A DNA stretch of 64,000 nt from Candidatus Caldarchaeum sp. (GCA_038844785.1 JAWBRA010000007.1:1-64000); one strand, 5' to 3'; numbered from the stretch's first letter, positions 1 to 64,000 are shown. A program made the numbers and translations. The notes: a model not told the origin generated them from the sequence alone.

Positions 1-202
1 CCGGCCGAGGACGTATAAGACCCCAGGGGATGCTGGTTATCAGGCTTGTCAAAAACTTCACACAGAGGATGACGGGAACAGATTGGCGGAAGGTATGGGC
101 TTGGGGCGATACAGAAAAAAGCTCAATGATGGAAGACTGGGAATGAAGACGATAACAGTATCTCAATTTTGGTCTGGTGTTTGTAGCGGCTGTGATCTTT
201 CT

Positions 203-856
203 TTACCGCATGTATGATGCTATCAGCTTGATTTTTCTTTTTCGCGCTTCTTCTTCTGCTGTTGGATGTATGAGGTAGCCGAACATGAATTTGTAGGTTT
301 GCTGGCTTATGTTTGCGGCTATCTTCTCAGCGCATGCGTCGAATGCTTCAACCTCACGTTTGTATATTCGTGATTTTGCTTCTCCGATGATGACCAGCTT
401 TCTTCCATCCTTCTCCCCTTCACCGTAGAGGTTTACCTCAATCTCTTCTCCGTCCACTGTTATCCATTTGCGGGTGAACTCTTCAGCCATAACTATACCC
501 TCATGTCTCTGAAGCCATCCAGGCACAACAACCCTAGCTATGTCTTCAAGCCCAAAGCCTATAGTCTCGGAGAGGCCCCCAACCTGTTTCGCCAGCTCTC
601 CCTGCGTACGGGCCAGCAACGCCACAGCATCATGAAGCCTGGCCATAGACTCCTCCAGCCTGTTCTGCCCCTCTCTAAGGCTTCTAACCTCCTCCCACAG
701 CTTGTTCTGGCTCTCCCATAGTTTGTTCTGCCCCTCCTCCAGCCTGTCGAGACGCTTCAGTATCTCCAGAATCCCTATCCTCCCCGCCACAGCATACCTG
801 AACTCCTCATCCTCCTCCAGAAGCCTCAACAGCTCCCGCTTAAGGTCGGCAGCCAA
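203..856 (-). CDS. Coiled-coil heptad-repeat protein with C-terminal PD-(D/E)XK-like domain (DUF3782/paREP-type family)
   Basis: N-terminal LLRLLEEDEEFRYAVAG, heptads QNKLWES-QNKLWEE-VRSLREG-QNRLEES, C-terminal EVNLYG...IIGEAKSRI. Confidence 0.75.
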   Translation of the reverse strand: MAADLKRELLRLLEEDEEFRYAVAGRIGILEILKRLDRLEEGQNKLWESQNKLWEEVRSLREGQNRLEESMARLHDAVALLARTQGELAKQVGGLSETIGFGLEDIARVVVPGWLQRHEGIVMAEEFTRKWITVDGEEIEVNLYGEGEKDGRKLVIIGEAKSRIYKREVEAFDACAEKIAANISQQTYKFMFGYLIHPTAEEEARKRKIKLIASYMR

Positions 857-908
857 TCCAAAAATAACCCCCCAAACATCGTTAAAAAGTATTTTGGCAC
901 AATCGGTG

Positions 909-1290
909 GGCTCTGTTAACTTAAGGCTTTTGGCCTAGGGATGTGGTTGTTTTGTCATGTTTGTTAGGCGGAGGACGGCTTTACCTGCGGTCCTCTACGG
1001 TCTTTACCTCGTAGCCCTAGGCCTGAGCTTTAGATGCGCTTCGAGGGCTCTTAAGCCTTTCGTCGATAGGAGTCATGTGGCTGTCTGGAGCTGGGTTCAG
1101 AGGCTCCCAGGGTTCAGGAGGGTGTTCAGGGCTAAGTGTAGGGTGTCCCTGTTCCTGCTGGATGAGACTGCTGTCATGGTTAAAGGGCTGATGGCATGGG
1201 TCTGAGTTGCCTGCAAGCCTTTCAGCAACAGGATGCTTGAATTCTGGTTCTCTTGGACTAAGAACAGCGTCCTGGCTGAGCTATGGGCCC
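909..1290 (+). mobile_element. Truncated IS6-family element (transposase pseudogene)
   Basis: Left end GGCTCTGTTAACTTAAGG at 909 resembles IS6 IRs and the IR at 59930. ORF 957-1205 has GLSFR...SHVAVWSWVQR...LDET, then an in-frame TGA; similarity continues briefly and stops. No right IR found. Confidence 0.75.
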
Positions 1291-1395
1291 ATCCCAAACA
1301 CGGCTGCAAGCTTTTCTTAAAGTTTGCCCGGCTCAAGCCTTATTAATAGCCAGCAAACGTTATGATAGCAGCTTGGATGTTTTTGGGTGTGGACC

Positions 1396-1659
1396 ATGGC
1401 TAGGGAAAAACAGCAGCCTTCTGTGAAAGATATCGCCGAACACGTTCTCGTACCTAAGCACGAGGTTCTCTCACCAGCCGAGGCCGAAGAGCTTTTAAAA
1501 ACACTCGGCGTCACAGCCGACAAACTCCCCTACATTCTGCCGTCCGACCCGATGGTCAAAAGGCTGAAGGCAAAAGTAGGAGACATAATCAAGATAACAC
1601 GCCGCTCAGAAACCGCAGGCGAAGCCGTTTACTACAGAGTTGTTTGGGGTGAAGGATAG
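1396..1659 (+). CDS. rpoH: RNA polymerase subunit H (Rpo5)
   Basis: HVLVPKHEVLS...LPYILPSDP...GDIIKITRRSETAGEAVYYRVV; ATG at 1396. Confidence 0.97.
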   Translation: MAREKQQPSVKDIAEHVLVPKHEVLSPAEAEELLKTLGVTADKLPYILPSDPMVKRLKAKVGDIIKITRRSETAGEAVYYRVVWGEG

Positions 1660-4600
1660 GTGTCCTCACAGCTCACCAAAGACGATTTATGGGAAGTCTT
1701 CAAATCACATTTAGAAGACGAAGGACTGGTCCAACACCATCTCAAGTCATACAACTACTTCGTCAAAGAGGGTCTTCAAGAACTGATCTACTCGCTGGGA
1801 GAACATGAGATAAAAACACGTCACGGAATCGTCACAGTCAAGTTCGGCCAAGTGGAGATAGGCAGGCCGAGCAAAAGAGAAGTGGCGGCACCGACCCCGC
1901 AAGACCTGTATCCATCGGAGGCAAGGCTCAGAAACCTGACATACGAAGCACCCATCTACGTAAAAATGAGCCTATACCTTGACGGCAAACCCCTCGCCCC
2001 GCCAGAAAGCGTCTGGATAGGAACAATCCCCGTCTTAGTAAAGTCCGACATATGCCCGCTCTCTAAAATGACGTCCGACGAGCTGCTAGCCATAGGCGAA
2101 GACCCACAGGACCCCGGCGGATACTTCATAATCAACGGCTCTGAGAGAGTCATCGTAGCCATAGAAGACCTCGCACCCAACCGCATTATAGTCACGAAGA
2201 AAGAGGGAGACGGGAGGCCGCAGTACTCTGCGGTTGTTCTCTCCTCAGCCCACGGCCGACAGGTGAGAGTCGAGGTAAGCTACAGAAAAGACGGGCCCGT
2301 CAAAGTATTCTTCTCAAGAATATACAAAGGCGTCCCCGCAATCATAATGTTGAGAGCACTGGGCCTAACCAAAGACCAGGAAATAGCCAACATGATATCG
2401 CCGCTCAAGGAAGTGCAGGAACTGCTCGAACCCAGCTTCCAAGAAGCCGAGGGAATAGAAACCGTCGAACAAGCCCTAGACTACATAGGCAGCAGAATCG
2501 CCTTCGGATACGCTGAAGAATACAGGCTGGAGAAAGCCGAGCAGACAATAGACACTCTGTTCCTGCTGCACCTGGGGACAAACAAGGCTGCGAGAATCAA
2601 GAAGGCAGTCCACCTCTGCGGGATGATTGGAAGAGTTTTGGAGACAAGCCTGGGCTTGAGAGAGCCAGACGACCGCGACCACTACGCCAACAAACGGCTC
2701 AAGCTTGAGTCAGCGCTGCTGACGGAGCTTTATAGAATGGCGCTGTTAAAACTCCTCCGCGACCTCCGATACCAGCTCGAGAGAATAATCCCAACACGAC
2801 AGCCCATTCAGATAAACACTTACGTCAGACCCGGAATAGTTTCGGAATACGTTAGACACGCCTTGGCCACGGGCAACTGGCCAGGCGGAAGGGTCGGCGT
2901 CACACAGCTGTTAAACAGGACAAACTACATGGCCACATTAAGCCATCTGAGAAGGGTTCAGTCACCCCTCAGCCGAGGACAGCCGCACTTCGAAGCAAGA
3001 GACCTTCATGGAACACACTGGGGGAGGCTCTGCCCATGCGAAACCCCTGAAGGCAGCAACGCAGGACTGGTCAAAAACCTCGCCCTCTCAGCAGAGCTCT
3101 CCTTCCAAGCCAACAAGAAAGACCTGATGGACAAGCTATTCCAGCTTAACGTAATACCGTTGAACGAGATAATAGCGAGAAAGAAAGCCCCGCCGCCAGT
3201 CAAGGTCTTCGTGGACGGCGTTCTGGAAGGATACCATAACAACGCAACCATGCTTGTCAACGAGATACGTAGGTTGAGGAGAGAGGGTGCAATAAGCCAA
3301 AACGTGAACGTAGCCCTGTACAGCTACCCGCACGTCCAGGAAGTCGTCATAAACACCGACGAAGGAAGGATTAGAAGACCTTTGATAACCGTCCAGAACG
3401 GCCAGCCCACACTCCAGAAACAGCACGTCGAACTCATAAAAAGAAAGACGTCACGGTTCAGAGACCTGGTAAGCCTTGGAATAATCGAGTATCTCGACGC
3501 TGAGGAGGAGGAAAACGCTTACGTGGCGCTTTCCCCCGAAAAACTAACCAACGAACACACCCATCTTGAGATCAGCCCATACGCAATGCTTGGCGTCGCA
3601 GCCTCTATAATACCCTACGCACAACACAACCAATCACCGAGAAACGTTTACGAAGGAGCCATGGGAAAACAGGCGCTCGGAGTGTTCGCATCCAATTACT
3701 CGCTGAGAACAGACTCCCGAAGCCATCTGCTAGTCTACCCCCAGAAACCAATAGTGACGACAAGAACCGCCGAATTCATAGGGCTTAACACAAGACCCTC
3801 AGGACAAAACATGGTCGTAGCAATACTCACCGGCCAAGGATACAACATGGAGGACGCCGTCGTCCTAAACAGGTCTTCAGTCGAGAGAGGCCTAGGCCTC
3901 TCGCTTAGCTGGAGAACATATGAAGTAGAAGCCCGTCAAACTTTAGGCGGCCAGAAAGACAAATTCGGCATACCAGACCCATCAGTCCGAGGATACAGAG
4001 GCGAGCAGTTCTATAGAGTCCTCGACAAAGACGGTTTCGCTCAGATAGAGTCGGACGTCTCCGGCGGGATGGTCATAGTGGGGATGATGAGCCCGCCAAG
4101 ATTCTTAGAGGAATACCAGAGGGTTCCGACAAGGGAGACGGTGTGGAGAGATTCTTCAGAAGCGGTCCAGCCCTCGGAGTCGGGGACCGTCGAATCCATT
4201 TTCATAACGATAAACGCCGACGGAAACAAGCTTGTTAAAGCAAAAGTCAGGTCCACGTGCTTCGCTGAGATAGGGGACAAGTTTTCATCAAGGCATGGCC
4301 AGAAAGGAGTTGTAGGGATGCTCTTCCCACAAGAAGACATGCCTTACACAAAAGACGGCATCGTTCCAGACCTTCTCATAGACCCTCACGCTTTCCCATC
4401 ACGTATGACTATAGGCCAGCTTATCGAAAGCTTAGCTGGAAAAGTCGGCAGCGTTAAAGCCGAGCTTGTTGACGGAACACCTTTCATAGGGAAATCGTTA
4501 GAGGAGTTGAGAGCAGAGCTGGAGAGGCTTGGGTTCAAAAGTAGCGGACGTGAAATCCTTTACAGCGGAGTTACCGGACGTGCCTTAGAGGCCGAAGTCT

Positions 4601-5013
4601 TCATAGGTGTTGTCTACTACCAAAGGCTGCACCATCTAGTCAGAGACAAAATACATGCCAGGTCTAGAGGCCAGGTGCAGATGCTTACCCGCCAGCCAAC
4701 AGAGGGAAGGTCCAGAGGCGGCGGTTTGAAGTTCGGCGAAATGGAAAGAGACTGTCTTATAGCATATGGGGCTTCGTATCTTTTGTTGGATAGGCTTCTG
4801 GAGCAAAGCGACAAATACACAGCTTACTTCTGCGAGAAATGCGGCTTACCGTGCTACTATGACTTGAAACAGGAACGTTTCATCTGTCCGGTTGACGGCA
4901 AGGAAGTAAGAGTTAAAGCCGTCTCACTGTCCTACGCGTTCTACCTGCTGCTGAACGAGATGATGAGCATGGGCATACATCCCAGAATAATCTTGGAGGA
5001 GCCTGAGATATGA
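1660..5013 (+). CDS. rpoB: RNA polymerase subunit B (Rpo2), undivided
   Basis: GGYFIINGSERV, ETPEGSNAGLVKNL, GDKFSSRHGQKGV, GGLKFGEMERDC. Confidence 0.99.
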   Translation: MSSQLTKDDLWEVFKSHLEDEGLVQHHLKSYNYFVKEGLQELIYSLGEHEIKTRHGIVTVKFGQVEIGRPSKREVAAPTPQDLYPSEARLRNLTYEAPIYVKMSLYLDGKPLAPPESVWIGTIPVLVKSDICPLSKMTSDELLAIGEDPQDPGGYFIINGSERVIVAIEDLAPNRIIVTKKEGDGRPQYSAVVLSSAHGRQVRVEVSYRKDGPVKVFFSRIYKGVPAIIMLRALGLTKDQEIANMISPLKEVQELLEPSFQEAEGIETVEQALDYIGSRIAFGYAEEYRLEKAEQTIDTLFLLHLGTNKAARIKKAVHLCGMIGRVLETSLGLREPDDRDHYANKRLKLESALLTELYRMALLKLLRDLRYQLERIIPTRQPIQINTYVRPGIVSEYVRHALATGNWPGGRVGVTQLLNRTNYMATLSHLRRVQSPLSRGQPHFEARDLHGTHWGRLCPCETPEGSNAGLVKNLALSAELSFQANKKDLMDKLFQLNVIPLNEIIARKKAPPPVKVFVDGVLEGYHNNATMLVNEIRRLRREGAISQNVNVALYSYPHVQEVVINTDEGRIRRPLITVQNGQPTLQKQHVELIKRKTSRFRDLVSLGIIEYLDAEEEENAYVALSPEKLTNEHTHLEISPYAMLGVAASIIPYAQHNQSPRNVYEGAMGKQALGVFASNYSLRTDSRSHLLVYPQKPIVTTRTAEFIGLNTRPSGQNMVVAILTGQGYNMEDAVVLNRSSVERGLGLSLSWRTYEVEARQTLGGQKDKFGIPDPSVRGYRGEQFYRVLDKDGFAQIESDVSGGMVIVGMMSPPRFLEEYQRVPTRETVWRDSSEAVQPSESGTVESIFITINADGNKLVKAKVRSTCFAEIGDKFSSRHGQKGVVGMLFPQEDMPYTKDGIVPDLLIDPHAFPSRMTIGQLIESLAGKVGSVKAELVDGTPFIGKSLEELRAELERLGFKSSGREILYSGVTGRALEAEVFIGVVYYQRLHHLVRDKIHARSRGQVQMLTRQPTEGRSRGGGLKFGEMERDCLIAYGASYLLLDRLLEQSDKYTAYFCEKCGLPCYYDLKQERFICPVDGKEVRVKAVSLSYAFYLLLNEMMSMGIHPRIILEEPEI

Positions 5014-8000
5014 GCTACACAGCATCCATAGCTGGGATAAGGTTCGGGATACTGTCTCCAGACCTTATCAGAAAGATGAGCGTGGCGGAGATAATAAGCC
5101 CAGACACCTACGACGAGGACGGGCTTCCAATACCTACAAGCGTTATGGACCCAAGGCTGGGAACTCTGGAGCCGGGACAAAGGTGCAAAACCTGCGGAAA
5201 CACCTACCTCGGATGCCCCGGCCATTTTGGAAGGATAGAACTCCCAGTACCAGTGATACACGTAGGTTTCGCAAAAACAATCTACGAGCTTCTTAGGTCG
5301 ACATGCAGGTCTTGCGGCAGGATCCTATTATCCGAAGAATTGATTGAAAAGTTTCACCAAGAGCTTGAGAAGCTCAAGCAATCCAACCTACCCTACAAAA
5401 ACCTGATATACAGGATAAAGCAAAGAGCTATGAACGAGCAGACATGCCCGCATTGCGGTGAGAAACAGCTAAGGCTCGAGCTTGAAAAACCCACAACATT
5501 CGTCGAAATCTCTGAAGCAGGAACAACAAAGCTCAGCGCCAGCACGGTCAGGGCAAGGCTTGAAAGAATACCCGACTCAGACCTAATACTGCTCGACCTC
5601 AACCCCGAAACCTCACGGCCTGAATGGATGGTCTTAACCGTTCTACCTGTGCCACCGGTATACGTCAGGCCATCGATAACGCTTGAATCAGGATACAGGT
5701 CTGAGGACGACCTGACGCATAAGCTGGTGGACATACTTAGGGTTGCTCAAAGGCTTAGAGAGAATATAAGGGCTGGCTCGCCATCGCCTGTCATAGAGGA
5801 GCTGTCAGACCTGCTTCAATACCATGTAACAACATACATCAACAACGAGGCTGTGGGTGTTTCGCCTGCCAAACACAGGTCAGGACGTGTGCTGAAAACA
5901 CTTGCCCAACGTTTAAAGGGTAAGGAAGGACGCTTCCGCTTAAACCTATCCGGCAAACGAGTTGATTTCTCTGCAAGGACAGTCATATCACCCGACCCGA
6001 ACATAAAAGTCAACGAAGTCGGCGTCCCGCTAGAAATAGCCATGCAGCTAACCGTAGCAGAAAGAGTAACGCCCTGGAATATTGAAAAGATGCGTCAACT
6101 TGTACGGAACGGGTCTGACAAGTACCCGGGTGCAAAATACATCATCCGGCCCGATGGCAAGAGAATAAGGCTTAAGTTCGTGACAAACTTGGAGGAGCTG
6201 GCCGCCGCCCTAGAGCCAGGATACGTTGTCGAGAGACATCTACAAGACGGTGACATAGTGCTCTTCAACCGTCAACCATCTCTCCATAGAATGTCTATCA
6301 TGGCTCATTACGTCCGTGTGCTGCCTTACAAAACCCTGAGGCTTAACCCAGCTGTCTGCACACCTTACAACGCAGACTTTGACGGGGACGAGATGAACCT
6401 TCATGTTCCACAGAGTGAAGAGGCTCAGACAGAGGCGTGTGAGCTCTTGGTCGTCGAGAAAAACATCATATCTCCACGCTACGGGGCGCCCATTATAGGT
6501 GTCATCCGCGATTTTCTAACATCGCTGTACCTCTTGACACGTGATGAAACAAAGCTAACAAAGTCAGAGCTCGCAGCCCTCCTAGCCTCAATACATTACA
6601 AAGGCGATGTTCCAGAGCCCGAGATTAAGGAACCAGTTCCCATGTGGACTGGAAAGCAGGTGTTTAGCCTACTACTTCCCAAAGACTTCAACCATGTCAC
6701 AAGATCTTCTTTCAACAACCAGGAGGTTGTTGTGAAAAACGGAGTCCTCGTAGCCGGCGTTATAGACAAGAACTCGGTTGGGGTTGAGAAGGCTAACAGC
6801 ATACTGCACAGGCTGGCCAGGGATTATGGTCCTGAAGCTGCTAGGCAGTTCCTTGACAGAGTAGTGAGGCTGGCCAACACATTCATCGAGATGCGTGGAT
6901 TCTCTTTCGCGATAGACGACCTATACGTCTCACCTGAAATTTACTCCGACATCCTTCAGATATTCAAACGGACTGACAACGCTTTTACGAAGCTGAAAAG
7001 CGAGTACGAGAGTGGAGAGAAAGAGATTCCTCCGGGGATGACCGAGGAGAAGGCTTTCGAAGCAGATGTCTTGAAAATACTCAGCGAGGCGAGAGACAGC
7101 GCGGGAAGGCTTGTAAGGTCAAAGATATCCCAGGAAAGCTCCGCCGTCATCATGGCTAAAACCGGCGCTAGGGGGACGATGTTGAACATAGACCAGATGG
7201 TTGCTGTCGTGGGCCAGCAGTCAGTGAGAAGGGAGAGGGTGCACCGCGGCTTCAGAGGCAGGGTTATGACTTTCTTCAAACAAGGAGACCTGTCACCTAG
7301 GGCTAGAGGGTTTGTCTACAATTTCTTCGTCTCCGGACTAGACCCGATCGAGTTTTTCTTCCATGCTGTGGGTGGAAGAGACGGGCTTGTGGACACGGCT
7401 GTGAGGACACAGCAAAGCGGGTACATGCAACGCCGGCTCATCAACGCCCTCGAATCACTGTACATAGACTACGACGGAACTGTAAGAACAGCTGATGAAG
7501 GACGCATAATCCAGTTTGCCTATGGAGAGGACGGAGTTGACCCGGCTAAGTCAGACCATGGCAAAGCAATCACCGTTTCTAACATCATAAATTCGGTCAT
7601 CAGCCAGCTGCCGTCTAAAACTCCTGCAAACGAAGCTTATATCGTCGAAAAAATCGCGGAAGCAGGAAAAGCTCTTCCTTTGAAAATCCGTGAAGAACTA
7701 CGTGAAGAACTGTTGAAAACCAAGCCTTCAAAGGAAGCTGTTGACCGTATCGTTGAGGAAACGGTGAGAAGATATTTCAACTCTTTGGCTGAGCCTGGAG
7801 ACGCGGTAGGTGTGGTTACCGCTCAGTCAATAGGCGAGCCTGGAACACAGCTGACGTTGAGGACTTTCCACTTCGCAGGCGTCGGCGAACAGAGCATACT
7901 CAAAGGCTTGCCTAGGCTTATAGAGATAGTTGACGCCCGCCGCACCCCCTCAACACCAATCATGTACATACCTCTCGAGCCCGAGTATGCTTCAAACCTT

Positions 8001-8810
8001 GCTAAAGCTCGTCGTCTAGCCAAACAGATACAGTATACCACGATAGGCGACCTGATATCTGGCGTGGTGGTCAACTACAAGAAGAGTGTAGTGGAGTTCC
8101 AGCTCGACAGCAATGCGTTAGAAGAGCACGGCGTGTCCCAAAGAGACATCGAGAAAGCAATTAAAACTTTGGACGCAGAATACGACGCTCAAAAACATAT
8201 AATATCGGTAAAGCTTGGCGAGGAAGGGTTTACGGATATTCAAAAAATAAGAGAGAAAGTTTCGCAGGTAAAAGTTAAGGGGATAAGAAGGATCAAGAAA
8301 GCAACGGTCTTCAAAGAAAAAGAAGGATATGTTATAAGGACTGAGGGGTCGAACTTGAGGGAGGTAATGGAGGTTCCGGGCGTGGACTGGAGGAGGGTTA
8401 AGACAAACGATATATATGAGATAGCCGAGGTGCTGGGTATTGAGGCGGCAAGGAACGTCATAGTCGAGGAGGCTAAAGAGGTGATGGAGGATCAGGGCCT
8501 TGACGTGGACATTAGACATCTGCTTTTGCTCGCTGACATGATGACGGTGAGCGGAAGCGTTAGGCAGATAGGTAGGCACGGTGTTGTGAAGCTGAAAAGC
8601 AGCGTTTTGGCTAGGGCGGCTTATGAGATAAGCGTCCAAACACTTCTTGAAGCCGCTGCCAGAGGTGAGACAGACCGTCTTAAGGGGAATGTCGAGCGTA
8701 TACTGATAGGGAGGGAGATTCCAGTAGGCACGGGCATGGTAACGCTTCTAATGAGCCATGAACAAGGTGTTGAGAATGGACGTGAAACAGTCGCTTCAGG
8801 TGGTAAGTAG
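5010..8810 (+). CDS. rpoA: RNA polymerase largest subunit Rpo1 (A' and A'' fused)
   Basis: CPGHFG, NADFDGDEMNLH, SGYMQRRL followed in frame by A''-type AQSIGEPGTQLTLRTFH and DIRHLLLLAD. Confidence 0.98.
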   Translation: MSYTASIAGIRFGILSPDLIRKMSVAEIISPDTYDEDGLPIPTSVMDPRLGTLEPGQRCKTCGNTYLGCPGHFGRIELPVPVIHVGFAKTIYELLRSTCRSCGRILLSEELIEKFHQELEKLKQSNLPYKNLIYRIKQRAMNEQTCPHCGEKQLRLELEKPTTFVEISEAGTTKLSASTVRARLERIPDSDLILLDLNPETSRPEWMVLTVLPVPPVYVRPSITLESGYRSEDDLTHKLVDILRVAQRLRENIRAGSPSPVIEELSDLLQYHVTTYINNEAVGVSPAKHRSGRVLKTLAQRLKGKEGRFRLNLSGKRVDFSARTVISPDPNIKVNEVGVPLEIAMQLTVAERVTPWNIEKMRQLVRNGSDKYPGAKYIIRPDGKRIRLKFVTNLEELAAALEPGYVVERHLQDGDIVLFNRQPSLHRMSIMAHYVRVLPYKTLRLNPAVCTPYNADFDGDEMNLHVPQSEEAQTEACELLVVEKNIISPRYGAPIIGVIRDFLTSLYLLTRDETKLTKSELAALLASIHYKGDVPEPEIKEPVPMWTGKQVFSLLLPKDFNHVTRSSFNNQEVVVKNGVLVAGVIDKNSVGVEKANSILHRLARDYGPEAARQFLDRVVRLANTFIEMRGFSFAIDDLYVSPEIYSDILQIFKRTDNAFTKLKSEYESGEKEIPPGMTEEKAFEADVLKILSEARDSAGRLVRSKISQESSAVIMAKTGARGTMLNIDQMVAVVGQQSVRRERVHRGFRGRVMTFFKQGDLSPRARGFVYNFFVSGLDPIEFFFHAVGGRDGLVDTAVRTQQSGYMQRRLINALESLYIDYDGTVRTADEGRIIQFAYGEDGVDPAKSDHGKAITVSNIINSVISQLPSKTPANEAYIVEKIAEAGKALPLKIREELREELLKTKPSKEAVDRIVEETVRRYFNSLAEPGDAVGVVTAQSIGEPGTQLTLRTFHFAGVGEQSILKGLPRLIEIVDARRTPSTPIMYIPLEPEYASNLAKARRLAKQIQYTTIGDLISGVVVNYKKSVVEFQLDSNALEEHGVSQRDIEKAIKTLDAEYDAQKHIISVKLGEEGFTDIQKIREKVSQVKVKGIRRIKKATVFKEKEGYVIRTEGSNLREVMEVPGVDWRRVKTNDIYEIAEVLGIEAARNVIVEEAKEVMEDQGLDVDIRHLLLLADMMTVSGSVRQIGRHGVVKLKSSVLARAAYEISVQTLLEAAARGETDRLKGNVERILIGREIPVGTGMVTLLMSHEQGVENGRETVASGGK

Positions 8811-9087
8811 GACAGGAAAATATGTCGTAGGATACCGCCAGACCTTGAAAGAAATCCATAGGAAAAGACCTGTGATAGTCGTGGCCTCGAATAAGGCTGA
8901 ACGGCTGATGTTGGACGTTATCAGAATCAACGCTAAAGCTGTTAACATTCCCGTCCTGCTCACTGACCTGACGCCCAGTGAGCTAGGCCTGGCTTTGCGA
9001 AAACCTTTTCCAACCTCTTTCATAGCCGTACTAGACCCTGGCAGCTCCGACATTGTCGAGCAAACGGGAGTGGAGCAAAGTGGGTGA
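8776..9087 (+). CDS. rpl30e: 50S ribosomal protein L30e
   Basis: TGKYVVGYRQTLK...ELGLALRKPF...DPGSSDI; conserved position after rpoA. Confidence 0.92.
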   Translation: MDVKQSLQVVSRTGKYVVGYRQTLKEIHRKRPVIVVASNKAERLMLDVIRINAKAVNIPVLLTDLTPSELGLALRKPFPTSFIAVLDPGSSDIVEQTGVEQSG

Positions 9088-9514
9088 AGGTATCAGACTA
9101 ACCGAAAAAGAAATGAAATACATTCAGATGTTTGAGACGGTTACGGGTGCTGTAGTAGTTGACTGTGTAGAGGACGGAGACCTGCTCACTTTCGTTGTGA
9201 GACAAGGCGACCTTAAGAAAGCCTTATCTGGCCACGGCTCCAAGATCAAGGAGCTTGTCAGGATTTTCAGGAAGAGGATAAAAGTGGTGGAGTTCGCCGC
9301 TGACGCAGCAGTTTTCATCAAAAACCTTCTATACCCTGCGGAGGTAATAGACCCTGTAAGGCTTACAGAAAGGCCTGACGGAAAAACAATAGCTGTAGTC
9401 ACCGTCAATCCAAGAGACAAGGGTGTAGCCATAGGGAAGGATGGCAAAAACATCAACCTAGCACGCATGCTGGCGAAACGTCACTTCAACATAGAGCATG
9501 TCACAGTCCAGTAA
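9080..9514 (+). CDS. nusA: Archaeal NusA (KH-domain) factor
   Basis: IRLTEKEMKYIQMFETVTGA...DKGVAIGKDGKNINLAR; synteny; start GTG 9080 inferred. Confidence 0.95.
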   Translation: MGEGIRLTEKEMKYIQMFETVTGAVVVDCVEDGDLLTFVVRQGDLKKALSGHGSKIKELVRIFRKRIKVVEFAADAAVFIKNLLYPAEVIDPVRLTERPDGKTIAVVTVNPRDKGVAIGKDGKNINLARMLAKRHFNIEHVTVQ

Positions 9515-9553
9515 AGATAGACTTTAATAACGCCAGCCGTAAAGCCAACTAGG

Positions 9554-10123
9554 TTGCCGGGAGAAATCAAGCTCTTCGACCTATGGAGCCTTGAAGGCAT
9601 AGAGGTCTTAGACGAAGGTCTAAAGAGATACATCAGCTTGAAACCGGTGATAGTCCCTCATTCCAGCGGCAGGCATGAGCATAGAAGGTTCGCCAAATCC
9701 CAGGTTAACATAGTTGAACGGTTGGCGAACATGCTTTTAAGACCGGGTAAAAACGGTGGCAAAAAGTCGAAAGCCTTATCAGCCGTTAAAAATGCTTTAT
9801 GGATCATCCACTTGAGGACTGGGAGAAACCCGGTTGAGGTTTTGGTGAGGGCTGTTGAGAACGCGGCTCCTTTAGAGGATGTTACACGTCTAAGCTACGG
9901 CGGCATAGTTTACTTTAAAGCTGTGGACATAAGCCCCCAGCGACGAGCTGACCTCGCTCTCAGAAACATAGCGCAGGCGGCTAGGGAAAACTCATTCCGG
10001 TCTCGTAGGACAATAGATGAGTGTTTGGCCGAAGAAATAATCCTAGCAGCTGAGAAAGACAGTAAAAGCTTCGCCATAAAGAAGAAGATAGAGCTGGAAA
10101 GAGTTGCGTTAGCCTCTCGGTAA
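9554..10123 (+). CDS. rps7: 30S ribosomal protein S7
   Basis: PHSSGRH...IVERLAN...NPVEVLVRAVENAAP...KKIELERVALASR. Confidence 0.97.
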   Translation: MPGEIKLFDLWSLEGIEVLDEGLKRYISLKPVIVPHSSGRHEHRRFAKSQVNIVERLANMLLRPGKNGGKKSKALSAVKNALWIIHLRTGRNPVEVLVRAVENAAPLEDVTRLSYGGIVYFKAVDISPQRRADLALRNIAQAARENSFRSRRTIDECLAEEIILAAEKDSKSFAIKKKIELERVALASR

Positions 10124-10125
10124 AA

Positions 10126-11691
10126 CTATCCTAAACATCTCCTCATCCCAGCAGCCTTCAACAGCTCTTCAACAGCTGATTTTTGGTCATCCTGCAGGTA
10201 TGATATGAGAAAGTTGCTAAGTATGTTGCTGTATTTTCTATCCGACAGGGTTTTAGGCCCTAGTTTAATATCTAAAAGGTTTTCAGCGGTTTCAAGGTCC
10301 TCCACGTATAGAGGCAAAGCGTTGCTAAGCTGCTGCAGCTCAGACTTCGAATCCCTGCTTAGAAGCATGTTTATGTTTTCGAAGCAGACTAGGCTAGCTA
10401 CTTTCGCCAAGTCTTCACGCATGTTTCTGTAGCTGTTTTGCAGAAGACGGTACTCTTCATCGGTAAGGTCATACAAAGTCCTCAACCCGATGAATTCTGG
10501 TGGAAGACCCAAGCTGTACAACACGCACGCATATGGGATTGCACGTGGGAGCTCCACGTTGCCCAGCCTACGACCGTAGGAGAAAACGCCAATATGCAGC
10601 TTTCGAGTTCTACGAAGGGGAACCAGCCTTGAAAGATACGCTATCGTAGGGGCTGCCGCCTCCGCGAACTGCCGGTAAGCTCTTGAAAATTTTTGAATAA
10701 CCCTCTCCGCCAAACCTGTGTCCAGGTCAGGGACAGCAATCTTCTCTGTTGGAAGGTTTTTGTTGAGCTTTTTAACAGCCTCGGCGGCCTGGTTTTCAGG
10801 ATAGTCGTATCTAAAAGCAGACTGGACGGTGACCGTTGAAGCAAAACCATACTCTTCGAGGAATTTCTCGACGTTCAAAGGGTTTAAGCCTCCTCGGAAA
10901 GGCATTGTTCCCACACCAATTATAGGGTGGACGTCGATGCCCGTCGACAGCTGCACGTTGACAAGCTTGTTGAAAGCAAGCTTCGTCATCAACGTCGCTG
11001 CCACAAGCCCGTTGTTTAACGCCGGGTCTGACCGTGCTATAAAAACTCTCATACAACGTGTGGAGGTTACCTCAACAAACCTAATGATTATCTCGTCAAT
11101 GTTACGTATGCTTTCAAGGTCTTCGAAGAGGGGGATCACCTCTATGCTTTTAGGGACTATCTCTCCGATAATGTCCCTCAGCTTTACGTCAGGATAGTCT
11201 ATGAAAACCTCCTCCAGCTGTACAACGGCTTTCCTGTATGTGTTGATGACTTGAATTAGCTGGTGCGATGATGTTGTGAAAGGGAGGATGACTTCGAAGA
11301 CCGGTGGTACAGCTTTATCTCCGTAAAAGGCCTTGCAAACGTCAAAATGTTTAGGAATGCTTTGAAGGGTTTCGAAGAAGATTTTTCTATCGCTTGACTC
11401 AACGGACGGGTTTGGTATCCTGTATGTTAGAAAACGATCCCTGCCAATAATGATTTCGCGGAATGTTTCTCCGTACTTTGCCAGGAGTTTTCTCACTACG
11501 TTGAGGTCGACGTCCTTTCCTTCAGCATCCCACATAGCTTCCTGGCATTCTAGCCTTGTCCAGCTGTAGAAAAGCTCGTCTATTTCATCGTCTCCGGCTA
11601 CCAGCGGATTGTCAAGCCATGGTGGACTGCTTACGTTGTCTGGGTGTTGAGAGCTCATTGTCTTAGGGATTATCCTATCAGCATGCAGCAT
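10126..11691 (-). CDS. ppcA: Archaeal-type phosphoenolpyruvate carboxylase
   Basis: IPKTMSSQHPDN, MWDAEGK, IPLFE, FIARSDPALN, PFRGGL, LPRAI. Confidence 0.95.
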   Translation of the reverse strand: MLHADRIIPKTMSSQHPDNVSSPPWLDNPLVAGDDEIDELFYSWTRLECQEAMWDAEGKDVDLNVVRKLLAKYGETFREIIIGRDRFLTYRIPNPSVESSDRKIFFETLQSIPKHFDVCKAFYGDKAVPPVFEVILPFTTSSHQLIQVINTYRKAVVQLEEVFIDYPDVKLRDIIGEIVPKSIEVIPLFEDLESIRNIDEIIIRFVEVTSTRCMRVFIARSDPALNNGLVAATLMTKLAFNKLVNVQLSTGIDVHPIIGVGTMPFRGGLNPLNVEKFLEEYGFASTVTVQSAFRYDYPENQAAEAVKKLNKNLPTEKIAVPDLDTGLAERVIQKFSRAYRQFAEAAAPTIAYLSRLVPLRRTRKLHIGVFSYGRRLGNVELPRAIPYACVLYSLGLPPEFIGLRTLYDLTDEEYRLLQNSYRNMREDLAKVASLVCFENINMLLSRDSKSELQQLSNALPLYVEDLETAENLLDIKLGPKTLSDRKYSNILSNFLISYLQDDQKSAVEELLKAAGMRRCLG

Positions 11692-11694
11692 CGT

Positions 11695-12675
11695 TTATTC
11701 ACGTGAGTATGGAACACCTAACGCCGCTGGTACGCCTATGCGTTTGCGGACTGACTCTATCGATAGCAGTGTGAGGGTTACTATGGTGACTATGTATGGG
11801 AGCATGAGCAGGAACTGGGGCAGCTGGGCTGCGACGCCCATCACTTGAAGCCTGAACTGAAGCGTCTCAACTCCTCCAAAAAGATAGGCGCCCAGCACCG
11901 CCCTCAACGGGCTCCATGTAGCAAGGATGACAAGGGCCAGCGATATGAAGCCACGTCCCTGCGTCATTCCCTCAACCCAGAAAGCTTGGTAGCCTATGAA
12001 CAGGTACGCGCCGGCAAGCGAGCCTAAGGCACCGCATATCCCCATGGCTGTGTACCTCATTTGAAACACGTTCACACCTAGTGAGTCTGCCATTGAAGGG
12101 TTTTCGCCGCATGACCTAAGGCTTAGTCCAAACCTTGTCTTGAAGAGAATAAACCACATCACAATGCTTGACATGAGCGAGAAATAGACCAAGACGTTGT
12201 GGGTGAAGAACATGGGTCCTATGACGGGTATGTCTTTTAGAACAGGTATGGGAGTTGTGGGGAGCTTCGCAGCCTCTTGTGTAATCAGGAGTCTTTCAGG
12301 CGTCGCAGGGTTGAGCGCTATAATTATTCGCCGTCTTATCTCTGCGGAGGTGATTAGACCGCTTAAACCTAATCCAAGTATCGTATAAGCCAGCCCTACA
12401 ACTATCTGGTTGAGTTTAAGGCTTACGGTGAAGACGGCGTGGGAAAGACCTAGAACCGTTCCAACCATGACTGCGGCTAACAGGGCGGCACCGTGGCCCA
12501 ACGCGTTCGTGAAAATGAAGGAAACGGCTGCCCCCATTATCATCATACCCTCCATCCCTAGGTTTAACACGCCTGAACGCTCTGCATATGTTTCGCCAAG
12601 CGAGGCAAGCAGGAAAACCGTGCCCGCTGCCACAGCGCCTGACAAGATTGAGCTTATCCATCCCACATCGATCAT
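11695..12675 (-). CDS. Nucleoside/purine ABC transporter permease
   Basis: GETYAERSGVLNLGMEG, GENP..ADSLG, GRGFISLA. Confidence 0.9.
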   Translation of the reverse strand: MIDVGWISSILSGAVAAGTVFLLASLGETYAERSGVLNLGMEGMMIMGAAVSFIFTNALGHGAALLAAVMVGTVLGLSHAVFTVSLKLNQIVVGLAYTILGLGLSGLITSAEIRRRIIIALNPATPERLLITQEAAKLPTTPIPVLKDIPVIGPMFFTHNVLVYFSLMSSIVMWFILFKTRFGLSLRSCGENPSMADSLGVNVFQMRYTAMGICGALGSLAGAYLFIGYQAFWVEGMTQGRGFISLALVILATWSPLRAVLGAYLFGGVETLQFRLQVMGVAAQLPQFLLMLPYIVTIVTLTLLSIESVRKRIGVPAALGVPYSRE

Positions 12676-13739
12676 ACTGTAATTCTCACCCTATGGCGTT
12701 TAAAGAACTCGCCTAAAATAATCATCAGGAAGATTGTTGACTGGAAAATCTGAACCGCTGCGAACTGAAGGTTTAACGTTGCTTGGAGAACGTCGCCAGC
12801 AACCAGCAGTCCTCCGAAGAATATCGACGCGGGAACGGCTATCCACGGGTTTAGCGCTGCTAGAAAAGCTATGATTATGGCTGTGTAGCCGTAACCGGGT
12901 GAGAAATCCGGTCGGAGTCTTCCTATTATCCCGCTGACTAAAACCAGTCCTCCGAGGCCTGCTAAGCCTCCCGCTATCAAACTGCCGGCCATAAGCGTGC
13001 GGCCTATATTGATCCCAGCGTATCTTGCTGCCTCAAGGTTTTGTCCGAGGACACGCATTTCAAACCCTAACGCCGTTTTTTGCAGCAACCCGTAAAGCAG
13101 CGCGGCTACGGCGACAGCCGCCGGCAAGCCGAAGTATACTGTGTTGCCGAACAATGCCTCCATCTTAGCATAGTTGGGGAATTCGATAGACAAGGGGAAG
13201 CCAAACCCCCTAGGATCTCTCCAGGGTCCGTAAACGAGAAAACGTACAAAAAGAATTGCAACATAGTTCAGCATCAGTGTAGGAAGTATCTCGTTGACCC
13301 CGAGACGGGCCCTGAGAAACGCGGTGAAAGCGCAGTAAAGACCTCCAGCGATGAACGCCGATAGAGCCATGCAGGGAAAAACTAACGGTTCGGCAATTAA
13401 ACCATAGTAAGCGTGAATCAGAACCACGCCTGTCGCGGCTACTCCACCCATGTAAATCTGCCCTTCAGCACCTATATTCCAGAAATTCATTTTGAACGCG
13501 AGACAAAGGCCCAGAGCCGCAAACATTATCGGTAGACTTCTGAGGGCTGCTTGAAGCAGGTTCGAAGGGGTTGTGAACACGTAGACAACTTTTGAAAGAG
13601 TTTCATAAGAGCTGACTCCGAGTATTTCGAATATCAGGCTTGCCGTAAGCATTGCTAGAAGTATGAATAATGCGGTTACTGCTGCTGAGAGTCTGCGTGA
13701 AGTTTCCATCCTCCTCTCAATCTTTATGCCGATGGCCAT
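12672..13739 (-). CDS. Nucleoside/purine ABC transporter permease
   Basis: WNIGAEGQ, GVNEIL.TLMLNY, AARYAGI, GYGYTAI. Confidence 0.9.
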   Translation of the reverse strand: MAIGIKIERRMETSRRLSAAVTALFILLAMLTASLIFEILGVSSYETLSKVVYVFTTPSNLLQAALRSLPIMFAALGLCLAFKMNFWNIGAEGQIYMGGVAATGVVLIHAYYGLIAEPLVFPCMALSAFIAGGLYCAFTAFLRARLGVNEILPTLMLNYVAILFVRFLVYGPWRDPRGFGFPLSIEFPNYAKMEALFGNTVYFGLPAAVAVAALLYGLLQKTALGFEMRVLGQNLEAARYAGINIGRTLMAGSLIAGGLAGLGGLVLVSGIIGRLRPDFSPGYGYTAIIIAFLAALNPWIAVPASIFFGGLLVAGDVLQATLNLQFAAVQIFQSTIFLMIILGEFFKRHRVRITV

Positions 13740-13741
13740 CT

Positions 13742-15283
13742 TCAGACGCTTACCTCCTTTTTTCTGATCCCTGTCATCATGAGCCCGATATCCTCAACAT
13801 CGTACTGACCTTTCTCAAAAACCCCCACTATTTCACCCCTGTACATGACCATTATTCTATCGCTTAACGACAATAGTTCCTCAAGCTCTTCCGAAACCAG
13901 CAGAACAGCAACTCCCTGCTCCGACTTTCGAACGAGCTCGCGGTGGATAAACTCCGTCGACGCTATGTCAAGACCCCTTGTTGGATATGCGGCGAGAATA
14001 ACCTTTAGATGCGGGATTGTTCCAAGCTCTCTGGCGAGCACAAGCCTCTGGATATTGCCGCCCGACAGGTTGCCGGCCTTATTATTTATCGACGGCGTGA
14101 CTATGTTAAATTCTTTTACAAGCTGCTGCGCGTTTTTCTCCACGTTTTTCCAGTTTATCAACAAGCCGTTGAAGTACTCCTTCAGCCTATATGCTTTGAG
14201 TAAAATGTTTTCGGCTACGGTCATTTCTGGCGCGGAATACCTTAGAGCCTCAGCCGGTATGTATCCGATACCTGCTTTTATAATCTCTGAAGGATGGCGG
14301 TTGGTTATGTCCACGGAGTTTAAAAAGACTTTGCCGGAGACGATTTTCCTAAGCCCTGCGATGGCTTCTAGAAGTTCTTGCTGCCCGTTGCCAGAAACAC
14401 CAGCCAAACCCAGAATCTCCCCCTCATACAGCTTAAATGAAACGTCTCTAACGGCTTCAAGCCCCTTGTCGTTGAGAACAAAAAGGTTTGACACTTCAAG
14501 CAATGGCTTGTTCTTCGTCAAAACCCTCTTGGTTTGAACTTTCGCTAAAGGCCTTCCTATCATAAGGTTGACCAGCTCCTCGATGTTTGTTTCTTTGGTG
14601 AGTTTAGTTGCCATCGTCTTTCCGCCACACATCACCGTAACCCTGTCGCTGACAGCCATCACTTCTTCAAGCTTATGGGTTATCAGCACTATACCTAGCC
14701 CTTCCGAAGCCATCTTCCGAAGAGTCTGGAAGAGGATGGCTGTTTCTTGAGGTGTTAGGACGGATGTAGGCTCATCAAGTATAATTATTTGAGCCTTCCT
14801 GTAGAGCGCTTTAAGTATTTCAACCTGCTGTTTCTCCCCAGCTGAGAGCTGCCAGACCTTAGCCTCTGGGGAAATTTTCCAACCATAGCTCGAGATCATC
14901 TGCGACAGTTCTTGATTAATTTTACGTGAGTTAAGCACAAACCCAGCCTCTCTCAACCCTAAAATTACGTTTTCCGCGACGGTGTGAACTGGAATTAGCT
15001 TGAACTGTTGATGCACCATTCCTATCCCAAGCTTGATGGCGTCTCTTGGGCTTCTGATGTCTACCTTTCTCCCGTTAACTTTTATCTCACCCGCATCAGC
15101 CTTGTATATCCCGTAAAGAATGTTCATTAAAGTTGTCTTGCCGGCTCCGTTCTCGCCCAGAAGCGCGTGAACCTCCCCCCGTCGTAGGGTGAAGCTTGCG
15201 TCATCGTTGGCTACAACGTTGGGGAAACGTTTAACTATTCCTTTCATCTCCACTAAGTATTCCTCGTCCGCCATCCTGCTCAC
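13742..15283 (-). CDS. ABC transporter ATPase (two NBDs, CUT2/nucleoside type)
   Basis: GENGAGKTT, LSAGEKQ, DEPT, GVSGNGQ, LSGGNIQ. Confidence 0.93.
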   Translation of the reverse strand: MSRMADEEYLVEMKGIVKRFPNVVANDDASFTLRRGEVHALLGENGAGKTTLMNILYGIYKADAGEIKVNGRKVDIRSPRDAIKLGIGMVHQQFKLIPVHTVAENVILGLREAGFVLNSRKINQELSQMISSYGWKISPEAKVWQLSAGEKQQVEILKALYRKAQIIILDEPTSVLTPQETAILFQTLRKMASEGLGIVLITHKLEEVMAVSDRVTVMCGGKTMATKLTKETNIEELVNLMIGRPLAKVQTKRVLTKNKPLLEVSNLFVLNDKGLEAVRDVSFKLYEGEILGLAGVSGNGQQELLEAIAGLRKIVSGKVFLNSVDITNRHPSEIIKAGIGYIPAEALRYSAPEMTVAENILLKAYRLKEYFNGLLINWKNVEKNAQQLVKEFNIVTPSINNKAGNLSGGNIQRLVLARELGTIPHLKVILAAYPTRGLDIASTEFIHRELVRKSEQGVAVLLVSEELEELLSLSDRIMVMYRGEIVGVFEKGQYDVEDIGLMMTGIRKKEVSV

Positions 15284-15330
15284 ATCCGGGCAACTATAGA
15301 AAATAAAAAAATTTATGGATGTTTAGGCCG

Positions 15331-16683
15331 TTATCGCCTTGGTAGCTCGCTTTGGATGTATTCAACAAACCAGTCCATGTTCCAGAGCATGGCCCAGTCA
15401 GCGCGCTCGGAACCTTTTATTCTGACCTCTCCCTTCTGGTCTCTGATAGGCTCGCCCAAGTTTCCTTCAACGCTGAAAGGTTCAAACAACAGTTCTTTCA
15501 TCTCTTCATATCTTCTCTTTATCTCGGTTTGCCATTCGCTCGGGATAGCGGGATGCAGCTTACCTAGCTGGAGAGTTCCATCCATTTGCCCAGCAGTGCT
15601 CTGCTCCACAGGCCGCCTCCATCTGTAAGGCATGTAATCACCAATTCTTGTCCAGATATCCACAGACCTCCATGTGTTTGTGGCAACCATCCTGTAAAAT
15701 TCAAGGTATATGGGTCCCCAGTTCACGATCTGCCCTGTGAGATGGGAGTTTGGACCATACTGTGTCATGTCGCTGTAGTGGCTGAAACTCCAAACCCTCC
15801 TGCCCTTCTGCGTTGTGTATTCTTCCGCAACCTGCAGGGTTGTAGGCGAGTCCTCTGTGAAGGCGAGAACGTCTGCTTTAGATTCCTCGATTAGGGCGGT
15901 TGCTGCCTGTCGTGTTTTACCCGGGTCAAACCAGCTGAAAAGCCAGTTTACGTATGCTTTTATGTTTTTACCTGTCCGTTTCTTATATGAATAGTTTGCC
16001 CCTAACACGAACGCGTTGATGTGTCTGACGACCTCAGGTATCGGATGTGCTGCGACATAACCTACGACGCCCGTTTGTGTGACCGCGCCGGCTGCAAGCC
16101 CGTTAAGATAGTAGAGCTGGTAAAACTCTGCGAAGGCGCTGCTCATGTTCTGGGGTGCGTTTCCCGCCGCACCGCTTCTGTATCCTGAAATGTGTACAAA
16201 ATATTTGTCAGGATGTTTGGCAGCTGCTTCCGCTGTTGGATCCATGTAGCCGAAGCTGGTGGTTATGACTAGGTCTGCTCCTTGGTTTACCAGAGACTCT
16301 ATGGCGCCTAACGCTTGGGCTTCCGGAACGCTCTCAATGTACGGGCTGTCTACGTTCTTGAACATGGAGTCAGCCCATTTTCTTCCTAGGTCATGGGCGT
16401 ATGTCCATCCGAAGTCGCCCACAGGCCCGACGTATACGTAGCCTACTTTCAACCTTTTGGCAGGGGCTGTTGTTGTGACTGTCCTAGTAACAGCTGGGCC
16501 TGTGACGGTCACCGTTCCCGCAGGCGCTGTCACCGTCCTGGTGACAGCTGGAGGTGCTTGTGATGCTCCTGCGAAATATCCTGCGAGACCGCCGACGACC
16601 GCAGCAGCAGCGACAGAGCCTGCGGCGACGCCCGAGGAAACGGCTAGAAACTTTCGCCTGGAAATTCGGGTCTTTTCCTTCAT
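15331..16683 (-). CDS. BMP-family purine/nucleoside substrate-binding protein with Tat signal
   Basis: SRRKFL twin-arginine motif, Thr/Val-rich linker, VGPVGDFGWTYAH, TTSFGYMD, PEVVRHINAF, WFDP. Confidence 0.9.
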   Translation of the reverse strand: MKEKTRISRRKFLAVSSGVAAGSVAAAAVVGGLAGYFAGASQAPPAVTRTVTAPAGTVTVTGPAVTRTVTTTAPAKRLKVGYVYVGPVGDFGWTYAHDLGRKWADSMFKNVDSPYIESVPEAQALGAIESLVNQGADLVITTSFGYMDPTAEAAAKHPDKYFVHISGYRSGAAGNAPQNMSSAFAEFYQLYYLNGLAAGAVTQTGVVGYVAAHPIPEVVRHINAFVLGANYSYKKRTGKNIKAYVNWLFSWFDPGKTRQAATALIEESKADVLAFTEDSPTTLQVAEEYTTQKGRRVWSFSHYSDMTQYGPNSHLTGQIVNWGPIYLEFYRMVATNTWRSVDIWTRIGDYMPYRWRRPVEQSTAGQMDGTLQLGKLHPAIPSEWQTEIKRRYEEMKELLFEPFSVEGNLGEPIRDQKGEVRIKGSERADWAMLWNMDWFVEYIQSELPRR

Positions 16684-16728
16684 CACGTTATTTGATGAGC
16701 TAGGGGTATATATGTTTATGGTGTTTTG

Positions 16729-18513
16729 CTAGTCGATAACGAGGTCGACAAATTGGAATGTGACGGTGTCAAGTAGTCCTTTGTCTGTCAGCCTGAGCTC
16801 AGGTATTACGCTTAGGCTTAACAGCGACATCGTCATAAAAGGTGAAACCCATTCGCATCCTAGCTTCCGCCAGACGCTGTAGGTTCTGTTGAGTTTTTCT
16901 GCAACGGAGACAGCTGTCTCGGTCGACATAAGACCTGCCAGCGGAAGCTCAACCTTGGCCAAGACCTCTCCGTCTGCAACTGTAACTATTCCACCGTTTA
17001 TGCGGGCGTTTTCATTAGCCGCCAAAGCCATGTCCTTTTCATCGTATCCTAGGACGAGTAGGTTGTGGCTGTCGTGAGCGACTGTAGACGAAACAGCGCC
17101 TTTTCTGAAGCCAAAGCCTTTCGTAAACCCTATCCCCATCCCGCCTGTTTTTCCATGCCTCTCAACTACCGCTGTTTTCAGAATACTTCTGTCAGGGTCG
17201 GACAGTATGTTGCCTCCTTTAACCTCGAGCCTTTCTATGCGATGTTTTGTGATTACACTTCCTTCGATGGCTTGGATAACTCTCACCCTCACCTCCTCTC
17301 CCTCACGGCTGTAGTGTATTTTGAAGTCTTCTGGCGTCAGATGTCTTGGCAGCTTAACGCTCTTCATGAACCTTTCGGGGTAGTTGAACTCCGGCAGCTC
17401 CTTAACCATTTTACCGTTTTCAGCAACAAGCTCACCGTTTGCGAAAACGGCTTCGATCCTAAACTTCGTGAGGTCTGAGACGATCAGTATGTCCGCAAGC
17501 CTTGCTGGTGCGATGCTGCCCAGCTCGTAGGAAAGCCTGTATCTTTCGGCAGGGTTGAGCGTGCACATCTGGATAGCTGTTAGAGGGTCAACGCCTTCCT
17601 CAATCGCCCTTCTGAGACTATGGTCTACGTGACCATCCCTGAGAATTGATGCAGGCTCTTTGTCATCCGTGCAGAGGCATATGTGACGGGGGTCTATTCC
17701 CGTCTCGGTGTAGGCTTTTATCGTCTCCTTGATGTCAAGCCATGCGCTTCCCTCCCTGAGATATACGTACATCCCGTTCCTCAGACGTTCGAGCGTCTGT
17801 CTCTTTGTGACGCTTTCGTGCGTTGATGTTATCCCCGCTGCTACATATGCTGCGAGCTCCCTTCCCAGAAGACCTGAGTCATGTCCTTCGACAAGTTTTC
17901 CAGACTTAAGCGTTTCAGCTATCTCGGCGTGGACGTTCTCGTCGCCGGCTAGAACTCCTGGAAAATTCATCATCTCGCCTAGGGCTATCACTTCGTCTAG
18001 TTTCATAGCTTCTGCAACATCTTCAGGGCCTATAACCGCTCCAGCGGTTTCGAACCCTGGCGCCGCCGGCACGCATGAAGGATATGTGATGAAGACTTTG
18101 AGGGGGAGGTTTCTGGACTCCTCTATCATCAGCTTCACCCCGTCAAGCCCGAAAACATTCCCTATTTCATGAGGGTCTATGAAAACAGTAGTGGTTCCAT
18201 GCGGAAGAACGATTCTAGCGAACTCTGTCACGCTTATCATGGAACTTTCTATGTGGACGTGAGGGTCCAAGAGGCCGGGAACAACGTATTTTCCCTCAGC
18301 GTCGTAAACTATGGTATCGGACCCTATGCAGGGGCTTGAGTCGCCCACCAAAGCAATACGTCCAAGTTTAACGACAACATCCACGTTCTCCAACAGCTCG
18401 CGTGTATGGACGTTGACGACATTCCCCCCTTTAACCACGAGGTCGGCTTTCTCCAATCCAAGCGCGGTCCTTACCAAGTTTTTAGTTGCCTGGTAAAGCT
18501 TTGAACGCACCAT
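16729..18513 (-). CDS. ade: Adenine deaminase
   Basis: HVHIESS, DPHEIGNV, PSCVPA, EMMNFPGV, LREGSA, CTDD, VAHDSHNL, VIPELRLTDKGL. Confidence 0.95.
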   Translation of the reverse strand: MVRSKLYQATKNLVRTALGLEKADLVVKGGNVVNVHTRELLENVDVVVKLGRIALVGDSSPCIGSDTIVYDAEGKYVVPGLLDPHVHIESSMISVTEFARIVLPHGTTTVFIDPHEIGNVFGLDGVKLMIEESRNLPLKVFITYPSCVPAAPGFETAGAVIGPEDVAEAMKLDEVIALGEMMNFPGVLAGDENVHAEIAETLKSGKLVEGHDSGLLGRELAAYVAAGITSTHESVTKRQTLERLRNGMYVYLREGSAWLDIKETIKAYTETGIDPRHICLCTDDKEPASILRDGHVDHSLRRAIEEGVDPLTAIQMCTLNPAERYRLSYELGSIAPARLADILIVSDLTKFRIEAVFANGELVAENGKMVKELPEFNYPERFMKSVKLPRHLTPEDFKIHYSREGEEVRVRVIQAIEGSVITKHRIERLEVKGGNILSDPDRSILKTAVVERHGKTGGMGIGFTKGFGFRKGAVSSTVAHDSHNLLVLGYDEKDMALAANENARINGGIVTVADGEVLAKVELPLAGLMSTETAVSVAEKLNRTYSVWRKLGCEWVSPFMTMSLLSLSVIPELRLTDKGLLDTVTFQFVDLVID

Positions 18514-18605
18514 CGCTCTTCGGTATGTTTGTTCGCCGTAGATATAACTTTAGACGTTTTACGCAAACAATAAATAATCACCCCCCTCAATAATATCGAG
18601 CGTAG

Positions 18606-19607
18606 ATGAATATTCGGTGGGGTCTGTATCTGCAGGATATGCATGTAAGAGACATGGTTCGTTATGCGCAGCTTGCTGAACAGCACGGATTTGAGTCGGT
18701 TTGGGTTGCGGAGTCGAGGCTGGCGAGAGACGCGCTCACACCCATGACAGCGATTGCGACAGTCACTTCGAGGCTGAAGATTGGCGCCGGTGTGATAAAC
18801 ACTTGGACACGTAACGCCGCCTTGATCGCTCAAACTTTTGCCACCATGGACGAGCTTTCCGATGGACGTGTGATGCTTGGGCTAGGAGCCTGGTGGGACC
18901 CTTTGGCTTGGAAAGTTGGGATAGAGAGAAGCGAGCCGCTCACATGCATGCGAGAATACGTTGAAGTGATACGCAGGCTGTTCAGGATGGAGGAAGTAAC
19001 GTTTGAGGGAAAATTCGTAAAGATGAGAGGTGTGCGTTTGGATGTTTTGCATGGTGCTGGTGAAAAGCCGAGAAACATACCCATATACATAGGTGCCACG
19101 GGGTGGAAGATGCTGGAGCTTGCTGGAGAGATAGCGGACGGCGTTCTGCTTAATTACTTGGTCTCACCAAAATACAACGATACCGCTTTAGAGCATATCA
19201 GGAAAGGCGCGGCCAGGGCTGGAAGAAAGCTCGAAAGCATAGACAGGCCCCAGCTGGTGGCCTGCTCAATGGATGAAGACGCCGACAAGGCCGTGAAGCT
19301 TGCCAAAAAGCATGTGACGATGACGTTAGGCCAGCAGCCGCACATCATGAAAGCCAGTGGGGTGAGCGAAGACCTGATTCAGGAGGTTCAGAGGATTATG
19401 GGTGGATGGCCTGCCAAGCCCGGCGGGATCGAGAAAGCGGCCGAGATTGTCCCCGACAGCGTCGTCAGAATGATAACCGCCTCGGGGACTGTAACAGACG
19501 TTGTGAACAAGGTCAAGGAGTACATGGAGCATGGCTGCACCTCACCGCTGCTGCTGCCTTTGAGCGGAAACGTCGAATACGTGATTGAAAGCATAGCAAG
19601 GGTGTAG
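18606..19607 (+). CDS. LLM-class (Mer-like, probably F420-dependent) oxidoreductase
   Basis: AEQHGFESVWVAE, ATMDELSDGRVMLGLG, IPIYIGATG..MLELAGEIADGVLL. Confidence 0.85.
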   Translation: MNIRWGLYLQDMHVRDMVRYAQLAEQHGFESVWVAESRLARDALTPMTAIATVTSRLKIGAGVINTWTRNAALIAQTFATMDELSDGRVMLGLGAWWDPLAWKVGIERSEPLTCMREYVEVIRRLFRMEEVTFEGKFVKMRGVRLDVLHGAGEKPRNIPIYIGATGWKMLELAGEIADGVLLNYLVSPKYNDTALEHIRKGAARAGRKLESIDRPQLVACSMDEDADKAVKLAKKHVTMTLGQQPHIMKASGVSEDLIQEVQRIMGGWPAKPGGIEKAAEIVPDSVVRMITASGTVTDVVNKVKEYMEHGCTSPLLLPLSGNVEYVIESIARV

Positions 19608-19610
19608 GAT

Positions 19611-20975
19611 TTGGGGTCTGAAGCTGTTTTGCTCAAAGGCGGCGTAGTTGTCACAATGGACTCTTCTAGACGGGTCATTCAAGATGGCGCCGTAGCCTTC
19701 GAAGACGGGAAAATTACCTTCGTTGGAAAGGTGCATGACATCGAAAAAACAAGCAGGTTCGACAGGGTGTTGGATGTTCGTGGAAGGTTCGTCATGCCCG
19801 GCCTTGTATGCGCCCACACCCATCTATACGGCATAGCTCTCAGGGGTGCTTCTCTAAAGATTAAACCGACTTCGGATTTTCTTGAAAACCTGCAGAGGAT
19901 TTGGTGGCCTTTGGACGAGAAAATGAACAAAGAAGATGCTTACGTAACTGCTTTGGCAGCTTGTATGGAGATGGCTCTCAATGGGACTACAGCCTTCGCA
20001 GACACGTATTCGGCACCGGGAAACCCTGAAAACTCGCTGGACTCGATAGCGAAAGCCGTTAACGAAGTCGGGATTAGGGGGGTTATTTCGTTTGAGGCTA
20101 CGGAGAGACGTAGCGTGGAAGAGGGGAGGAGAGGTCTTGAAGAGAACGTTAGGTTCCTCGCAAAGGGTGGAAGCGGGCTTGCGAGAGGCATGGTTAGCCT
20201 TCACGCCTCCTTCACGGTAAGCGACGACCTCATAGCACGCGGCGTTGAGGCTGCGAAAAAACATAACGCAAGAATCACAATACACGTATCCGAGGGGCCG
20301 AACGACGTATACCATAACATAGAGAGGTACGGCAAAAGAACCGTGGAGAGGCTTTATGACTTAGGCCTGTTAGGAAGCAACGCTGTTCTAGCTCACTGTG
20401 TTCATCTTAACAGACGTGAAATCAGTTTGCTGGCTTCCACCGGAACACATGTGGCCCACAACCCCATGAGCAACATGCTTAACGCGGTCGGTGTGATGCC
20501 GCTTCCGGAAATGCTTGAGGCTGGCGTCAACGTCGGGCTGGGGAACGATGGCTACGTTTTCGACGGTTTCGAGAACATGAGGGCAGCTTTTCTGATCCAC
20601 AGAGTCGATAGAAGAAACCCCTCAATAATCATGCCTGAGAAGGTTGTTGAAATGGCTACGGTTAATGCTGCGAAAGCCTATGGTTTGGACGACGTCGGCT
20701 CGCTGGAGGTCGGCAAACAGGCTGACGTAATAGTTTTGAGGCCCGAAGTTACCGCTACCCCTATGACACGTAACGTCTACGGATACCTGGTAAACGGCAT
20801 TAGAGGAGGAGATGTGGAGCATGTGTTTGTGGCGGGAAGGCAGATAATAGAGAGTAGAGATCTTAAAACAGTCGACAAAGAACATGCTGAAAACATAATC
20901 TTAAAAACAGTTGAGAAGCTTTGGGAGAGGCTCGGTGAATCTCCCCCTGAAGCTGTAGAGCCTCTGAGGTTGTAA
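19611..20975 (+). CDS. SsnA-like amidohydrolase
   Basis: HTHLYGIALRG...DFLENLQRIWWPLD matches the SsnA pattern; LHASFT, HVSEG, AHCVH, HNPMSNM, GNDG. Confidence 0.85.
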   Translation: MGSEAVLLKGGVVVTMDSSRRVIQDGAVAFEDGKITFVGKVHDIEKTSRFDRVLDVRGRFVMPGLVCAHTHLYGIALRGASLKIKPTSDFLENLQRIWWPLDEKMNKEDAYVTALAACMEMALNGTTAFADTYSAPGNPENSLDSIAKAVNEVGIRGVISFEATERRSVEEGRRGLEENVRFLAKGGSGLARGMVSLHASFTVSDDLIARGVEAAKKHNARITIHVSEGPNDVYHNIERYGKRTVERLYDLGLLGSNAVLAHCVHLNRREISLLASTGTHVAHNPMSNMLNAVGVMPLPEMLEAGVNVGLGNDGYVFDGFENMRAAFLIHRVDRRNPSIIMPEKVVEMATVNAAKAYGLDDVGSLEVGKQADVIVLRPEVTATPMTRNVYGYLVNGIRGGDVEHVFVAGRQIIESRDLKTVDKEHAENIILKTVEKLWERLGESPPEAVEPLRL

Positions 20976-20979
20976 AACT

Positions 20980-21819
20980 ATGGAGCTGGGGTATCTTCAT
21001 CTCCCGCGCATAAACGTTGAAATAGCCAAAACAGCTGAGGAGGCGTTAAAACTGCTTGAGCAAGATGGGGAGATAGGGATTTTGGCGGGAGGCACGTACA
21101 CGATCTCCGAACTTATCCAGGGAAAGACCAAGCTCAGAAGGTTCATCGACATTTCAAGGGTTGAGGAGCTTGCTCAGCTCCATGAGGAAGACGGCAAAGT
21201 CACTGCAGGACCTTTGGTCACGCACGCAGAACTTAGTAGGAGACTTGGGGATAAAATCCCTGCTTTGAAAAAGTTCTGGAAAACCTACTCAGCGCCTGCT
21301 GTTGCCAACCGTGCAACGCTGGGAGGAAGCATGATGCTGCGAAAACCGTCGGAAGACCTCATACCTATAATGCTGGTGTTGGATGCAGAGCTGAGCTTTT
21401 TAACGGCCGGTGGTGAGAGAAGGCTCAAGCTAAACGACTTCATGACGGAAAAAGCCTCACCAAAGATGTTGTTAACATCTGTTTCCTTCGAAGAAAGCAA
21501 GACATGCTATTTCGACAAGCTTTGGCTAGGTGTTTCACGTATTCCGATAATTTCTGTTGCGTTGGATATCAGGGTTGGTGAAAAGGTGGAGATGGTGCGT
21601 GTTGCCGTATCCCATGAGGACGGAGACCTGCCGAACCGAGTTTACGCTGTCGAGAGTTTTCTCAAGGGACGTGTTTTAGACGACAGAATAATAGCTAAAG
21701 CATCTCATCAACTGAGCCAGAGCATCAACCCCTCGTCCGACATCATAGCCCCTGCATGGTATAGGCGTGAGGCTGCAGCGGTCCTCTTCAAAAGGCTGCT
21801 GAAAGAGGCTGTAGGCTGA
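20980..21819 (+). CDS. Mo-hydroxylase FAD-binding subunit (XdhB/CoxM-like)
   Basis: LAGGT, NRATLGG, P.SDI.APAWYRR; some motifs divergent. Confidence 0.85.
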   Translation: MELGYLHLPRINVEIAKTAEEALKLLEQDGEIGILAGGTYTISELIQGKTKLRRFIDISRVEELAQLHEEDGKVTAGPLVTHAELSRRLGDKIPALKKFWKTYSAPAVANRATLGGSMMLRKPSEDLIPIMLVLDAELSFLTAGGERRLKLNDFMTEKASPKMLLTSVSFEESKTCYFDKLWLGVSRIPIISVALDIRVGEKVEMVRVAVSHEDGDLPNRVYAVESFLKGRVLDDRIIAKASHQLSQSINPSSDIIAPAWYRREAAAVLFKRLLKEAVG

Positions 21820-22280
21820 TGGCTCTGCAGGTCCGGTTCAAGGTTAACGGCGTCAACTATTCGCTTGATGTGGCGCCTAACGAAAGGTTGAGCGATGTTT
21901 TACGTGTTAGGCTCGGGTTTATGGGGGTTAAGGAGGGCTGCGGCGTCGGCGACTGCGGGCTCTGCATAGTTTTGATGGACAGCAAACCCGTAAACTCGTG
22001 TTTGGTTCTAGCCTACCAGGCCGACGGACATAAAATAGAGACGGTGGAGTCGTTAGGAGGAGACGGTAAGCTTCACCCGCTCCAGAAAGCCTTCGTAGAC
22101 GTTGGAGCGGTTCAGTGCGGGTTCTGCATCCCAGCCGTTCTTCTGGTTTTGAAAAACCTGCTGGACACCAACCCGTCAGCCTCCCAAGACGAAGTGAGAT
22201 ACGCGTTGAGAAGTGTTCTCTGCAGGTGCGGAAGCTACCTAAGGTTTTTAGAGGCGTTTGAAACTGTGAGGCGCAGATGA
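21819..22280 (+). CDS. Mo-hydroxylase 2Fe-2S subunit (XdhC/CoxS-like)
   Basis: GCGVGDCGLC, NSC, QCGFC, CRCGSY. Confidence 0.93.
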   Translation: MALQVRFKVNGVNYSLDVAPNERLSDVLRVRLGFMGVKEGCGVGDCGLCIVLMDSKPVNSCLVLAYQADGHKIETVESLGGDGKLHPLQKAFVDVGAVQCGFCIPAVLLVLKNLLDTNPSASQDEVRYALRSVLCRCGSYLRFLEAFETVRRR

Positions 22281-24607
22281 GCGAGGAAATAATCCAACGT
22301 TTTAAGGAGATTTTGCAAGCTCGCGAGTTTCTTGTCGTTGGCAGGAAGGTTGCTAGGGTAGATGCGTTAGACGCTGTTCTCGGAAAACCAGTCTACACAG
22401 CCGATCTCGTTGTTGAAAAACCTTTGTATGTTAAAGCCGTAAGGTCTAAGCTTCCACACGCCTACATAAAGGGAATGGATTTCAGCAGGGTTGAGAAGAA
22501 GCAAGGTGTTAGGAAAGTAATCACACATCGCGACATACCCGGAGTGAATGATGCAGGAAGCCTTATACCCGACAGACCCCTCCTCGCAGTCGACAAGGTT
22601 AGGCATGTAGGGGAGGCTATGGCGCTAATCGTGGCAGACACAATCGAAGATGCTGAAGAAGCAGTAGACCTTGTAGATGTTTACTACGAGCCTCTTCCCG
22701 TTGTCTCGAACCCACGTGACGCAATGAAACCCGACGCCCCCAGAATCCAGGACAGGGACAACATAGTAACACACTTCAAGATAAGGAAAGGAGACGTCGA
22801 TAAAGGCTTGCGGGAATCAGACACAATAATAGAAAGAACGTACAAAACCCCTTTCATCACAGGACTGCCTCTTGAAATAGAGATCGCCTACGCATACCCT
22901 GACGGCGACGGAAGAATAACATGCATATCATCGATGCAGAACCTTTACGATGTTTACAACAAGGTTTTGAAGATCCTCGGGCTTCCAGCGGATAGGCTGC
23001 GTGTTGTCCAAGCAACCACGGGAGGAGGATTTGGCCCCAAGTCGGATGAAACACCGATAGACGTTGCAGCCTACGCGTGTCTCGCAACCTACTTCACCGG
23101 CAAGCCCTCTCTGGCGGCTTTCACACGAAGCGAAGCCATGACCGTCCAGTGCAAAAGACACGCCTTCGAGATAACCAACGTTGTAGGAGCTTCCAAGAAC
23201 GGCAGACTTCTGGCTTGGAAATCAACTCTGTTAGAGGATACAGGTGCATACGTTTCGAAAGGACATCTGGTTATAGGCAGAGCGACATTCCACTGCACAG
23301 GCCCCTACGAGGTACCCAACGTATGGGCTGACGGCTACTGTGTTCTGACAAACAATACGATGGCAGGGTCGACAAGAGGGTTCGGAGCACCCCAAGCCCA
23401 TTTTGCAGCTGAGATGACAATGAACGAACTGGCTGAAGAACTAGGGCTCTCACCCCTCGAGATACGTGAAATCAATATTCTGAGGCCCGGGTCTTTGACA
23501 GCAACAAGCCAAAAAATAGAGGATGACGGGCTTATACAATGCTACCGGCGTGCGGTTGAGACATCATGGTGGGAGAGGAAAACTCGCATGTTCGAAGAGT
23601 TCAACAGGAACAGCAGTAAACATAAGAAAGGGATCGCCATCGCTCTTCTCTACCACGGCAACACACTCGGTCCTGAGGGAGATGATTTCGCGACTGTTTT
23701 GACAAAAGTTGAGAAGGATGGACTGGTCGTCCTGCAGACAGGGTTGACGGAGTATGGCACGGGGGCTTTGACCTCGCTTGTCTTGGTGACAGCTGAAACT
23801 TTAGGGTTGCCGCCGCACATGATTAGGCTTGAAAGACCCGACACAGCAGCTGTGCCCAACTCAGGCCCCACCGTGGCTTCGAGGACCACGGTCATAGGTG
23901 GAATGGCTGCCTTGGATGCGGCGCTGAAGATAAGGGCTGCAGTGGCGTCGGTTGCTGCTAAACTGTTGAAAGCCGACCCAGCTAAACTCGACTTCAGAGA
24001 CGGCTACATATGGAGTAGCTCAGGTATGTCGATAGCATGGGTTGACGCTGTTCGACAATGCTATGAAGAAGGTTTAGAGCTTAAAGCATTGGGTCATTAC
24101 ATTGCGCCTCCGACTAAATGGGACCCTGAAACAGGGCAGGGAGCTCCCTACAACCAGTACACTTACGGCGCGCTTGTGGCGGAGGTGACGGTAGACGTGG
24201 AGACAGGGTTTGTCAAGGTTGACAGGCTGACAGCGGCTTACGACGTTGGAAAAGCCATAAACCCGTTGGGGCTTGTCGCCGTCTACGAGGGTGGAAGCAT
24301 AATGGGGTTGGGTTATGCTTTGCTCGAGGAGATAATCCATGAAAGAGGTTATGTCTTAAACCCGAGCCTCCACACATTCATAATCCCAACGGCTTCAGAG
24401 GCGCCGGAGAAAATAGAGAGCATTATAGTTGAGGTCCCTGGATCTATGGGTGTTTTTGGAGCGAAGGCTATGGGTGAGATTCCTGTTGTTCTTCCTGCGG
24501 CTGCGATAGCAGGGGCTGTTGCTAACGCCACAGGCGTTTACGTCAGGGAGCTGCCGCTGAGGCCCGACCGTGTGCTTGCAGCTCTGAGACAGCGAAAGGA
24601 AACATAA
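22277..24607 (+). CDS. Xanthine dehydrogenase-family molybdopterin-binding subunit
   Basis: GGGFGPK, TRGFGAPQ, PNSGPTVASR, DVGKAINP, GAKAMGE. Confidence 0.92.
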   Translation: MSEEIIQRFKEILQAREFLVVGRKVARVDALDAVLGKPVYTADLVVEKPLYVKAVRSKLPHAYIKGMDFSRVEKKQGVRKVITHRDIPGVNDAGSLIPDRPLLAVDKVRHVGEAMALIVADTIEDAEEAVDLVDVYYEPLPVVSNPRDAMKPDAPRIQDRDNIVTHFKIRKGDVDKGLRESDTIIERTYKTPFITGLPLEIEIAYAYPDGDGRITCISSMQNLYDVYNKVLKILGLPADRLRVVQATTGGGFGPKSDETPIDVAAYACLATYFTGKPSLAAFTRSEAMTVQCKRHAFEITNVVGASKNGRLLAWKSTLLEDTGAYVSKGHLVIGRATFHCTGPYEVPNVWADGYCVLTNNTMAGSTRGFGAPQAHFAAEMTMNELAEELGLSPLEIREINILRPGSLTATSQKIEDDGLIQCYRRAVETSWWERKTRMFEEFNRNSSKHKKGIAIALLYHGNTLGPEGDDFATVLTKVEKDGLVVLQTGLTEYGTGALTSLVLVTAETLGLPPHMIRLERPDTAAVPNSGPTVASRTTVIGGMAALDAALKIRAAVASVAAKLLKADPAKLDFRDGYIWSSSGMSIAWVDAVRQCYEEGLELKALGHYIAPPTKWDPETGQGAPYNQYTYGALVAEVTVDVETGFVKVDRLTAAYDVGKAINPLGLVAVYEGGSIMGLGYALLEEIIHERGYVLNPSLHTFIIPTASEAPEKIESIIVEVPGSMGVFGAKAMGEIPVVLPAAAIAGAVANATGVYVRELPLRPDRVLAALRQRKET

Positions 24608-24637
24608 CTCTTTAAACCACGACTTTGCTTTAACGCC

Positions 24638-25657
24638 ATGACCCTGGCTGAACTGTACGGGAGAGACCTGATATCCTCACAGGACTGGAGCGTCGAGGAG
24701 ATAGAGGCTACAATGGAGCTTGCGCGAAGCCTCAAGATAGGTAAAGCTGTTGGCGACGTCCCCGAACTTTTCAAAAACAGGACGATGTTCATGCTTTTCT
24801 ACAACACGTCTACGAGGACGAGGGCAAGTTTCGAAGCCGCGGCAACAATGCTTGGCGGCCACGCGCAGTTCATAGACTTTGCAACAACACGGGGAGCGGA
24901 GGGAGAGTCTGTTAAAGACATGGCTAAGATGTACGAAAGGCTTGGGCATGTTCTTGGGGTGCGGATTCTAGAATCGGCTGTCGACTATGTTTACGGAAGA
25001 GGTAACGCTGTTGTGAGAGAGTATGCGGAGCATGCTCGAATCCCTGTCATAAACATGGCCGACGACATGTACCATCCCAGCCAAGCTATCACAGACCTTT
25101 ACACGTTGAGGGAGAAGCTGGGAAAGGTTGAGAAAAAGAAGTACGTTCTGATGTGGGCGTACAGCGACAAAGTTAGAAGCTGGGGAAGCATACAGGACGA
25201 GCTCCTGATAGCAACAAGGTTCGGCATGGACGTGGTGCTAGCATACCCGCCCGGCTTTGACATAGACCAGAAAATCGTCGAGCAAGCACGTAGAAATGCT
25301 GGCGAAAGCGGCGGCTTCCTCGAAATTTCCCACGATTACAAAACGGCTCTGCAGGGAGCTGACGCAGTCTTTCCCCGCAGCTGGGCCAGCCATGAATGCG
25401 TAATGACCGGATTGAATAGGTTCGGCCGCGAAAAAGAGATAGAGTTGCATAACAGGTACAAGGACTGGCGGCTGACTAAAACGCTGACAGACCTGATGTC
25501 TAAGCACGGCGTCGTAACCCATGTTTTGCCTGTTTTCAGAGGGCAGGAGGCTGACGACGACGTCATGGACGGTCCCCGCAGCGTTATCTACGACCAGGCT
25601 GAAAACCTGCTGTATGTAAGAGCTGCGATTCTCGCGTTGGTTGCGGGAAGGGTTTAA
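24638..25657 (+). CDS. Carbamoyltransferase, YgeW/knotted-type (non-canonical OTCase family)
   Basis: STRTRASF, HPSQ, MWAYS, RFGMDVVLAYPPGF, FPRSW; HVLP replaces HCLP. Confidence 0.8.
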   Translation: MTLAELYGRDLISSQDWSVEEIEATMELARSLKIGKAVGDVPELFKNRTMFMLFYNTSTRTRASFEAAATMLGGHAQFIDFATTRGAEGESVKDMAKMYERLGHVLGVRILESAVDYVYGRGNAVVREYAEHARIPVINMADDMYHPSQAITDLYTLREKLGKVEKKKYVLMWAYSDKVRSWGSIQDELLIATRFGMDVVLAYPPGFDIDQKIVEQARRNAGESGGFLEISHDYKTALQGADAVFPRSWASHECVMTGLNRFGREKEIELHNRYKDWRLTKTLTDLMSKHGVVTHVLPVFRGQEADDDVMDGPRSVIYDQAENLLYVRAAILALVAGRV

Positions 25658-26613
25658 GGGGGTACTACGTGTGTTCCCGCCCTCCCCTCAATAGCCTCCT
25701 TGAGCTGCGACAGCTCCGCGATGATGGCCTCTTTTCCGCCTGCTTCAACAAACCTTATGCACGCCAGAACCTTTGGTAACATGCTTCCAGAACCGAAATG
25801 ACCCTGCTCCAAGTATTTCTTCATTTCCTGTGCTGATACTTTTTCAAGCCTTCTCTGTGTTGGCTTTCCGAAGTCTAGGTAGGCGCCGTCAACATCCGTC
25901 AGTATGATGAACCTGCTGGCTTGGATGAGCTCCGCAAGCTTCTCGCCGGCCAGGTCCTTGTCGATGACTGCCTCAACTCCTGAAGCCCTTCCGTCTTCCT
26001 CGATGATAGGGATTCCACCGCCTCCGCTGGCAACCACTATGAACCCAGCGTCAACCAAAGTTCTTATCGCACGACGCTCAGCGATTATCTTTGGTTCTGG
26101 CGACGGCACCACCCTACGCCATCCACCACGAGCCTTGTCCTCAGCAAAAACATACTCTGGATGCTCAGCTTTTATCTTCTCCATCTCCTCCTTACTGTAG
26201 AAAGGTCCGATAGGCTTGGTTGGGTTTTTGAAGGCTGGGTCGTCTTTGTCAACGATAACACGCGTAACCACCGTTATTACGTATTTGTCTATTCCACGTC
26301 TTTTGAGCTCGTTGCGTAGGTTTTGCTGGATGATGTAGCCTATGAACCCCTGTGTCTCAGCGCCGCATGCATCCATCGGAAAAGCGGGTATGCTATATAA
26401 TTTTTGACCAGCATCGTGACGTAGCAGTGTCGCACCCACCTGCGGACCGTTGCCGTGCGTTATGACAAGCTTGTAACCCTTTTCAACCAAGTCTGCGAGA
26501 TAGACCGCCGTCGAAGCCACGTTTTTGTACTGCTCTTCAAAGGAGCCTTTGTCTCCTCGTCTTAGCAGGGCGTTGCCACCCAAAGCCACAACAACAAGCT
26601 CTTCGTTTGCCAT
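25654..26613 (-). CDS. arcC: Carbamate kinase
   Basis: VALGGNAL, THGNGPQVG, PTKPIGPFY, RRVVPSP, GGGGIP, EAVIDKD, GSMLPKV. Confidence 0.97.
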   Translation of the reverse strand: MANEELVVVALGGNALLRRGDKGSFEEQYKNVASTAVYLADLVEKGYKLVITHGNGPQVGATLLRHDAGQKLYSIPAFPMDACGAETQGFIGYIIQQNLRNELKRRGIDKYVITVVTRVIVDKDDPAFKNPTKPIGPFYSKEEMEKIKAEHPEYVFAEDKARGGWRRVVPSPEPKIIAERRAIRTLVDAGFIVVASGGGGIPIIEEDGRASGVEAVIDKDLAGEKLAELIQASRFIILTDVDGAYLDFGKPTQRRLEKVSAQEMKKYLEQGHFGSGSMLPKVLACIRFVEAGGKEAIIAELSQLKEAIEGRAGTHVVPP

Positions 26614-26633
26614 ACACCGTATCTTTAAGGCTT

Positions 26634-27875
26634 TTATAAAAACCTCTTAAGCTCTCCAAGATCTGGGTTTATTAGAGGCAGCTCTATCTGAGATGCGGCC
26701 TTTTCAGGCTCTTTTAATCCAGACCCCGTGACGAGGATGACGACTTCATCGCTGGGGTCGAGGAAGCCTTGTTCCAGGAGTTTTTTTGCTGCGGCAACTC
26801 CCACCGCTCCTGAAGGTTCTGCGAAAATACCTTCGAGGCCTGCCAGCTGTCGGACTGACTCCCTAATCTCATCTTCCTCAACAGCCTCAGCCCAGCCTCT
26901 TGTGGTCTTAACCGCTTCCATCGCCGCGTCGCCATCCCACGGGAACGGGTCCAGCAGGCCTGACGCGATAGACCTAGGATGTTTCTCGGCGGTTATTTCC
27001 GCGAACCTTTTTCCTTCTTTGATAGCCCTAACTAGCGGCTGGTTGCCCGATGGCTGGACCGGTATTATTTTTGGATACTGGTCTATGAGACCCAGCCGCA
27101 TCAGGTCGCGCAGCCCTTTCCAGACTCCTGTGGCAAGACAGCCTGAGCCTGTGGGTATTATTAGGGCGTCTGGAACCAGCCAACCCATCTGCTCTACAAC
27201 TTCGTAAGCTATCGTCTTAGGTCCTTCAACCTGGTATGGGTTGAAGGGGCCGAAGCTTGGACAGGGATACCATCCAAGGTTTTTAACGGTCTGCAGCATC
27301 AAGTCTACTGTTGGGTCTCTACCCTCTTGAACCTGCCTGACGCGAAAAACCTTGGCTCCATAGAGAATCAGCTGAGATGCTTTGCCAGTTGCGATGTCTT
27401 CGGGAACGAAGGCGTGGCATCTGAGCCCGAGGGAGGCGCTGTAAGCCGCCAGGGATGATGCTGCGTTTCCGCTGGAAGCAATCACAACATCTCTCCTGCC
27501 AATTTCAACGGCTTTGGCCGCCCCCACTGACATTGCTCTGTCCTTGAAAGAGGCCGTCGGATTCCGTGTCTCATCCTTGAGCAGAAGATGTTTAAACCCA
27601 AGACGTTCTCCAAGCTTTGAAGCTTTCAATAGAGGTGTATCACCCTCCAGCAAAGGAGATGCAAAACGTTTGTCGGCAGGCATGAGCTCCCAATAACGCC
27701 AAACACCATTCCTCGGCCTCTTTGAAACCTGCTTGCGTGAAAAGCTTTCGGAGATTTTTGCATAGTCGTATAAGATGTCCAGCCTGCCGTAGTCTTGCTT
27801 TCTGCACATCAACGGATTCTGACTATAATCGTATGTTTCTCCACAGCGGGAGCAGACTATCTTTTCGACAAACAT
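26634..27875 (-). CDS. Threonine synthase-like PLP enzyme (fold type II)
   Basis: EGDTPL, NPTASFKDR, ASSGNAA, EGPKT, PTGSG, EPSGA, TGSGLK. Confidence 0.85.
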   Translation of the reverse strand: MFVEKIVCSRCGETYDYSQNPLMCRKQDYGRLDILYDYAKISESFSRKQVSKRPRNGVWRYWELMPADKRFASPLLEGDTPLLKASKLGERLGFKHLLLKDETRNPTASFKDRAMSVGAAKAVEIGRRDVVIASSGNAASSLAAYSASLGLRCHAFVPEDIATGKASQLILYGAKVFRVRQVQEGRDPTVDLMLQTVKNLGWYPCPSFGPFNPYQVEGPKTIAYEVVEQMGWLVPDALIIPTGSGCLATGVWKGLRDLMRLGLIDQYPKIIPVQPSGNQPLVRAIKEGKRFAEITAEKHPRSIASGLLDPFPWDGDAAMEAVKTTRGWAEAVEEDEIRESVRQLAGLEGIFAEPSGAVGVAAAKKLLEQGFLDPSDEVVILVTGSGLKEPEKAASQIELPLINPDLGELKRFL

Positions 27876-27886
27876 GCCTACATTAC

Positions 27887-28370
27887 TTAAATTCGCGTGA
27901 TGTTAAACCTGCATGCTTTAAACCCCATTACTCTACACTCTTTCTCGACGGTTTCGAACTTTGCGTCGTAGAGGGATTCGGCTATTCCGTTGAGAATTCC
28001 CGACAAGAAATAGCAGTTCGGTGAATCTCTTCTCACAGACCCATCGCAGAAGACGCAATTCGTCATAACAACCTCTAAGCTCCATGAGGTTGCTATGTTG
28101 TTAGCCACTTCGGGAACCCCCCCAGCCCGCCTTGAAAGCTGAAGCAACGAGCGTTTTTATCGCTTCATCCGGCGATTTAGGCATCATCCGTGTTTTTCTC
28201 CCCAAGGCTAATCCATATCTATGACCTATGTTCCACATCAGCGCGTCCGCAACAGGTCTGGACATAGCTTCTCCAAGAAGGCTAATCATTTCGTTGAAAG
28301 TCTTGGCTGAGAGCATAAAGACTCTTCCACCAAGCATAGTATCGTGAATCTCAGACTCAGAAGAGGCCAT
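27887..28370 (-). pseudogene. V4R-domain protein, frameshifted at a G7 tract
   Basis: ORFs 28101-28370 and 27887-28147 join if G7 (28117-28123) is G6, giving AGWGVPEV...CYFLSGILNG...EKECRVMGFKACRF. Confidence 0.8.
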
Positions 28371-28431
28371 CTTTAATCAGTTAATTTTTGTTTGTTATTA
28401 AAGTTTGGTAGAGAGGCTGGTGAGGGAAATG

Positions 28432-29460
28432 TTACCGTATTATTTCCAGCTTACCCAAATATTTTGACCTCATCTCCGCAGTGTATTCGTCCAACGGATG
28501 TTCACGCTCGGGTATGGCTGCTTTTTTCCCCGGCCCGAAAACCTCTGTCGAGAGATAGCGGTTACCCGAGTCGTTTATCATGGTAACTATTTTCCTAAGC
28601 TCTGGGTGTTTTCTCGCAACCTTGATGGCTGCTACGATATTGCATCCTGAAGATATTCCGCAGAAAAGTCCTTCAAAACGTGCCAGCTTCCTAGTCATCT
28701 CTATCGCCTCGTCTGATGAAACGGTTACTACGCCGTCGATGACGCTCAAGTCTAGGTTGCGTGGAATAAACCCGTCGCCTATGCCCTCTATTTTGTGGGA
28801 GCCCCATCTTCCGTCGGCTATTACCGAGGCCTCGCTTGGTTCTGCCGTGTAGACTTTCACCGAGGGTTTTTTGTTTTTAAGAAACCTGCCAACACCCGAT
28901 ACAGTTCCCCCAGAACCCTGCGACATGACGAAACACTCCACCGTTCCGTCTGTCTGCTCCCATATCTCAGGACCCGTCGTCTTTATGTGGGCTTGGATGT
29001 TGTCGGGGTTTGTGAACTGGTTGGGGAACCAGTATTTCCCTGGGTTGGAAGCCATCATCGACTCGGCCTTTTTCAAGCTCAGGTCGACGTCGCTTTCTCC
29101 TCCGGGGGTGAAGACAAGCTCTCCTCCAAAAGCCTTTATCAACTGCTTCCTCTCCTCGCTCATCCCCTCAGGCATGACTATTGTGACCTTGTAGCCGAGA
29201 TGCGTGCCTACAAAGCTGCATGCTATGCCTGCGTTCCCCGTCGACACCTCGAGTATCTCCATGTTAGGCCTTAGGTCGCCTCTCTCGATAGCTTTCGTAA
29301 TCATCTCACGGTATATCCTGTCTTTGAGGCTTCCCGAAGGGTTGTAGAATTCAAGCTTTGCGTAGATTTCAGCCTGCACACCTGCTTGCTGAGGTATCTT
29401 GGAGAGTTTGATGAGCGGTGTGCTGCCTATGATGTCAAGAATGTCTTCCGCAACCTTCAT
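28432..29460 (-). CDS. Cysteine synthase-like PLP enzyme
   Basis: IGSTPL, NPSGSLKDR, NQFTNPDN, TTGPEI, HKIEGIG, RYLST; substrate loop reads STGNAG. Confidence 0.85.
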   Translation of the reverse strand: MKVAEDILDIIGSTPLIKLSKIPQQAGVQAEIYAKLEFYNPSGSLKDRIYREMITKAIERGDLRPNMEILEVSTGNAGIACSFVGTHLGYKVTIVMPEGMSEERKQLIKAFGGELVFTPGGESDVDLSLKKAESMMASNPGKYWFPNQFTNPDNIQAHIKTTGPEIWEQTDGTVECFVMSQGSGGTVSGVGRFLKNKKPSVKVYTAEPSEASVIADGRWGSHKIEGIGDGFIPRNLDLSVIDGVVTVSSDEAIEMTRKLARFEGLFCGISSGCNIVAAIKVARKHPELRKIVTMINDSGNRYLSTEVFGPGKKAAIPEREHPLDEYTAEMRSKYLGKLEIIR

Positions 29461-30536
29461 CTTTTTCTTCCCATGACCATGGACATGACCGCTTTCTGGA
29501 CGTGGAGCCTGTTCTCAGCCTGCTGGAAGTAAAGCGAATAACTTGGGTTGTCGATAACCTCGTCCACCACTTCCTGACCTCTGTCAGCCGGGCCGCAGTG
29601 CATGTATTTCCCCTTGTTCGTCAAATCCATGAGCTCCGGCGTGCATATCCAGCTCTTGAACTGATCCTGATATTTCGTCGCCCCTTCTTTGTCGACGGTG
29701 CTGTTGTATGGTGGGAAGAATTTCTTCGGAGACCATGCTTTAGGATACACGAAGTCAGCTCCCTCAAACGCTTCCTTCATGTCGTTTGTAACGGTGAAGG
29801 AGCCTCCGTATGTCTCGACGTTCTTTCTACACGCCTCTAAGACATGGTCTTCAAGCTCGAATCCAGGCGGGTGGGCGAGCACGACATCCATGCCGAACTG
29901 CGTGCCTATCAGTATGCAGCTCTGGGGGACGGCGAGAGGCTTCAACCCACCCGAATACGCGTATGAAACAACAAATTTCTTTCCACGGGGTTTAGGGGTT
30001 ACGTCGGTTATTGCCATGATGTCTGCAAGAGCCTGAAACGGATGATAGACGTCGTCCTCCATGTTCAACACAGGTATCGAGCTCCATTTGGCGAACTCTT
30101 GGATGACACGGTGGCCTCTCCCTATATGCCATTTAGCGGCGTCGCCGTAGATTCTAACGGCTATGGCGTCGCCGTAAGTGCTGAGAACACGTGCCACGTC
30201 GGCGATCGACTCAGTTTGATACGGAATCATGTCTTCCGGGAGCGTTGGAGTGTATACGTCTGAGGGGTTCAGAAAGTGGGCGTGTCCGCCGAGCTGGTAA
30301 ATGCCTGCCTCGAAGGAGTTTCGTGTTCGCAGCGACCTGTTGTAAAAAATCATAAAGAGCGTCTGTCCTTTGAGAAACTCCGTGGCTTTTTTCGCCTTAA
30401 ACCTCTCCCTCAAATCCCTCGCCGCCTTCAAGATATCGTTGATTTGTTCCTGGCTGAAGTCGTTTGTGTTTAGGAAATCTTTGCCCTGCAGAGCGCCTAC
30501 GTATGCGGGTTTTCCAACAGCCTTACGTCTTGCCAT
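29457..30536 (-). CDS. Carbamoyltransferase, YgeW-like
   Basis: SLRTRNSF, HPFQ, YAYSGGLKPLAVPQS (YgeW-like), FGMDVVLAHPPGF, YPKAW, MHCGPADRG; likely start ATG 30536. Confidence 0.85.
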   Translation of the reverse strand: MARRKAVGKPAYVGALQGKDFLNTNDFSQEQINDILKAARDLRERFKAKKATEFLKGQTLFMIFYNRSLRTRNSFEAGIYQLGGHAHFLNPSDVYTPTLPEDMIPYQTESIADVARVLSTYGDAIAVRIYGDAAKWHIGRGHRVIQEFAKWSSIPVLNMEDDVYHPFQALADIMAITDVTPKPRGKKFVVSYAYSGGLKPLAVPQSCILIGTQFGMDVVLAHPPGFELEDHVLEACRKNVETYGGSFTVTNDMKEAFEGADFVYPKAWSPKKFFPPYNSTVDKEGATKYQDQFKSWICTPELMDLTNKGKYMHCGPADRGQEVVDEVIDNPSYSLYFQQAENRLHVQKAVMSMVMGRKR

Positions 30537-30571
30537 GCTTGCTACATGAGAATAGATAGATTTTAAGGTTG

Positions 30572-31897
30572 TTACGCTGCGAAAGCCGACAGCACAGGCC
30601 ACAGAAAGAACCCGAGGGCGTGCAGCAATCCCGTGAAGGTGGCCACCCTTATGTTTGACGCTAAAGCTGGAATCATGAGATAAGCGCTGCCGTATGTTTG
30701 CCGCACTGTTTTGACGGTTTTGTAAGCTATGGGGATTGTGAGCAGCGCTAGGAGAACCGTCGGCGGAGCAAAGCCAAGCAAAACCGACAAAACCACAACG
30801 GCATAGGAGGCTGCCAGCAACAGCTTGTACAGCGAGATAACCTGGCGCTCGTTGAGCCTGGTTATGAGCGTTCTCTTGCCAGCGGCGGCATCATAAGGCG
30901 CGTCCGGTATCTCGTTGACGTAAAGTATAAGCAAAATCAGTACGCCTATTGGGATTGATGCAAGTAGCGCCTGTACGCTGAAGGTTTGAGCTTGAACATA
31001 ATGGCTTCCTAGAACGATGATAGGGCCGAAGCCTATTCCGACAGCTATCTCACCCAGACCCCTGTAAGCCAGCTTGAGAGGCGGAGCGGTGTACGCTACG
31101 CTTATCAAAACGCCCGCCGTCATTATCGAGGCAATAGGGATCAGCCCTCGAAGCACGGCGAGGTAGATGCCTATGGCGATGCCCAGCGCGTAGAACAGCG
31201 TGGCTGTGGAGGCCACTTGTCTCGGCGTCATCAGACCGTAGAGGATTATGCGTGAGCCGCCGCTGAAGGGTGTCGGCGTTATGTTGGCTGTGTCTGCTCC
31301 AAGCTTGGTGTCGAAGTAGTCGTTGGTCATGTTGAGCCCCAAATGTATTAAGCTAGCTCCCACCAAGGTTAGCAGAAACAAAAGCGGGTCGAAGAAGCCT
31401 AGGTATGTGGCTGAGCCGACGCCTATCAGGACGGGAGCCACGGTCGCGGTCAGGAACGGAAACCTAGTTGCTCTGAAGAGAAGCTGCCACATCGGAAGAC
31501 GTGGCTTAACCGGCCTTCCAACACTGCTGCTCAACTCCGTCAAATACGCACGTGCCTGCGGAACCCTCTCCTCGCAATACTGGAAGAAGGGCTTTTTCTT
31601 CTCATCCCATCCGTAGAGTTTCTGAGGCTTGAAAAAGACCTGGTTGTCTTTCTGCTCCGCCACCCCCCTCATCATTACATACCGTCTGTCAGTGTAGCCT
31701 CCTGTCGGTATCGGCGTTATGTGGTTGAACAATATGGTTAGCCTTTTCGGAGCTTTCAGATAGCTAGGCCATTCAACTATGTATCCGTCTCCAGAGGGGC
31801 TAACTTTTGTTGAAAGGCTCAGCGGGTAGCCGTCGTCGTCGAGGTAGGAGACGACCGTGTCGCTGAACTGCTCAACTTGGACGCTCAACCTCTCCAC
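30572..31897 (-). CDS. MenA/UbiA-family prenyltransferase with ~135-aa N-terminal soluble extension
   Basis: ATRFPFL, NDYFD..LGAD, FSGGSR, YTAPPLKLAYRGLGE, NEIPD..D...GKRTL. Confidence 0.85.
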   Translation of the reverse strand: MERLSVQVEQFSDTVVSYLDDDGYPLSLSTKVSPSGDGYIVEWPSYLKAPKRLTILFNHITPIPTGGYTDRRYVMMRGVAEQKDNQVFFKPQKLYGWDEKKKPFFQYCEERVPQARAYLTELSSSVGRPVKPRLPMWQLLFRATRFPFLTATVAPVLIGVGSATYLGFFDPLLFLLTLVGASLIHLGLNMTNDYFDTKLGADTANITPTPFSGGSRIILYGLMTPRQVASTATLFYALGIAIGIYLAVLRGLIPIASIMTAGVLISVAYTAPPLKLAYRGLGEIAVGIGFGPIIVLGSHYVQAQTFSVQALLASIPIGVLILLILYVNEIPDAPYDAAAGKRTLITRLNERQVISLYKLLLAASYAVVVLSVLLGFAPPTVLLALLTIPIAYKTVKTVRQTYGSAYLMIPALASNIRVATFTGLLHALGFFLWPVLSAFAA

Positions 31898-32358
31898 CTC
31901 CTCGGCTCGCTACGAACATCACCTTCATCCCAGACGAGTATCTCACGGGGCGTTATCTCGATGACTATCCTCTCCCAGAAAAGCGGGAGGGCAATCCTCT
32001 GTTTGATGAAAGCCTCGATGTATGGCTCTTTTTTCCGCCATAGGTCGACCAGCCACTGCCAGCCTTCATGCAGGTTATCCTCATACACTTTCGCATCCCC
32101 TTTGACGTGAACGACAGCGTATGAAGGTGTTTTGATGAACTGTCTGCCGCTGAACAGGACTCCAACTTTAGGGCTTTTCTTCATGTATTCGACTTTTTTG
32201 CTGAACAGCACGCTCGAAGTCATGTACAGTTTTTTTCTCTCCCTGCTGTAGAGGGGTAGCATAGGATGTGTGGAGACCTGGCCCGACGGCGTAACAACGC
32301 TTAATGCGGCCACCAGCGAGTTCTCCATGACGTTTTCCGCCGTTTCTAAGGGGTCCAT
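31885..32358 (-). CDS. Pyridoxamine-5'-phosphate oxidase-like split-barrel (FMN/F420-binding) protein
   Basis: LSVVTPSG, KKVEYMKKSPKVGVLF, VHVKGDA, IEITP. Confidence 0.75.
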   Translation of the reverse strand: MDPLETAENVMENSLVAALSVVTPSGQVSTHPMLPLYSRERKKLYMTSSVLFSKKVEYMKKSPKVGVLFSGRQFIKTPSYAVVHVKGDAKVYEDNLHEGWQWLVDLWRKKEPYIEAFIKQRIALPLFWERIVIEITPREILVWDEGDVRSEPRRWRG

Positions 32359-32419
32359 CGACGCGGTGTTGTAACGCTCATATTTTAATTTTAACCACGG
32401 ACAAGTGGTTAATTAAACC

Positions 32420-33543
32420 GCAGCCGGAAAACAACCAAAAAGAGACCAAAGAAACCAAACCCACGCCAACCCATGCAAAGCCGTATCCAAACAGTTCAAC
32501 ACACACCGCGGAAAAGTATGGAAGAGCAGAAGCACCTAAAAGATGGACACCGTTGATCAGGGCAACTGTAAGGGATATCTGGCTTCACTCACTCTGCCCA
32601 TCGGCAGCAGATAGTAGATGGTGTGCGCGGAGGTGGTTAGGAAGCCTAGCGTCAACATGGCTGGTACGGCTACGTGGATGGAAGGCGTAGTGAGGGTGAC
32701 TAGGCCTACGGTTATTCCGCCGCTGACCACGGGAAACAGCCCCATCTTCGATGAAATAGTGTCGTATATCCTTCCTGAAACGGGTGCTCCTATTATGCTT
32801 CCCACACTCAGCAGCGAAACCAGCGTTCCGGCTGTCTCGAGTCTGAGGTTAGTTTGAGAGGTTATGTAAAGTATGCCTAACTGTGTCAACGGATACCACG
32901 CGCAGCCCGAAACGGTAAGGCCGAACGCCGCGAGCCAGACATCCCTATTGCGTGAAACAAGATTGATGGCTTCGCTTTTTTGTTCGCTGGAAACCCGCGT
33001 GCTATTGAATATGTGATGGCTGCCAGCAAAATGCCTAACATTCCCGGCACGCGCAGCCCTAGACGCCAGCCGAGGTTATCCGGTAAGGCCGTGCGCCGAG
33101 AGATATCAAAGTGCCTACATGGAACCATGAGTTGTATATTCCGAGAGCCACCCTCTTTCCCTAACGTTGAAGAATGGTGTGGAAAAAGCTATCTCTGGTC
33201 TGAAGAAAAAGCTCATAAAAACTCCGGCGAGGAACCTAAACAGAAGCAAGGTTGGGAATGATGTTGTGAGGCCACACAAACCTGCAAAAAGTGAAGAGAG
33301 GGCTAGTCCCGCCAAAGCTATCTTTCTCGGGCCATATTTTGCTGCTAGAAGCCCAGCAGGTATCTGAAAAGCTCCAATTCCTACGAGGAAGGCCGCTCCG
33401 AGCAAGCCTAACGAGGTGACGGTTACACCCAGCTCCTCAGCTATGAACGGCTGGGCGGATGATATGGTGAGCCAGTTTAACGTATACACTATTCTGTCGA
33501 CAAAAAGCCAGCCTAGTAGAAGCCATTTGGACCTGCTTTCAAG
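32420..33543 (-). pseudogene. MFS transporter pseudogene (multiple frameshifts)
   Basis: Fragments 33115-33489 (QIPAGLLAAKYGPRK, LLFRFLAG), 32886-33128 (GWR) and 32557-32889 (GAPVSGRIYD) in different frames; ends approximate. Confidence 0.8.
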
Positions 33544-33549
33544 AATGTA

Positions 33550-34947
33550 CTAGCCCACCCGCCTGCGGTAATGCTTTCTGATATGTTCTTCCTTTATTTT
33601 CGTCAACTCAGCCTCAGGAAGTGTTGAGAGTATATCCCAAGCTATTTCCAGCGTCTGTTCTAACGTCCGGTTTTCCGTGTAAAGCTGTTTTACGAACCTT
33701 TGTTCGAAAAGGTCGCCGAACTCGAGATACTTGAGGTCGGTCTCCGACAGCCCTGCCGTTCCAACAATTTCAGCGAGTGAACGGAGCTGCACAGCCCTGG
33801 CGTACGCTGCGTACAACTGGTTGCTGACGTCTCCATGGTCTGCCCTCGTCCTCTTCTGCGAAATTATTCCAGGACCCATCAGCCGGCTGAGGCTCATCAA
33901 AACGTTGATAGGCGGGTAGATACCTTTTCTATAAAGGTCGCGTGAAAGAACTATCTGCCCCTCTGTGATATATCCTGTCAGGTCTGGGATCGGGTGGGTT
34001 ATGTCGTCGCTTGGCATGCTGAGGATGGGCATTTGCGTCAAGCTTCCCTTCAGACCTTTAATCCTTCCAGCCCTCTCATATATCGACGCCAAATCTGTGT
34101 ACATGTATCCTGGATAGCCCTTCCTGCCTGGAACCTCTTCACGTGCCGCGCTGACTTCACGGAGGGCTTCGGCGTAGTTTGTTATGTCGGTTATGATGAC
34201 GAGGACGTGATAGCCCTGTCTGAATGCGAGGTATTCCGCGAGGGTTAGGGCTATTCGTGGTGTGACTATTCTTTCGATGGCGGGGTCGTCGGCGAGGTTT
34301 AGGAACAGCGTGCTCCTGCTTATTGCCCCGCTCTCCTCAAGGCTTCGTCTGAAGAACCGTGCCTCGTCGTTTTGAACACCTACAGCGGCGAATATGACGG
34401 CGAACTCCTCCTCTTTTCCCGGGACCGTGGCCTGCCTCGCAATCTGGGCGGCCAGCATGTTATGGGTCAGCCCCGCGCCCGAGAAGATAGGCAGCTTCTG
34501 ACCTCTCACGAGGCTGTTCATACCGTCTATAGCCGATATACCGGTCTGGATAAAGTCAGACGGATACTCGCGGCGCTCTGGATTTATCGGCTCGCCGTTG
34601 ATGTCCAGCGTTTCCTCGGCGATAGGCTCAGGCAGGCCGTCTAAGGGTCTTCCAAGGCCGTCGAAGATTCTTCCAAGCATCTCTGTAGAAACAGGCACCT
34701 CCAAAGTCTTTCCCAAGAAACGAGCCTTCGTCCCCTCTATCGAAAGCCCCTGAGTTCCCTCGAAAACTTGAACTACAGCTCTTCCCTCCCCCACCTCGAT
34801 AACCCTTCCAAGCCTCCGGTCTCCATCGGCTGTCTCGACTTCCACGAGCTCGTCATACGCAACCCCCGAGACACCGCCGACTATCATCAACGGTCCTTTA
34901 ATCTCCTGGATGGAGAGATATTCCAGCCCCACCCTCTGCGTTGTCAA
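33550..34947 (-). CDS. atpB: A-type ATP synthase subunit B
   Basis: [50 protein letters not shown]. Confidence 0.98.
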
Positions 34948-36734
34948 GCTGCTCTCGCCTCAGCCTTTACAAGCATAAGTTTTTCAAAACTTTCATCCAA
35001 GGCTTTGTCAAGCTGGTCAACAAGCTCAAGCCTGTCATTCGGCACCTCGTACTTTGCTCGAATGAGCTTGGGTATGATGGGCATGGCTCTCAGCTCTTTC
35101 AACGGAATTCCTCTCCTGAGCGCCTCTTCTGCTAGACGGTGGAATTTGACGAAAAGGCGTAGGAGCTTGTATTGTTTAAGCGGGGGACAGTAGGAGTCGA
35201 CCTCGTCGTATGCGCTTTGCTGTAGAAATCCCTCCCTTATCATTCGGGCGACGTCGAGTATGAGCTTTTCCTCGTCGGGTAAAGCCTCCGGCCCCAGAAG
35301 CCTGACAATCTCCAGCAAGTCCGCCTCCCTCTGCAAAAGCCTGTACGCCTGCTGCCTAACCTCATACCAGTCGGCTGAAACATTCTCAACCCACCACTTC
35401 CTCACCGTGTCAACGTAGGCTGAGTATGATGTAATCCAGTTGATGGCTGGATAGTGCCGTGAGTAAGCGAGGTTTGCATCGAGGGCCCAGAAGGTTCTGA
35501 TAAAGCGCATGGTGTGTGTTGTGACCGGCTCAGTGAAGTCGCCTCCAGGCGGGCTTACAGCACCAACCAACGAGACGCTTCCAACTCTCTCGGGCTTTCC
35601 AAGCGTTACGACTCTGCCGGCTCTCTCGTAGAATTCGGCCAGCCTGCTCGCGAGATAGCTTGGATATCCTTCTTCTGCGGGCATCTCCTCAAGCCTGCCG
35701 CTTATCTCCCTCAAAGCCTCAGCCCACCTGCTCGTCGAGTCAGCCACCAGCAGAACATCGTAACCCATGTCCCTGAAGAACTCCGCCATCGTCACACCAG
35801 TGTATATGCTGGCCTCCCGCGCGGCCACGGGCATGTTGCTTGTGTTGGCTATCAGAACTGTTCTCTCCATCAAAGGCCTGCCTGTGGTAGGGTCTTTAAG
35901 GTGCGGGAACTCGGTCAAAACCTCCGATTCCTCGTTCCCTCTCTCGCCACAGCCCACGTGAAAGATTATTTTTGTATCACTCCATTTAGCGAGCTGGTGA
36001 AGGGTTACTGTTTTCCCGGTCCCGAAAGCACCGGGAATACATGCTGTCCCACCTTTTGAAAGCGGGAAGAAAGTGTCAAGAACCCTCTGACCCGTAATAG
36101 TCGGAACCTCCGGATCAAGCCTGTGCTTGAAAGGCCTAGATCGACGGACAGGCCATCTATGATAAAGTCTAACCGTTTTCCTGCCGTCTTTCGTTTCGAC
36201 TTCAGCGACAACGTCTTCGACGGTGTACTCCGTTTCAGGCGCAATGTATGTTAATCTGCCTGTTTTCATGTCGGGCGGTATCATAATCTTTGAAGTGACC
36301 AAGGGTGTTTCAGGTACTTCTCCGATTATGTCGCCGGGTCCAACTTCGTCGCCTGTCTTTAGCAGGGGGGTGAACCTCCATTTCTTGTCTATGGGGAGAG
36401 GGTCTGCCTTTATTCCACGTTTCACGAAACCGCCTGCAACCCTGCCTATTACGTCAAGCGGTCTCTGTACCCCGTCATAGATGCTTCCTAGCATTCCTGG
36501 ACCGAGCGAAACCGACAAAGGTGTTCCAGTAGCTTCGACAGGCTCTCCAGGCCTAAGGCCGCTGGTGTTTTCATAAACTTGTATGAACGCAACATCGCCA
36601 GTCAGCTTTATTATCTCGCCGATCAACCTCTGCCCCCCAACGTAAACCGTCTCATACATTTTCGCACCCATCATTCCGTCTGCTTTGACAGCTGGCCCAG
36701 CAACCCAGATAACCCTGCCCCTCCTAGCCGCCAT
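34944..36734 (-). CDS. atpA: A-type ATP synthase subunit A
   Basis: [42 protein letters not shown]; likely start ATG 36734; no intein. Confidence 0.98.
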
Positions 36735-36885
36735 CTTGCTTACATGCTCTTTGACTATGTATTTAAACCCTAACACAAGATGTAACAACGGCGCAGAAAG
36801 CTTTTCACGAAAGAGTTCGCTTAGGAATTGCTCTATACGTTAAATAGGTTCGACATTTGGGATACTCTTACAGCGGTGACTACGT

Positions 36886-37848
36886 TTGACACATGCTGTT
36901 GAGACCATAAGTTTAACAAGGATGTTTAGAAACCGGGGGTCTATAGTAAAGGCTTTGGACGACGTCAGCCTGAAGGTGGAAAAGGGTGAGATATTCGGGC
37001 TTCTGGGACCTAACGGTGCTGGTAAAACGACGTTTGTAAAAATCTTAACAACCCTTCTTCTTCCGACGGCGGGGAAAGCCTACGTCCTTGGCTATGATGT
37101 GGAGTCTGAGGCGGGTAAGATAAGGCCTTTGATAAACCTTGTCTCAGGCGGTGACACGCCGGGTTATGGTCTTATCACGGTTAGGGAAAACCTTTGGTTC
37201 TATTCAATGCTTTACGGCTTGGACGGCGCCACGGCACGTGAAAGGATAAAAACCTTACTTGAGGATGTTTGGCTGGTCGAGGTGGCTGACGAGCTTCTGA
37301 GAAACCTCTCCACCGGTTTCAGGCAGAGGTTCAACCTTGCACGCGGGCTTGTGAACAACCCGCAAGTGCTGTTTTTAGACGAGCCTACCATCGGTCTTGA
37401 CGCAGTTTCTGCAAGAAAGGTAAGACGTTTGATAAAGTCTTGGGTAAGAGAGGACGGCGGCAGGACCGTAATCCTAACCTCACACTATATGGCTGAGGTT
37501 GAGGAGCTGTGCGACAGGGTTGCAATCTTGAACTATGGAAGGGTGCTTGCGTTAGGCACCCCTGAGGAGCTGAAAAAGTCGGTAAGCGGGAGAGCTGTGG
37601 TCGTAATAGACGCTAAACTTCCTGAAGGAGCCGAACAGGTTTTGCAGGGCTTGGAAGGATATTATGAATCCTACGACCCTGCATCAGGAATCCACAGGCT
37701 GAGAGTGGTTCTGGATGATTGGTCGGAAACAGCCAACATCGTCGAAAGAATCACGGTGAAAGGAGGAAAGGTTCTCGCCGTAACCAAATCCACTCCCTCT
37801 TTCGAGGATGTTTACATCAAGCTGGTGGGCGGCGGTGAGTCTGGCTAA
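36886..37848 (+). CDS. ABC-2 exporter ATPase (DrrA-like)
   Basis: GPNGAGKTT, LSTG, LFLDEPTIGLD, TSHYM. Confidence 0.9.
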   Translation: MTHAVETISLTRMFRNRGSIVKALDDVSLKVEKGEIFGLLGPNGAGKTTFVKILTTLLLPTAGKAYVLGYDVESEAGKIRPLINLVSGGDTPGYGLITVRENLWFYSMLYGLDGATARERIKTLLEDVWLVEVADELLRNLSTGFRQRFNLARGLVNNPQVLFLDEPTIGLDAVSARKVRRLIKSWVREDGGRTVILTSHYMAEVEELCDRVAILNYGRVLALGTPEELKKSVSGRAVVVIDAKLPEGAEQVLQGLEGYYESYDPASGIHRLRVVLDDWSETANIVERITVKGGKVLAVTKSTPSFEDVYIKLVGGGESG

Positions 37849-38659
37849 AGCTTTGAAAGCAAACCTAAGGTCTATTTACGCAAGAACATACGTCAGAGTA
37901 AAGAGCCAGTATAGAGAACCTGGATGGCTCATAAGCGATGTGTTGATACCCGTGATGATAGTCTTCGCCGCAGCAGCCCTTTACCGGGTCTCAGGAAGTG
38001 AGCAGATAGCTGGGTTTGCTGTCGTCGGCGGTGCGATGATGGCTTTCTGGGACAACGTGTTATGGCTTATGGCTAGCCAGTTCTACTGGGAAAAAGAATC
38101 AGGGAACCTCGACCTCTACATCATAGCGCCCATCTCAAAGATGTCTATACTTCTGGGGATGTCTCTCGGCTCAATAGCCAACACTTCAATACGTGCGGCG
38201 TTAATATTTCTTGTCGCAGCATTCGTTTTAAAGGTAAAGATCAGCCTGGCGGACCCAGCTGCCCTAGCCCTTGTCTTTGTTCTAACTCTTACAGCGCTCT
38301 ACGGCCTTGGCATGTTGATGTCGTCACTTTACATGCTTTATGGCCGGGGTGCGTTAAACCTTAACGAAGTGCTCATGGAGCCAGTGTACCTGCTGTCAGG
38401 GCTTTATTTCCCAACAGTAGGGCGTTACTCGCCTTTTCCAGCGGTCATACAGTTTCTGGCCTCCCTTATACCTTTGACTTTCGGAATTGACGGCCTGAGA
38501 AGAACAATCATACTGGGCGAGACTCTCAGGGACGTGTTTTATCACCTCATAGTGCTGGCTGTGTTGACGGCTGTCCTTATCCCTATGGCTTGGAAAACGC
38601 TCCACTACATGGAGAACTTGGGCAGGAGAGAGGGAAGGCTGAGCCTGCGATGGATGTGA
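37835..38659 (+). CDS. ABC-2 exporter permease
   Basis: ~6 TM segments, EKESGNL, LLSGLYFP, PLTFGIDGLR. Confidence 0.85.
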   Translation: MSLAKALKANLRSIYARTYVRVKSQYREPGWLISDVLIPVMIVFAAAALYRVSGSEQIAGFAVVGGAMMAFWDNVLWLMASQFYWEKESGNLDLYIIAPISKMSILLGMSLGSIANTSIRAALIFLVAAFVLKVKISLADPAALALVFVLTLTALYGLGMLMSSLYMLYGRGALNLNEVLMEPVYLLSGLYFPTVGRYSPFPAVIQFLASLIPLTFGIDGLRRTIILGETLRDVFYHLIVLAVLTAVLIPMAWKTLHYMENLGRREGRLSLRWM

Positions 38660-39489
38660 AAAACTATCTGAGGACTGTTTATGCTTCGGCATGGGTTGGA
38701 TGGCAGGTGGACAGTAACTGGACTGAGCCGTTAATATTCATAGGGTTGCAGGTTATAAGACCGCTGGCGTCAACCCTTCTTTTCCCACTGCTGTACGTTG
38801 TTGGAATGAGCTTTGTAGGCGGCATAGTGGACGTAAGCTATCTAACATACATTGTAACAGGTACTGTCTTTTTCATCCCATACATCTCCACCGCAGAGAC
38901 CGCTGGACAGATAATCTCGCAAGACCGTGAAAGATACGGCGTCCTAAAAAGCATCTATATAACAAAATCATCTCTCCAGCCCTACTTGCTGGGTAGGTTT
39001 GCAGCAGTCATGTATACTGCGCTGTTCTCCACAACCTCTTCATTCGTAGTAACCTATGCAACCTTCACGTATATCTTCGATCTTCCTTTAACGATTTCTT
39101 TGACCAGCTTTTCCCAAATGGCCGGCGCAATTCTCTCGCTGTTAATTGGTTCCGCGGCCTTGTTCTACCTACTTCCCAGCGTGAATCTTTTCACCAACAA
39201 GCTACACTGGAGCCTTGCGTACTATGTCTTAGGAGTTCTGTATCTCACCGGCGACATTCTTTTCCCAGCGTCCTCCCTTTCGCCTTACGCCGCACCGCTG
39301 TCATATGTTCTGCCGGTTAACCAGGCTTTGAACACGATGCGTGCGGCGTTGGGCTTGGCTGTAGACTCCAATGTTTACATGGCGTTGATGACGTCGGCTG
39401 GCTGGCTCGCCGCTTCAGCAGCGGTTTTCAGCTTTTCCGTCAAACAGGCGAGGAAAAAAGGTCTTCTCGACAAGATAGGCTGGTGGTGA
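38650..39489 (+). CDS. ABC-2 exporter permease
   Basis: Multiple TM segments, DRERYGVLK, LTGDILFP, operonic with ATPase. Confidence 0.82.
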   Translation: MDVKNYLRTVYASAWVGWQVDSNWTEPLIFIGLQVIRPLASTLLFPLLYVVGMSFVGGIVDVSYLTYIVTGTVFFIPYISTAETAGQIISQDRERYGVLKSIYITKSSLQPYLLGRFAAVMYTALFSTTSSFVVTYATFTYIFDLPLTISLTSFSQMAGAILSLLIGSAALFYLLPSVNLFTNKLHWSLAYYVLGVLYLTGDILFPASSLSPYAAPLSYVLPVNQALNTMRAALGLAVDSNVYMALMTSAGWLAASAAVFSFSVKQARKKGLLDKIGWW

Positions 39490-39528
39490 AGAGCAAACTT
39501 TTTCAACAGATGTAGCGCGGGTGGTGCT

Positions 39529-40548
39529 GTGAAAGCTGTGTTTGTGAAGGAAGGAGGAGGCGTCGTAGTTAAAGAAACTGATGTACCATCGGTCCATGAC
39601 GGTGAAATCCTCGTGAAAATGAAGGTATGCGGGATAGATGGAACCGACCTTGAGAAAGCTTTCGGAAGGCCTTTAACCCCCCCGATGCTAGGCCATGAGG
39701 TTGTAGGAGTTGTTGAGGAATCTAAGTCAGAGGAGTTTGAAAGAGGCGACCGTGTGTTTGTACATCATCATGTCTCGTGTGGCAGGTGTTACTTCTGCCT
39801 CAACGGCTCGTTGACTATGTGTCCTCTCTTTCTTAAAACAACCATAGAGCCATGCGGTTTCGCGGAGTTCTTTAAGGTTCCGAAGACAAACGTCGAGAGA
39901 GGTGCTGTTCTCAAGCTACCGTCTGACCTAGACTGGGTTGAAGCCTCTTTCATAGAGCCTGTGGCATGTGTTTTGAGAGCTTTGAAGAGGTCGGGCTTTT
40001 CCGCTGGCAGGGCTGTTTCGATAGTCGGTGCAGGTCCCACAGGCTCGCTTTTCATACAGCTGCTCAAGATGTTCGCAGCCTCATCCGTGGTTGTGGCTGA
40101 GGTTTCGCCCCTCCGACTCGAGTATGCTAAAATGCTTGGAGCAGACTTGGCCGTCAACCCTTTGCAGGAGAATTTTGTGGAGGCCTGCAGAGAGAAAACC
40201 TGTGGGCGAGGCGTTGACATAGGTGTTCTCGCCACACCTTCAGTCAAGCCTCTTCAGCTTGTTGTTGAAAGCGTTAGACGAGGAGGCGTAGTATGCATCT
40301 TCGGAGCCCCCGAGAGAGGTGAAAAAGCCGAGATAGATTTTTCAAGCCTGTTCATCGACGAGAAAAGCATAATCACCAGCTATTCAACAAGCGAGATTGA
40401 GACAAACACGGCTTTGGAGCTGATGAAAACAAGCAAGACTTCTTTTAAGAAATCTGTGACGCATGTCTTCAGGCTTGAAGACGCGGAGAAAGCTTTTGAA
40501 ATCGCGAGGGATGCTTCAAAGAGTTTGAAGGTTGTGTTAACGTCCTAG
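39529..40548 (+). CDS. Zn-dependent alcohol/threonine-type dehydrogenase (MDR)
   Basis: CGIDGTD, GHE, CGRCYFC..C, GAGPTG. Confidence 0.9.
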   Translation: MKAVFVKEGGGVVVKETDVPSVHDGEILVKMKVCGIDGTDLEKAFGRPLTPPMLGHEVVGVVEESKSEEFERGDRVFVHHHVSCGRCYFCLNGSLTMCPLFLKTTIEPCGFAEFFKVPKTNVERGAVLKLPSDLDWVEASFIEPVACVLRALKRSGFSAGRAVSIVGAGPTGSLFIQLLKMFAASSVVVAEVSPLRLEYAKMLGADLAVNPLQENFVEACREKTCGRGVDIGVLATPSVKPLQLVVESVRRGGVVCIFGAPERGEKAEIDFSSLFIDEKSIITSYSTSEIETNTALELMKTSKTSFKKSVTHVFRLEDAEKAFEIARDASKSLKVVLTS

Positions 40549-41582
40549 TATGTGATTGCCACTTTAATCTCTTTTCCCTGCTTCAAAGCGTCGAAGACCA
40601 TGACTATGTCTTTTAACTCAGCCCTTCCGGTTATAAGGCGTTTGAGAGGAAGCCTTTTCGAACCTATAAGCCTTAGCGTGGTGAAAACGTCTTGGGGTGT
40701 GTGGTGAAAAGAGCCCTGAACCCTGACCTCGCCGTAGTGAATCGTGTACGTGTCAGCTGAAAACTTCGTGCCTTTCGGCGGGCCTCCGAAGAGAAGTATC
40801 GACCCACCTTTCCTCACAAGTTTCTGGGTAAGCTCCCATGTTTCTGGAAGTCCGACAGCCTCTACTACCACGTCAGCACCTATTCCATCCGTTTCCTGAA
40901 AAACCCTTGAAGAAACGTTTTCCTCCGAGCTGTTCACAACAACGTCGGCTCCAAGGTTTTCCGCGAACTTCAGCCTGTTCCAGTTAACGTCTAAAACGAT
41001 TACTTTTCCAGCCCCGGCGTTTTTCGCCAAAAGCATGTGCATCAGCCCTATCGGCCCTGCTCCGACTATCACGACTCTGTCGCCGCGCTCGATGTGGATG
41101 AGCCTCTGTCCTCTCACAACACATGCCAAAGGCTCAAGCAAAGCAGCTTCTTCAGGCTCTACGCCGTCGGGTAGATGGTATAGGTTGAAGGCGACTATCC
41201 GTGGCGGAAGCTTGACGTATTCCGCGTATGCGCCGTTAACTGTGAACCCGATAATTGTTTCGTCAAGGTTTTCGCATAGGTTGAACCTGCCCAGCTTGCA
41301 GTAGGCGCACATGCCGCATGGAGCTGAGTTGGCGGCCACAACTCTGTCTCCCTTCTTGACCCAGTGAACATCGTCGCCCACCTCTTCAACTATTCCCGCG
41401 AACTCATGCCCCATTATCATCGGCGGCCTAGCATATGGATGGCCTCTTAGATACATCTTCAAATCGGTTCCGCAGGTCAGCGTCACCAAGTTTCGCACAA
41501 CAACCTCGCCACGTCCAGCCTTGGGCTTGTCAACATCCTCAACCCTAACATCTCCCGGACCATAGTAAACAGCGGCCTTCAA
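40545..41582 (-). CDS. Zn-dependent alcohol/sorbitol-type dehydrogenase (MDR)
   Basis: TCGTD, GHEFAG, CGMCAYC..C, GAGPIG. Confidence 0.9.
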   Translation of the reverse strand: MKAAVYYGPGDVRVEDVDKPKAGRGEVVVRNLVTLTCGTDLKMYLRGHPYARPPMIMGHEFAGIVEEVGDDVHWVKKGDRVVAANSAPCGMCAYCKLGRFNLCENLDETIIGFTVNGAYAEYVKLPPRIVAFNLYHLPDGVEPEEAALLEPLACVVRGQRLIHIERGDRVVIVGAGPIGLMHMLLAKNAGAGKVIVLDVNWNRLKFAENLGADVVVNSSEENVSSRVFQETDGIGADVVVEAVGLPETWELTQKLVRKGGSILLFGGPPKGTKFSADTYTIHYGEVRVQGSFHHTPQDVFTTLRLIGSKRLPLKRLITGRAELKDIVMVFDALKQGKEIKVAITY

Positions 41583-41642
41583 ACAACAACACCTATGAAA
41601 AACGAAAACATTCTCTAATAATCTTTATCTTAGGAAAAATGT

Positions 41643-41681
41643 CGGGCCAAGCCCTTTCCGCCTCCCCCACCAAACCCAGGC
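41643..41681 (-). other. 3' arm of pre-16S processing stem (BHB)
   Basis: GGGGAG-GCGG-AAA-GGGCTTGGCCCG pairs with upstream CGGGCCAAGCCC-TCGC-AAA-CTCCTC. Confidence 0.85.
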
Positions 41682-42023
41682 TTGGGAAGTACGGTATTCT
41701 GGAGGTGATCCGGCCACACGTTCCCGTGCGGCCACCTTGTTACGACTTCTGCCTCCTCACCAGAACCGGGCTCGAACCAGCCAACTAGACTGGCCCTCGC
41801 CCAGTCCCAGCTCGGATGCAGCGACGGGCAGTGTGTGCAAGGAGCGGGGACGTATTCACCGCCCGGTGGTAACGGGCGGTTACTAGGGATTCCGCGTTCA
41901 CGAGGGCGAGTTGCAACCCTCGATCCCTACTGAGGTGGGGTTTAGGGATTGGCTTCCCCTTTCGGGGTTGCATCCCACTGTCCCCACCATTGAACGTCGC
42001 GTGCGGCCCGGGGGATTCGGGGC

Positions 42024-42334
42024 TTCAGCGGAGGCCGGTTCAGGATTGACCGACGCGCCCTGTTAATCCAGTAATAACCTATTAAGCTTGGAAATTTTTG
42101 TTAAATACCTAAACCCTGTAAGTTTCCTGAATGCTTTGCAATTTTTTCTTCCGTTTATCCATATGCCTTAGGTTCAGTCTTTTTTATACCTAAGCTTCAT
42201 TTCAATGCTGCCGTCTGCAGCAACAAGCCAGCGACGCATGCAATCGTCAACCCATGCACGTCACTTGCTCTTCCTATTTTAGGCAAAACCTTCCCTCGTA
42301 TGAGGGCGTGTCTCTGGTCCCTGTCGGCCCTCCT
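42024..42334 (-). other. 16S rRNA BHB intron at E. coli position 1205 (311 nt), decayed LAGLIDADG remnant
   Basis: CAGU-AU^A / GCUG-AA^G bulge-helix-bulge; splicing restores GGTCAGTATGCCCCGAA. Confidence 0.9.
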
Positions 42335-42591
42335 ATACTGACCTGCCGTGGCCCGCTCCTTCCTCCCCGTTTCCGGGGCAGTCCCCCCAGAGTGCTCGGC
42401 GCCTTCCGGCCCGGTCGCAACTGGGGGCGCGGGTCTCGTCCGTTGCCTGAATTAACAGGACACCTCACGGCACGCACTGGCGACGGCCATGCACCTCCTC
42501 TCAGCTCGTCAGGCAAGGCCTTCAACCTGGCCATCATCCTGCTGTCGCCCCCGGTAAGGTTTCCGGCGTTGACTCCAATTAAGCCGCAACG

Positions 42592-43260
<669 letters not shown>

Positions 43261-43410
43261 TTCGCGATGAGCACTTGCGCGGTCTTAGGATTTCAGCCTT
43301 GCGGCCGTACTCCCCAGGCGGCGGGCTTAATGGTTTCCCTTCTGCACCGGGATGGCCCGTAGCCATCCCGACGCCAAGCCCGCATCGTTTACGGCTGGGA
43401 CTACCGGGGT

Positions 43411-44153
43411 TTTTAGTGGGACCAAACGCGACTTATTTGAACAATTTTAGTTGGATGAAAAAGTCCGATTAAACTCACAAATTGGATTAAATCGTCTTTT
43501 CCGTAAATGTTAATTTCATATTCAATGTGTTTGCGTCTTGCTCTTTCTCTTACGCTGAATGAAATGTTTGTAAACGATAAAATTTTTTCACAAAAATTGA
43601 AAATATGCGATGATGCTGTAGTGAAATCTATCTCTGCTTGCCTTGCTCTCACGTGTGACTCTGCGTCGAACAACCCGCCAACCATCGCTCTTCGAAAGGA
43701 GATGTCCACTGTATCGCACCAGTTTGGAATTACCGCGTTCCTCAACGGACCTGTCGGCACTCCCATTATCTTCTCGAAATAGTTCAGAAGTAGTTTCGAC
43801 TTGGTGTGTGAATAATACGTGTTCCTTTTCTCGTCATGAAATATGTTTGGCGTCACGTTAAACAGGTCCTCGAACATTTTTCTTAGAACCGATGTATGAA
43901 AAATTAATTCGCGATCCGTAATAGTTAGTCGTCGATGCGAAAAGCTTCCGTCGCCATAGATAATTCCCAACAGCCTTCCAAGCTGTGGTGATATGTCATT
44001 CGGTAAACGTACAAGTTGTTGAGATCTTCCATAAACGTAGTAATTGCCGACTTGTTTGACCCGCCAGTTTTTTGCCACGAATTCATCGATTTTCTCCTTA
44101 AACACGGTTACCGAACATGTCATGAGACTTTATAACCGTCGCGGTGGTCCCAT
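43411..44153 (-). other. 16S rRNA BHB intron at ~E. coli position 793 (743 nt)
   Basis: UUAG-AU^A-UGGGACCA / UGGUCCCA-CUAA-AA^A; splicing restores GGATTAGATACCCCGGTAGTCC. Confidence 0.92.
43413..44123 (-). CDS. Intron-encoded LAGLIDADG homing endonuclease (two-motif)
   Basis: LLGIIYGDGS and MVGGLFDAES motifs; C-terminal FVSLIGLFHPTK. Confidence 0.9.
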   Translation of the reverse strand: MTCSVTVFKEKIDEFVAKNWRVKQVGNYYVYGRSQQLVRLPNDISPQLGRLLGIIYGDGSFSHRRLTITDRELIFHTSVLRKMFEDLFNVTPNIFHDEKRNTYYSHTKSKLLLNYFEKIMGVPTGPLRNAVIPNWCDTVDISFRRAMVGGLFDAESHVRARQAEIDFTTASSHIFNFCEKILSFTNISFSVRERARRKHIEYEINIYGKDDLIQFVSLIGLFHPTKIVQISRVWSH

Positions 44154-44536
44154 ATCTAATCCCGATCGCTCCCCCAGCTTTCGTCCCTCACCGTCGGGCG
44201 TGTTCTGGGCAGCCGCCTTCGCCACTGGTGGTCCTCCCGGGATCAGTGGATTTTACCCCTACCCCGGGAATACCGCTGCCCTCTCCCACCCCCAAGCCCG
44301 GCAGTCATCCGCGCGGCCCAGCAGTTGGGCTGCTGGATTTAACGCGGAGCACGCCGAGCCGGCTACGGACGCTTTAAGCCCAGTAATAGTCCTCACCACT
44401 CGCGGAGCGGGTATTACCGCGGCGGCTGACACCCGTCTTGCCCCCCGCTTATTCGCGCGGCTTTTTACACCGCGCAAAAGCCACCACGAGGGTGGCACTC
44501 GGGGTGACCCCGTCACGCGTTAGCGTATTGCGGAGT

Positions 44537-44568
<32 letters not shown>

Positions 44569-44909
44569 CTCTTGTCTCAGAGTCCATCTCCGGGCTCCCC
44601 CTCTCAGGGCCCGTACCCGTTATAGGCTTGGTGGGCCGTTACCCCACCAACAACCTGATGGGCCGCAGCCCCATCCCGAGGCATGCGCACAGGCATCCCC
44701 ATGCACATTTTTCGGCGAAAGGTCGTTCCAGAACCTTTCACCTATGGCGGTTTATGCCCCAGTTTCCCGGGGTTATCCGCCTCCTCGGGGTAGGTTGGCC
44801 ACGTGTTACTGAGCCGTACGCCAGGCCCGCAGATGGCTGCAGGCCTAGACTTGCATGGCTTAGTCTCACCCCGATAGCAGTGAGGTCCGGCAGGATCAAC
44901 CGGAGTCGT

Positions 44910-44953
44910 GCCTGGGTCGTACGGTGCGGAGGAGTTTGCGAGGGCTTGGCCCG
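44910..44953 (-). other. 5' arm of pre-16S processing stem (BHB)
   Basis: Complementary to 41643-41681: 12-bp outer helix, 4-bp central helix, two AAA bulges. Confidence 0.85.
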
Positions 44954-45102
44954 TGGTTAGACCTGAGCTCATCCCATGCTCGAGGTCCTCATCTTATGCC
45001 CCTGGTTGGAGGCCGTTCCCTCATTCCTTCGGGAGGGCCGCTCCCTTGGGTCTGGGTCGGAGCCGCCGTCTTGACCGGGGCAAATAATAGTGCGACAATG
45101 TT

Positions 45103-45120
45103 GTTTTTAAACATATCGCC
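45103..45120 (-). promoter_or_regulatory. Putative BRE/TATA promoter of the 16S gene
   Basis: GGCGATATG-TTTAAAAA on the minus strand ~25 nt before a GC-rich leader. Confidence 0.5.
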
Positions 45121-45153
45121 ATTTTTTATATCCCCCTAAGCCCTACGTTAGCC

Positions 45154-45615
45154 ATGCTCGGGCCTGAAGACCTAAAAAAGTTCATGGAAGCCAAGGGAGT
45201 AACTGGCGAGTTCATCCACCTCAAACCCCACGAAGCAAAAACGTCAGTTTCAGCTGCTGCAGCGGTCAACTGTGATGTGAGTAGAATCGCCAAGAACATC
45301 GTGCTGGTCGGGTCACGCGCCTATGTTTTAGTCATCTCGGGGGACAAAAAAATCGACTTGGAAAAATTCTCGAAAGCGGTGAACGAAAACGTGAGGCTAG
45401 CTAAACCCGACGAGGTCTTGAGAATTACTGGCTACGCCGTCGGAGGAGTTCCGCCTTTTGGACATCTTGACAGGGTGAAGATCTTCGTCGACTCTTCTGT
45501 CAAGCGTCACGACTTTGTCTACACCTCAGGGGGCGCAGACAACATGCTCTTGAAGATAAGGGTTGATGCGTTGCTGAATGTTGCTGAGGCAGAGGTCGTT
45601 GATGTCTCGAAGTGA
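45154..45615 (+). CDS. YbaK/EbsC-family aminoacyl-tRNA deacylase
   Basis: IAKNIV, VISGDKKID, TGYAVGGVPPFG, SGG. Confidence 0.9.
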   Translation: MLGPEDLKKFMEAKGVTGEFIHLKPHEAKTSVSAAAAVNCDVSRIAKNIVLVGSRAYVLVISGDKKIDLEKFSKAVNENVRLAKPDEVLRITGYAVGGVPPFGHLDRVKIFVDSSVKRHDFVYTSGGADNMLLKIRVDALLNVAEAEVVDVSK

Positions 45616-45676
45616 ACCAACATGTTCGACACAGTAGAACGAAATAACTTTATTTTAGCTGTTCTAACGATGTAAC

Positions 45677-45817
45677 ATGGTGAAGCTGTCTAAGACACGG
45701 TTTTGGGATGTTTTCTCGACCGTCGCCTATTTCCTAGCTTTCTTGCTAACGATGGTTCTGGTTGTTGGACTCGCTTTGTTTGTTATGATGCAGCCTCAGC
45801 TCCTTGGAATAGCGTGA
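45677..45817 (+). CDS. Small (46 aa) single-pass membrane protein, not in the ORF track
   Basis: MVKLSKTRFWDVFSTVAYFLAFLLTMVLVVGLALFVMMQPQLLGIA*; TATA-like TTTATTT ~22 nt upstream. Confidence 0.55.
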   Translation: MVKLSKTRFWDVFSTVAYFLAFLLTMVLVVGLALFVMMQPQLLGIA

Positions 45818-45851
45818 AGGATTTAAATAAAGGATGTTGAATGTTTTTGCT

Positions 45852-45968
45852 GGCGCCGGTCATAGGATGGGGGAAACGCCCGGTCTCAGCCGAACCCGGA
45901 AGCTAAGCCCCATCCGCACGGCATTAGTGAGGTGGGAGACCCCTCGCGAAAGCCGTGTGCCGGCGTCC
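45852..45968 (+). rRNA. rrf: 5S rRNA
   Basis: ~117 nt; terminal helix GGCGCCGG/CCGGCGTC; conserved CCGAACCCGGAAGCTAAG and GGGAGACC; TTTAAATA upstream. Confidence 0.92.
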
Positions 45969-45971
45969 AAA

Positions 45972-46487
45972 TTATGGTTTTAGAAGCATGGCCTCGGTAG
46001 CTTTTATAATGACGTATACCCGGTCTCCGCGCTTCACGTTTAAACGTTTCAGGCTTTCGGTTGTGACTACCGATTTTATTTCCTGCTGGCTGTCCAGACT
46101 TACGCGGACCATGCTGATAAGGCCGCTTTCAACAACCTCTTCGACATATCCACTCAGCATGTTTTTTGCGCTAAGCCTCGACTCTATTAAGGACTTGATA
46201 AAGCCTGGCTTTGTGCTTGACATTACAGTGTAGTATGACTCGAGCAGTTTGATCCCTATTTCAGTCAACTCGGTTTTCCCACCGTGTTTTCCACCCTTGA
46301 CCGATTTAACCGGCTTACCGCCGCATTCTCTCTCGATTTCCTTAAGCCAGTTTAACCCGGTCCTATAGCTTATGCCCGCATGACGGCATGCAGAGCTTAT
46401 GCTATAATTTCTCCTAATTTCGTCGAGGAATTCTAGACGCGAGGGCGGAATCCGGATTTTTCTGCCGTTAAGCTCTATGACAAACAT
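45972..46487 (-). CDS. ModE-like regulator (HTH + TOBE domain)
   Basis: SISSACRHAGISYR, GGKHGGKTELT, LSAKNMLSG, IIKATEAM. Confidence 0.88.
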   Translation of the reverse strand: MFVIELNGRKIRIPPSRLEFLDEIRRNYSISSACRHAGISYRTGLNWLKEIERECGGKPVKSVKGGKHGGKTELTEIGIKLLESYYTVMSSTKPGFIKSLIESRLSAKNMLSGYVEEVVESGLISMVRVSLDSQQEIKSVVTTESLKRLNVKRGDRVYVIIKATEAMLLKP

Positions 46488-46554
46488 GTCGATGTGTATC
46501 GTTATGTAAAATCCGACTAATATATTTAAAGCAGCCCATTATAATTGGTTATCC

Positions 46555-47412
46555 ATGGGAAAAATTAGCAGATCGACCGCCTTGGCAACGCTAATCCTGT
46601 CTTTAGGGTTGTTCATCGTGATGGCGATTGCTTTGCTTACAGAGCCGCCGGCCGCTGTTGTCTACTCTGCCCCTACCCTACGCGGTGTTTCGGATGAACT
46701 CGTCAAGATAGCTGGAATGCCGCTGGATGTTCAGGTTCATGGCAGCGTTTTCGCCGCAAACCTCATTAAATCAGGTAAAGTCCCAGACCTATTCCTGTCG
46801 GTCGATAGCGAGCTGAAAGAGGGGTTGAACTACAAGACCATTAAGCTGATAGGCGTCTACCGATTGGTTTTAGTCTGCGCAAAGAACTTTCAGGGACTCG
46901 ACGCCTTGAAAACTGTAAGAATAGGTATCGCTGACCCAAATCAAGCACCCATAGGATACAGGGCCCTCGCCGCGATGTATCTCATCTCAGAAAGAGAAGG
47001 CCTTGGGATCCTTCAAGAGTTGGAGTCGAAGCTAAATGTCAAATTTGTTTCCGACGATAATTCGGTCAGAATAGTCGCTTCAGAAATATCACCCTCGGGA
47101 AGGTTCTTCATGAGACCTAACTTAGATGTCGTAGGTTCGCTTTTAGAGTCGGGGGCGGTTGACTGTATTTTCGCCCATATCCCGTTCGTTATAGCACGCA
47201 ATCTCTTCAAGGACTACAACATGATAGAGCTACCAGAATACACAAGGTTCGACACAAACCCGCCAATAGACATGTCTGTTCAGCTGAAAAGCGGCCTAGT
47301 TAAAATAGTCAGGTTTGAAGCTGTTGCTCTGTCGTTTTCTGAGATGGGGGATAAATTGATTCAGTTGATCGACAGGATAGACGTTAGCAAATATGGTATC
47401 GTGGGAGGTTGA
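46555..47412 (+). CDS. Tungstate/molybdate ABC substrate-binding protein (WtpA-like)
   Basis: GSV, DLFLSVD, ADPNQAPIGYRA, LLESGAVD; N-terminal TM anchor. Confidence 0.8.
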   Translation: MGKISRSTALATLILSLGLFIVMAIALLTEPPAAVVYSAPTLRGVSDELVKIAGMPLDVQVHGSVFAANLIKSGKVPDLFLSVDSELKEGLNYKTIKLIGVYRLVLVCAKNFQGLDALKTVRIGIADPNQAPIGYRALAAMYLISEREGLGILQELESKLNVKFVSDDNSVRIVASEISPSGRFFMRPNLDVVGSLLESGAVDCIFAHIPFVIARNLFKDYNMIELPEYTRFDTNPPIDMSVQLKSGLVKIVRFEAVALSFSEMGDKLIQLIDRIDVSKYGIVGG

Positions 47413-48122
47413 GGCTTATGAAGACTTCGGTCCTGAAAACCGCTGTGGTTATAGCCGCCTTCTCCTACCCCTTGATATTACTAACACCTGGTTTTCTGTA
47501 TCCGGGGTTGTATTTAGCCCCAGACCCGATAACCCCCCTCGTTAACACAGTTGTTTTTTCATCGATCGCGACGGTCATGGCTTTTCCAGCTGCCTTAATT
47601 CTTGCTTTTTATGTCAGTAAACGTGGACTGGCCTGGATAACACCCCTCCTCACATTCTCGACAGCAATCCCCCACACAGCCCTAGGCCTGCTACTGCTAC
47701 CCTTGTTCACGCGACTCGGGTTTATCGACACAGCTCCCGCAATAATCATCTCAATGATTGTAGTATCGCTGCCAATAGGAATAGGTGTTCTAACATCTAC
47801 CTTCTCATCTGTTCAAAGATCGCTTGACGACTTTTTACAGCCACTCGGTTTAAGCGATCCGCAGATAATTTGGATGCATTTGCGGGCCATCCCGTCGGGC
47901 ATCGTGGTATCTAGCTTGCTGATGTGGTTGAGAAACTTTTCCGAGCTGGGTGTCTTTCTGATAGTGGCAAACAGGCCTCAAACGGTGGGAATTTACTTGT
48001 TCTCAATCTTCAACCAAGGTGGGGCTGCTGCATCCATTCTCTACGCCATACTGTTTGGATTGATAGGGCTCGCCTTCAGTTTTCTGCTCTATCTGGTGTC
48101 GCGTGGGACGCGGGTTGATTAA
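47409..48122 (+). CDS. Tungstate/molybdate ABC permease (WtpB/ModB-like)
   Basis: IPHTALG, WLRNFSELG; TM segments. Confidence 0.82.
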   Translation: MRLMKTSVLKTAVVIAAFSYPLILLTPGFLYPGLYLAPDPITPLVNTVVFSSIATVMAFPAALILAFYVSKRGLAWITPLLTFSTAIPHTALGLLLLPLFTRLGFIDTAPAIIISMIVVSLPIGIGVLTSTFSSVQRSLDDFLQPLGLSDPQIIWMHLRAIPSGIVVSSLLMWLRNFSELGVFLIVANRPQTVGIYLFSIFNQGGAAASILYAILFGLIGLAFSFLLYLVSRGTRVD

Positions 48123-48124
48123 CT

Positions 48125-48814
48125 ATGCTTAAGTTAATGGATCTCGAGGTAAGAAGAAGAAATTTTACGGTGTCGGTTGACCGTCTTGAGTTGGATGGGA
48201 GTTCTGTTTTATTGGGCCGAAACGGTTCAGGTAAATCAACTCTGCTTAGATGTATTGCGGGGTTCATCAAACCATCCAAAGGCAAGATAATCATAGATGG
48301 CGTGGACGTGACCGATACGCCGCCGGCCATGAGGGGAATAGGATACATGCCTCAAGAACAGGTGAAACTGCCTTTAAAACCATCTAAAGCACTGGAGTAT
48401 TTTGCTAAAAAATTTAACGTCGACCCATCAACTATCTTGAAGGAGTCTGGGCTGGATTATATTTTAGAAAAAGAAGCGTTGTCTGTTGGAGAGAGTCAGA
48501 TCATGAACGTGGCGATAATTTTGATGAGATGCCCTAAGTTGCTCCTCCTCGACGAGCCTACTTCGAACTTTGACTTCATCAACAAAATTGCTTTCTGCAG
48601 ATTCTTAAAGAAGCTATCCATTCCGATGGTTTATGTCACTCACGACCCGTTAGAAGCATCATTGATAGCTGACAGGATCTACCTCATGGAAAATGGGCTT
48701 GTAAAAAAGTCATACACAAACCTACTTAAGGAGAAGGCAGAGAAGATGCTGGAGGAATTTAACCTTTACAGATTGTTAGATTCGGTGGCTGATTTCCCTT
48801 TTCAAAGGGTGTAG
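48125..48814 (+). CDS. Tungstate/molybdate ABC ATPase (WtpC/ModC-like)
   Basis: GRNGSGKS, LSVGE, LLLDEP, VTHD. Confidence 0.85.
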   Translation: MLKLMDLEVRRRNFTVSVDRLELDGSSVLLGRNGSGKSTLLRCIAGFIKPSKGKIIIDGVDVTDTPPAMRGIGYMPQEQVKLPLKPSKALEYFAKKFNVDPSTILKESGLDYILEKEALSVGESQIMNVAIILMRCPKLLLLDEPTSNFDFINKIAFCRFLKKLSIPMVYVTHDPLEASLIADRIYLMENGLVKKSYTNLLKEKAEKMLEEFNLYRLLDSVADFPFQRV

Positions 48815-48852
48815 AAATAAACTTAAGTAGGTTGTTAGGATATCGTCTCCCG

Positions 48853-48954
48853 GGGGGTGTAGCCGAGCAAGGCCAAGGCGTCGGGCTCCAGATCACGTCC
48901 AGCTGGTCATGAGGCGCCACCCGAAGACCGTGGGTTCAAGTCCCACCACCCCCA
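48853..48954 (+). tRNA. tRNA-Trp(CCA) with 27-nt intron at 37/38 (48892-48918)
   Basis: Acceptor GGGGGTG/CACCCCC-A, anticodon stem TCGGG/CCCGA, T arm GTGGG-TTCAAGT-CCCAC. Confidence 0.88.
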
Positions 48955-49042
48955 AGCTCGTCCGAACCTGCTCTGAGATGTTCACACATATCATACCAAA
49001 CTTTTAAATCCTCTGGCTACCTTTTCAAAAACTGACATAATC

Positions 49043-49762
49043 ATGGTAGAGGTTGACGAAGGCATGAAGCGTGCGTTGATGAACACGATAGCCGGCGAGG
49101 TCATATTTTCCAGCCGGCCTGGTGACGTGCTGAAAAAATGGAGGCTTTTGTTTGAGGAAAGTCAGAAAAATCTTGCTGAGGCAATGGGGGTGGCTTCTTC
49201 GGTGCTGAGCGACTATGAGAAAAGCAGGCGAAAGTCTCCTGGAACAGAGTTCATCAAAAAATATGTTACTGCATTGATTTCTTTAGACGAAGCCAAGGGA
49301 GGGGAACATATCAAGAAGTTCGCCGGAGCTGTGAAGGATTTGTCAGGTATTGTTCTGGGTATGGCTGAGTATACCTCGCCCAAAACGCTTGAGCAGGTCA
49401 CCAAGGCTCTCAAAGGTGTATGGCTTGCTGGGCAGAGCTTGATGGATTCTTTTGTTTACGGATACACTGTCATCGACAGCCTCCAAGCTATTAGAAGGCT
49501 TGAATCACACGATTTTCTCCGGCTTTTCGGAGGCAACTCCGTAAGGGTTGTTGTTTTCACTAATGTTTCGAGAGGCCGTTCGCCTATAATAGCTGCTAAA
49601 ATCTTTCCAATAAGACCTAGGATGATAGCGATACATGGGCCTAAATCCGCTGAGGAAGTCGACAGGTTTGCAGTTGAGCTGGCTGCAGCAGAAGGCATAC
49701 CTTATGTACTGTCTCTGCATAAAAACGTGGAAGCGATTCTAAACGCTCTTAACTCGCTGTAG
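49043..49762 (+). CDS. Conserved archaeal XRE-type HTH regulator
   Basis: IAGEVIFS..PG..LKKWR, SVLSDYEKSRRKSPG, GYTVIDS, FTNVSRGRSP. Confidence 0.85.
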   Translation: MVEVDEGMKRALMNTIAGEVIFSSRPGDVLKKWRLLFEESQKNLAEAMGVASSVLSDYEKSRRKSPGTEFIKKYVTALISLDEAKGGEHIKKFAGAVKDLSGIVLGMAEYTSPKTLEQVTKALKGVWLAGQSLMDSFVYGYTVIDSLQAIRRLESHDFLRLFGGNSVRVVVFTNVSRGRSPIIAAKIFPIRPRMIAIHGPKSAEEVDRFAVELAAAEGIPYVLSLHKNVEAILNALNSL

Positions 49763-50186
49763 GAGCGGCCGTTCTTCTCACGAGCTTTGCGTTGAGTATT
49801 CCGTTGACATACCTTAGCTCACGTAGAATTGCTTCAAAAGGAAGTTTCACAGTCCTCTTGAACCCCATCCCACCGGTGAGAATAAGCTTTTTCCCCAGAA
49901 GCTCAACCTTCACCTTGCTCTCAGGTCCTGGAACCTGGGCAGTCAAATCCACAACGTCTCCCTCATGCCTTATCTCCAGCAGAAAGTCATCCCATGATGT
50001 GGCGCTGAAACTTTGGCGGAGCGCTTTGAACCAATAGAACGTAAGACCAACAGCCATGCCGCCGAGAACTAGGCCGAGGAGACCTGCCTGAAGCCTGAGT
50101 AACAAAGACAGTATGGCAATCACAACCAACGCGAGTAGGAGATAGCCGAAAAGATGCTGACCTCCTGCCTGAGTTCTGCTGCTCAA
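49749..50186 (-). CDS. Membrane-anchored Hsp20/alpha-crystallin-like protein
   Basis: Two N-terminal TMs; AQVPG, FKRTVKLP, YVNGIL. Confidence 0.65.
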   Translation of the reverse strand: MSSRTQAGGQHLFGYLLLALVVIAILSLLLRLQAGLLGLVLGGMAVGLTFYWFKALRQSFSATSWDDFLLEIRHEGDVVDLTAQVPGPESKVKVELLGKKLILTGGMGFKRTVKLPFEAILRELRYVNGILNAKLVRRTAAPTAS

Positions 50187-53035
50187 CTACCCACCACCAC
50201 CTGCACGTACCTGAGTATCGTCACGCCTGACTGCTCGTATATAGCGCCCAAATATAAGCTATCCCCAGAAACCCAGTGTACAATAATCGCGCCGTATTTT
50301 CTCCAAGAATCTATAAACTGCTGGAACAGCTGTTTAACTTTTTCGAAATCCTGTTCGGTTGTGTAGTTTAGGCTGGAATGTCTGTAAACTATGTTGGCAT
50401 TTATCTGCTCAGCTTCCTCCGCGTCAAGACCCATCTCGGCAAGGAGCGTTTTCAGCTTTTCCATCCTCTCTTCACGTGTGAGGAGGGGAGTGGGCGGACG
50501 TGTTTGCTCGCCTGCAAGCTTGAGGAGATAGTTCTCGAAAGCCTTCTCAACCGTGTTGCCGAGCCCAACATAGTAGAGGCCTGTAAACGCAGCTCCAACC
50601 ACAGCAATCGTCCCTATTTGGGTCACAACACCTTCTCCCTCTCTCGCAGTGTAGACGGGGATTATATAGATAGGATGTTCGCCCAACTCATAAAATATTG
50701 TCTCCCCTATACGTGGTGACGCAAGCAGCGTGCTCAGTGTTCTGAAGTCGGGGTCGCGTTGAAGGGCTTGGAGAGCGGCGGAAGGACCTAGAAGCTTGGT
50801 AGGAGAGTCTAAGGGAACCTTGTAAAAGTACATCTCGCCTGTGTGTGGATAGTCGTTGCGGACAACCGCGTATCCTGCTAGGTTTAACCCTCTTGCCCCC
50901 TTAAGCTCCAGAGAGAGAATACCTATGAACTCGAGGCTGTCGGAGTTGGGAAGCCTTGTGATAACAAAGTAAACATCCATACCCTGAGGTACTTCATAAA
51001 ACTCTCTGGCCTGTATGAATGTTGCAGGATCTTGGACATGGTATATGGAGAACTGACGCACCTGGTATTCGAAAAGCTCTGCCGGATACCTTATCTGCTT
51101 TGTCAACCACTGTGGAATTTCCCGTGAAACATATTTAGAATAAACGTTTTCAAACAAGCTTGTGAAAAAGTCTTTCCCAACGATTATCAGCTTAACTGAA
51201 CCGTCGTAAACATCGACCAGAGCTAAGCCTACAAACCTTACGAAGCTGTTTCCCCTTGACCAAGGGGTTTTATCCGTTGGAAGAGAGATAATCAAAGGCA
51301 TCATCCAGTATGTTTTAACACCGTCTGTTACCGGAAACATGTCAACATACTCTTGTCTGAAAACATAGCTGAAGTAGGGGAAAAGCAAAGCCACTCTTTC
51401 GTGTACATCCCTGTAACGCAGCAAGGTGATTGTTCTATCAGGATAGCTTAGGAAGAAGGTTACGTCGTAAAACCAGCTGAGCGGTGGACTTACCCTGACC
51501 CCGCCTTTACCACTATAGACAGCGCCCCCTATCTCATCTGGAGTTTCTTTCCCTTCAACTATCGCTGCCCAAGTTGCTGAGAAAAGACTTCGGGCGCCTC
51601 CTTCGCCGTAGTAAATTCTTCTTTCGCTAAAGAACCTGGAGCTGTCGACAACCTCGCCTGTATGTGCATCTAGCATTAGAAAACCTTGAGGTATGTGTGT
51701 GTATACAAGATGCTCGTTGTACCATAGGTCTGCCGGCGTTACCGTTGGAGGTAGAACAGGCTTCATCGAAGCGCTCCAGTAAAGGCTTCCGTTAAAACGG
51801 AGTATGTCCGAATCCTCGAAATCTATGTAGGGTATCAACCCTATTTCAGGCCTTAGTTTTGCGAAGGCTGCATCCCAGTCCCACAGCCTTGTACGGCTTA
51901 GAATCTCCTTGTTCGAGTTTATGATCGTGCCGACGTCAGAAGCTTTTACATTCATCTTGCTGAAGTTGTATTGAAACACCTTGATGTTCAAGTCGGCTAG
52001 ATACCTGTTCACCTGTATCTCCTGTGTAACGTATGGTCCTCTGTACTCTATTTTCTGGGCGTCGGCGATGGTATTCTGCACAGTTACAACGGACGCTGTT
52101 GCAAGAGCCAGTATTACCAACAAACCCGCCCTCAGGTAAATGCTGTTGAGAAACCTTCTCCCGGTCAGGTCAAGGTAACCGTACAAGGCCAGTATGGCTG
52201 CCGCCGCGAAACTGGCGATGATAAGAACCTTTGAGTTGTAGTCTATGTATGTACTGAAGAAGAGGTTGAAGCCAGTCCAAGCCAGGCCTAGGCTTGCGAG
52301 AAACTCTAGAGTTGATACCTTCACAGTTATTGCTCCCGTTTCACCGAACGAGACCAAAGCCTTTGTAAAGACTTTAACTATATTGGTTAACCCCACTAGG
52401 AGCAGCAGCCTTACGCCCAAAGCGCTGAAAACAGGCGGCAGTAAAAGTATCAAAGCAGGCGATGCCTTTATTACCGCAGCGGCGCCTATTGTCTCGCCTA
52501 GTCTGAAATTTGTAAACGGCAGCAATAGTATCTTAGGGACTTCGTCGAGGCCTGATTCCCAGCCGTTCAGTAATGCAAGGAAAGACATACCAAACACGCT
52601 GTTGGAAAAGATGAAAATTCCCAACAGCAGTTTAGTAACCTGCCAAGCTGTGAAGGTTTGGACTGACAGCCGAAACCTCTCGAAGTCCAGTATCCGAGGT
52701 GAAAAACCGCCGCGCAGCATGACTAACATCGTTCGCAAGGCCCAGATTGTCACAGACTTTCTTGAACGAAAATCAAGCCTGAACAACGCTATGAATGAAA
52801 GCACAGTCCCGCCTACTATGGAGAAGTAAAACGGAAGAATGAAAAGATCACCAAACTCTAGGACGTTCAAATATACGTTAAGGAATGAACTGCCAGCTAT
52901 GGCAACGAACAAGAAAACGACAATGAGGATCACTGCAGCCGTTGTAGCGCTCCTACGAGAAACCAATCCCAACTCCCTGCCATAATCCAAACGGGATGTA
53001 TTATACGTTATCACAAATTGTTTTTTAGAAAGCAT
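50183..53035 (-). CDS. UPF0182-family membrane protein
   Basis: Multiple N-terminal TMs, RLWD, HLVYTH, RIYYGE, RYPAELF, GPSAA; start uncertain. Confidence 0.85.
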   Translation of the reverse strand: MLSKKQFVITYNTSRLDYGRELGLVSRRSATTAAVILIVVFLFVAIAGSSFLNVYLNVLEFGDLFILPFYFSIVGGTVLSFIALFRLDFRSRKSVTIWALRTMLVMLRGGFSPRILDFERFRLSVQTFTAWQVTKLLLGIFIFSNSVFGMSFLALLNGWESGLDEVPKILLLPFTNFRLGETIGAAAVIKASPALILLLPPVFSALGVRLLLLVGLTNIVKVFTKALVSFGETGAITVKVSTLEFLASLGLAWTGFNLFFSTYIDYNSKVLIIASFAAAAILALYGYLDLTGRRFLNSIYLRAGLLVILALATASVVTVQNTIADAQKIEYRGPYVTQEIQVNRYLADLNIKVFQYNFSKMNVKASDVGTIINSNKEILSRTRLWDWDAAFAKLRPEIGLIPYIDFEDSDILRFNGSLYWSASMKPVLPPTVTPADLWYNEHLVYTHIPQGFLMLDAHTGEVVDSSRFFSERRIYYGEGGARSLFSATWAAIVEGKETPDEIGGAVYSGKGGVRVSPPLSWFYDVTFFLSYPDRTITLLRYRDVHERVALLFPYFSYVFRQEYVDMFPVTDGVKTYWMMPLIISLPTDKTPWSRGNSFVRFVGLALVDVYDGSVKLIIVGKDFFTSLFENVYSKYVSREIPQWLTKQIRYPAELFEYQVRQFSIYHVQDPATFIQAREFYEVPQGMDVYFVITRLPNSDSLEFIGILSLELKGARGLNLAGYAVVRNDYPHTGEMYFYKVPLDSPTKLLGPSAALQALQRDPDFRTLSTLLASPRIGETIFYELGEHPIYIIPVYTAREGEGVVTQIGTIAVVGAAFTGLYYVGLGNTVEKAFENYLLKLAGEQTRPPTPLLTREERMEKLKTLLAEMGLDAEEAEQINANIVYRHSSLNYTTEQDFEKVKQLFQQFIDSWRKYGAIIVHWVSGDSLYLGAIYEQSGVTILRYVQVVVGS

Positions 53036-53056
53036 TCACAACAAGGTCGGTAAGTC

Positions 53057-54751
53057 ATGGAGAAGCATCTATCGGGTGGCGGGCTCCTTCTTCTGACTCT
53101 GAAGAAAGCGGGTGTAGACTATTTCTTTATCAACTCTGGAACAGAGTACGCTGCTCTTCTCATCGACTATCAACGGATGGGGCGGTCTGACAGGCCGGAA
53201 ATGGTTGTATCTCTTCATGAGTCAACAGCTGTATCCGCGGCATACGGATATGGGTTGAAGAGCGACAAGCCATGCGCAGTCCTTGTTCACACCGTTCCGG
53301 GTGTGACAAACTCTCTTTCAAACTTGCTGAACGCCTTCTCCGCCAGAATTCCCCTGATTTTGGTGTCGGGTGTTACTCCTTTCTCGAATCAAGGCTACGC
53401 AGGCTCCAAAAACATACGTGTCCACTGGGGTCAGGATGTAAAAAGTATCCAGGAAATCGTCCGACAGTTTGTTAAATGGGATTATTTAATCAAGTCTGTT
53501 GATGAGATACCATCAGCGGTAGCCAGAGCCGTTGAAGTTTCAATGACGTCGCCTGAGGGCCCCGTATACATAGGCATATACAGAGAGTGGCTTATGATGA
53601 AGGCTGGCGAACAATTCAAAGCACCTAAGCCAACGTCAGTTTCCAGACCTGCACCAGACCCCTCCTCAGTGAAACAGGTTGTGGAGAAACTGCTGGGGGC
53701 TGAGTATCCTGTTGTTTTGACGCGGTCAGCTGGACGGTGGGTGGAAAATGTGGAGTTGTTGGTTAGGCTGGCTGAGCTTGTTGGATGCAGAGTCAGCCTG
53801 CCGGTAGGCGATTACGTGAACTTTCCAACCACCAATCCATTCTCTGCCCAGTTCAAGCTTTCTGATGCTGACTTTATCTTAGCTGTTGAGAACGATGTTC
53901 CATGGATTCCGTCGAGAGAATCACCTCGAGATGATGCGTACAAAATCTACGTGAGCACAGACCCTTTGATGACAAATTACGGCGTATGGGGTTTCAGCTT
54001 CGACAAAGCCATACAAAGCCACAGCAAGCTCTTCCTCGAAGCGGTTGTTAAAGAGCTGGAGAAGTCCAAACAGTATCTGAAGAAAGATGTTGTAGAGGAG
54101 AGGAGGGGCAAAGCTTTTGAGGACTGGACCAGTGAAAAAAAGGCTAGGGATAGGGAGGTTGAATCGGATTTTAGGTACGGTATTTTAACGAAGAGGTTTG
54201 CGTCACACATTCTCGGACAAGTGGTTTCAAAGAACACAGTCATAGTTAACGAGTATTCATTAAGGCCTGAGTACCTTGTTTTTGAGAGCGCCGGGACCTA
54301 TTTTGGCGAGCCTCCCGCTGGTGCGTTGGGCTGGGGTCTTGGAGCTGCGCTGGGCATTAAGCTGGCTGAGCCGGACAGGGATGTGGTGGTTGTAGTTGGA
54401 GACGGTAGCTATGTCTTCAACAATCCAGTTTCAGCACATTGTATGAGTCTGTGGTACAACCTGCCGATTCTCGTTGTTATTTTAAACGATGGACGTTGGG
54501 GTGATGTTAAACGGAGCATTCTAGACTCAGGGTTATACTCATCTTTCGAGGATGTTAACAAGCTAGAGGGTGTGGATTTCCCTATGGCGATAGATTTAAA
54601 CGGCCTTGCCCAAGGCTTAGGCTTAGAGGGATACAACGTTGAGGAAGTATCCATGTTGAAAGAAGTTTTATCAAAAGCCTTTGCCGCCGTGAAATCAGGA
54701 AAGCCAGCCGTTGTAGATGTCAAAATATCTAGTAGAGCAGGCCTCGTCTAA
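53057..54751 (+). CDS. TPP-dependent enzyme (acetolactate synthase/benzoylformate decarboxylase-like)
   Basis: NSGTE, LHESTAV, GPVY, LGWGLG, GDGS...LNDGRW TPP motif. Confidence 0.88.
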   Translation: MEKHLSGGGLLLLTLKKAGVDYFFINSGTEYAALLIDYQRMGRSDRPEMVVSLHESTAVSAAYGYGLKSDKPCAVLVHTVPGVTNSLSNLLNAFSARIPLILVSGVTPFSNQGYAGSKNIRVHWGQDVKSIQEIVRQFVKWDYLIKSVDEIPSAVARAVEVSMTSPEGPVYIGIYREWLMMKAGEQFKAPKPTSVSRPAPDPSSVKQVVEKLLGAEYPVVLTRSAGRWVENVELLVRLAELVGCRVSLPVGDYVNFPTTNPFSAQFKLSDADFILAVENDVPWIPSRESPRDDAYKIYVSTDPLMTNYGVWGFSFDKAIQSHSKLFLEAVVKELEKSKQYLKKDVVEERRGKAFEDWTSEKKARDREVESDFRYGILTKRFASHILGQVVSKNTVIVNEYSLRPEYLVFESAGTYFGEPPAGALGWGLGAALGIKLAEPDRDVVVVVGDGSYVFNNPVSAHCMSLWYNLPILVVILNDGRWGDVKRSILDSGLYSSFEDVNKLEGVDFPMAIDLNGLAQGLGLEGYNVEEVSMLKEVLSKAFAAVKSGKPAVVDVKISSRAGLV

Positions 54752-56285
54752 GACCTAGGTAAACAGCGGACAACAATGAAGGAATTACTGCGCACGCGGA
54801 GACAACGTTGGCCAGAGAAATAGTTAGACGGGGTTGTTCAGCAACATCACGCAGGTACATCACGTAATCAGTTAACCATTTTTCCGAAGGTGTTGATTCT
54901 CCTGCCAAAGCTTTCCAACCTTTGACAAATGTCGGGCTTTCAAAAGTTGGTGTTAAACCATTGTTCGACGGGAAAACTATGAAGAAAAGCAGGGAAAAAG
55001 CTACGGCAGCTCCGGCGTACTTATTCCACGCTGCAACCCTGGATATCGCGTAGGCTGCTAAGAAAGACATCGGGGGAACCGCTTGAACCAAAAACCTATA
55101 CTCCAAGTGAGTGAACACAAACACGTAGGGGATTGTCACGGCAGCCCATACAATCGCAGGTCTGGCTTGAGCTACTCCGTTTTTTACCGTTAACAGGCAG
55201 CCTGCGGCGGACAGCAGAACTAGCGGTAGGGTAAGCAGCTCTACCGAGGCAGTAGACCACGCCACGATTCTTTGAACAGTATTTAAACCCTGTTTAGTGA
55301 TGCCATCCCGTACCATGATTGAGTGAGACACCGGACGTGATAAAACCCCTTTACCCGCTATCTGAAACTCATCACCCAGCCTGACGTTGTCGATGAAGAA
55401 TGGATAAAGCAAAACAACACAAACAACTATTCCTAGGAATATATCGAGACTCCTTTCCCCGATGCTGGGCCTTGCAGACAGTAAGTTTTTCTGTTCATAG
55501 ACCTTGTAAACAGCCATGACAGCGAAGAGGAACGACAAAACTAGGAAGGGTGCAAAAGTTCTATCTAGGATGACGGGGGTGATGATGTCGGAGAGTCTTT
55601 GCAGAAAGACTTCTTGAGACATGGAAAGCGCTAAGTACGCTGTGGCCGCCAAAACGGATAATACGAACAGCTTAAACCACTTTGGGGCCCTAGCCACCCA
55701 AACCATGGAAAGAATCAAACAAGGTATTAGCAGCATGTTCTGGTCTCTTGCCACTATGGACGCGGCGAGAAGACTGCCAGCAACCCACATGTACGGTCCA
55801 AACCTCAAGCCCAAGCCGAAACAGAGGATGGTTAGAAAGGCTAGGACGGAGCCGAACGCGTCGGTCAAAATGTATGAAGTTGTGAGGACAAAATAATCGA
55901 GGAAAACCATTATCAACGAGGTGAGCAGGCCGGCTGAAACGCTTCTGAATATCTTCGCCGTCAGAAGATAAATGGCTGCGACGCCTAGGCTTGTCATCAA
56001 CGGCGAAACAAGCCTAGCCCATTCCACAGGCGATCCTGTCAGATAAACTGCTGTCAAAAGCCACCAGAAAAGCGGCGGCCTCTCCTCGGCGAAAGGGCCC
56101 CACACCTTCGAAGGCTCTATGCGGCCGCTTGCGATGAGAGCGTTGTTTATGTAGGCTTTGTCATCCCAGAAGGGTGCTTCATTAACCAATGCTGGCGGCA
56201 GATATGTGAGGAGGGCGGCGGCGAAAACAACAACAAAAAAATATGTATGACGTTCTTTAGACATCTGAATTGCTTTTTCCACCAT
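54729..56285 (-). CDS. GT-C (PMT/ArnT-like, GT39/83) glycosyltransferase
   Basis: WDD..Y, ERPPLFWWLL, ARLVS, ILTD, EYRF; many TMs. Confidence 0.78.
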   Translation of the reverse strand: MVEKAIQMSKERHTYFFVVVFAAALLTYLPPALVNEAPFWDDKAYINNALIASGRIEPSKVWGPFAEERPPLFWWLLTAVYLTGSPVEWARLVSPLMTSLGVAAIYLLTAKIFRSVSAGLLTSLIMVFLDYFVLTTSYILTDAFGSVLAFLTILCFGLGLRFGPYMWVAGSLLAASIVARDQNMLLIPCLILSMVWVARAPKWFKLFVLSVLAATAYLALSMSQEVFLQRLSDIITPVILDRTFAPFLVLSFLFAVMAVYKVYEQKNLLSARPSIGERSLDIFLGIVVCVVLLYPFFIDNVRLGDEFQIAGKGVLSRPVSHSIMVRDGITKQGLNTVQRIVAWSTASVELLTLPLVLLSAAGCLLTVKNGVAQARPAIVWAAVTIPYVFVFTHLEYRFLVQAVPPMSFLAAYAISRVAAWNKYAGAAVAFSLLFFIVFPSNNGLTPTFESPTFVKGWKALAGESTPSEKWLTDYVMYLRDVAEQPRLTISLANVVSACAVIPSLLSAVYLGLRRGLLY

Positions 56286-56291
56286 GATGCT

Positions 56292-56717
56292 TTAGGGATA
56301 TTTACCGCAGTTGTAGCAGTACCAGCGTTGGTATTGTTCAATCCACGTCAGTTCTTTGCCGCATGTTGGACACACCGCCTTTTCCTTACGACCTATTGGA
56401 AGCTTTGAAGCCACTGATGAAAGCAGCCCGCCGCGCGGTTGCTGACCCGTAGTCGGGGCTGCGGGGGGCGTGTAGGGTACGGCAGGCGGTGCCTCGGGCT
56501 GTTTAAGCTCCACCTTCTCCTTCAAAATAACTATGTCGCCTGCAGCACCAACCATGCTCCATGGAATCCGTTCGACGATGTTGAACTTTGACATCACCTG
56601 AAGGCTTATTTCACCTCCTCCTACAGGCAGCTCAATGTCTGAGACTGTTCCCACCAATGTGCCGTCGGGGTTGTAAACCTGCATGCCTATCAGCTTTCCT
56701 CTCGGTATGGAAGACAA
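56292..56717 (-). CDS. PRC-barrel protein with Pro-rich linker and C-terminal Zn ribbon
   Basis: LIGMQVYNPDG..VG.V.DI...IPW..V.AAGDIVIL; CPTCG...WYCYNC. Confidence 0.8.
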   Translation of the reverse strand: MSSIPRGKLIGMQVYNPDGTLVGTVSDIELPVGGGEISLQVMSKFNIVERIPWSMVGAAGDIVILKEKVELKQPEAPPAVPYTPPAAPTTGQQPRGGLLSSVASKLPIGRKEKAVCPTCGKELTWIEQYQRWYCYNCGKYP

Positions 56718-56807
56718 TCCTGCTCGTTAAGAAGCTTCATCGGGAGGATATATGGGTTTCACATCTGGATCCTGTTCGATGAAATTCAACTGACCAGATG
56801 CTGTCCG

Positions 56808-59174
56808 CTAATGAGGGGCCTCTGCTTGTTTGACGGCTGTGTAGATTTTTTCAGGCTTTAACGGCATGTCCAAATGCGTTATTCCAAGCTGTTTCAGTGC
56901 GTCTAGCACAGCGTTTACGACTGCGGGCGTGGAGGCTATCGTTCCAGCTTCACCCACCCCCTTAACACCCAAAGGGTTGTGGGGAGATGGAGTAACAGTG
57001 GAATCTGTGCGTATCTGGGGGATTTCGTTAGCCGTGGGAACCAGATATTCGTTCAAGTCGCCGGTGAGAAGGTTGCCCTGCTGGTCGTAAACAGCTTCTT
57101 CATAAAGCGCTTGCGCCAAGCCCTGCGCTATTCCGCCGTGAACCTGCCCCTCCACTATCATGGGGTTTATTCTTCTCCCGCAGTCGTCTACTGCAACGTA
57201 GTCGAGAATCTTGACATGGCCTGTATCAGGGTCTATTTCCACGGTGCATACATGTGTTCCGAAGGGGAATGTGAAGTTGGGCGGGTCATAGAAGACGGTG
57301 GCCTCCAACCCGGGCTCCAGTCCAGCAGGCAGTTCGTTCGCGCCAGCAGCATAGCTTGCATAAGCTACTTCAGCAAAAGTCTTGCTTTTGTCAGGCATTC
57401 CTTTCACGTAGAACTTTCCATTGCTATATTCTATATCTCTCTCACCGGCTTCAAGCAGGTGTGCTGCGATTTTCACGGCCTTTTCCAGTATCCTATCGCA
57501 TGCAATAGCTATAGAGGCGCCAGCTACAGGCGTTGTCCTGCTTCCATACGTTCCCATCCCGAAAGGCACCATCGCCGTGTCGCCGTGAAGTATCTCAACG
57601 TCATCTAGAGGTATCTGCAGCCGATCGGCCGCTATCTGGGCGAAGGTCGTCTCCTCGCCCTGACCATGTGGATGACCTCCGATGTACACTGAAACCTTTC
57701 CGCTGGGGTGAACTCTGACGACGGTGCTCTCCCATAAGCCCAGCCCGAAGCCTGTAGCCCTAGCCACTGAAGAGGGGCCCATGCCGCATATCTCGACATA
57801 TGATGAGATGCCTATTCCAACCAGCCTACCCTTCTTCCTCAATTCTTCTTGGTCTTTTCTTTTCTTCCAGTAACCGGCGAGCTCCACCGCCTTGACGAAG
57901 GCTTTTTCATAGTCTCCGCTGTCGTAGGTGATTCCTATCGGCTTGGCGCTGTACGGGAACTCGTCAGGACGAACAAAGTTTAGACGTCTAATTTCCGCAG
58001 GGTCCTTACCTATTTTCATTGCAAGAATATCCATGATTCTCTCTAGAAGGTATGTTGCCTCAGGTCTTCCAGCGCCTCTGTAAGCGTCGACGGGAGCCGT
58101 ATTAGTCAGCACGCCTGTTACACTGACGTCGACGGCGGGAACACGGTAAGGCCCGCTGAGCATTGGGCCGAAGAGAATTGTGGGAATCCCAGGTGCCGCG
58201 GTCGAGAGATAGGCACCCATGTTGGCGTAGACTTTGGCCCGGAGGCCTAGAAGCCTGCCTTCTCTGTCGGCGGCAACATCAACGTATTGTACATGGTCGC
58301 GTCCATGTATCGTTGCTTTGAGGTTCTCGCTTCTGCTCTCCCACCATTTGACAGGCCGCTTCAACCTCTTAGATAGGTGGAGTAGGACAGCCTCAGGACC
58401 GTAGCAATGTATTTTAGATCCGAACCCGCCTCCAACATCCAACGACACAACCCTGAGCTTGTGCTCGGGATGGCCGGTCATGGCTGACAGAAGAAGTCTA
58501 TGCACGTGCGGGTTCTGCGAAGTGATGTACACAGTCGCCTCATCAGTTGTCGGGTTATAGTCTGCTAGAACAGCCCTGGCCTCAATCGGTGTAGGCTGAA
58601 GCCTGCTGTTGATGATTCGTTGGTTGAACACGACGTCGGCTTTCGAGAAAGCGTTTTCAACATCTCCGCCCGAAGCCTGCCAAGTGAAGGCCTTGTTGTT
58701 TGGTATGTCGTCGTATAGCTGTGGGGCGTTCTAATTCACAGCTTCCTCAGCGTTTACAACACAGGGTAGGACTTCGTACCCCACGTTAACAAGCTCCGCT
58801 GCGTCGAGAGCAGCTTCGTATGATTCAGCCACAACGACTGCGACAGGGTCGCCGACAAACCTCACCTTGTCAACTGCGAGCGGCATATACCTTGGAATTT
58901 TGAGGTTTGAGCCTGGAATCTGCCATGCACATGGAACAGGACCCACGTAATACTTTATGTCGCCACCGATAACCACGTCCAGAACGCCTCGAACACTCCT
59001 AGCCTTCGACACATCAATATTCTTCACCTTCGCGTGAGCGTAGGGGCTTCGGATAAAATAGGCGTAAACCATGCCTGGAAGTTTCAGATTCGCCGTAAAC
59101 CTTCCCCTTCCAGTTAAAAGCCGCGGGTCCTCCCTGCGTTTTATACTGGCTCCGAATAACCTGGCTACGGCCAT
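56808..59174 (-). pseudogene. CoxL/CutL-like (form II) Mo-hydroxylase large subunit interrupted by one in-frame TAG (58731-58733)
   Basis: Both ORFs in the same frame; RREDPRLLTG, VGGGFGSK, AYRGAGRPE, GVKGVGEAG. Confidence 0.88.
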
Positions 59175-59214
59175 CGCTGAAGACGTTTATCAAAATTATA
59201 TAAACTTTAAAGCC

Positions 59215-59880
59215 TCACAACAGAAGGGAAACCCCGTAAACGGTTACGAAAGATGTCAGGGGCACGTTAATGTTGTCGTCGATTTTCCCGAACTCAAACT
59301 TTTCCACGACTGATGCAACAGCCCCTGAAACAGCTCCCGCTACATCAAGCATCGCAAAGCCAGTCGGCACGCAGAATAAGGCCATGGCCAAGTTTCCCCA
59401 CCATGACTTCGTTCTCCTACGGTAGAGAGCATTCCTCACAAGACCCGTGACGCCGTCGCCGACGCTCATGAAAAGTGTGGGCAAGATGCCTATTCTCAAA
59501 TCACCGAGCAAGAACCCCAGCCCCATAATGAGCCCCCACATGATTATGAAATGGACCTCAAACATGTTCTCCTCAACCTGATACCAGTGGTAAAGCTTGC
59601 CGCGTTTGTGAGGGATGTAGTTGCCCACGGCTAGCACCGCTACGAGCACTGTGACGAGCAACAGGTTATTGAGCACGTACGGCACCAATATCGCCACAAG
59701 CCCACCGGCCAGTATGTGTATAATCTTCCTGTTGTAGTAGACGGCTACGTGATGTTCAACGCCCTTAGTCACCATCTTCTCATAGATTTTCCTGGTCAGG
59801 AAGAGGCTTACGAACAAAACCCAAGCAAACAGGGCTGTCGTGGCCAACACCTCGTTCAGCGTGAAGGTGACTTGGACCAT
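59215..59880 (-). CDS. Dolichol/phytol kinase-like membrane protein
   Basis: RKIIHIL.GG, GDGVTGLV, KSWWG, DDNINVP. Confidence 0.82.
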   Translation of the reverse strand: MVQVTFTLNEVLATTALFAWVLFVSLFLTRKIYEKMVTKGVEHHVAVYYNRKIIHILAGGLVAILVPYVLNNLLLVTVLVAVLAVGNYIPHKRGKLYHWYQVEENMFEVHFIIMWGLIMGLGFLLGDLRIGILPTLFMSVGDGVTGLVRNALYRRRTKSWWGNLAMALFCVPTGFAMLDVAGAVSGAVASVVEKFEFGKIDDNINVPLTSFVTVYGVSLLL

Positions 59881-59929
59881 CGCAATACAACTCTTCTCAA
59901 ATTATATAAAATTTTCAATGAATCCTGTT

Positions 59930-60614
59930 GGGACTGTCAACTTAAGGTCTATGGCCTGGGTCTTCCCATTCGTTGGGTGTGGATAGAGTTGGGGTCGGCC
60001 TAGGCCGTCTTATAGGTTTCTTTGGTGATAGGAATGTCTTTTTCCGTCTCAGGACGCCTCCGTGGGTGAGGGCTCTCGGCGTCAGGCTGTATGTGGAGGG
60101 GCTTAGCCTCAGGAGGGTAGCGGGGATATTATGCGAGCTAGGATTCCAGGTAAGCCATGAGTCTGTCAGGGATTGGTTCCAAAGGGCCGGTGAGGCCTTC
60201 TCACTTGTAGATAGGCGTAGGCTTGGGCCGATAGCTGTAGATGAGACAGTAATCCGTAATCTCGTCAGGAGGGCCTATGTATGGGCTGCTAGGGAGGTTG
60301 GGGGAGGAGAGGTATTAGCCATACAGGTATCGAGGGGTCGTGGAATAGGGGAATGACAAGGTTTATGGAGAATGTAAAGAAGGCATGCGCTAACAACCCT
60401 ACAGTCTACACGGATAGGGCTCCATGGTATGGATGGCCTATGAAGGTTCTGGGCTTGAGGAGGGTGGAGACGTTCGGTAGGAGGAACACGATAGAGTCTT
60501 GGTTCAGCAAGCTCAAGAGGAGGATAAAACAGTTCAACACATGCTTCCCAACATACAGGCCTAAGGTATCAGAGAAGTGGATAAAGTCATGGATGACCTT
60601 AAGTTGACAGTCCC
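59930..60614 (+). mobile_element. IS6-family insertion sequence (685 bp) with perfect 20-bp IRs and 9-bp target duplication
   Basis: IRL GGGACTGTCAACTTAAGGTC 59930-59949, IRR 60595-60614; AATCCTGTT at 59921-59929 and 60615-60623. Confidence 0.95.
59973..60607 (+). pseudogene. IS6-family DDE transposase, frameshifted near 60353
   Basis: GLSLRR, VSHESVRDW, VDET / YTDRAPWY / NTIESWFSKLKRR split across two frames. Confidence 0.88.
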
Positions 60615-60666
60615 AATCCTGTTTACGCGGCATAAACAAATATTAGACGAAGTTGTGCAGCGGGTT

Positions 60667-60960
60667 ATGGACATCAGGTCAGCTCAGAAGCATCTCGACG
60701 AGGTTTACGGCGACAGGGACAGGGTCCGGGGTGTCGCCAAGACTCTCGCGTGGCTTGTCTCAGAGGTTGGGGAGCTGGCTGAAGCGATAGTTCAGAACCT
60801 CGGCGACGAACGTCTTCGTGAGGAGGCTGCCGATGTAGCCGCTTGGCTTCTCAGCCTCTGCAACGTGGCAGCCATAGATTTGGAGGAGGCTTTTCTACGT
60901 AAATACGGAGCTGGATGTCCACGATGCGGCTCAAAGCCATGCGTTTGCCCACTGGCTTAA
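60667..60960 (+). CDS. MazG-like nucleotide pyrophosphohydrolase
   Basis: WLVSEVGELAEA...EEAADV.AWL.SL.N; CPRCG..PC.C. Confidence 0.88.
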   Translation: MDIRSAQKHLDEVYGDRDRVRGVAKTLAWLVSEVGELAEAIVQNLGDERLREEAADVAAWLLSLCNVAAIDLEEAFLRKYGAGCPRCGSKPCVCPLA

Positions 60961-61190
60961 CCTTTCCTCTGCCGTATCTCGTCCTCGATTTCCTCAAGGG
61001 TCTTGCCTGTCACGTCTATTCCAAGCTGGCGGGCTTTCTCCAAAACCTCCTCCCGCCTGGAGGCTTTCTCAAACTCCCTTTTCGCCTCACCCAGCGACCG
61101 CGCCAGCTTCGGAAGCTTGCTGGGAAGAATGTATATCGCTATCAAGATGATGGCCGCGACGATTGCGATCTCAGTCAACGAGAGAGCCAT
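60957..61190 (-). CDS. tatA: Twin-arginine translocase subunit TatA
   Basis: TM + PSKLPKLARSLGEAKREFEKA amphipathic helix. Confidence 0.88.
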   Translation of the reverse strand: MALSLTEIAIVAAIILIAIYILPSKLPKLARSLGEAKREFEKASRREEVLEKARQLGIDVTGKTLEEIEDEIRQRKG

Positions 61191-61245
61191 GCCAAAATAA
61201 CTGCAGAGTAAGACTTAAACGTTTAGCTGAACATGTCTTCCAGCA

Positions 61246-61319
61246 GGGCCGGTGGTCTAGCCTGGTAGGACGCCGCCCTCACACGGCGGAGGTCGAGAGT
61301 TCGAATCTCTCCCGGCCCA
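61246..61319 (+). tRNA. tRNA-Val(CAC)
   Basis: GGGCCGG/CCGGCCC-A, anticodon arm CCGCC-CTCACAC-GGCGG, T arm GAGAG-TTCGAAT-CTCTC. Confidence 0.96.
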
Positions 61320-61340
61320 CGATTTCTAGGTAAATGTTAA

Positions 61341-61445
61341 CGGGCCCGGTGGGACTTGAACCCACGACCTACGGCTTAGGAGGCCGCCGAACCAGGAAAC
61401 ACACTTATGGTGTATTTCTCTCTATCCATGCTGAGCCACGGGCCC
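61341..61445 (-). tRNA. tRNA-Arg(CCT) with 30-nt non-canonical intron at 24/25 (61390-61419)
   Basis: GGGCCCG/CGGGCCC-G, anticodon arm GCGGC-CTCCTAA-GCCGT; removing the intron restores D stem GCTC/GAGC. Confidence 0.9.
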
Positions 61446-61485
61446 ACAGATTCATGACAGCCTGACTACATAAACTTAAAGGCAC

Positions 61486-61517
61486 CCGCCGCCCCATCCA
61501 TTCTGGGCTACGGGCCA
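61486..61517 (-). other. Orphan tRNA 5' half (tRNA-Arg-like, positions 1-30)
   Basis: TGGCCCGTAGCCCAGAATGGATGGGGCGGCGG; D stem GCCC/GGGC; no T arm nearby. Confidence 0.65.
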
Positions 61518-61612
61518 GCTTAACGTCTGCAGAGCCTTGAAATATATTCTTAGCCTTGGCTGGGGAAGGTTGTCTTTAATAGGGTCCCGTTTATAAGGTT
61601 TTTGAAGCGGCT

Positions 61613-63166
61613 TTGAAGAAGGTAACGGCTCTGTCGATGTTGTTACTCTGCCTCGCGGCCATAGCCTCGGCCAGCTCGCAGACATCCTTCTCCAGACATA
61701 TTCACGTCGCCGACGGTGGGCTGGTTTTTGTAACAGACGTTATCCCTGTTGTCTCGGGTTCTGAACAGCTCCGGCTGGGTTTTCCAGCCGACATGTCGAA
61801 AAACCTTGCAGGCTATATGTTGGCCGGGCAGGAGGGGGTGTTAAACGTCAAAGAAACTGAGAGCGGTATCTTATGGCTTGAGGCGAAAACCAGCGGCGGA
61901 TGGATGGGAAACGAGGTTGCCGTCGTAACCGTTTGGAGAGATGTGCTGGTAGAAATATCAAGCGGCAGATACCAGCTGGTAATACCCTCAAACCCGGTGC
62001 TTGAGAAAAGCATCGACAAAATCTCTGTAAAGCTAACCATCGACGGAACAGCTTCCATAACCTCCGCCACTGGAATAGAGGTCTCAAGCGATAAGAGGGT
62101 GGCTTCGGGGGAAGTGACAGACATTTCACCGCGGCAGTTCAAAACGATTACGGTGTTTTTCGAGGCGCCAGACCTTCTCAGATACGTGGTGGAAAGGGCT
62201 GAAGTTGAAGTAGACTTAACCTCAGACACCGTTGCAGCGAGCATACTGGTGAGAAATGTTGGAACAACACCCTTCAACTCAGCGGAGTTTTACCTTGGGA
62301 AAGAAGCTGATGTTATGTCGGTTACAAGCGGTCTTCTACCGCTCAGCCGAAGCTGGGATGCTGGCAAAGGTGTTTTGACAGTCAATTTTCCAGACTCCCT
62401 GAAAGCTGGTGAAAGAATAACGGTTAACATAGTATACAGGGATAAAGCTATAGTGCAGCGTAAAAATGGAGAGTCAGTAATCAAGCTGCCGCGACTTCTG
62501 AACACAACGGTTACCGAGTATTTCCTGACGTTGAAGACGCCGCCGGCCGAAAGCCTATACTATAGCTTAGAGCCATGGTCTTTAAAGCTTGTTGAAAACA
62601 ACCGACGCGAGGTTACGTTCCGGTTTGCAGGACTATACGTCACGGGACGTGAGACTGTTACGCTAAACTTCACAGCTTTACAGGTGTTTCCAGCTCCCAC
62701 CTTGCTTTTGCTGGCCATAGCCGTTGTAGCCAGCGTTCAAATCATAGCCTTCAGACAGCGTCGAGGTAGGAGAGAAACCCCCGCCGACCTGACCAACCTG
62801 CGAAGGTCTGTGGAAAAGCTGGTGGACATGGCCCTCGAAGAACTGGACAGCTTGAAGGCAGTGGAAAAGCCTGCGAAGCCTCCCAAGCCGGTGGAGGACC
62901 AAATCCGCTCGGTCAAAGAAATGATATCAGAAGTTAGAAAAGGGATTAAAGCGGGCGAGGTAGCATCAGGTCTGAACACGTTGGATAAGCTTGTGACGGA
63001 GCTATATACAACCTTCCAAGCGGTTTCAAAAACCGTCGAAGACTTTAGAGCAGGACGGCTGCCCAGAAGCGTTTTCCAACGGGTTTTTAACGAGTACAGA
63101 AAGGCATGCGGCAAGACTGCAGGCGAAATATACAATGTTTTGGACAGAATCAGCAGGCAAACCTAA
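61613..63166 (+). CDS. Type I membrane protein, ribophorin-I-like architecture
   Basis: Signal peptide, beta-rich ectodomain (RHIHVADGGLVFVTD), TM ~aa 362-380, helical cytoplasmic tail. Confidence 0.5.
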   Translation: MKKVTALSMLLLCLAAIASASSQTSFSRHIHVADGGLVFVTDVIPVVSGSEQLRLGFPADMSKNLAGYMLAGQEGVLNVKETESGILWLEAKTSGGWMGNEVAVVTVWRDVLVEISSGRYQLVIPSNPVLEKSIDKISVKLTIDGTASITSATGIEVSSDKRVASGEVTDISPRQFKTITVFFEAPDLLRYVVERAEVEVDLTSDTVAASILVRNVGTTPFNSAEFYLGKEADVMSVTSGLLPLSRSWDAGKGVLTVNFPDSLKAGERITVNIVYRDKAIVQRKNGESVIKLPRLLNTTVTEYFLTLKTPPAESLYYSLEPWSLKLVENNRREVTFRFAGLYVTGRETVTLNFTALQVFPAPTLLLLAIAVVASVQIIAFRQRRGRRETPADLTNLRRSVEKLVDMALEELDSLKAVEKPAKPPKPVEDQIRSVKEMISEVRKGIKAGEVASGLNTLDKLVTELYTTFQAVSKTVEDFRAGRLPRSVFQRVFNEYRKACGKTAGEIYNVLDRISRQT

Positions 63167-64000
63167 CAACACTCTCAACCACTTTAGCGATCTTTTCGAC
63201 AGGGTTTTCCATCGACATAATAAGCTTGCCGGCTCGGCGAGACAGCCGAGACCTTATTCGGTCCGCATCTCTCACCATTGACGCGGCCATTTTCAGAATT
63301 TCTTGAGAGCCGTCTGCGTGGAAGATTAGACCTTGGTTTTTTAAGTACTGTATAACCTCGGGCAGACTGGAAGGGTAAAATGATATTGTCGGGATTCCGA
63401 GTAGGGCAGCCTCTTGGGTCATAGTGCCACCTCCGCCGATGAAAATCTCCGAATAGTAGAGCAGTGTAAAGTCTTTGACGGGTTTTTCAACAACGACTAC
63501 GTTGCCGCTTACTTGATTTTGTAGGTAAACGACCTCGTCTGAGTAACGTGGTAACACGACAACTTTATATCCCTTGAGCCGGCCAGCCAACTCCTTCAGC
63601 AAGTTTGAGAAAGATTCTAGGCTCCAGCCAACCTTGTTGAGGTATGCCGCCTTGTACTCAGGGGTTCTAACCAAGACATAGTTTTTCTCATCCAGACCAT
63701 ACTCGTCCAAAAGCTGTTTGCTAGGCTTGTAGCCTCTAAGCCACACTACCGGGTCGAGCGCCTTGTACAAGATTATGTTGTGGCTTTGCACCCCAAGCTC
63801 CCGCCATCGCTTTTTACCAATGATCCACGGAGACAGCACGCGAGCCGAGACAGGGGCTACAAGCCTGTTGACGGGGGAGCCGGGGGTGTCTGAGGTTAGG
63901 ATGTGGGGCTTGCCTAATCCGTAGGCTATTCTAGCGGCTTCCGGCGACCCGCCTGAAATAGCACAGTCGAACTCCCCGATTTTCTCCAGAAGCTGCCGGG
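63150..64000 (-). CDS. DUF354-family (GT-B-like) protein, 5' end outside the window
   Basis: Frame extends upstream of 63839 (GGSPEAARIAYGLGKPHI..SDTP); FIGGGGTMTQEAALLGIPTIS. Confidence 0.75.
   Translation of the reverse strand, partial: RQLLEKIGEFDCAISGGSPEAARIAYGLGKPHILTSDTPGSPVNRLVAPVSARVLSPWIIGKKRWRELGVQSHNIILYKALDPVVWLRGYKPSKQLLDEYGLDEKNYVLVRTPEYKAAYLNKVGWSLESFSNLLKELAGRLKGYKVVVLPRYSDEVVYLQNQVSGNVVVVEKPVKDFTLLYYSEIFIGGGGTMTQEAALLGIPTISFYPSSLPEVIQYLKNQGLIFHADGSQEILKMAASMVRDADRIRSRLSRRAGKLIMSMENPVEKIAKVVESVVRFAC

Follow-up and report, generated by a model that had tools for sequence, protein, structure and literature searches.

In a window of 64,000 nucleotides from Candidatus Caldarchaeum, positions 11695-30602 carry a contiguous block of genes, whose families were assigned by Pfam and NCBIfam profile searches:

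11695-12675 and 12672-13739, minus strand: two ABC permease genes (BPD_transp_2; PF02653, 116 and 112 bits)
13742-15283, minus strand: ABC ATPase with two nucleotide-binding domains (PF00005, 177.6 bits, two stretches)
15331-16686, minus strand: Bmp/PnrA-like substrate-binding protein (PF02608, 118.6 bits)
16729-18513, minus strand: adenine deaminase (TIGR01178 equivalog, 573.8 bits, cut-off 472.5; PF13382, 213 bits)
18514-18605: divergent intergenic region of 92 bp, from the gene coordinates
18606-19607, plus strand: luciferase-like (LLM) oxidoreductase, Mer-like (PF00296, 242 bits)
19611-20975, plus strand: SsnA-like amidohydrolase (best NCBIfam matches are SsnA models)
20980-24607, plus strand: three-subunit Mo hydroxylase of the Xdh family (Pfam domains), with FAD (20980-21819), 2Fe-2S (21819-22280) and Mo (22277-24607) subunits
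24638-25657, plus strand: carbamoyltransferase CT1 (PF02729 and PF00185)
25654-26613, minus strand: carbamate kinase (TIGR00746, 431.8 bits, cut-off 358.25)
26634-27875, minus strand: ThrC-like PLP enzyme (PF00291, 248 bits)
27887-28370, minus strand: V4R-domain gene, frameshifted here (two overlapping ORFs)
28432-29460, minus strand: CysK-like PLP enzyme (TIGR01139, 359.8 bits, cut-off 350.95)
29457-30602, minus strand: carbamoyltransferase CT2 (AOTCase model, 285.3 bits; probable start 30536)

Every gene named in the first-pass annotation, which had proposed a contiguous purine-degradation block of importer, deaminase, LLM, SsnA-like hydrolase, Xdh, transferases, kinase and PLP enzymes, was present as a long open reading frame of the family assigned. 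The whole block was collinear in genomes of the same genus, and the cluster was found to recur across the Caldarchaeales and other Nitrososphaerota, so that the lack of conservation considered in that annotation did not apply. Among the 27 Nitrososphaerota loci with enough upstream flank, 26 carried an LLM gene directly upstream of the SsnA-like gene on the same strand (11/11, 6/6 and 9/10 by group), compared with none of 45 loci of other archaea; given this adjacency and the same-genus collinearity, the gene arrangement is not due to chance. The region at 18514-18605 is a predicted promoter region, which would separate an adenine deaminase-transporter operon from an LLM-SsnA-Xdh-CT1 operon. 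Of 12 Caldarchaeum/HR01 loci, 8 had the importer, counted via the adjacent Bmp gene, alongside the cluster, and orthologs of the Bmp/PnrA-like protein, 73-97% identical, were found in related clusters; its family points to nucleoside or purine uptake.

The reductive urate/2,8-dioxopurine genes of E. coli are xdhD-ygfM, ygfK, ssnA, hyuA, ygeW, yqeA, ygeY and ygeX, with equivalents in C. sporogenes (available text of PMC12507026 and bioRxiv 10.1101/2025.04.24.650524). As far as these texts describe it, this pathway shares with Caldarchaeum an Xdh-family enzyme, a reductase gene beside an SsnA-type hydrolase, a D-hydantoinase, a knotted-type carbamoyltransferase and carbamate kinase. MocA-like and YqeB-like (XdhC/CoxI) cofactor genes, as found in E. 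coli and its pathway, were present in clusters of Nitrososphaeria related to the window. Unlike the bacterial hosts, Caldarchaeum is a hot-spring archaeon, and it lacks YgfK, YgeY, YgeX, YqeC and SelD. A tblastn search of the genome, which is 95% complete, with the E. coli proteins returned nothing for YgfK and YqeC; for YgeX/DpaL it gave no homolog, just a match of 24% identity on contig C12, and for YgeY no more than an M20 protein of the ArgE/DapE type on contig C17 (177 bits, YgeY cut-off 321). The absence of ygfK, ygeY, dpaL/ygeX and yqeC, at first noted from the window, thus extends to the genome. SelD was absent from the genome above its cut-off, and the system would need no selenium. 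The gene hyuA, likewise reported as not visible, is indeed missing from the window but has not been replaced: a search of the rest of the genome, as had been suggested, revealed a D-hydantoinase on contig C3 (TIGR02033, 458.7 bits, cut-off 393.25) beside a second Xdh set. It shared 53% identity with the hydantoinase encoded in the Calditenuis cluster, and the gene, unlinked in this genus, was part of the cluster at all 8 loci of other Caldarchaeales and at 9 of 11 loci of other Nitrososphaerota.

The top NCBIfam matches of the SsnA-like protein were the SsnA models NF005540 (366.7 bits, cut-off 444) and TIGR03314 (339.4 bits, cut-off 455.5); both cut-offs were missed, and the SsnA models were 75 bits ahead of the next-best family (292 bits). 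E. coli SsnA (30% identity) was its best match in the E. coli purine locus. In trees in which bacterial SsnA was represented by the E. coli protein and two representatives named SsnA by their sources, the SsnA-like clade was the sister of the bacterial clade, and the joint group had an SH-like support of 97 (FastTree, 89 rows) and an SH-aLRT support of 96 (IQ-TREE, 46 rows). A position in an unrelated deaminase clade, which the annotation had regarded as decisive against its proposal, was therefore not found. DadD and guanine deaminase were rejected as identities, the DadD-like paralog and GuaD both lying outside the joint group. We propose that the protein is a ring-opening hydrolase.

The LLM protein matched Mer best, both among NCBIfam models (212 bits, below the cut-off of 348.7) and in the PDB (F420-dependent Mer, 184 bits); of the 23 NCBIfam models listed, 18, including the top 15, were of the F420 class, and the highest-ranking FMN-type model scored 65 bits. 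CofD, CofE and Fno were present above their cut-offs; a search of the 95%-complete genome did not reveal an FO synthase (CofG, CofH). The LLM is probably an F420H2-dependent reductase, and we propose that it is the ring-dearomatising reductase standing in for YgfK/UacX. According to the available text of PMC12507026, the C. difficile variant uses a PydA-like reductase, UacX (PF01180), with a DHO_dh + 2x[4Fe-4S] architecture. Proteins of this architecture were encoded beside or near the SsnA-like gene at 4 of 49 loci of other archaea, belonging to Desulfurococcales, Baldrarchaeota and Heimdallarchaeota. The two genes adjoin in L068 and L031; in L050 the reductase gene lies upstream and on the other strand, and in L082 about 4 kb downstream. 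No such protein was found in the genome of the window, which has the LLM instead, suggesting that the SsnA-like hydrolase retains a reductase partner whose type varies, LLM in Nitrososphaerota and UacX-type in some other archaea. While the LLM is thus in YgfK's place as first annotated, the exchange itself is not new: in the text of PMC12507026 available, an F420-type LLM replacing YgfK is described for Chloroflexota only, where it is likewise a PF00296 protein that adjoins SsnA where YgfK or UacX would otherwise stand, a likeness at the family level. In its available part, the SsnA neighbourhood analysis of that paper covers bacterial IPR017700 members only. In contrast to the Chloroflexota variant, the archaeal SsnA-like protein falls below the TIGR03314 cut-off and forms a clade of its own.

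The best NCBIfam match of the Mo hydroxylase was XdhA (478 bits, not reaching the cut-off of 780) and its best PDB match bovine XDH (300.7 bits); the Mo subunit retains the catalytic Glu as well as the Arg that aligns with the XdhA RGYG motif. The genome encodes about 11 Mo-subunit paralogs, and paralogs of the clustered Mo hydroxylase lie on contigs C3 and C30. All archaeal Mo-subunit paralogs examined lacked the 11-residue insertion of XdhD that carries Glu606 and had Arg where XdhD has Gln, so that nothing points to a urate 6-dehydroxylase or, by extension, to 2,8-dioxopurine as an intermediate; this element of the first-pass annotation was not borne out. The same observation would fit an SsnA-type reductive degradation that starts from another heterocycle, with the LLM directly reducing xanthine, urate, 6,8-dioxopurine or a pterin-like compound and with intermediates other than ureidomethyl-hydantoin, albizziin and diaminopropionate. 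The absence of DpaL, the different PLP enzymes and AOTCase-like transferases at the YgeX, YgeY and YgeW positions, and the activity of the LLM's nearest relatives on a pterin, methylene-H4MPT, point the same way. We consider this reading unlikely, though it deserves some weight, since reductase, SsnA-like hydrolase, hydantoinase, two ureido-cleaving enzymes and kinase match the pathway step by step as far as the published descriptions available go, and the Desulfurococcales version includes a YgeY-like M20 enzyme.

The bacterial pathway has one YgeW and the hydrolase YgeY; Caldarchaeum has two AOTCase-like transferases. CT1 scored 228.7 bits with the AOTCase model (cut-off 288) and 147 and 141 bits with the YgeW models (cut-offs 453-500 bits), and CT2, less than 3 bits short of the AOTCase cut-off, scored 154 and 149 bits with the latter. 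Two YgeW-like carbamoyltransferases had been annotated; both enzymes exist and are non-biosynthetic, but they are closer to AOTCase (285 and 229 bits) than to YgeW (~150 and ~145 bits). CT1 contains the motifs STRTR, HPSQ and HVLP and lacks the OTC DxxxSMG motif. The best PDB match of CT2 (223.5 bits) was the N-acetylornithine carbamoyltransferase of X. campestris (PDB 3kzc and related), with which it has SxRTR, HPxQ and HCxP in common, the OTC SMG loop being absent from both. Unlike the X. campestris enzyme, CT1 and CT2 score below the family cut-off, and they lie among purine rather than arginine genes in a genome with a normal ArgF. Orthologs of CT1 (71-95% identity) and CT2 (75-92% identity) were found at 15 and 12 of 31 Nitrososphaerota loci, respectively. 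The possibility, raised at the outset, that they are biosynthetic ArgF or PyrB was rejected, as the genome holds a separate ArgF (372 bits) and PyrB (341 bits), to which CT1 and CT2 are additional. The probable start of CT2, from the alignment, is the ATG at 30536, which coincides with the end coordinate given in the first-pass annotation; the same-genus ortholog has 358 aa.

In the arginine deiminase pathway, a carbamoyltransferase and carbamate kinase lead from a ureido compound via carbamoyl phosphate to ATP; here no arginine deiminase was found and the transferases are not OTCs. In Pyrococcus, carbamoyl phosphate is made by a carbamate kinase-type enzyme, and Caldarchaeum similarly has carbamate kinase, its sole copy (a single tblastn match), in a genome without CarB. 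CarB was absent from this genome and from 11 of 12 genomes of the genus, two of them 99% complete. Carbamate kinase was found in 31 of 48 genomes lacking CarB and in 8 of 28 holding it, and in one genus without any SsnA-like gene, 7 of 8 genomes encoded it. Since it tracks the lack of CarB and is kept in a genus free of SsnA-like genes, carbamate kinase may act anabolically as a source of carbamoyl phosphate rather than of ATP, which weakens the ATP-yielding role proposed for purines. These data would also suit a divided locus, in which importer, adenine deaminase, LLM, SsnA-like protein and Xdh serve purines, while CT1, kinase, ThrC-like, CysK-like and CT2 are housekeeping genes of amino acid and carbamoyl phosphate metabolism, the kinase replacing carbamoyl-phosphate synthetase. 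CT2 nearly reaches the AOTCase cut-off, both PLP proteins score above cysK and thrC-type cut-offs, and of the 46 genomes that have no SsnA-like gene, 12 encode the kinase; the CysK-like protein, as the genome's best CysK passing the cysK cut-off, could be housekeeping. We nevertheless regard such a division as improbable. The kinase was present in 27 of 30 SsnA-like-positive genomes, and distant Nitrososphaerota again have CT1, CT2, the kinase and both PLP genes next to the LLM-SsnA-like pair, in differing gene orders. Besides ArgF and PyrB, the genome already has a CysM-like gene and three other ThrC paralogs (TIGR00260, 269, 298 and 144 bits, compared with 173 bits for the ThrC-like protein). 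The ThrC-like protein, 51% identical to the in-operon ortholog of Desulfurococcales and ~35% to the other paralogs, is by these comparisons a dedicated paralog; its ortholog directly follows SsnA-like in Calditenuis. The CysK-like gene lies between CT2 and ThrC-like at 9 of 31 Nitrososphaerota loci and adjoins SsnA-like in two Desulfurococcales loci; in one Desulfurococcales operon the order is SsnA-like, UacX-like, CysK-like, ThrC-like and YgeY-like M20. Both PLP genes thus accompany SsnA-like in two distant lineages, the Nitrososphaerota and, independently, the Desulfurococcales.

Taken together, we consider it fairly likely that the cluster encodes purine or nucleoside catabolism resembling the bacterial reductive (2,8-dioxopurine, 'yanthine') urate pathway with several enzymes exchanged. 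Each proposed enzymatic step is based on homology and gene context; among RNA runs, none was found to contain the stretch. Purines or nucleosides would enter through the Bmp/PnrA-type ABC importer, adenine deaminase would provide hypoxanthine, and the clustered Mo hydroxylase, perhaps with the C3 and C30 paralogs, would adjust the oxo pattern. The aromatic purine would be reduced by the Mer-like LLM with F420H2, regenerated from NADPH by Fno, in the role of YgfK or UacX; the SsnA-like hydrolase, tightly coupled to the LLM, would open the six-membered ring, and the C3 D-hydantoinase would produce a diureido acid by opening the five-membered one. Both ureido groups would be phosphorolysed by the two AOTCase-like transferases, the second in place of the hydrolase YgeY, and the resulting carbamoyl phosphate could yield ATP via carbamate kinase or, because the genus lacks CarB, feed ArgF and PyrB directly. 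The ThrC-like and CysK-like enzymes, at the place of DpaL (YgeX), might dispose of the leftover C3 amino acid, which is a guess. Two ring-opening hydrolases and two transferases would fit a bicyclic substrate yielding two ureido groups; a monocyclic one needs fewer. This and the presence of adenine deaminase and a three-subunit Xdh-family enzyme in the operons make a reductive uracil/thymine pathway, in which the LLM reduces, the SsnA-like protein or hydantoinase opens the ring and the transferases phosphorolyse a beta-ureido acid, very improbable, even though the reductase-hydrolase logic is that of the Pyd pathway, Bmp-type proteins can accept several nucleosides and the hydantoinase passes the dihydropyrimidinase model; moreover, the hydrolase is a sister of SsnA, not PydB. 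The hot-spring archaeon thus most likely imports purines and degrades the ring by a remodelled gut-bacterial pathway, and such a pathway has not previously been described in archaea. Of the remodelled archaeal pathway first annotated, the hydrolase clade, the non-biosynthetic transferases and the conservation hold; the details of hydantoinase and YgeW need correction, the ATP role is weakened, and 2,8-dioxopurine as the intermediate lacks support, so that the first interpretation is partly supported.

The V4R-domain gene between the two PLP genes had been overlooked in the first-pass annotation. Its break is a frameshift at a G run: the contig of a related strain has one base fewer at 28117, inside the gene, which is in one frame in six Caldarchaeum loci and forms an intact 160-aa ORF with PF02830 in one locus (L005). 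Judged by its domain, the product is a possible small-molecule sensor.

The cluster at 11695-30602 in the window consists of three closely packed operons, and the family of each of its genes was confirmed with Pfam and NCBIfam models. Equivalog cut-offs were passed by the adenine deaminase and the carbamate kinase (TIGR00746, 431.8 bits against a cut-off of 358.25); the other cluster genes named in the first-pass annotation passed no cut-off for a specific function or, for the ThrC-like and CysK-like proteins, passed one that is doubtful by context. In our main reading, the cluster would import purines and degrade the ring by a remodelled bacterial reductive urate (2,8-dioxopurine) pathway: import of purines or nucleosides, then deamination, then hydroxylation would precede an F420H2-dependent reduction coupled to ring opening by an SsnA-like amidohydrolase, after which a hydantoinase encoded away from the cluster would open the hydantoin ring, the two ureido groups would be cleaved by phosphorolysis, and PLP enzymes would dispose of the C3 amino acid.

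Operons of the cluster and genes discussed in the text (window coordinates, strand)
Operon 1, leftward: adenine deaminase, Bmp/PnrA-like binding protein, double ABC ATPase, two permeases
Operon 2, rightward, beginning 92 bp from operon 1: LLM, SsnA-like (4 bp on), Xdh FAD, 2Fe-2S and Mo subunits, CT1
Operon 3, leftward, convergent with CT1, which it overlaps by 4 bp: CT2, CysK-like, V4R-domain gene, ThrC-like, carbamate kinase
18606-19607 (+): LLM, Mer-like luciferase-like oxidoreductase
19611-20975 (+): SsnA-like amidohydrolase
20980-24607 (+): Xdh FAD, 2Fe-2S and Mo subunits
24638-25657 (+): carbamoyltransferase CT1
26634-27875 (-): ThrC-like PLP enzyme
27887-28370 (-): V4R-domain gene
28432-29460 (-): CysK-like PLP enzyme
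29457-30602 (-): carbamoyltransferase CT2

The SsnA-like protein scored below both cut-offs of the SsnA models (SsnA, IPR017700; NF005540, 366.7 bits against 444; TIGR03314, 339.4 against 455.5) and shares 30% identity with E. coli SsnA; these models were still its top-scoring NCBIfam families, 75 bits ahead of the next. When 1.84 billion representatives were scanned, its own clade dropped off steeply, the next relatives being at most 44% identical, and two of the first ten next relatives examined bear the name SsnA from their sources. The archaeal clade was the sister of the bacterial SsnA clade, with support for the joint group of 97 (FastTree, 89 rows) and 96 (IQ-TREE quick, 46 rows), in trees whose deeper families are thinly sampled because the rows are the query's top matches and thus a biased sample. 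The genome's second TRZ/ATZ hydrolase, of DadD type, and E. coli GuaD fell outside the joint group, which speaks against membership of an unrelated deaminase clade, an alternative raised in the first-pass annotation. The best 120 matches of a homolog search with E. coli SsnA were all from Enterobacteriaceae. The SsnA-like protein is proposed to open the reduced 2,8-dioxopurine ring, yielding ureidomethyl-hydantoin. The second TRZ/ATZ hydrolase (contig C10, 13036-14439; also locus L085) has DadD as its best match, with 400 bits where the cut-off is 522. Its neighbours encode a PfkB kinase, an ECF-type transporter and a nucleoside hydrolase, and at two Nitrososphaerota loci (L026, L028) orthologs of 59-60% identity lie inside the purine cluster. 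At locus L097 (11515-12747) of the closed same-genus genome G011, the SsnA-like ORF encodes only 410 aa, aligning to residues 4-403 of 454, perhaps owing to a C-terminal truncation or frameshift in this assembly.

Of 138 relatives found among 185,579 species genomes, the best 80 supplied the SsnA-like loci, which were grouped by record title. The LLM gene lies directly upstream of the SsnA-like gene, on the same strand, at 26 of the 27 Nitrososphaerota loci among these best 80 of 138 whose flank reaches 1.2 kb or more upstream, and further neighbours recur. The cluster is conserved across Caldarchaeales and other Nitrososphaerota, a point the first-pass annotation had put forward for checking. 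Gene maps showed the same parts in an order that varies among loci, and the Nitrososphaeria clusters include MocA-like and YqeB-like cofactor genes, as does the purine locus of E. coli. The SsnA-like gene was present in 30 of the 76 genomes sampled in the class (same genus 12/12, same family 16/17).

Neighbours of SsnA-like genes among the best 80 of 138 relatives, in the order Caldarchaeum and HR01 (n = 12); other Caldarchaeales (n = 8); other Nitrososphaerota (n = 11); everything else (n = 49: Bathyarchaeia, Asgard, Desulfurococcales, Baldrarchaeota, two bacteria). Counts are for 10 kb on either side, with CT1 and CT2 orthologs at 60% identity or more; absences are upper bounds because contig ends cut many loci. 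The LLM line gives genes directly upstream on the same strand, for loci whose upstream flank is 1.2 kb or longer.
LLM: 11/11; 6/6; 9/10; 0/45
CT1: 7/12; 0/8; 8/11; 0/49
CT2: 6/12; 4/8; 2/11; 0/49
Carbamate kinase: 7/12; 0/8; 8/11; 0/49
ThrC-like: 7/12; 6/8; 2/11; 1/49
CysK-like: 7/12; 0/8; 2/11; 2/49
Hydantoinase: 0/12; 8/8; 9/11; 23/49

The LLM protein is nearest to F420-dependent Mer (NCBIfam, 212 bits; best PDB match, 184 bits), FMN-type LLMs scoring about 65 bits, and models of the F420 class took each of the first 15 ranks in NCBIfam and 18 of all 23 ranks listed, none at its cut-off; an assignment as true Mer was rejected (cut-off 348.7). Genes for CofD, CofE and Fno scored above their cut-offs; searches of this 95% complete genome for FO synthase gave neither cofG nor cofH, and its F420 may depend on imported FO or an unrecognised synthase. 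At four of the 49 non-Nitrososphaerota loci (best 80 of 138 relatives) a UacX-like protein with a DHO_dh domain and two [4Fe-4S] clusters is encoded beside or near the SsnA-like gene, namely in one Desulfurococcales operon, one Baldrarchaeota, one Heimdallarchaeota and one second Desulfurococcaceae.

Loci with a UacX-like gene (Desulfurococcales, Baldrarchaeota, Heimdallarchaeota)
L068, 1826-6772
L031, 12776-13963
L050, 8762-9832
L082, 15242-16456

This architecture is that of C. difficile UacX, which takes the place of YgfK in that organism (PMC12507026). The reductase partner of the archaeal SsnA-like protein is therefore exchangeable, being LLM or UacX-type. The Desulfurococcales operon L068 runs SsnA-like, DHO_dh + 2x[4Fe-4S] protein, CysK-like, ThrC-like and YgeY-like M20, and thus holds both PLP genes; searches of the Protein Atlas with the ThrC-like protein gave only generic threonine-synthase or PALP clusters. 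In Bathyarchaeia and most Asgard loci, the SsnA-like gene is accompanied by genes for a hydantoinase-like amidohydrolase, a MobA-like protein, a thioredoxin-reductase-like flavoprotein or proteins without known family. Such a flavoprotein (Pyr_redox_2) is encoded just downstream at six Bathyarchaeia loci (L049, L053-L056, L058) and may be another reductase partner. LLM-SsnA clusters have been noted in Chloroflexota (PMC12507026), a group with no locus among the best 80 of 138 relatives.

The first-pass annotation had counted hyuA among the bacterial genes that were missing and replaced. It is indeed absent from the window, but a search of the rest of the genome recovered a D-hydantoinase (HyuA, TIGR02033, 458.7 bits against a cut-off of 393.25) on contig C3 (68449-69981), where it neighbours another three-subunit Xdh set and shares 53% identity with the Calditenuis copy inside the cluster. 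Among the best 80 of 138 relatives, the hydantoinase gene is in-cluster at 17 of the 19 Nitrososphaerota loci outside Caldarchaeum; it lies 1-5 kb from the cluster in two sister genera and, by coordinate, about 1.2 Mb from it in a closed same-genus genome. A dihydropyrimidinase-like gene on C6, 4.7 kb upstream of PyrB, was rejected as a second hydantoinase, scoring as a dihydroorotase/allantoinase. The reported lack of ygfK, ygeY, dpaL and yqeC held genome-wide: YgfK, YgeY, DpaL and YqeC were not found, window proteins gave no BLASTP match to YgeX/DpaL at 1e-5 (the sole match in the genome, on C12, has 24% identity), and the sole match to YqeB was an XdhC-family protein on C15 with 26% identity. 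An M20 peptidase on C17 was rejected as YgeY (177 bits against 321). SelD was below its cut-off in this genome (57 bits against 125).

The three-subunit Mo enzyme of the window stands as a member of the Xdh family, with Moco-binding domains and separate FAD and 2Fe-2S subunits (Pfam) and with the GE motif (catalytic Glu) and the RGFG Arg conserved in the Mo subunit, but the XdhD signature and SelD are absent. No equivalog cut-off was reached (XdhA, 478 bits against 780). The 11-residue XdhD insertion carrying Glu606, the XdhD-specific active-site residue according to PMC12507026, was absent from the window Mo subunit, 10 genome paralogs and three relatives, and no Mo subunit examined had the Gln that XdhD carries where others have the RG[FY]G Arg. 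Since insertion, Gln and SelD are all absent, a urate 6-dehydroxylase is not evidenced, which counts against the main reading; for the clostridial 2,8-dioxopurine dehydrogenase, selenium dependence has been shown. Two Xdh types are cluster-linked: the window Mo subunit matches that of L026 at 58% identity, and the in-cluster Xdh of other Nitrososphaerales matches a paralog on C30 of this genome at 58-59%, the C30 set being orthologous to it. About 11 Xdh/CoxL-family Mo-subunit paralogs (C1, C3, C6, C7, C17, C19, C30, C31, C52) occur in the 1.74-Mb genome. One CoxL-like paralog in the window (56808-59174 (-), AYRGAGRPE motif) is divided by an in-frame TAG (58731-58733) into ORFs of 147 and 607 aa, which may reflect loss of function as a pseudogene, an error in sequencing or recoding.

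Two carbamoyltransferases are present, as reported, and carry motifs of the YgeW/AOTCase (N-acetylornithine carbamoyltransferase) kind, but by score they are closer to AOTCase than to YgeW. CT1 and CT2 scored 141 and 147 bits and 149 and 154 bits, respectively, with the YgeW models (cut-offs 500, TIGR03316, and 453, NF005538) and are 29-31% identical to E. coli YgeW; with the AOTCase model NF003384 (cut-off 288), CT2 was borderline (285.3) and CT1 scored 228.7, and the PDB scores were 223 for AOTCase and 133 for YgeW. Aligned with YgeW, AOTCase and the genome's own ArgF and PyrB, both have WAYS-type and P[KR]xW motifs and lack the OTC DxxxSMG motif, the motifs replacing the SMG loop being common to AOTCase, YgeW, CT1 and CT2, which points to a second-substrate domain of the AOTCase/YgeW type. 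They are additional to the normal ArgF and PyrB, which are separate, so that a biosynthetic ArgF identity is disfavoured. The likeness to AOTCase suggests, as substrate of CT2, an amino acid that is N-alpha-acylated and carries a distal carbamoylated amine. Such a substrate would fit the conversion of 2,3-diureidopropionate to 3-amino-2-ureidopropanoate, a step given to YgeW by Liu et al.

The proposal that purines serve as an ATP source is weakened, since the genus is CarB-less and the carbamate kinase may instead serve carbamoyl-phosphate supply. No CarB turned up in this genome, nor in 11 of 12 same-genus genomes, of which two are 99% complete; across the genome and its relatives (G001-G075), it is missing from genus and family, and ArgF and PyrB are present. 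The kinase occurs in 31 of 48 genomes without CarB versus 8 of 28 with it, and in 27 of 30 SsnA-like-positive versus 12 of 46 SsnA-like-negative genomes (76 genomes, whose relatedness makes them non-independent samples). The distribution relative to CarB indicates that the kinase may supply carbamoyl phosphate besides, or in place of, making ATP. By genus, kinase and CarB are largely complementary in the 76 genomes. Arginine deiminase is absent from this genome.

Taken more widely, it is possible, though we would not call it probable, that archaea own a selenium-free reductive purine pathway with an F420H2-dependent Mer-like dearomatising reductase, two new phosphorolytic AOTCase-like transferases, new ThrC-like and CysK-like enzymes acting on the C3 remnant, and a reductase swapped at least twice (LLM in Nitrososphaerota; UacX-type in Desulfurococcales, Baldrarchaeota and Heimdallarchaeota). 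Under such a pathway both ureido groups would become carbamoyl phosphate, giving up to two ATP per purine, or, in CarB-less organisms, could instead provide most of the carbamoyl phosphate from which arginine and pyrimidines are made, and the ThrC-like and CysK-like enzymes would possibly turn the C3 remnant into pyruvate or cysteine. The elucidation of the reductive urate pathway dates from 2025 and concerns gut bacteria only (PMC12507026; bioRxiv 10.1101/2025.04.24.650524); archaea have no mention in the main text of either paper (supplements may hold more). Literature searches found nothing linking the pathway to Aigarchaeota, Caldarchaeum or archaea generally, and nothing on Aigarchaeota xanthine dehydrogenase or Caldarchaeum carbamate kinase; those for dioxopurine in archaea gave nothing relevant (a gut-microbiota ammonia review aside), and F420 with SsnA gave PMC12507026 only. 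Archaeal purine degradation with carbamate kinase and hydantoinase likewise gave nothing that looked relevant by its listing, the works being a guanidine review and a bioinformatic study from 2013 on reaction modules in purine catabolism, which names SsnA and YgeW. We rate the archaeal variant as new, the pathway itself being already known from bacteria. If true, purine-ring fermentation or assimilation would extend to hot-spring Caldarchaeales and to soil and sediment Nitrososphaerota, abundant unnamed 'amidohydrolase' and 'LLM' genes would gain a function and F420 a new catabolic role, three enzyme families (the two transcarbamylases and the ThrC-like) would be candidates for new substrates, and nucleic-acid scavenging would be tied to carbamoyl-phosphate supply in CarB-less archaea.

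The nearest homologs of the cluster belong to Candidatus Caldarchaeum and its closest DNA matches to hot-spring metagenomes, and base composition (GC 0.48-0.53 across the block) gave no sign of recent transfer. A frameshift at a G run (about 28117-28147) splits the V4R-domain gene; its ortholog at L005 is an intact ORF of 160 aa, three runs (two of which may be sources of the window DNA) have contigs identical to the window here, and a related strain's contig is one base short at 28117. After CT2, the stretch 30572-32358 (-) encodes a MenA/UbiA-like prenyltransferase, whose N-terminal extension is long, and a weak PNPOx-like split-barrel protein; both genes are syntenic in a same-genus genome.
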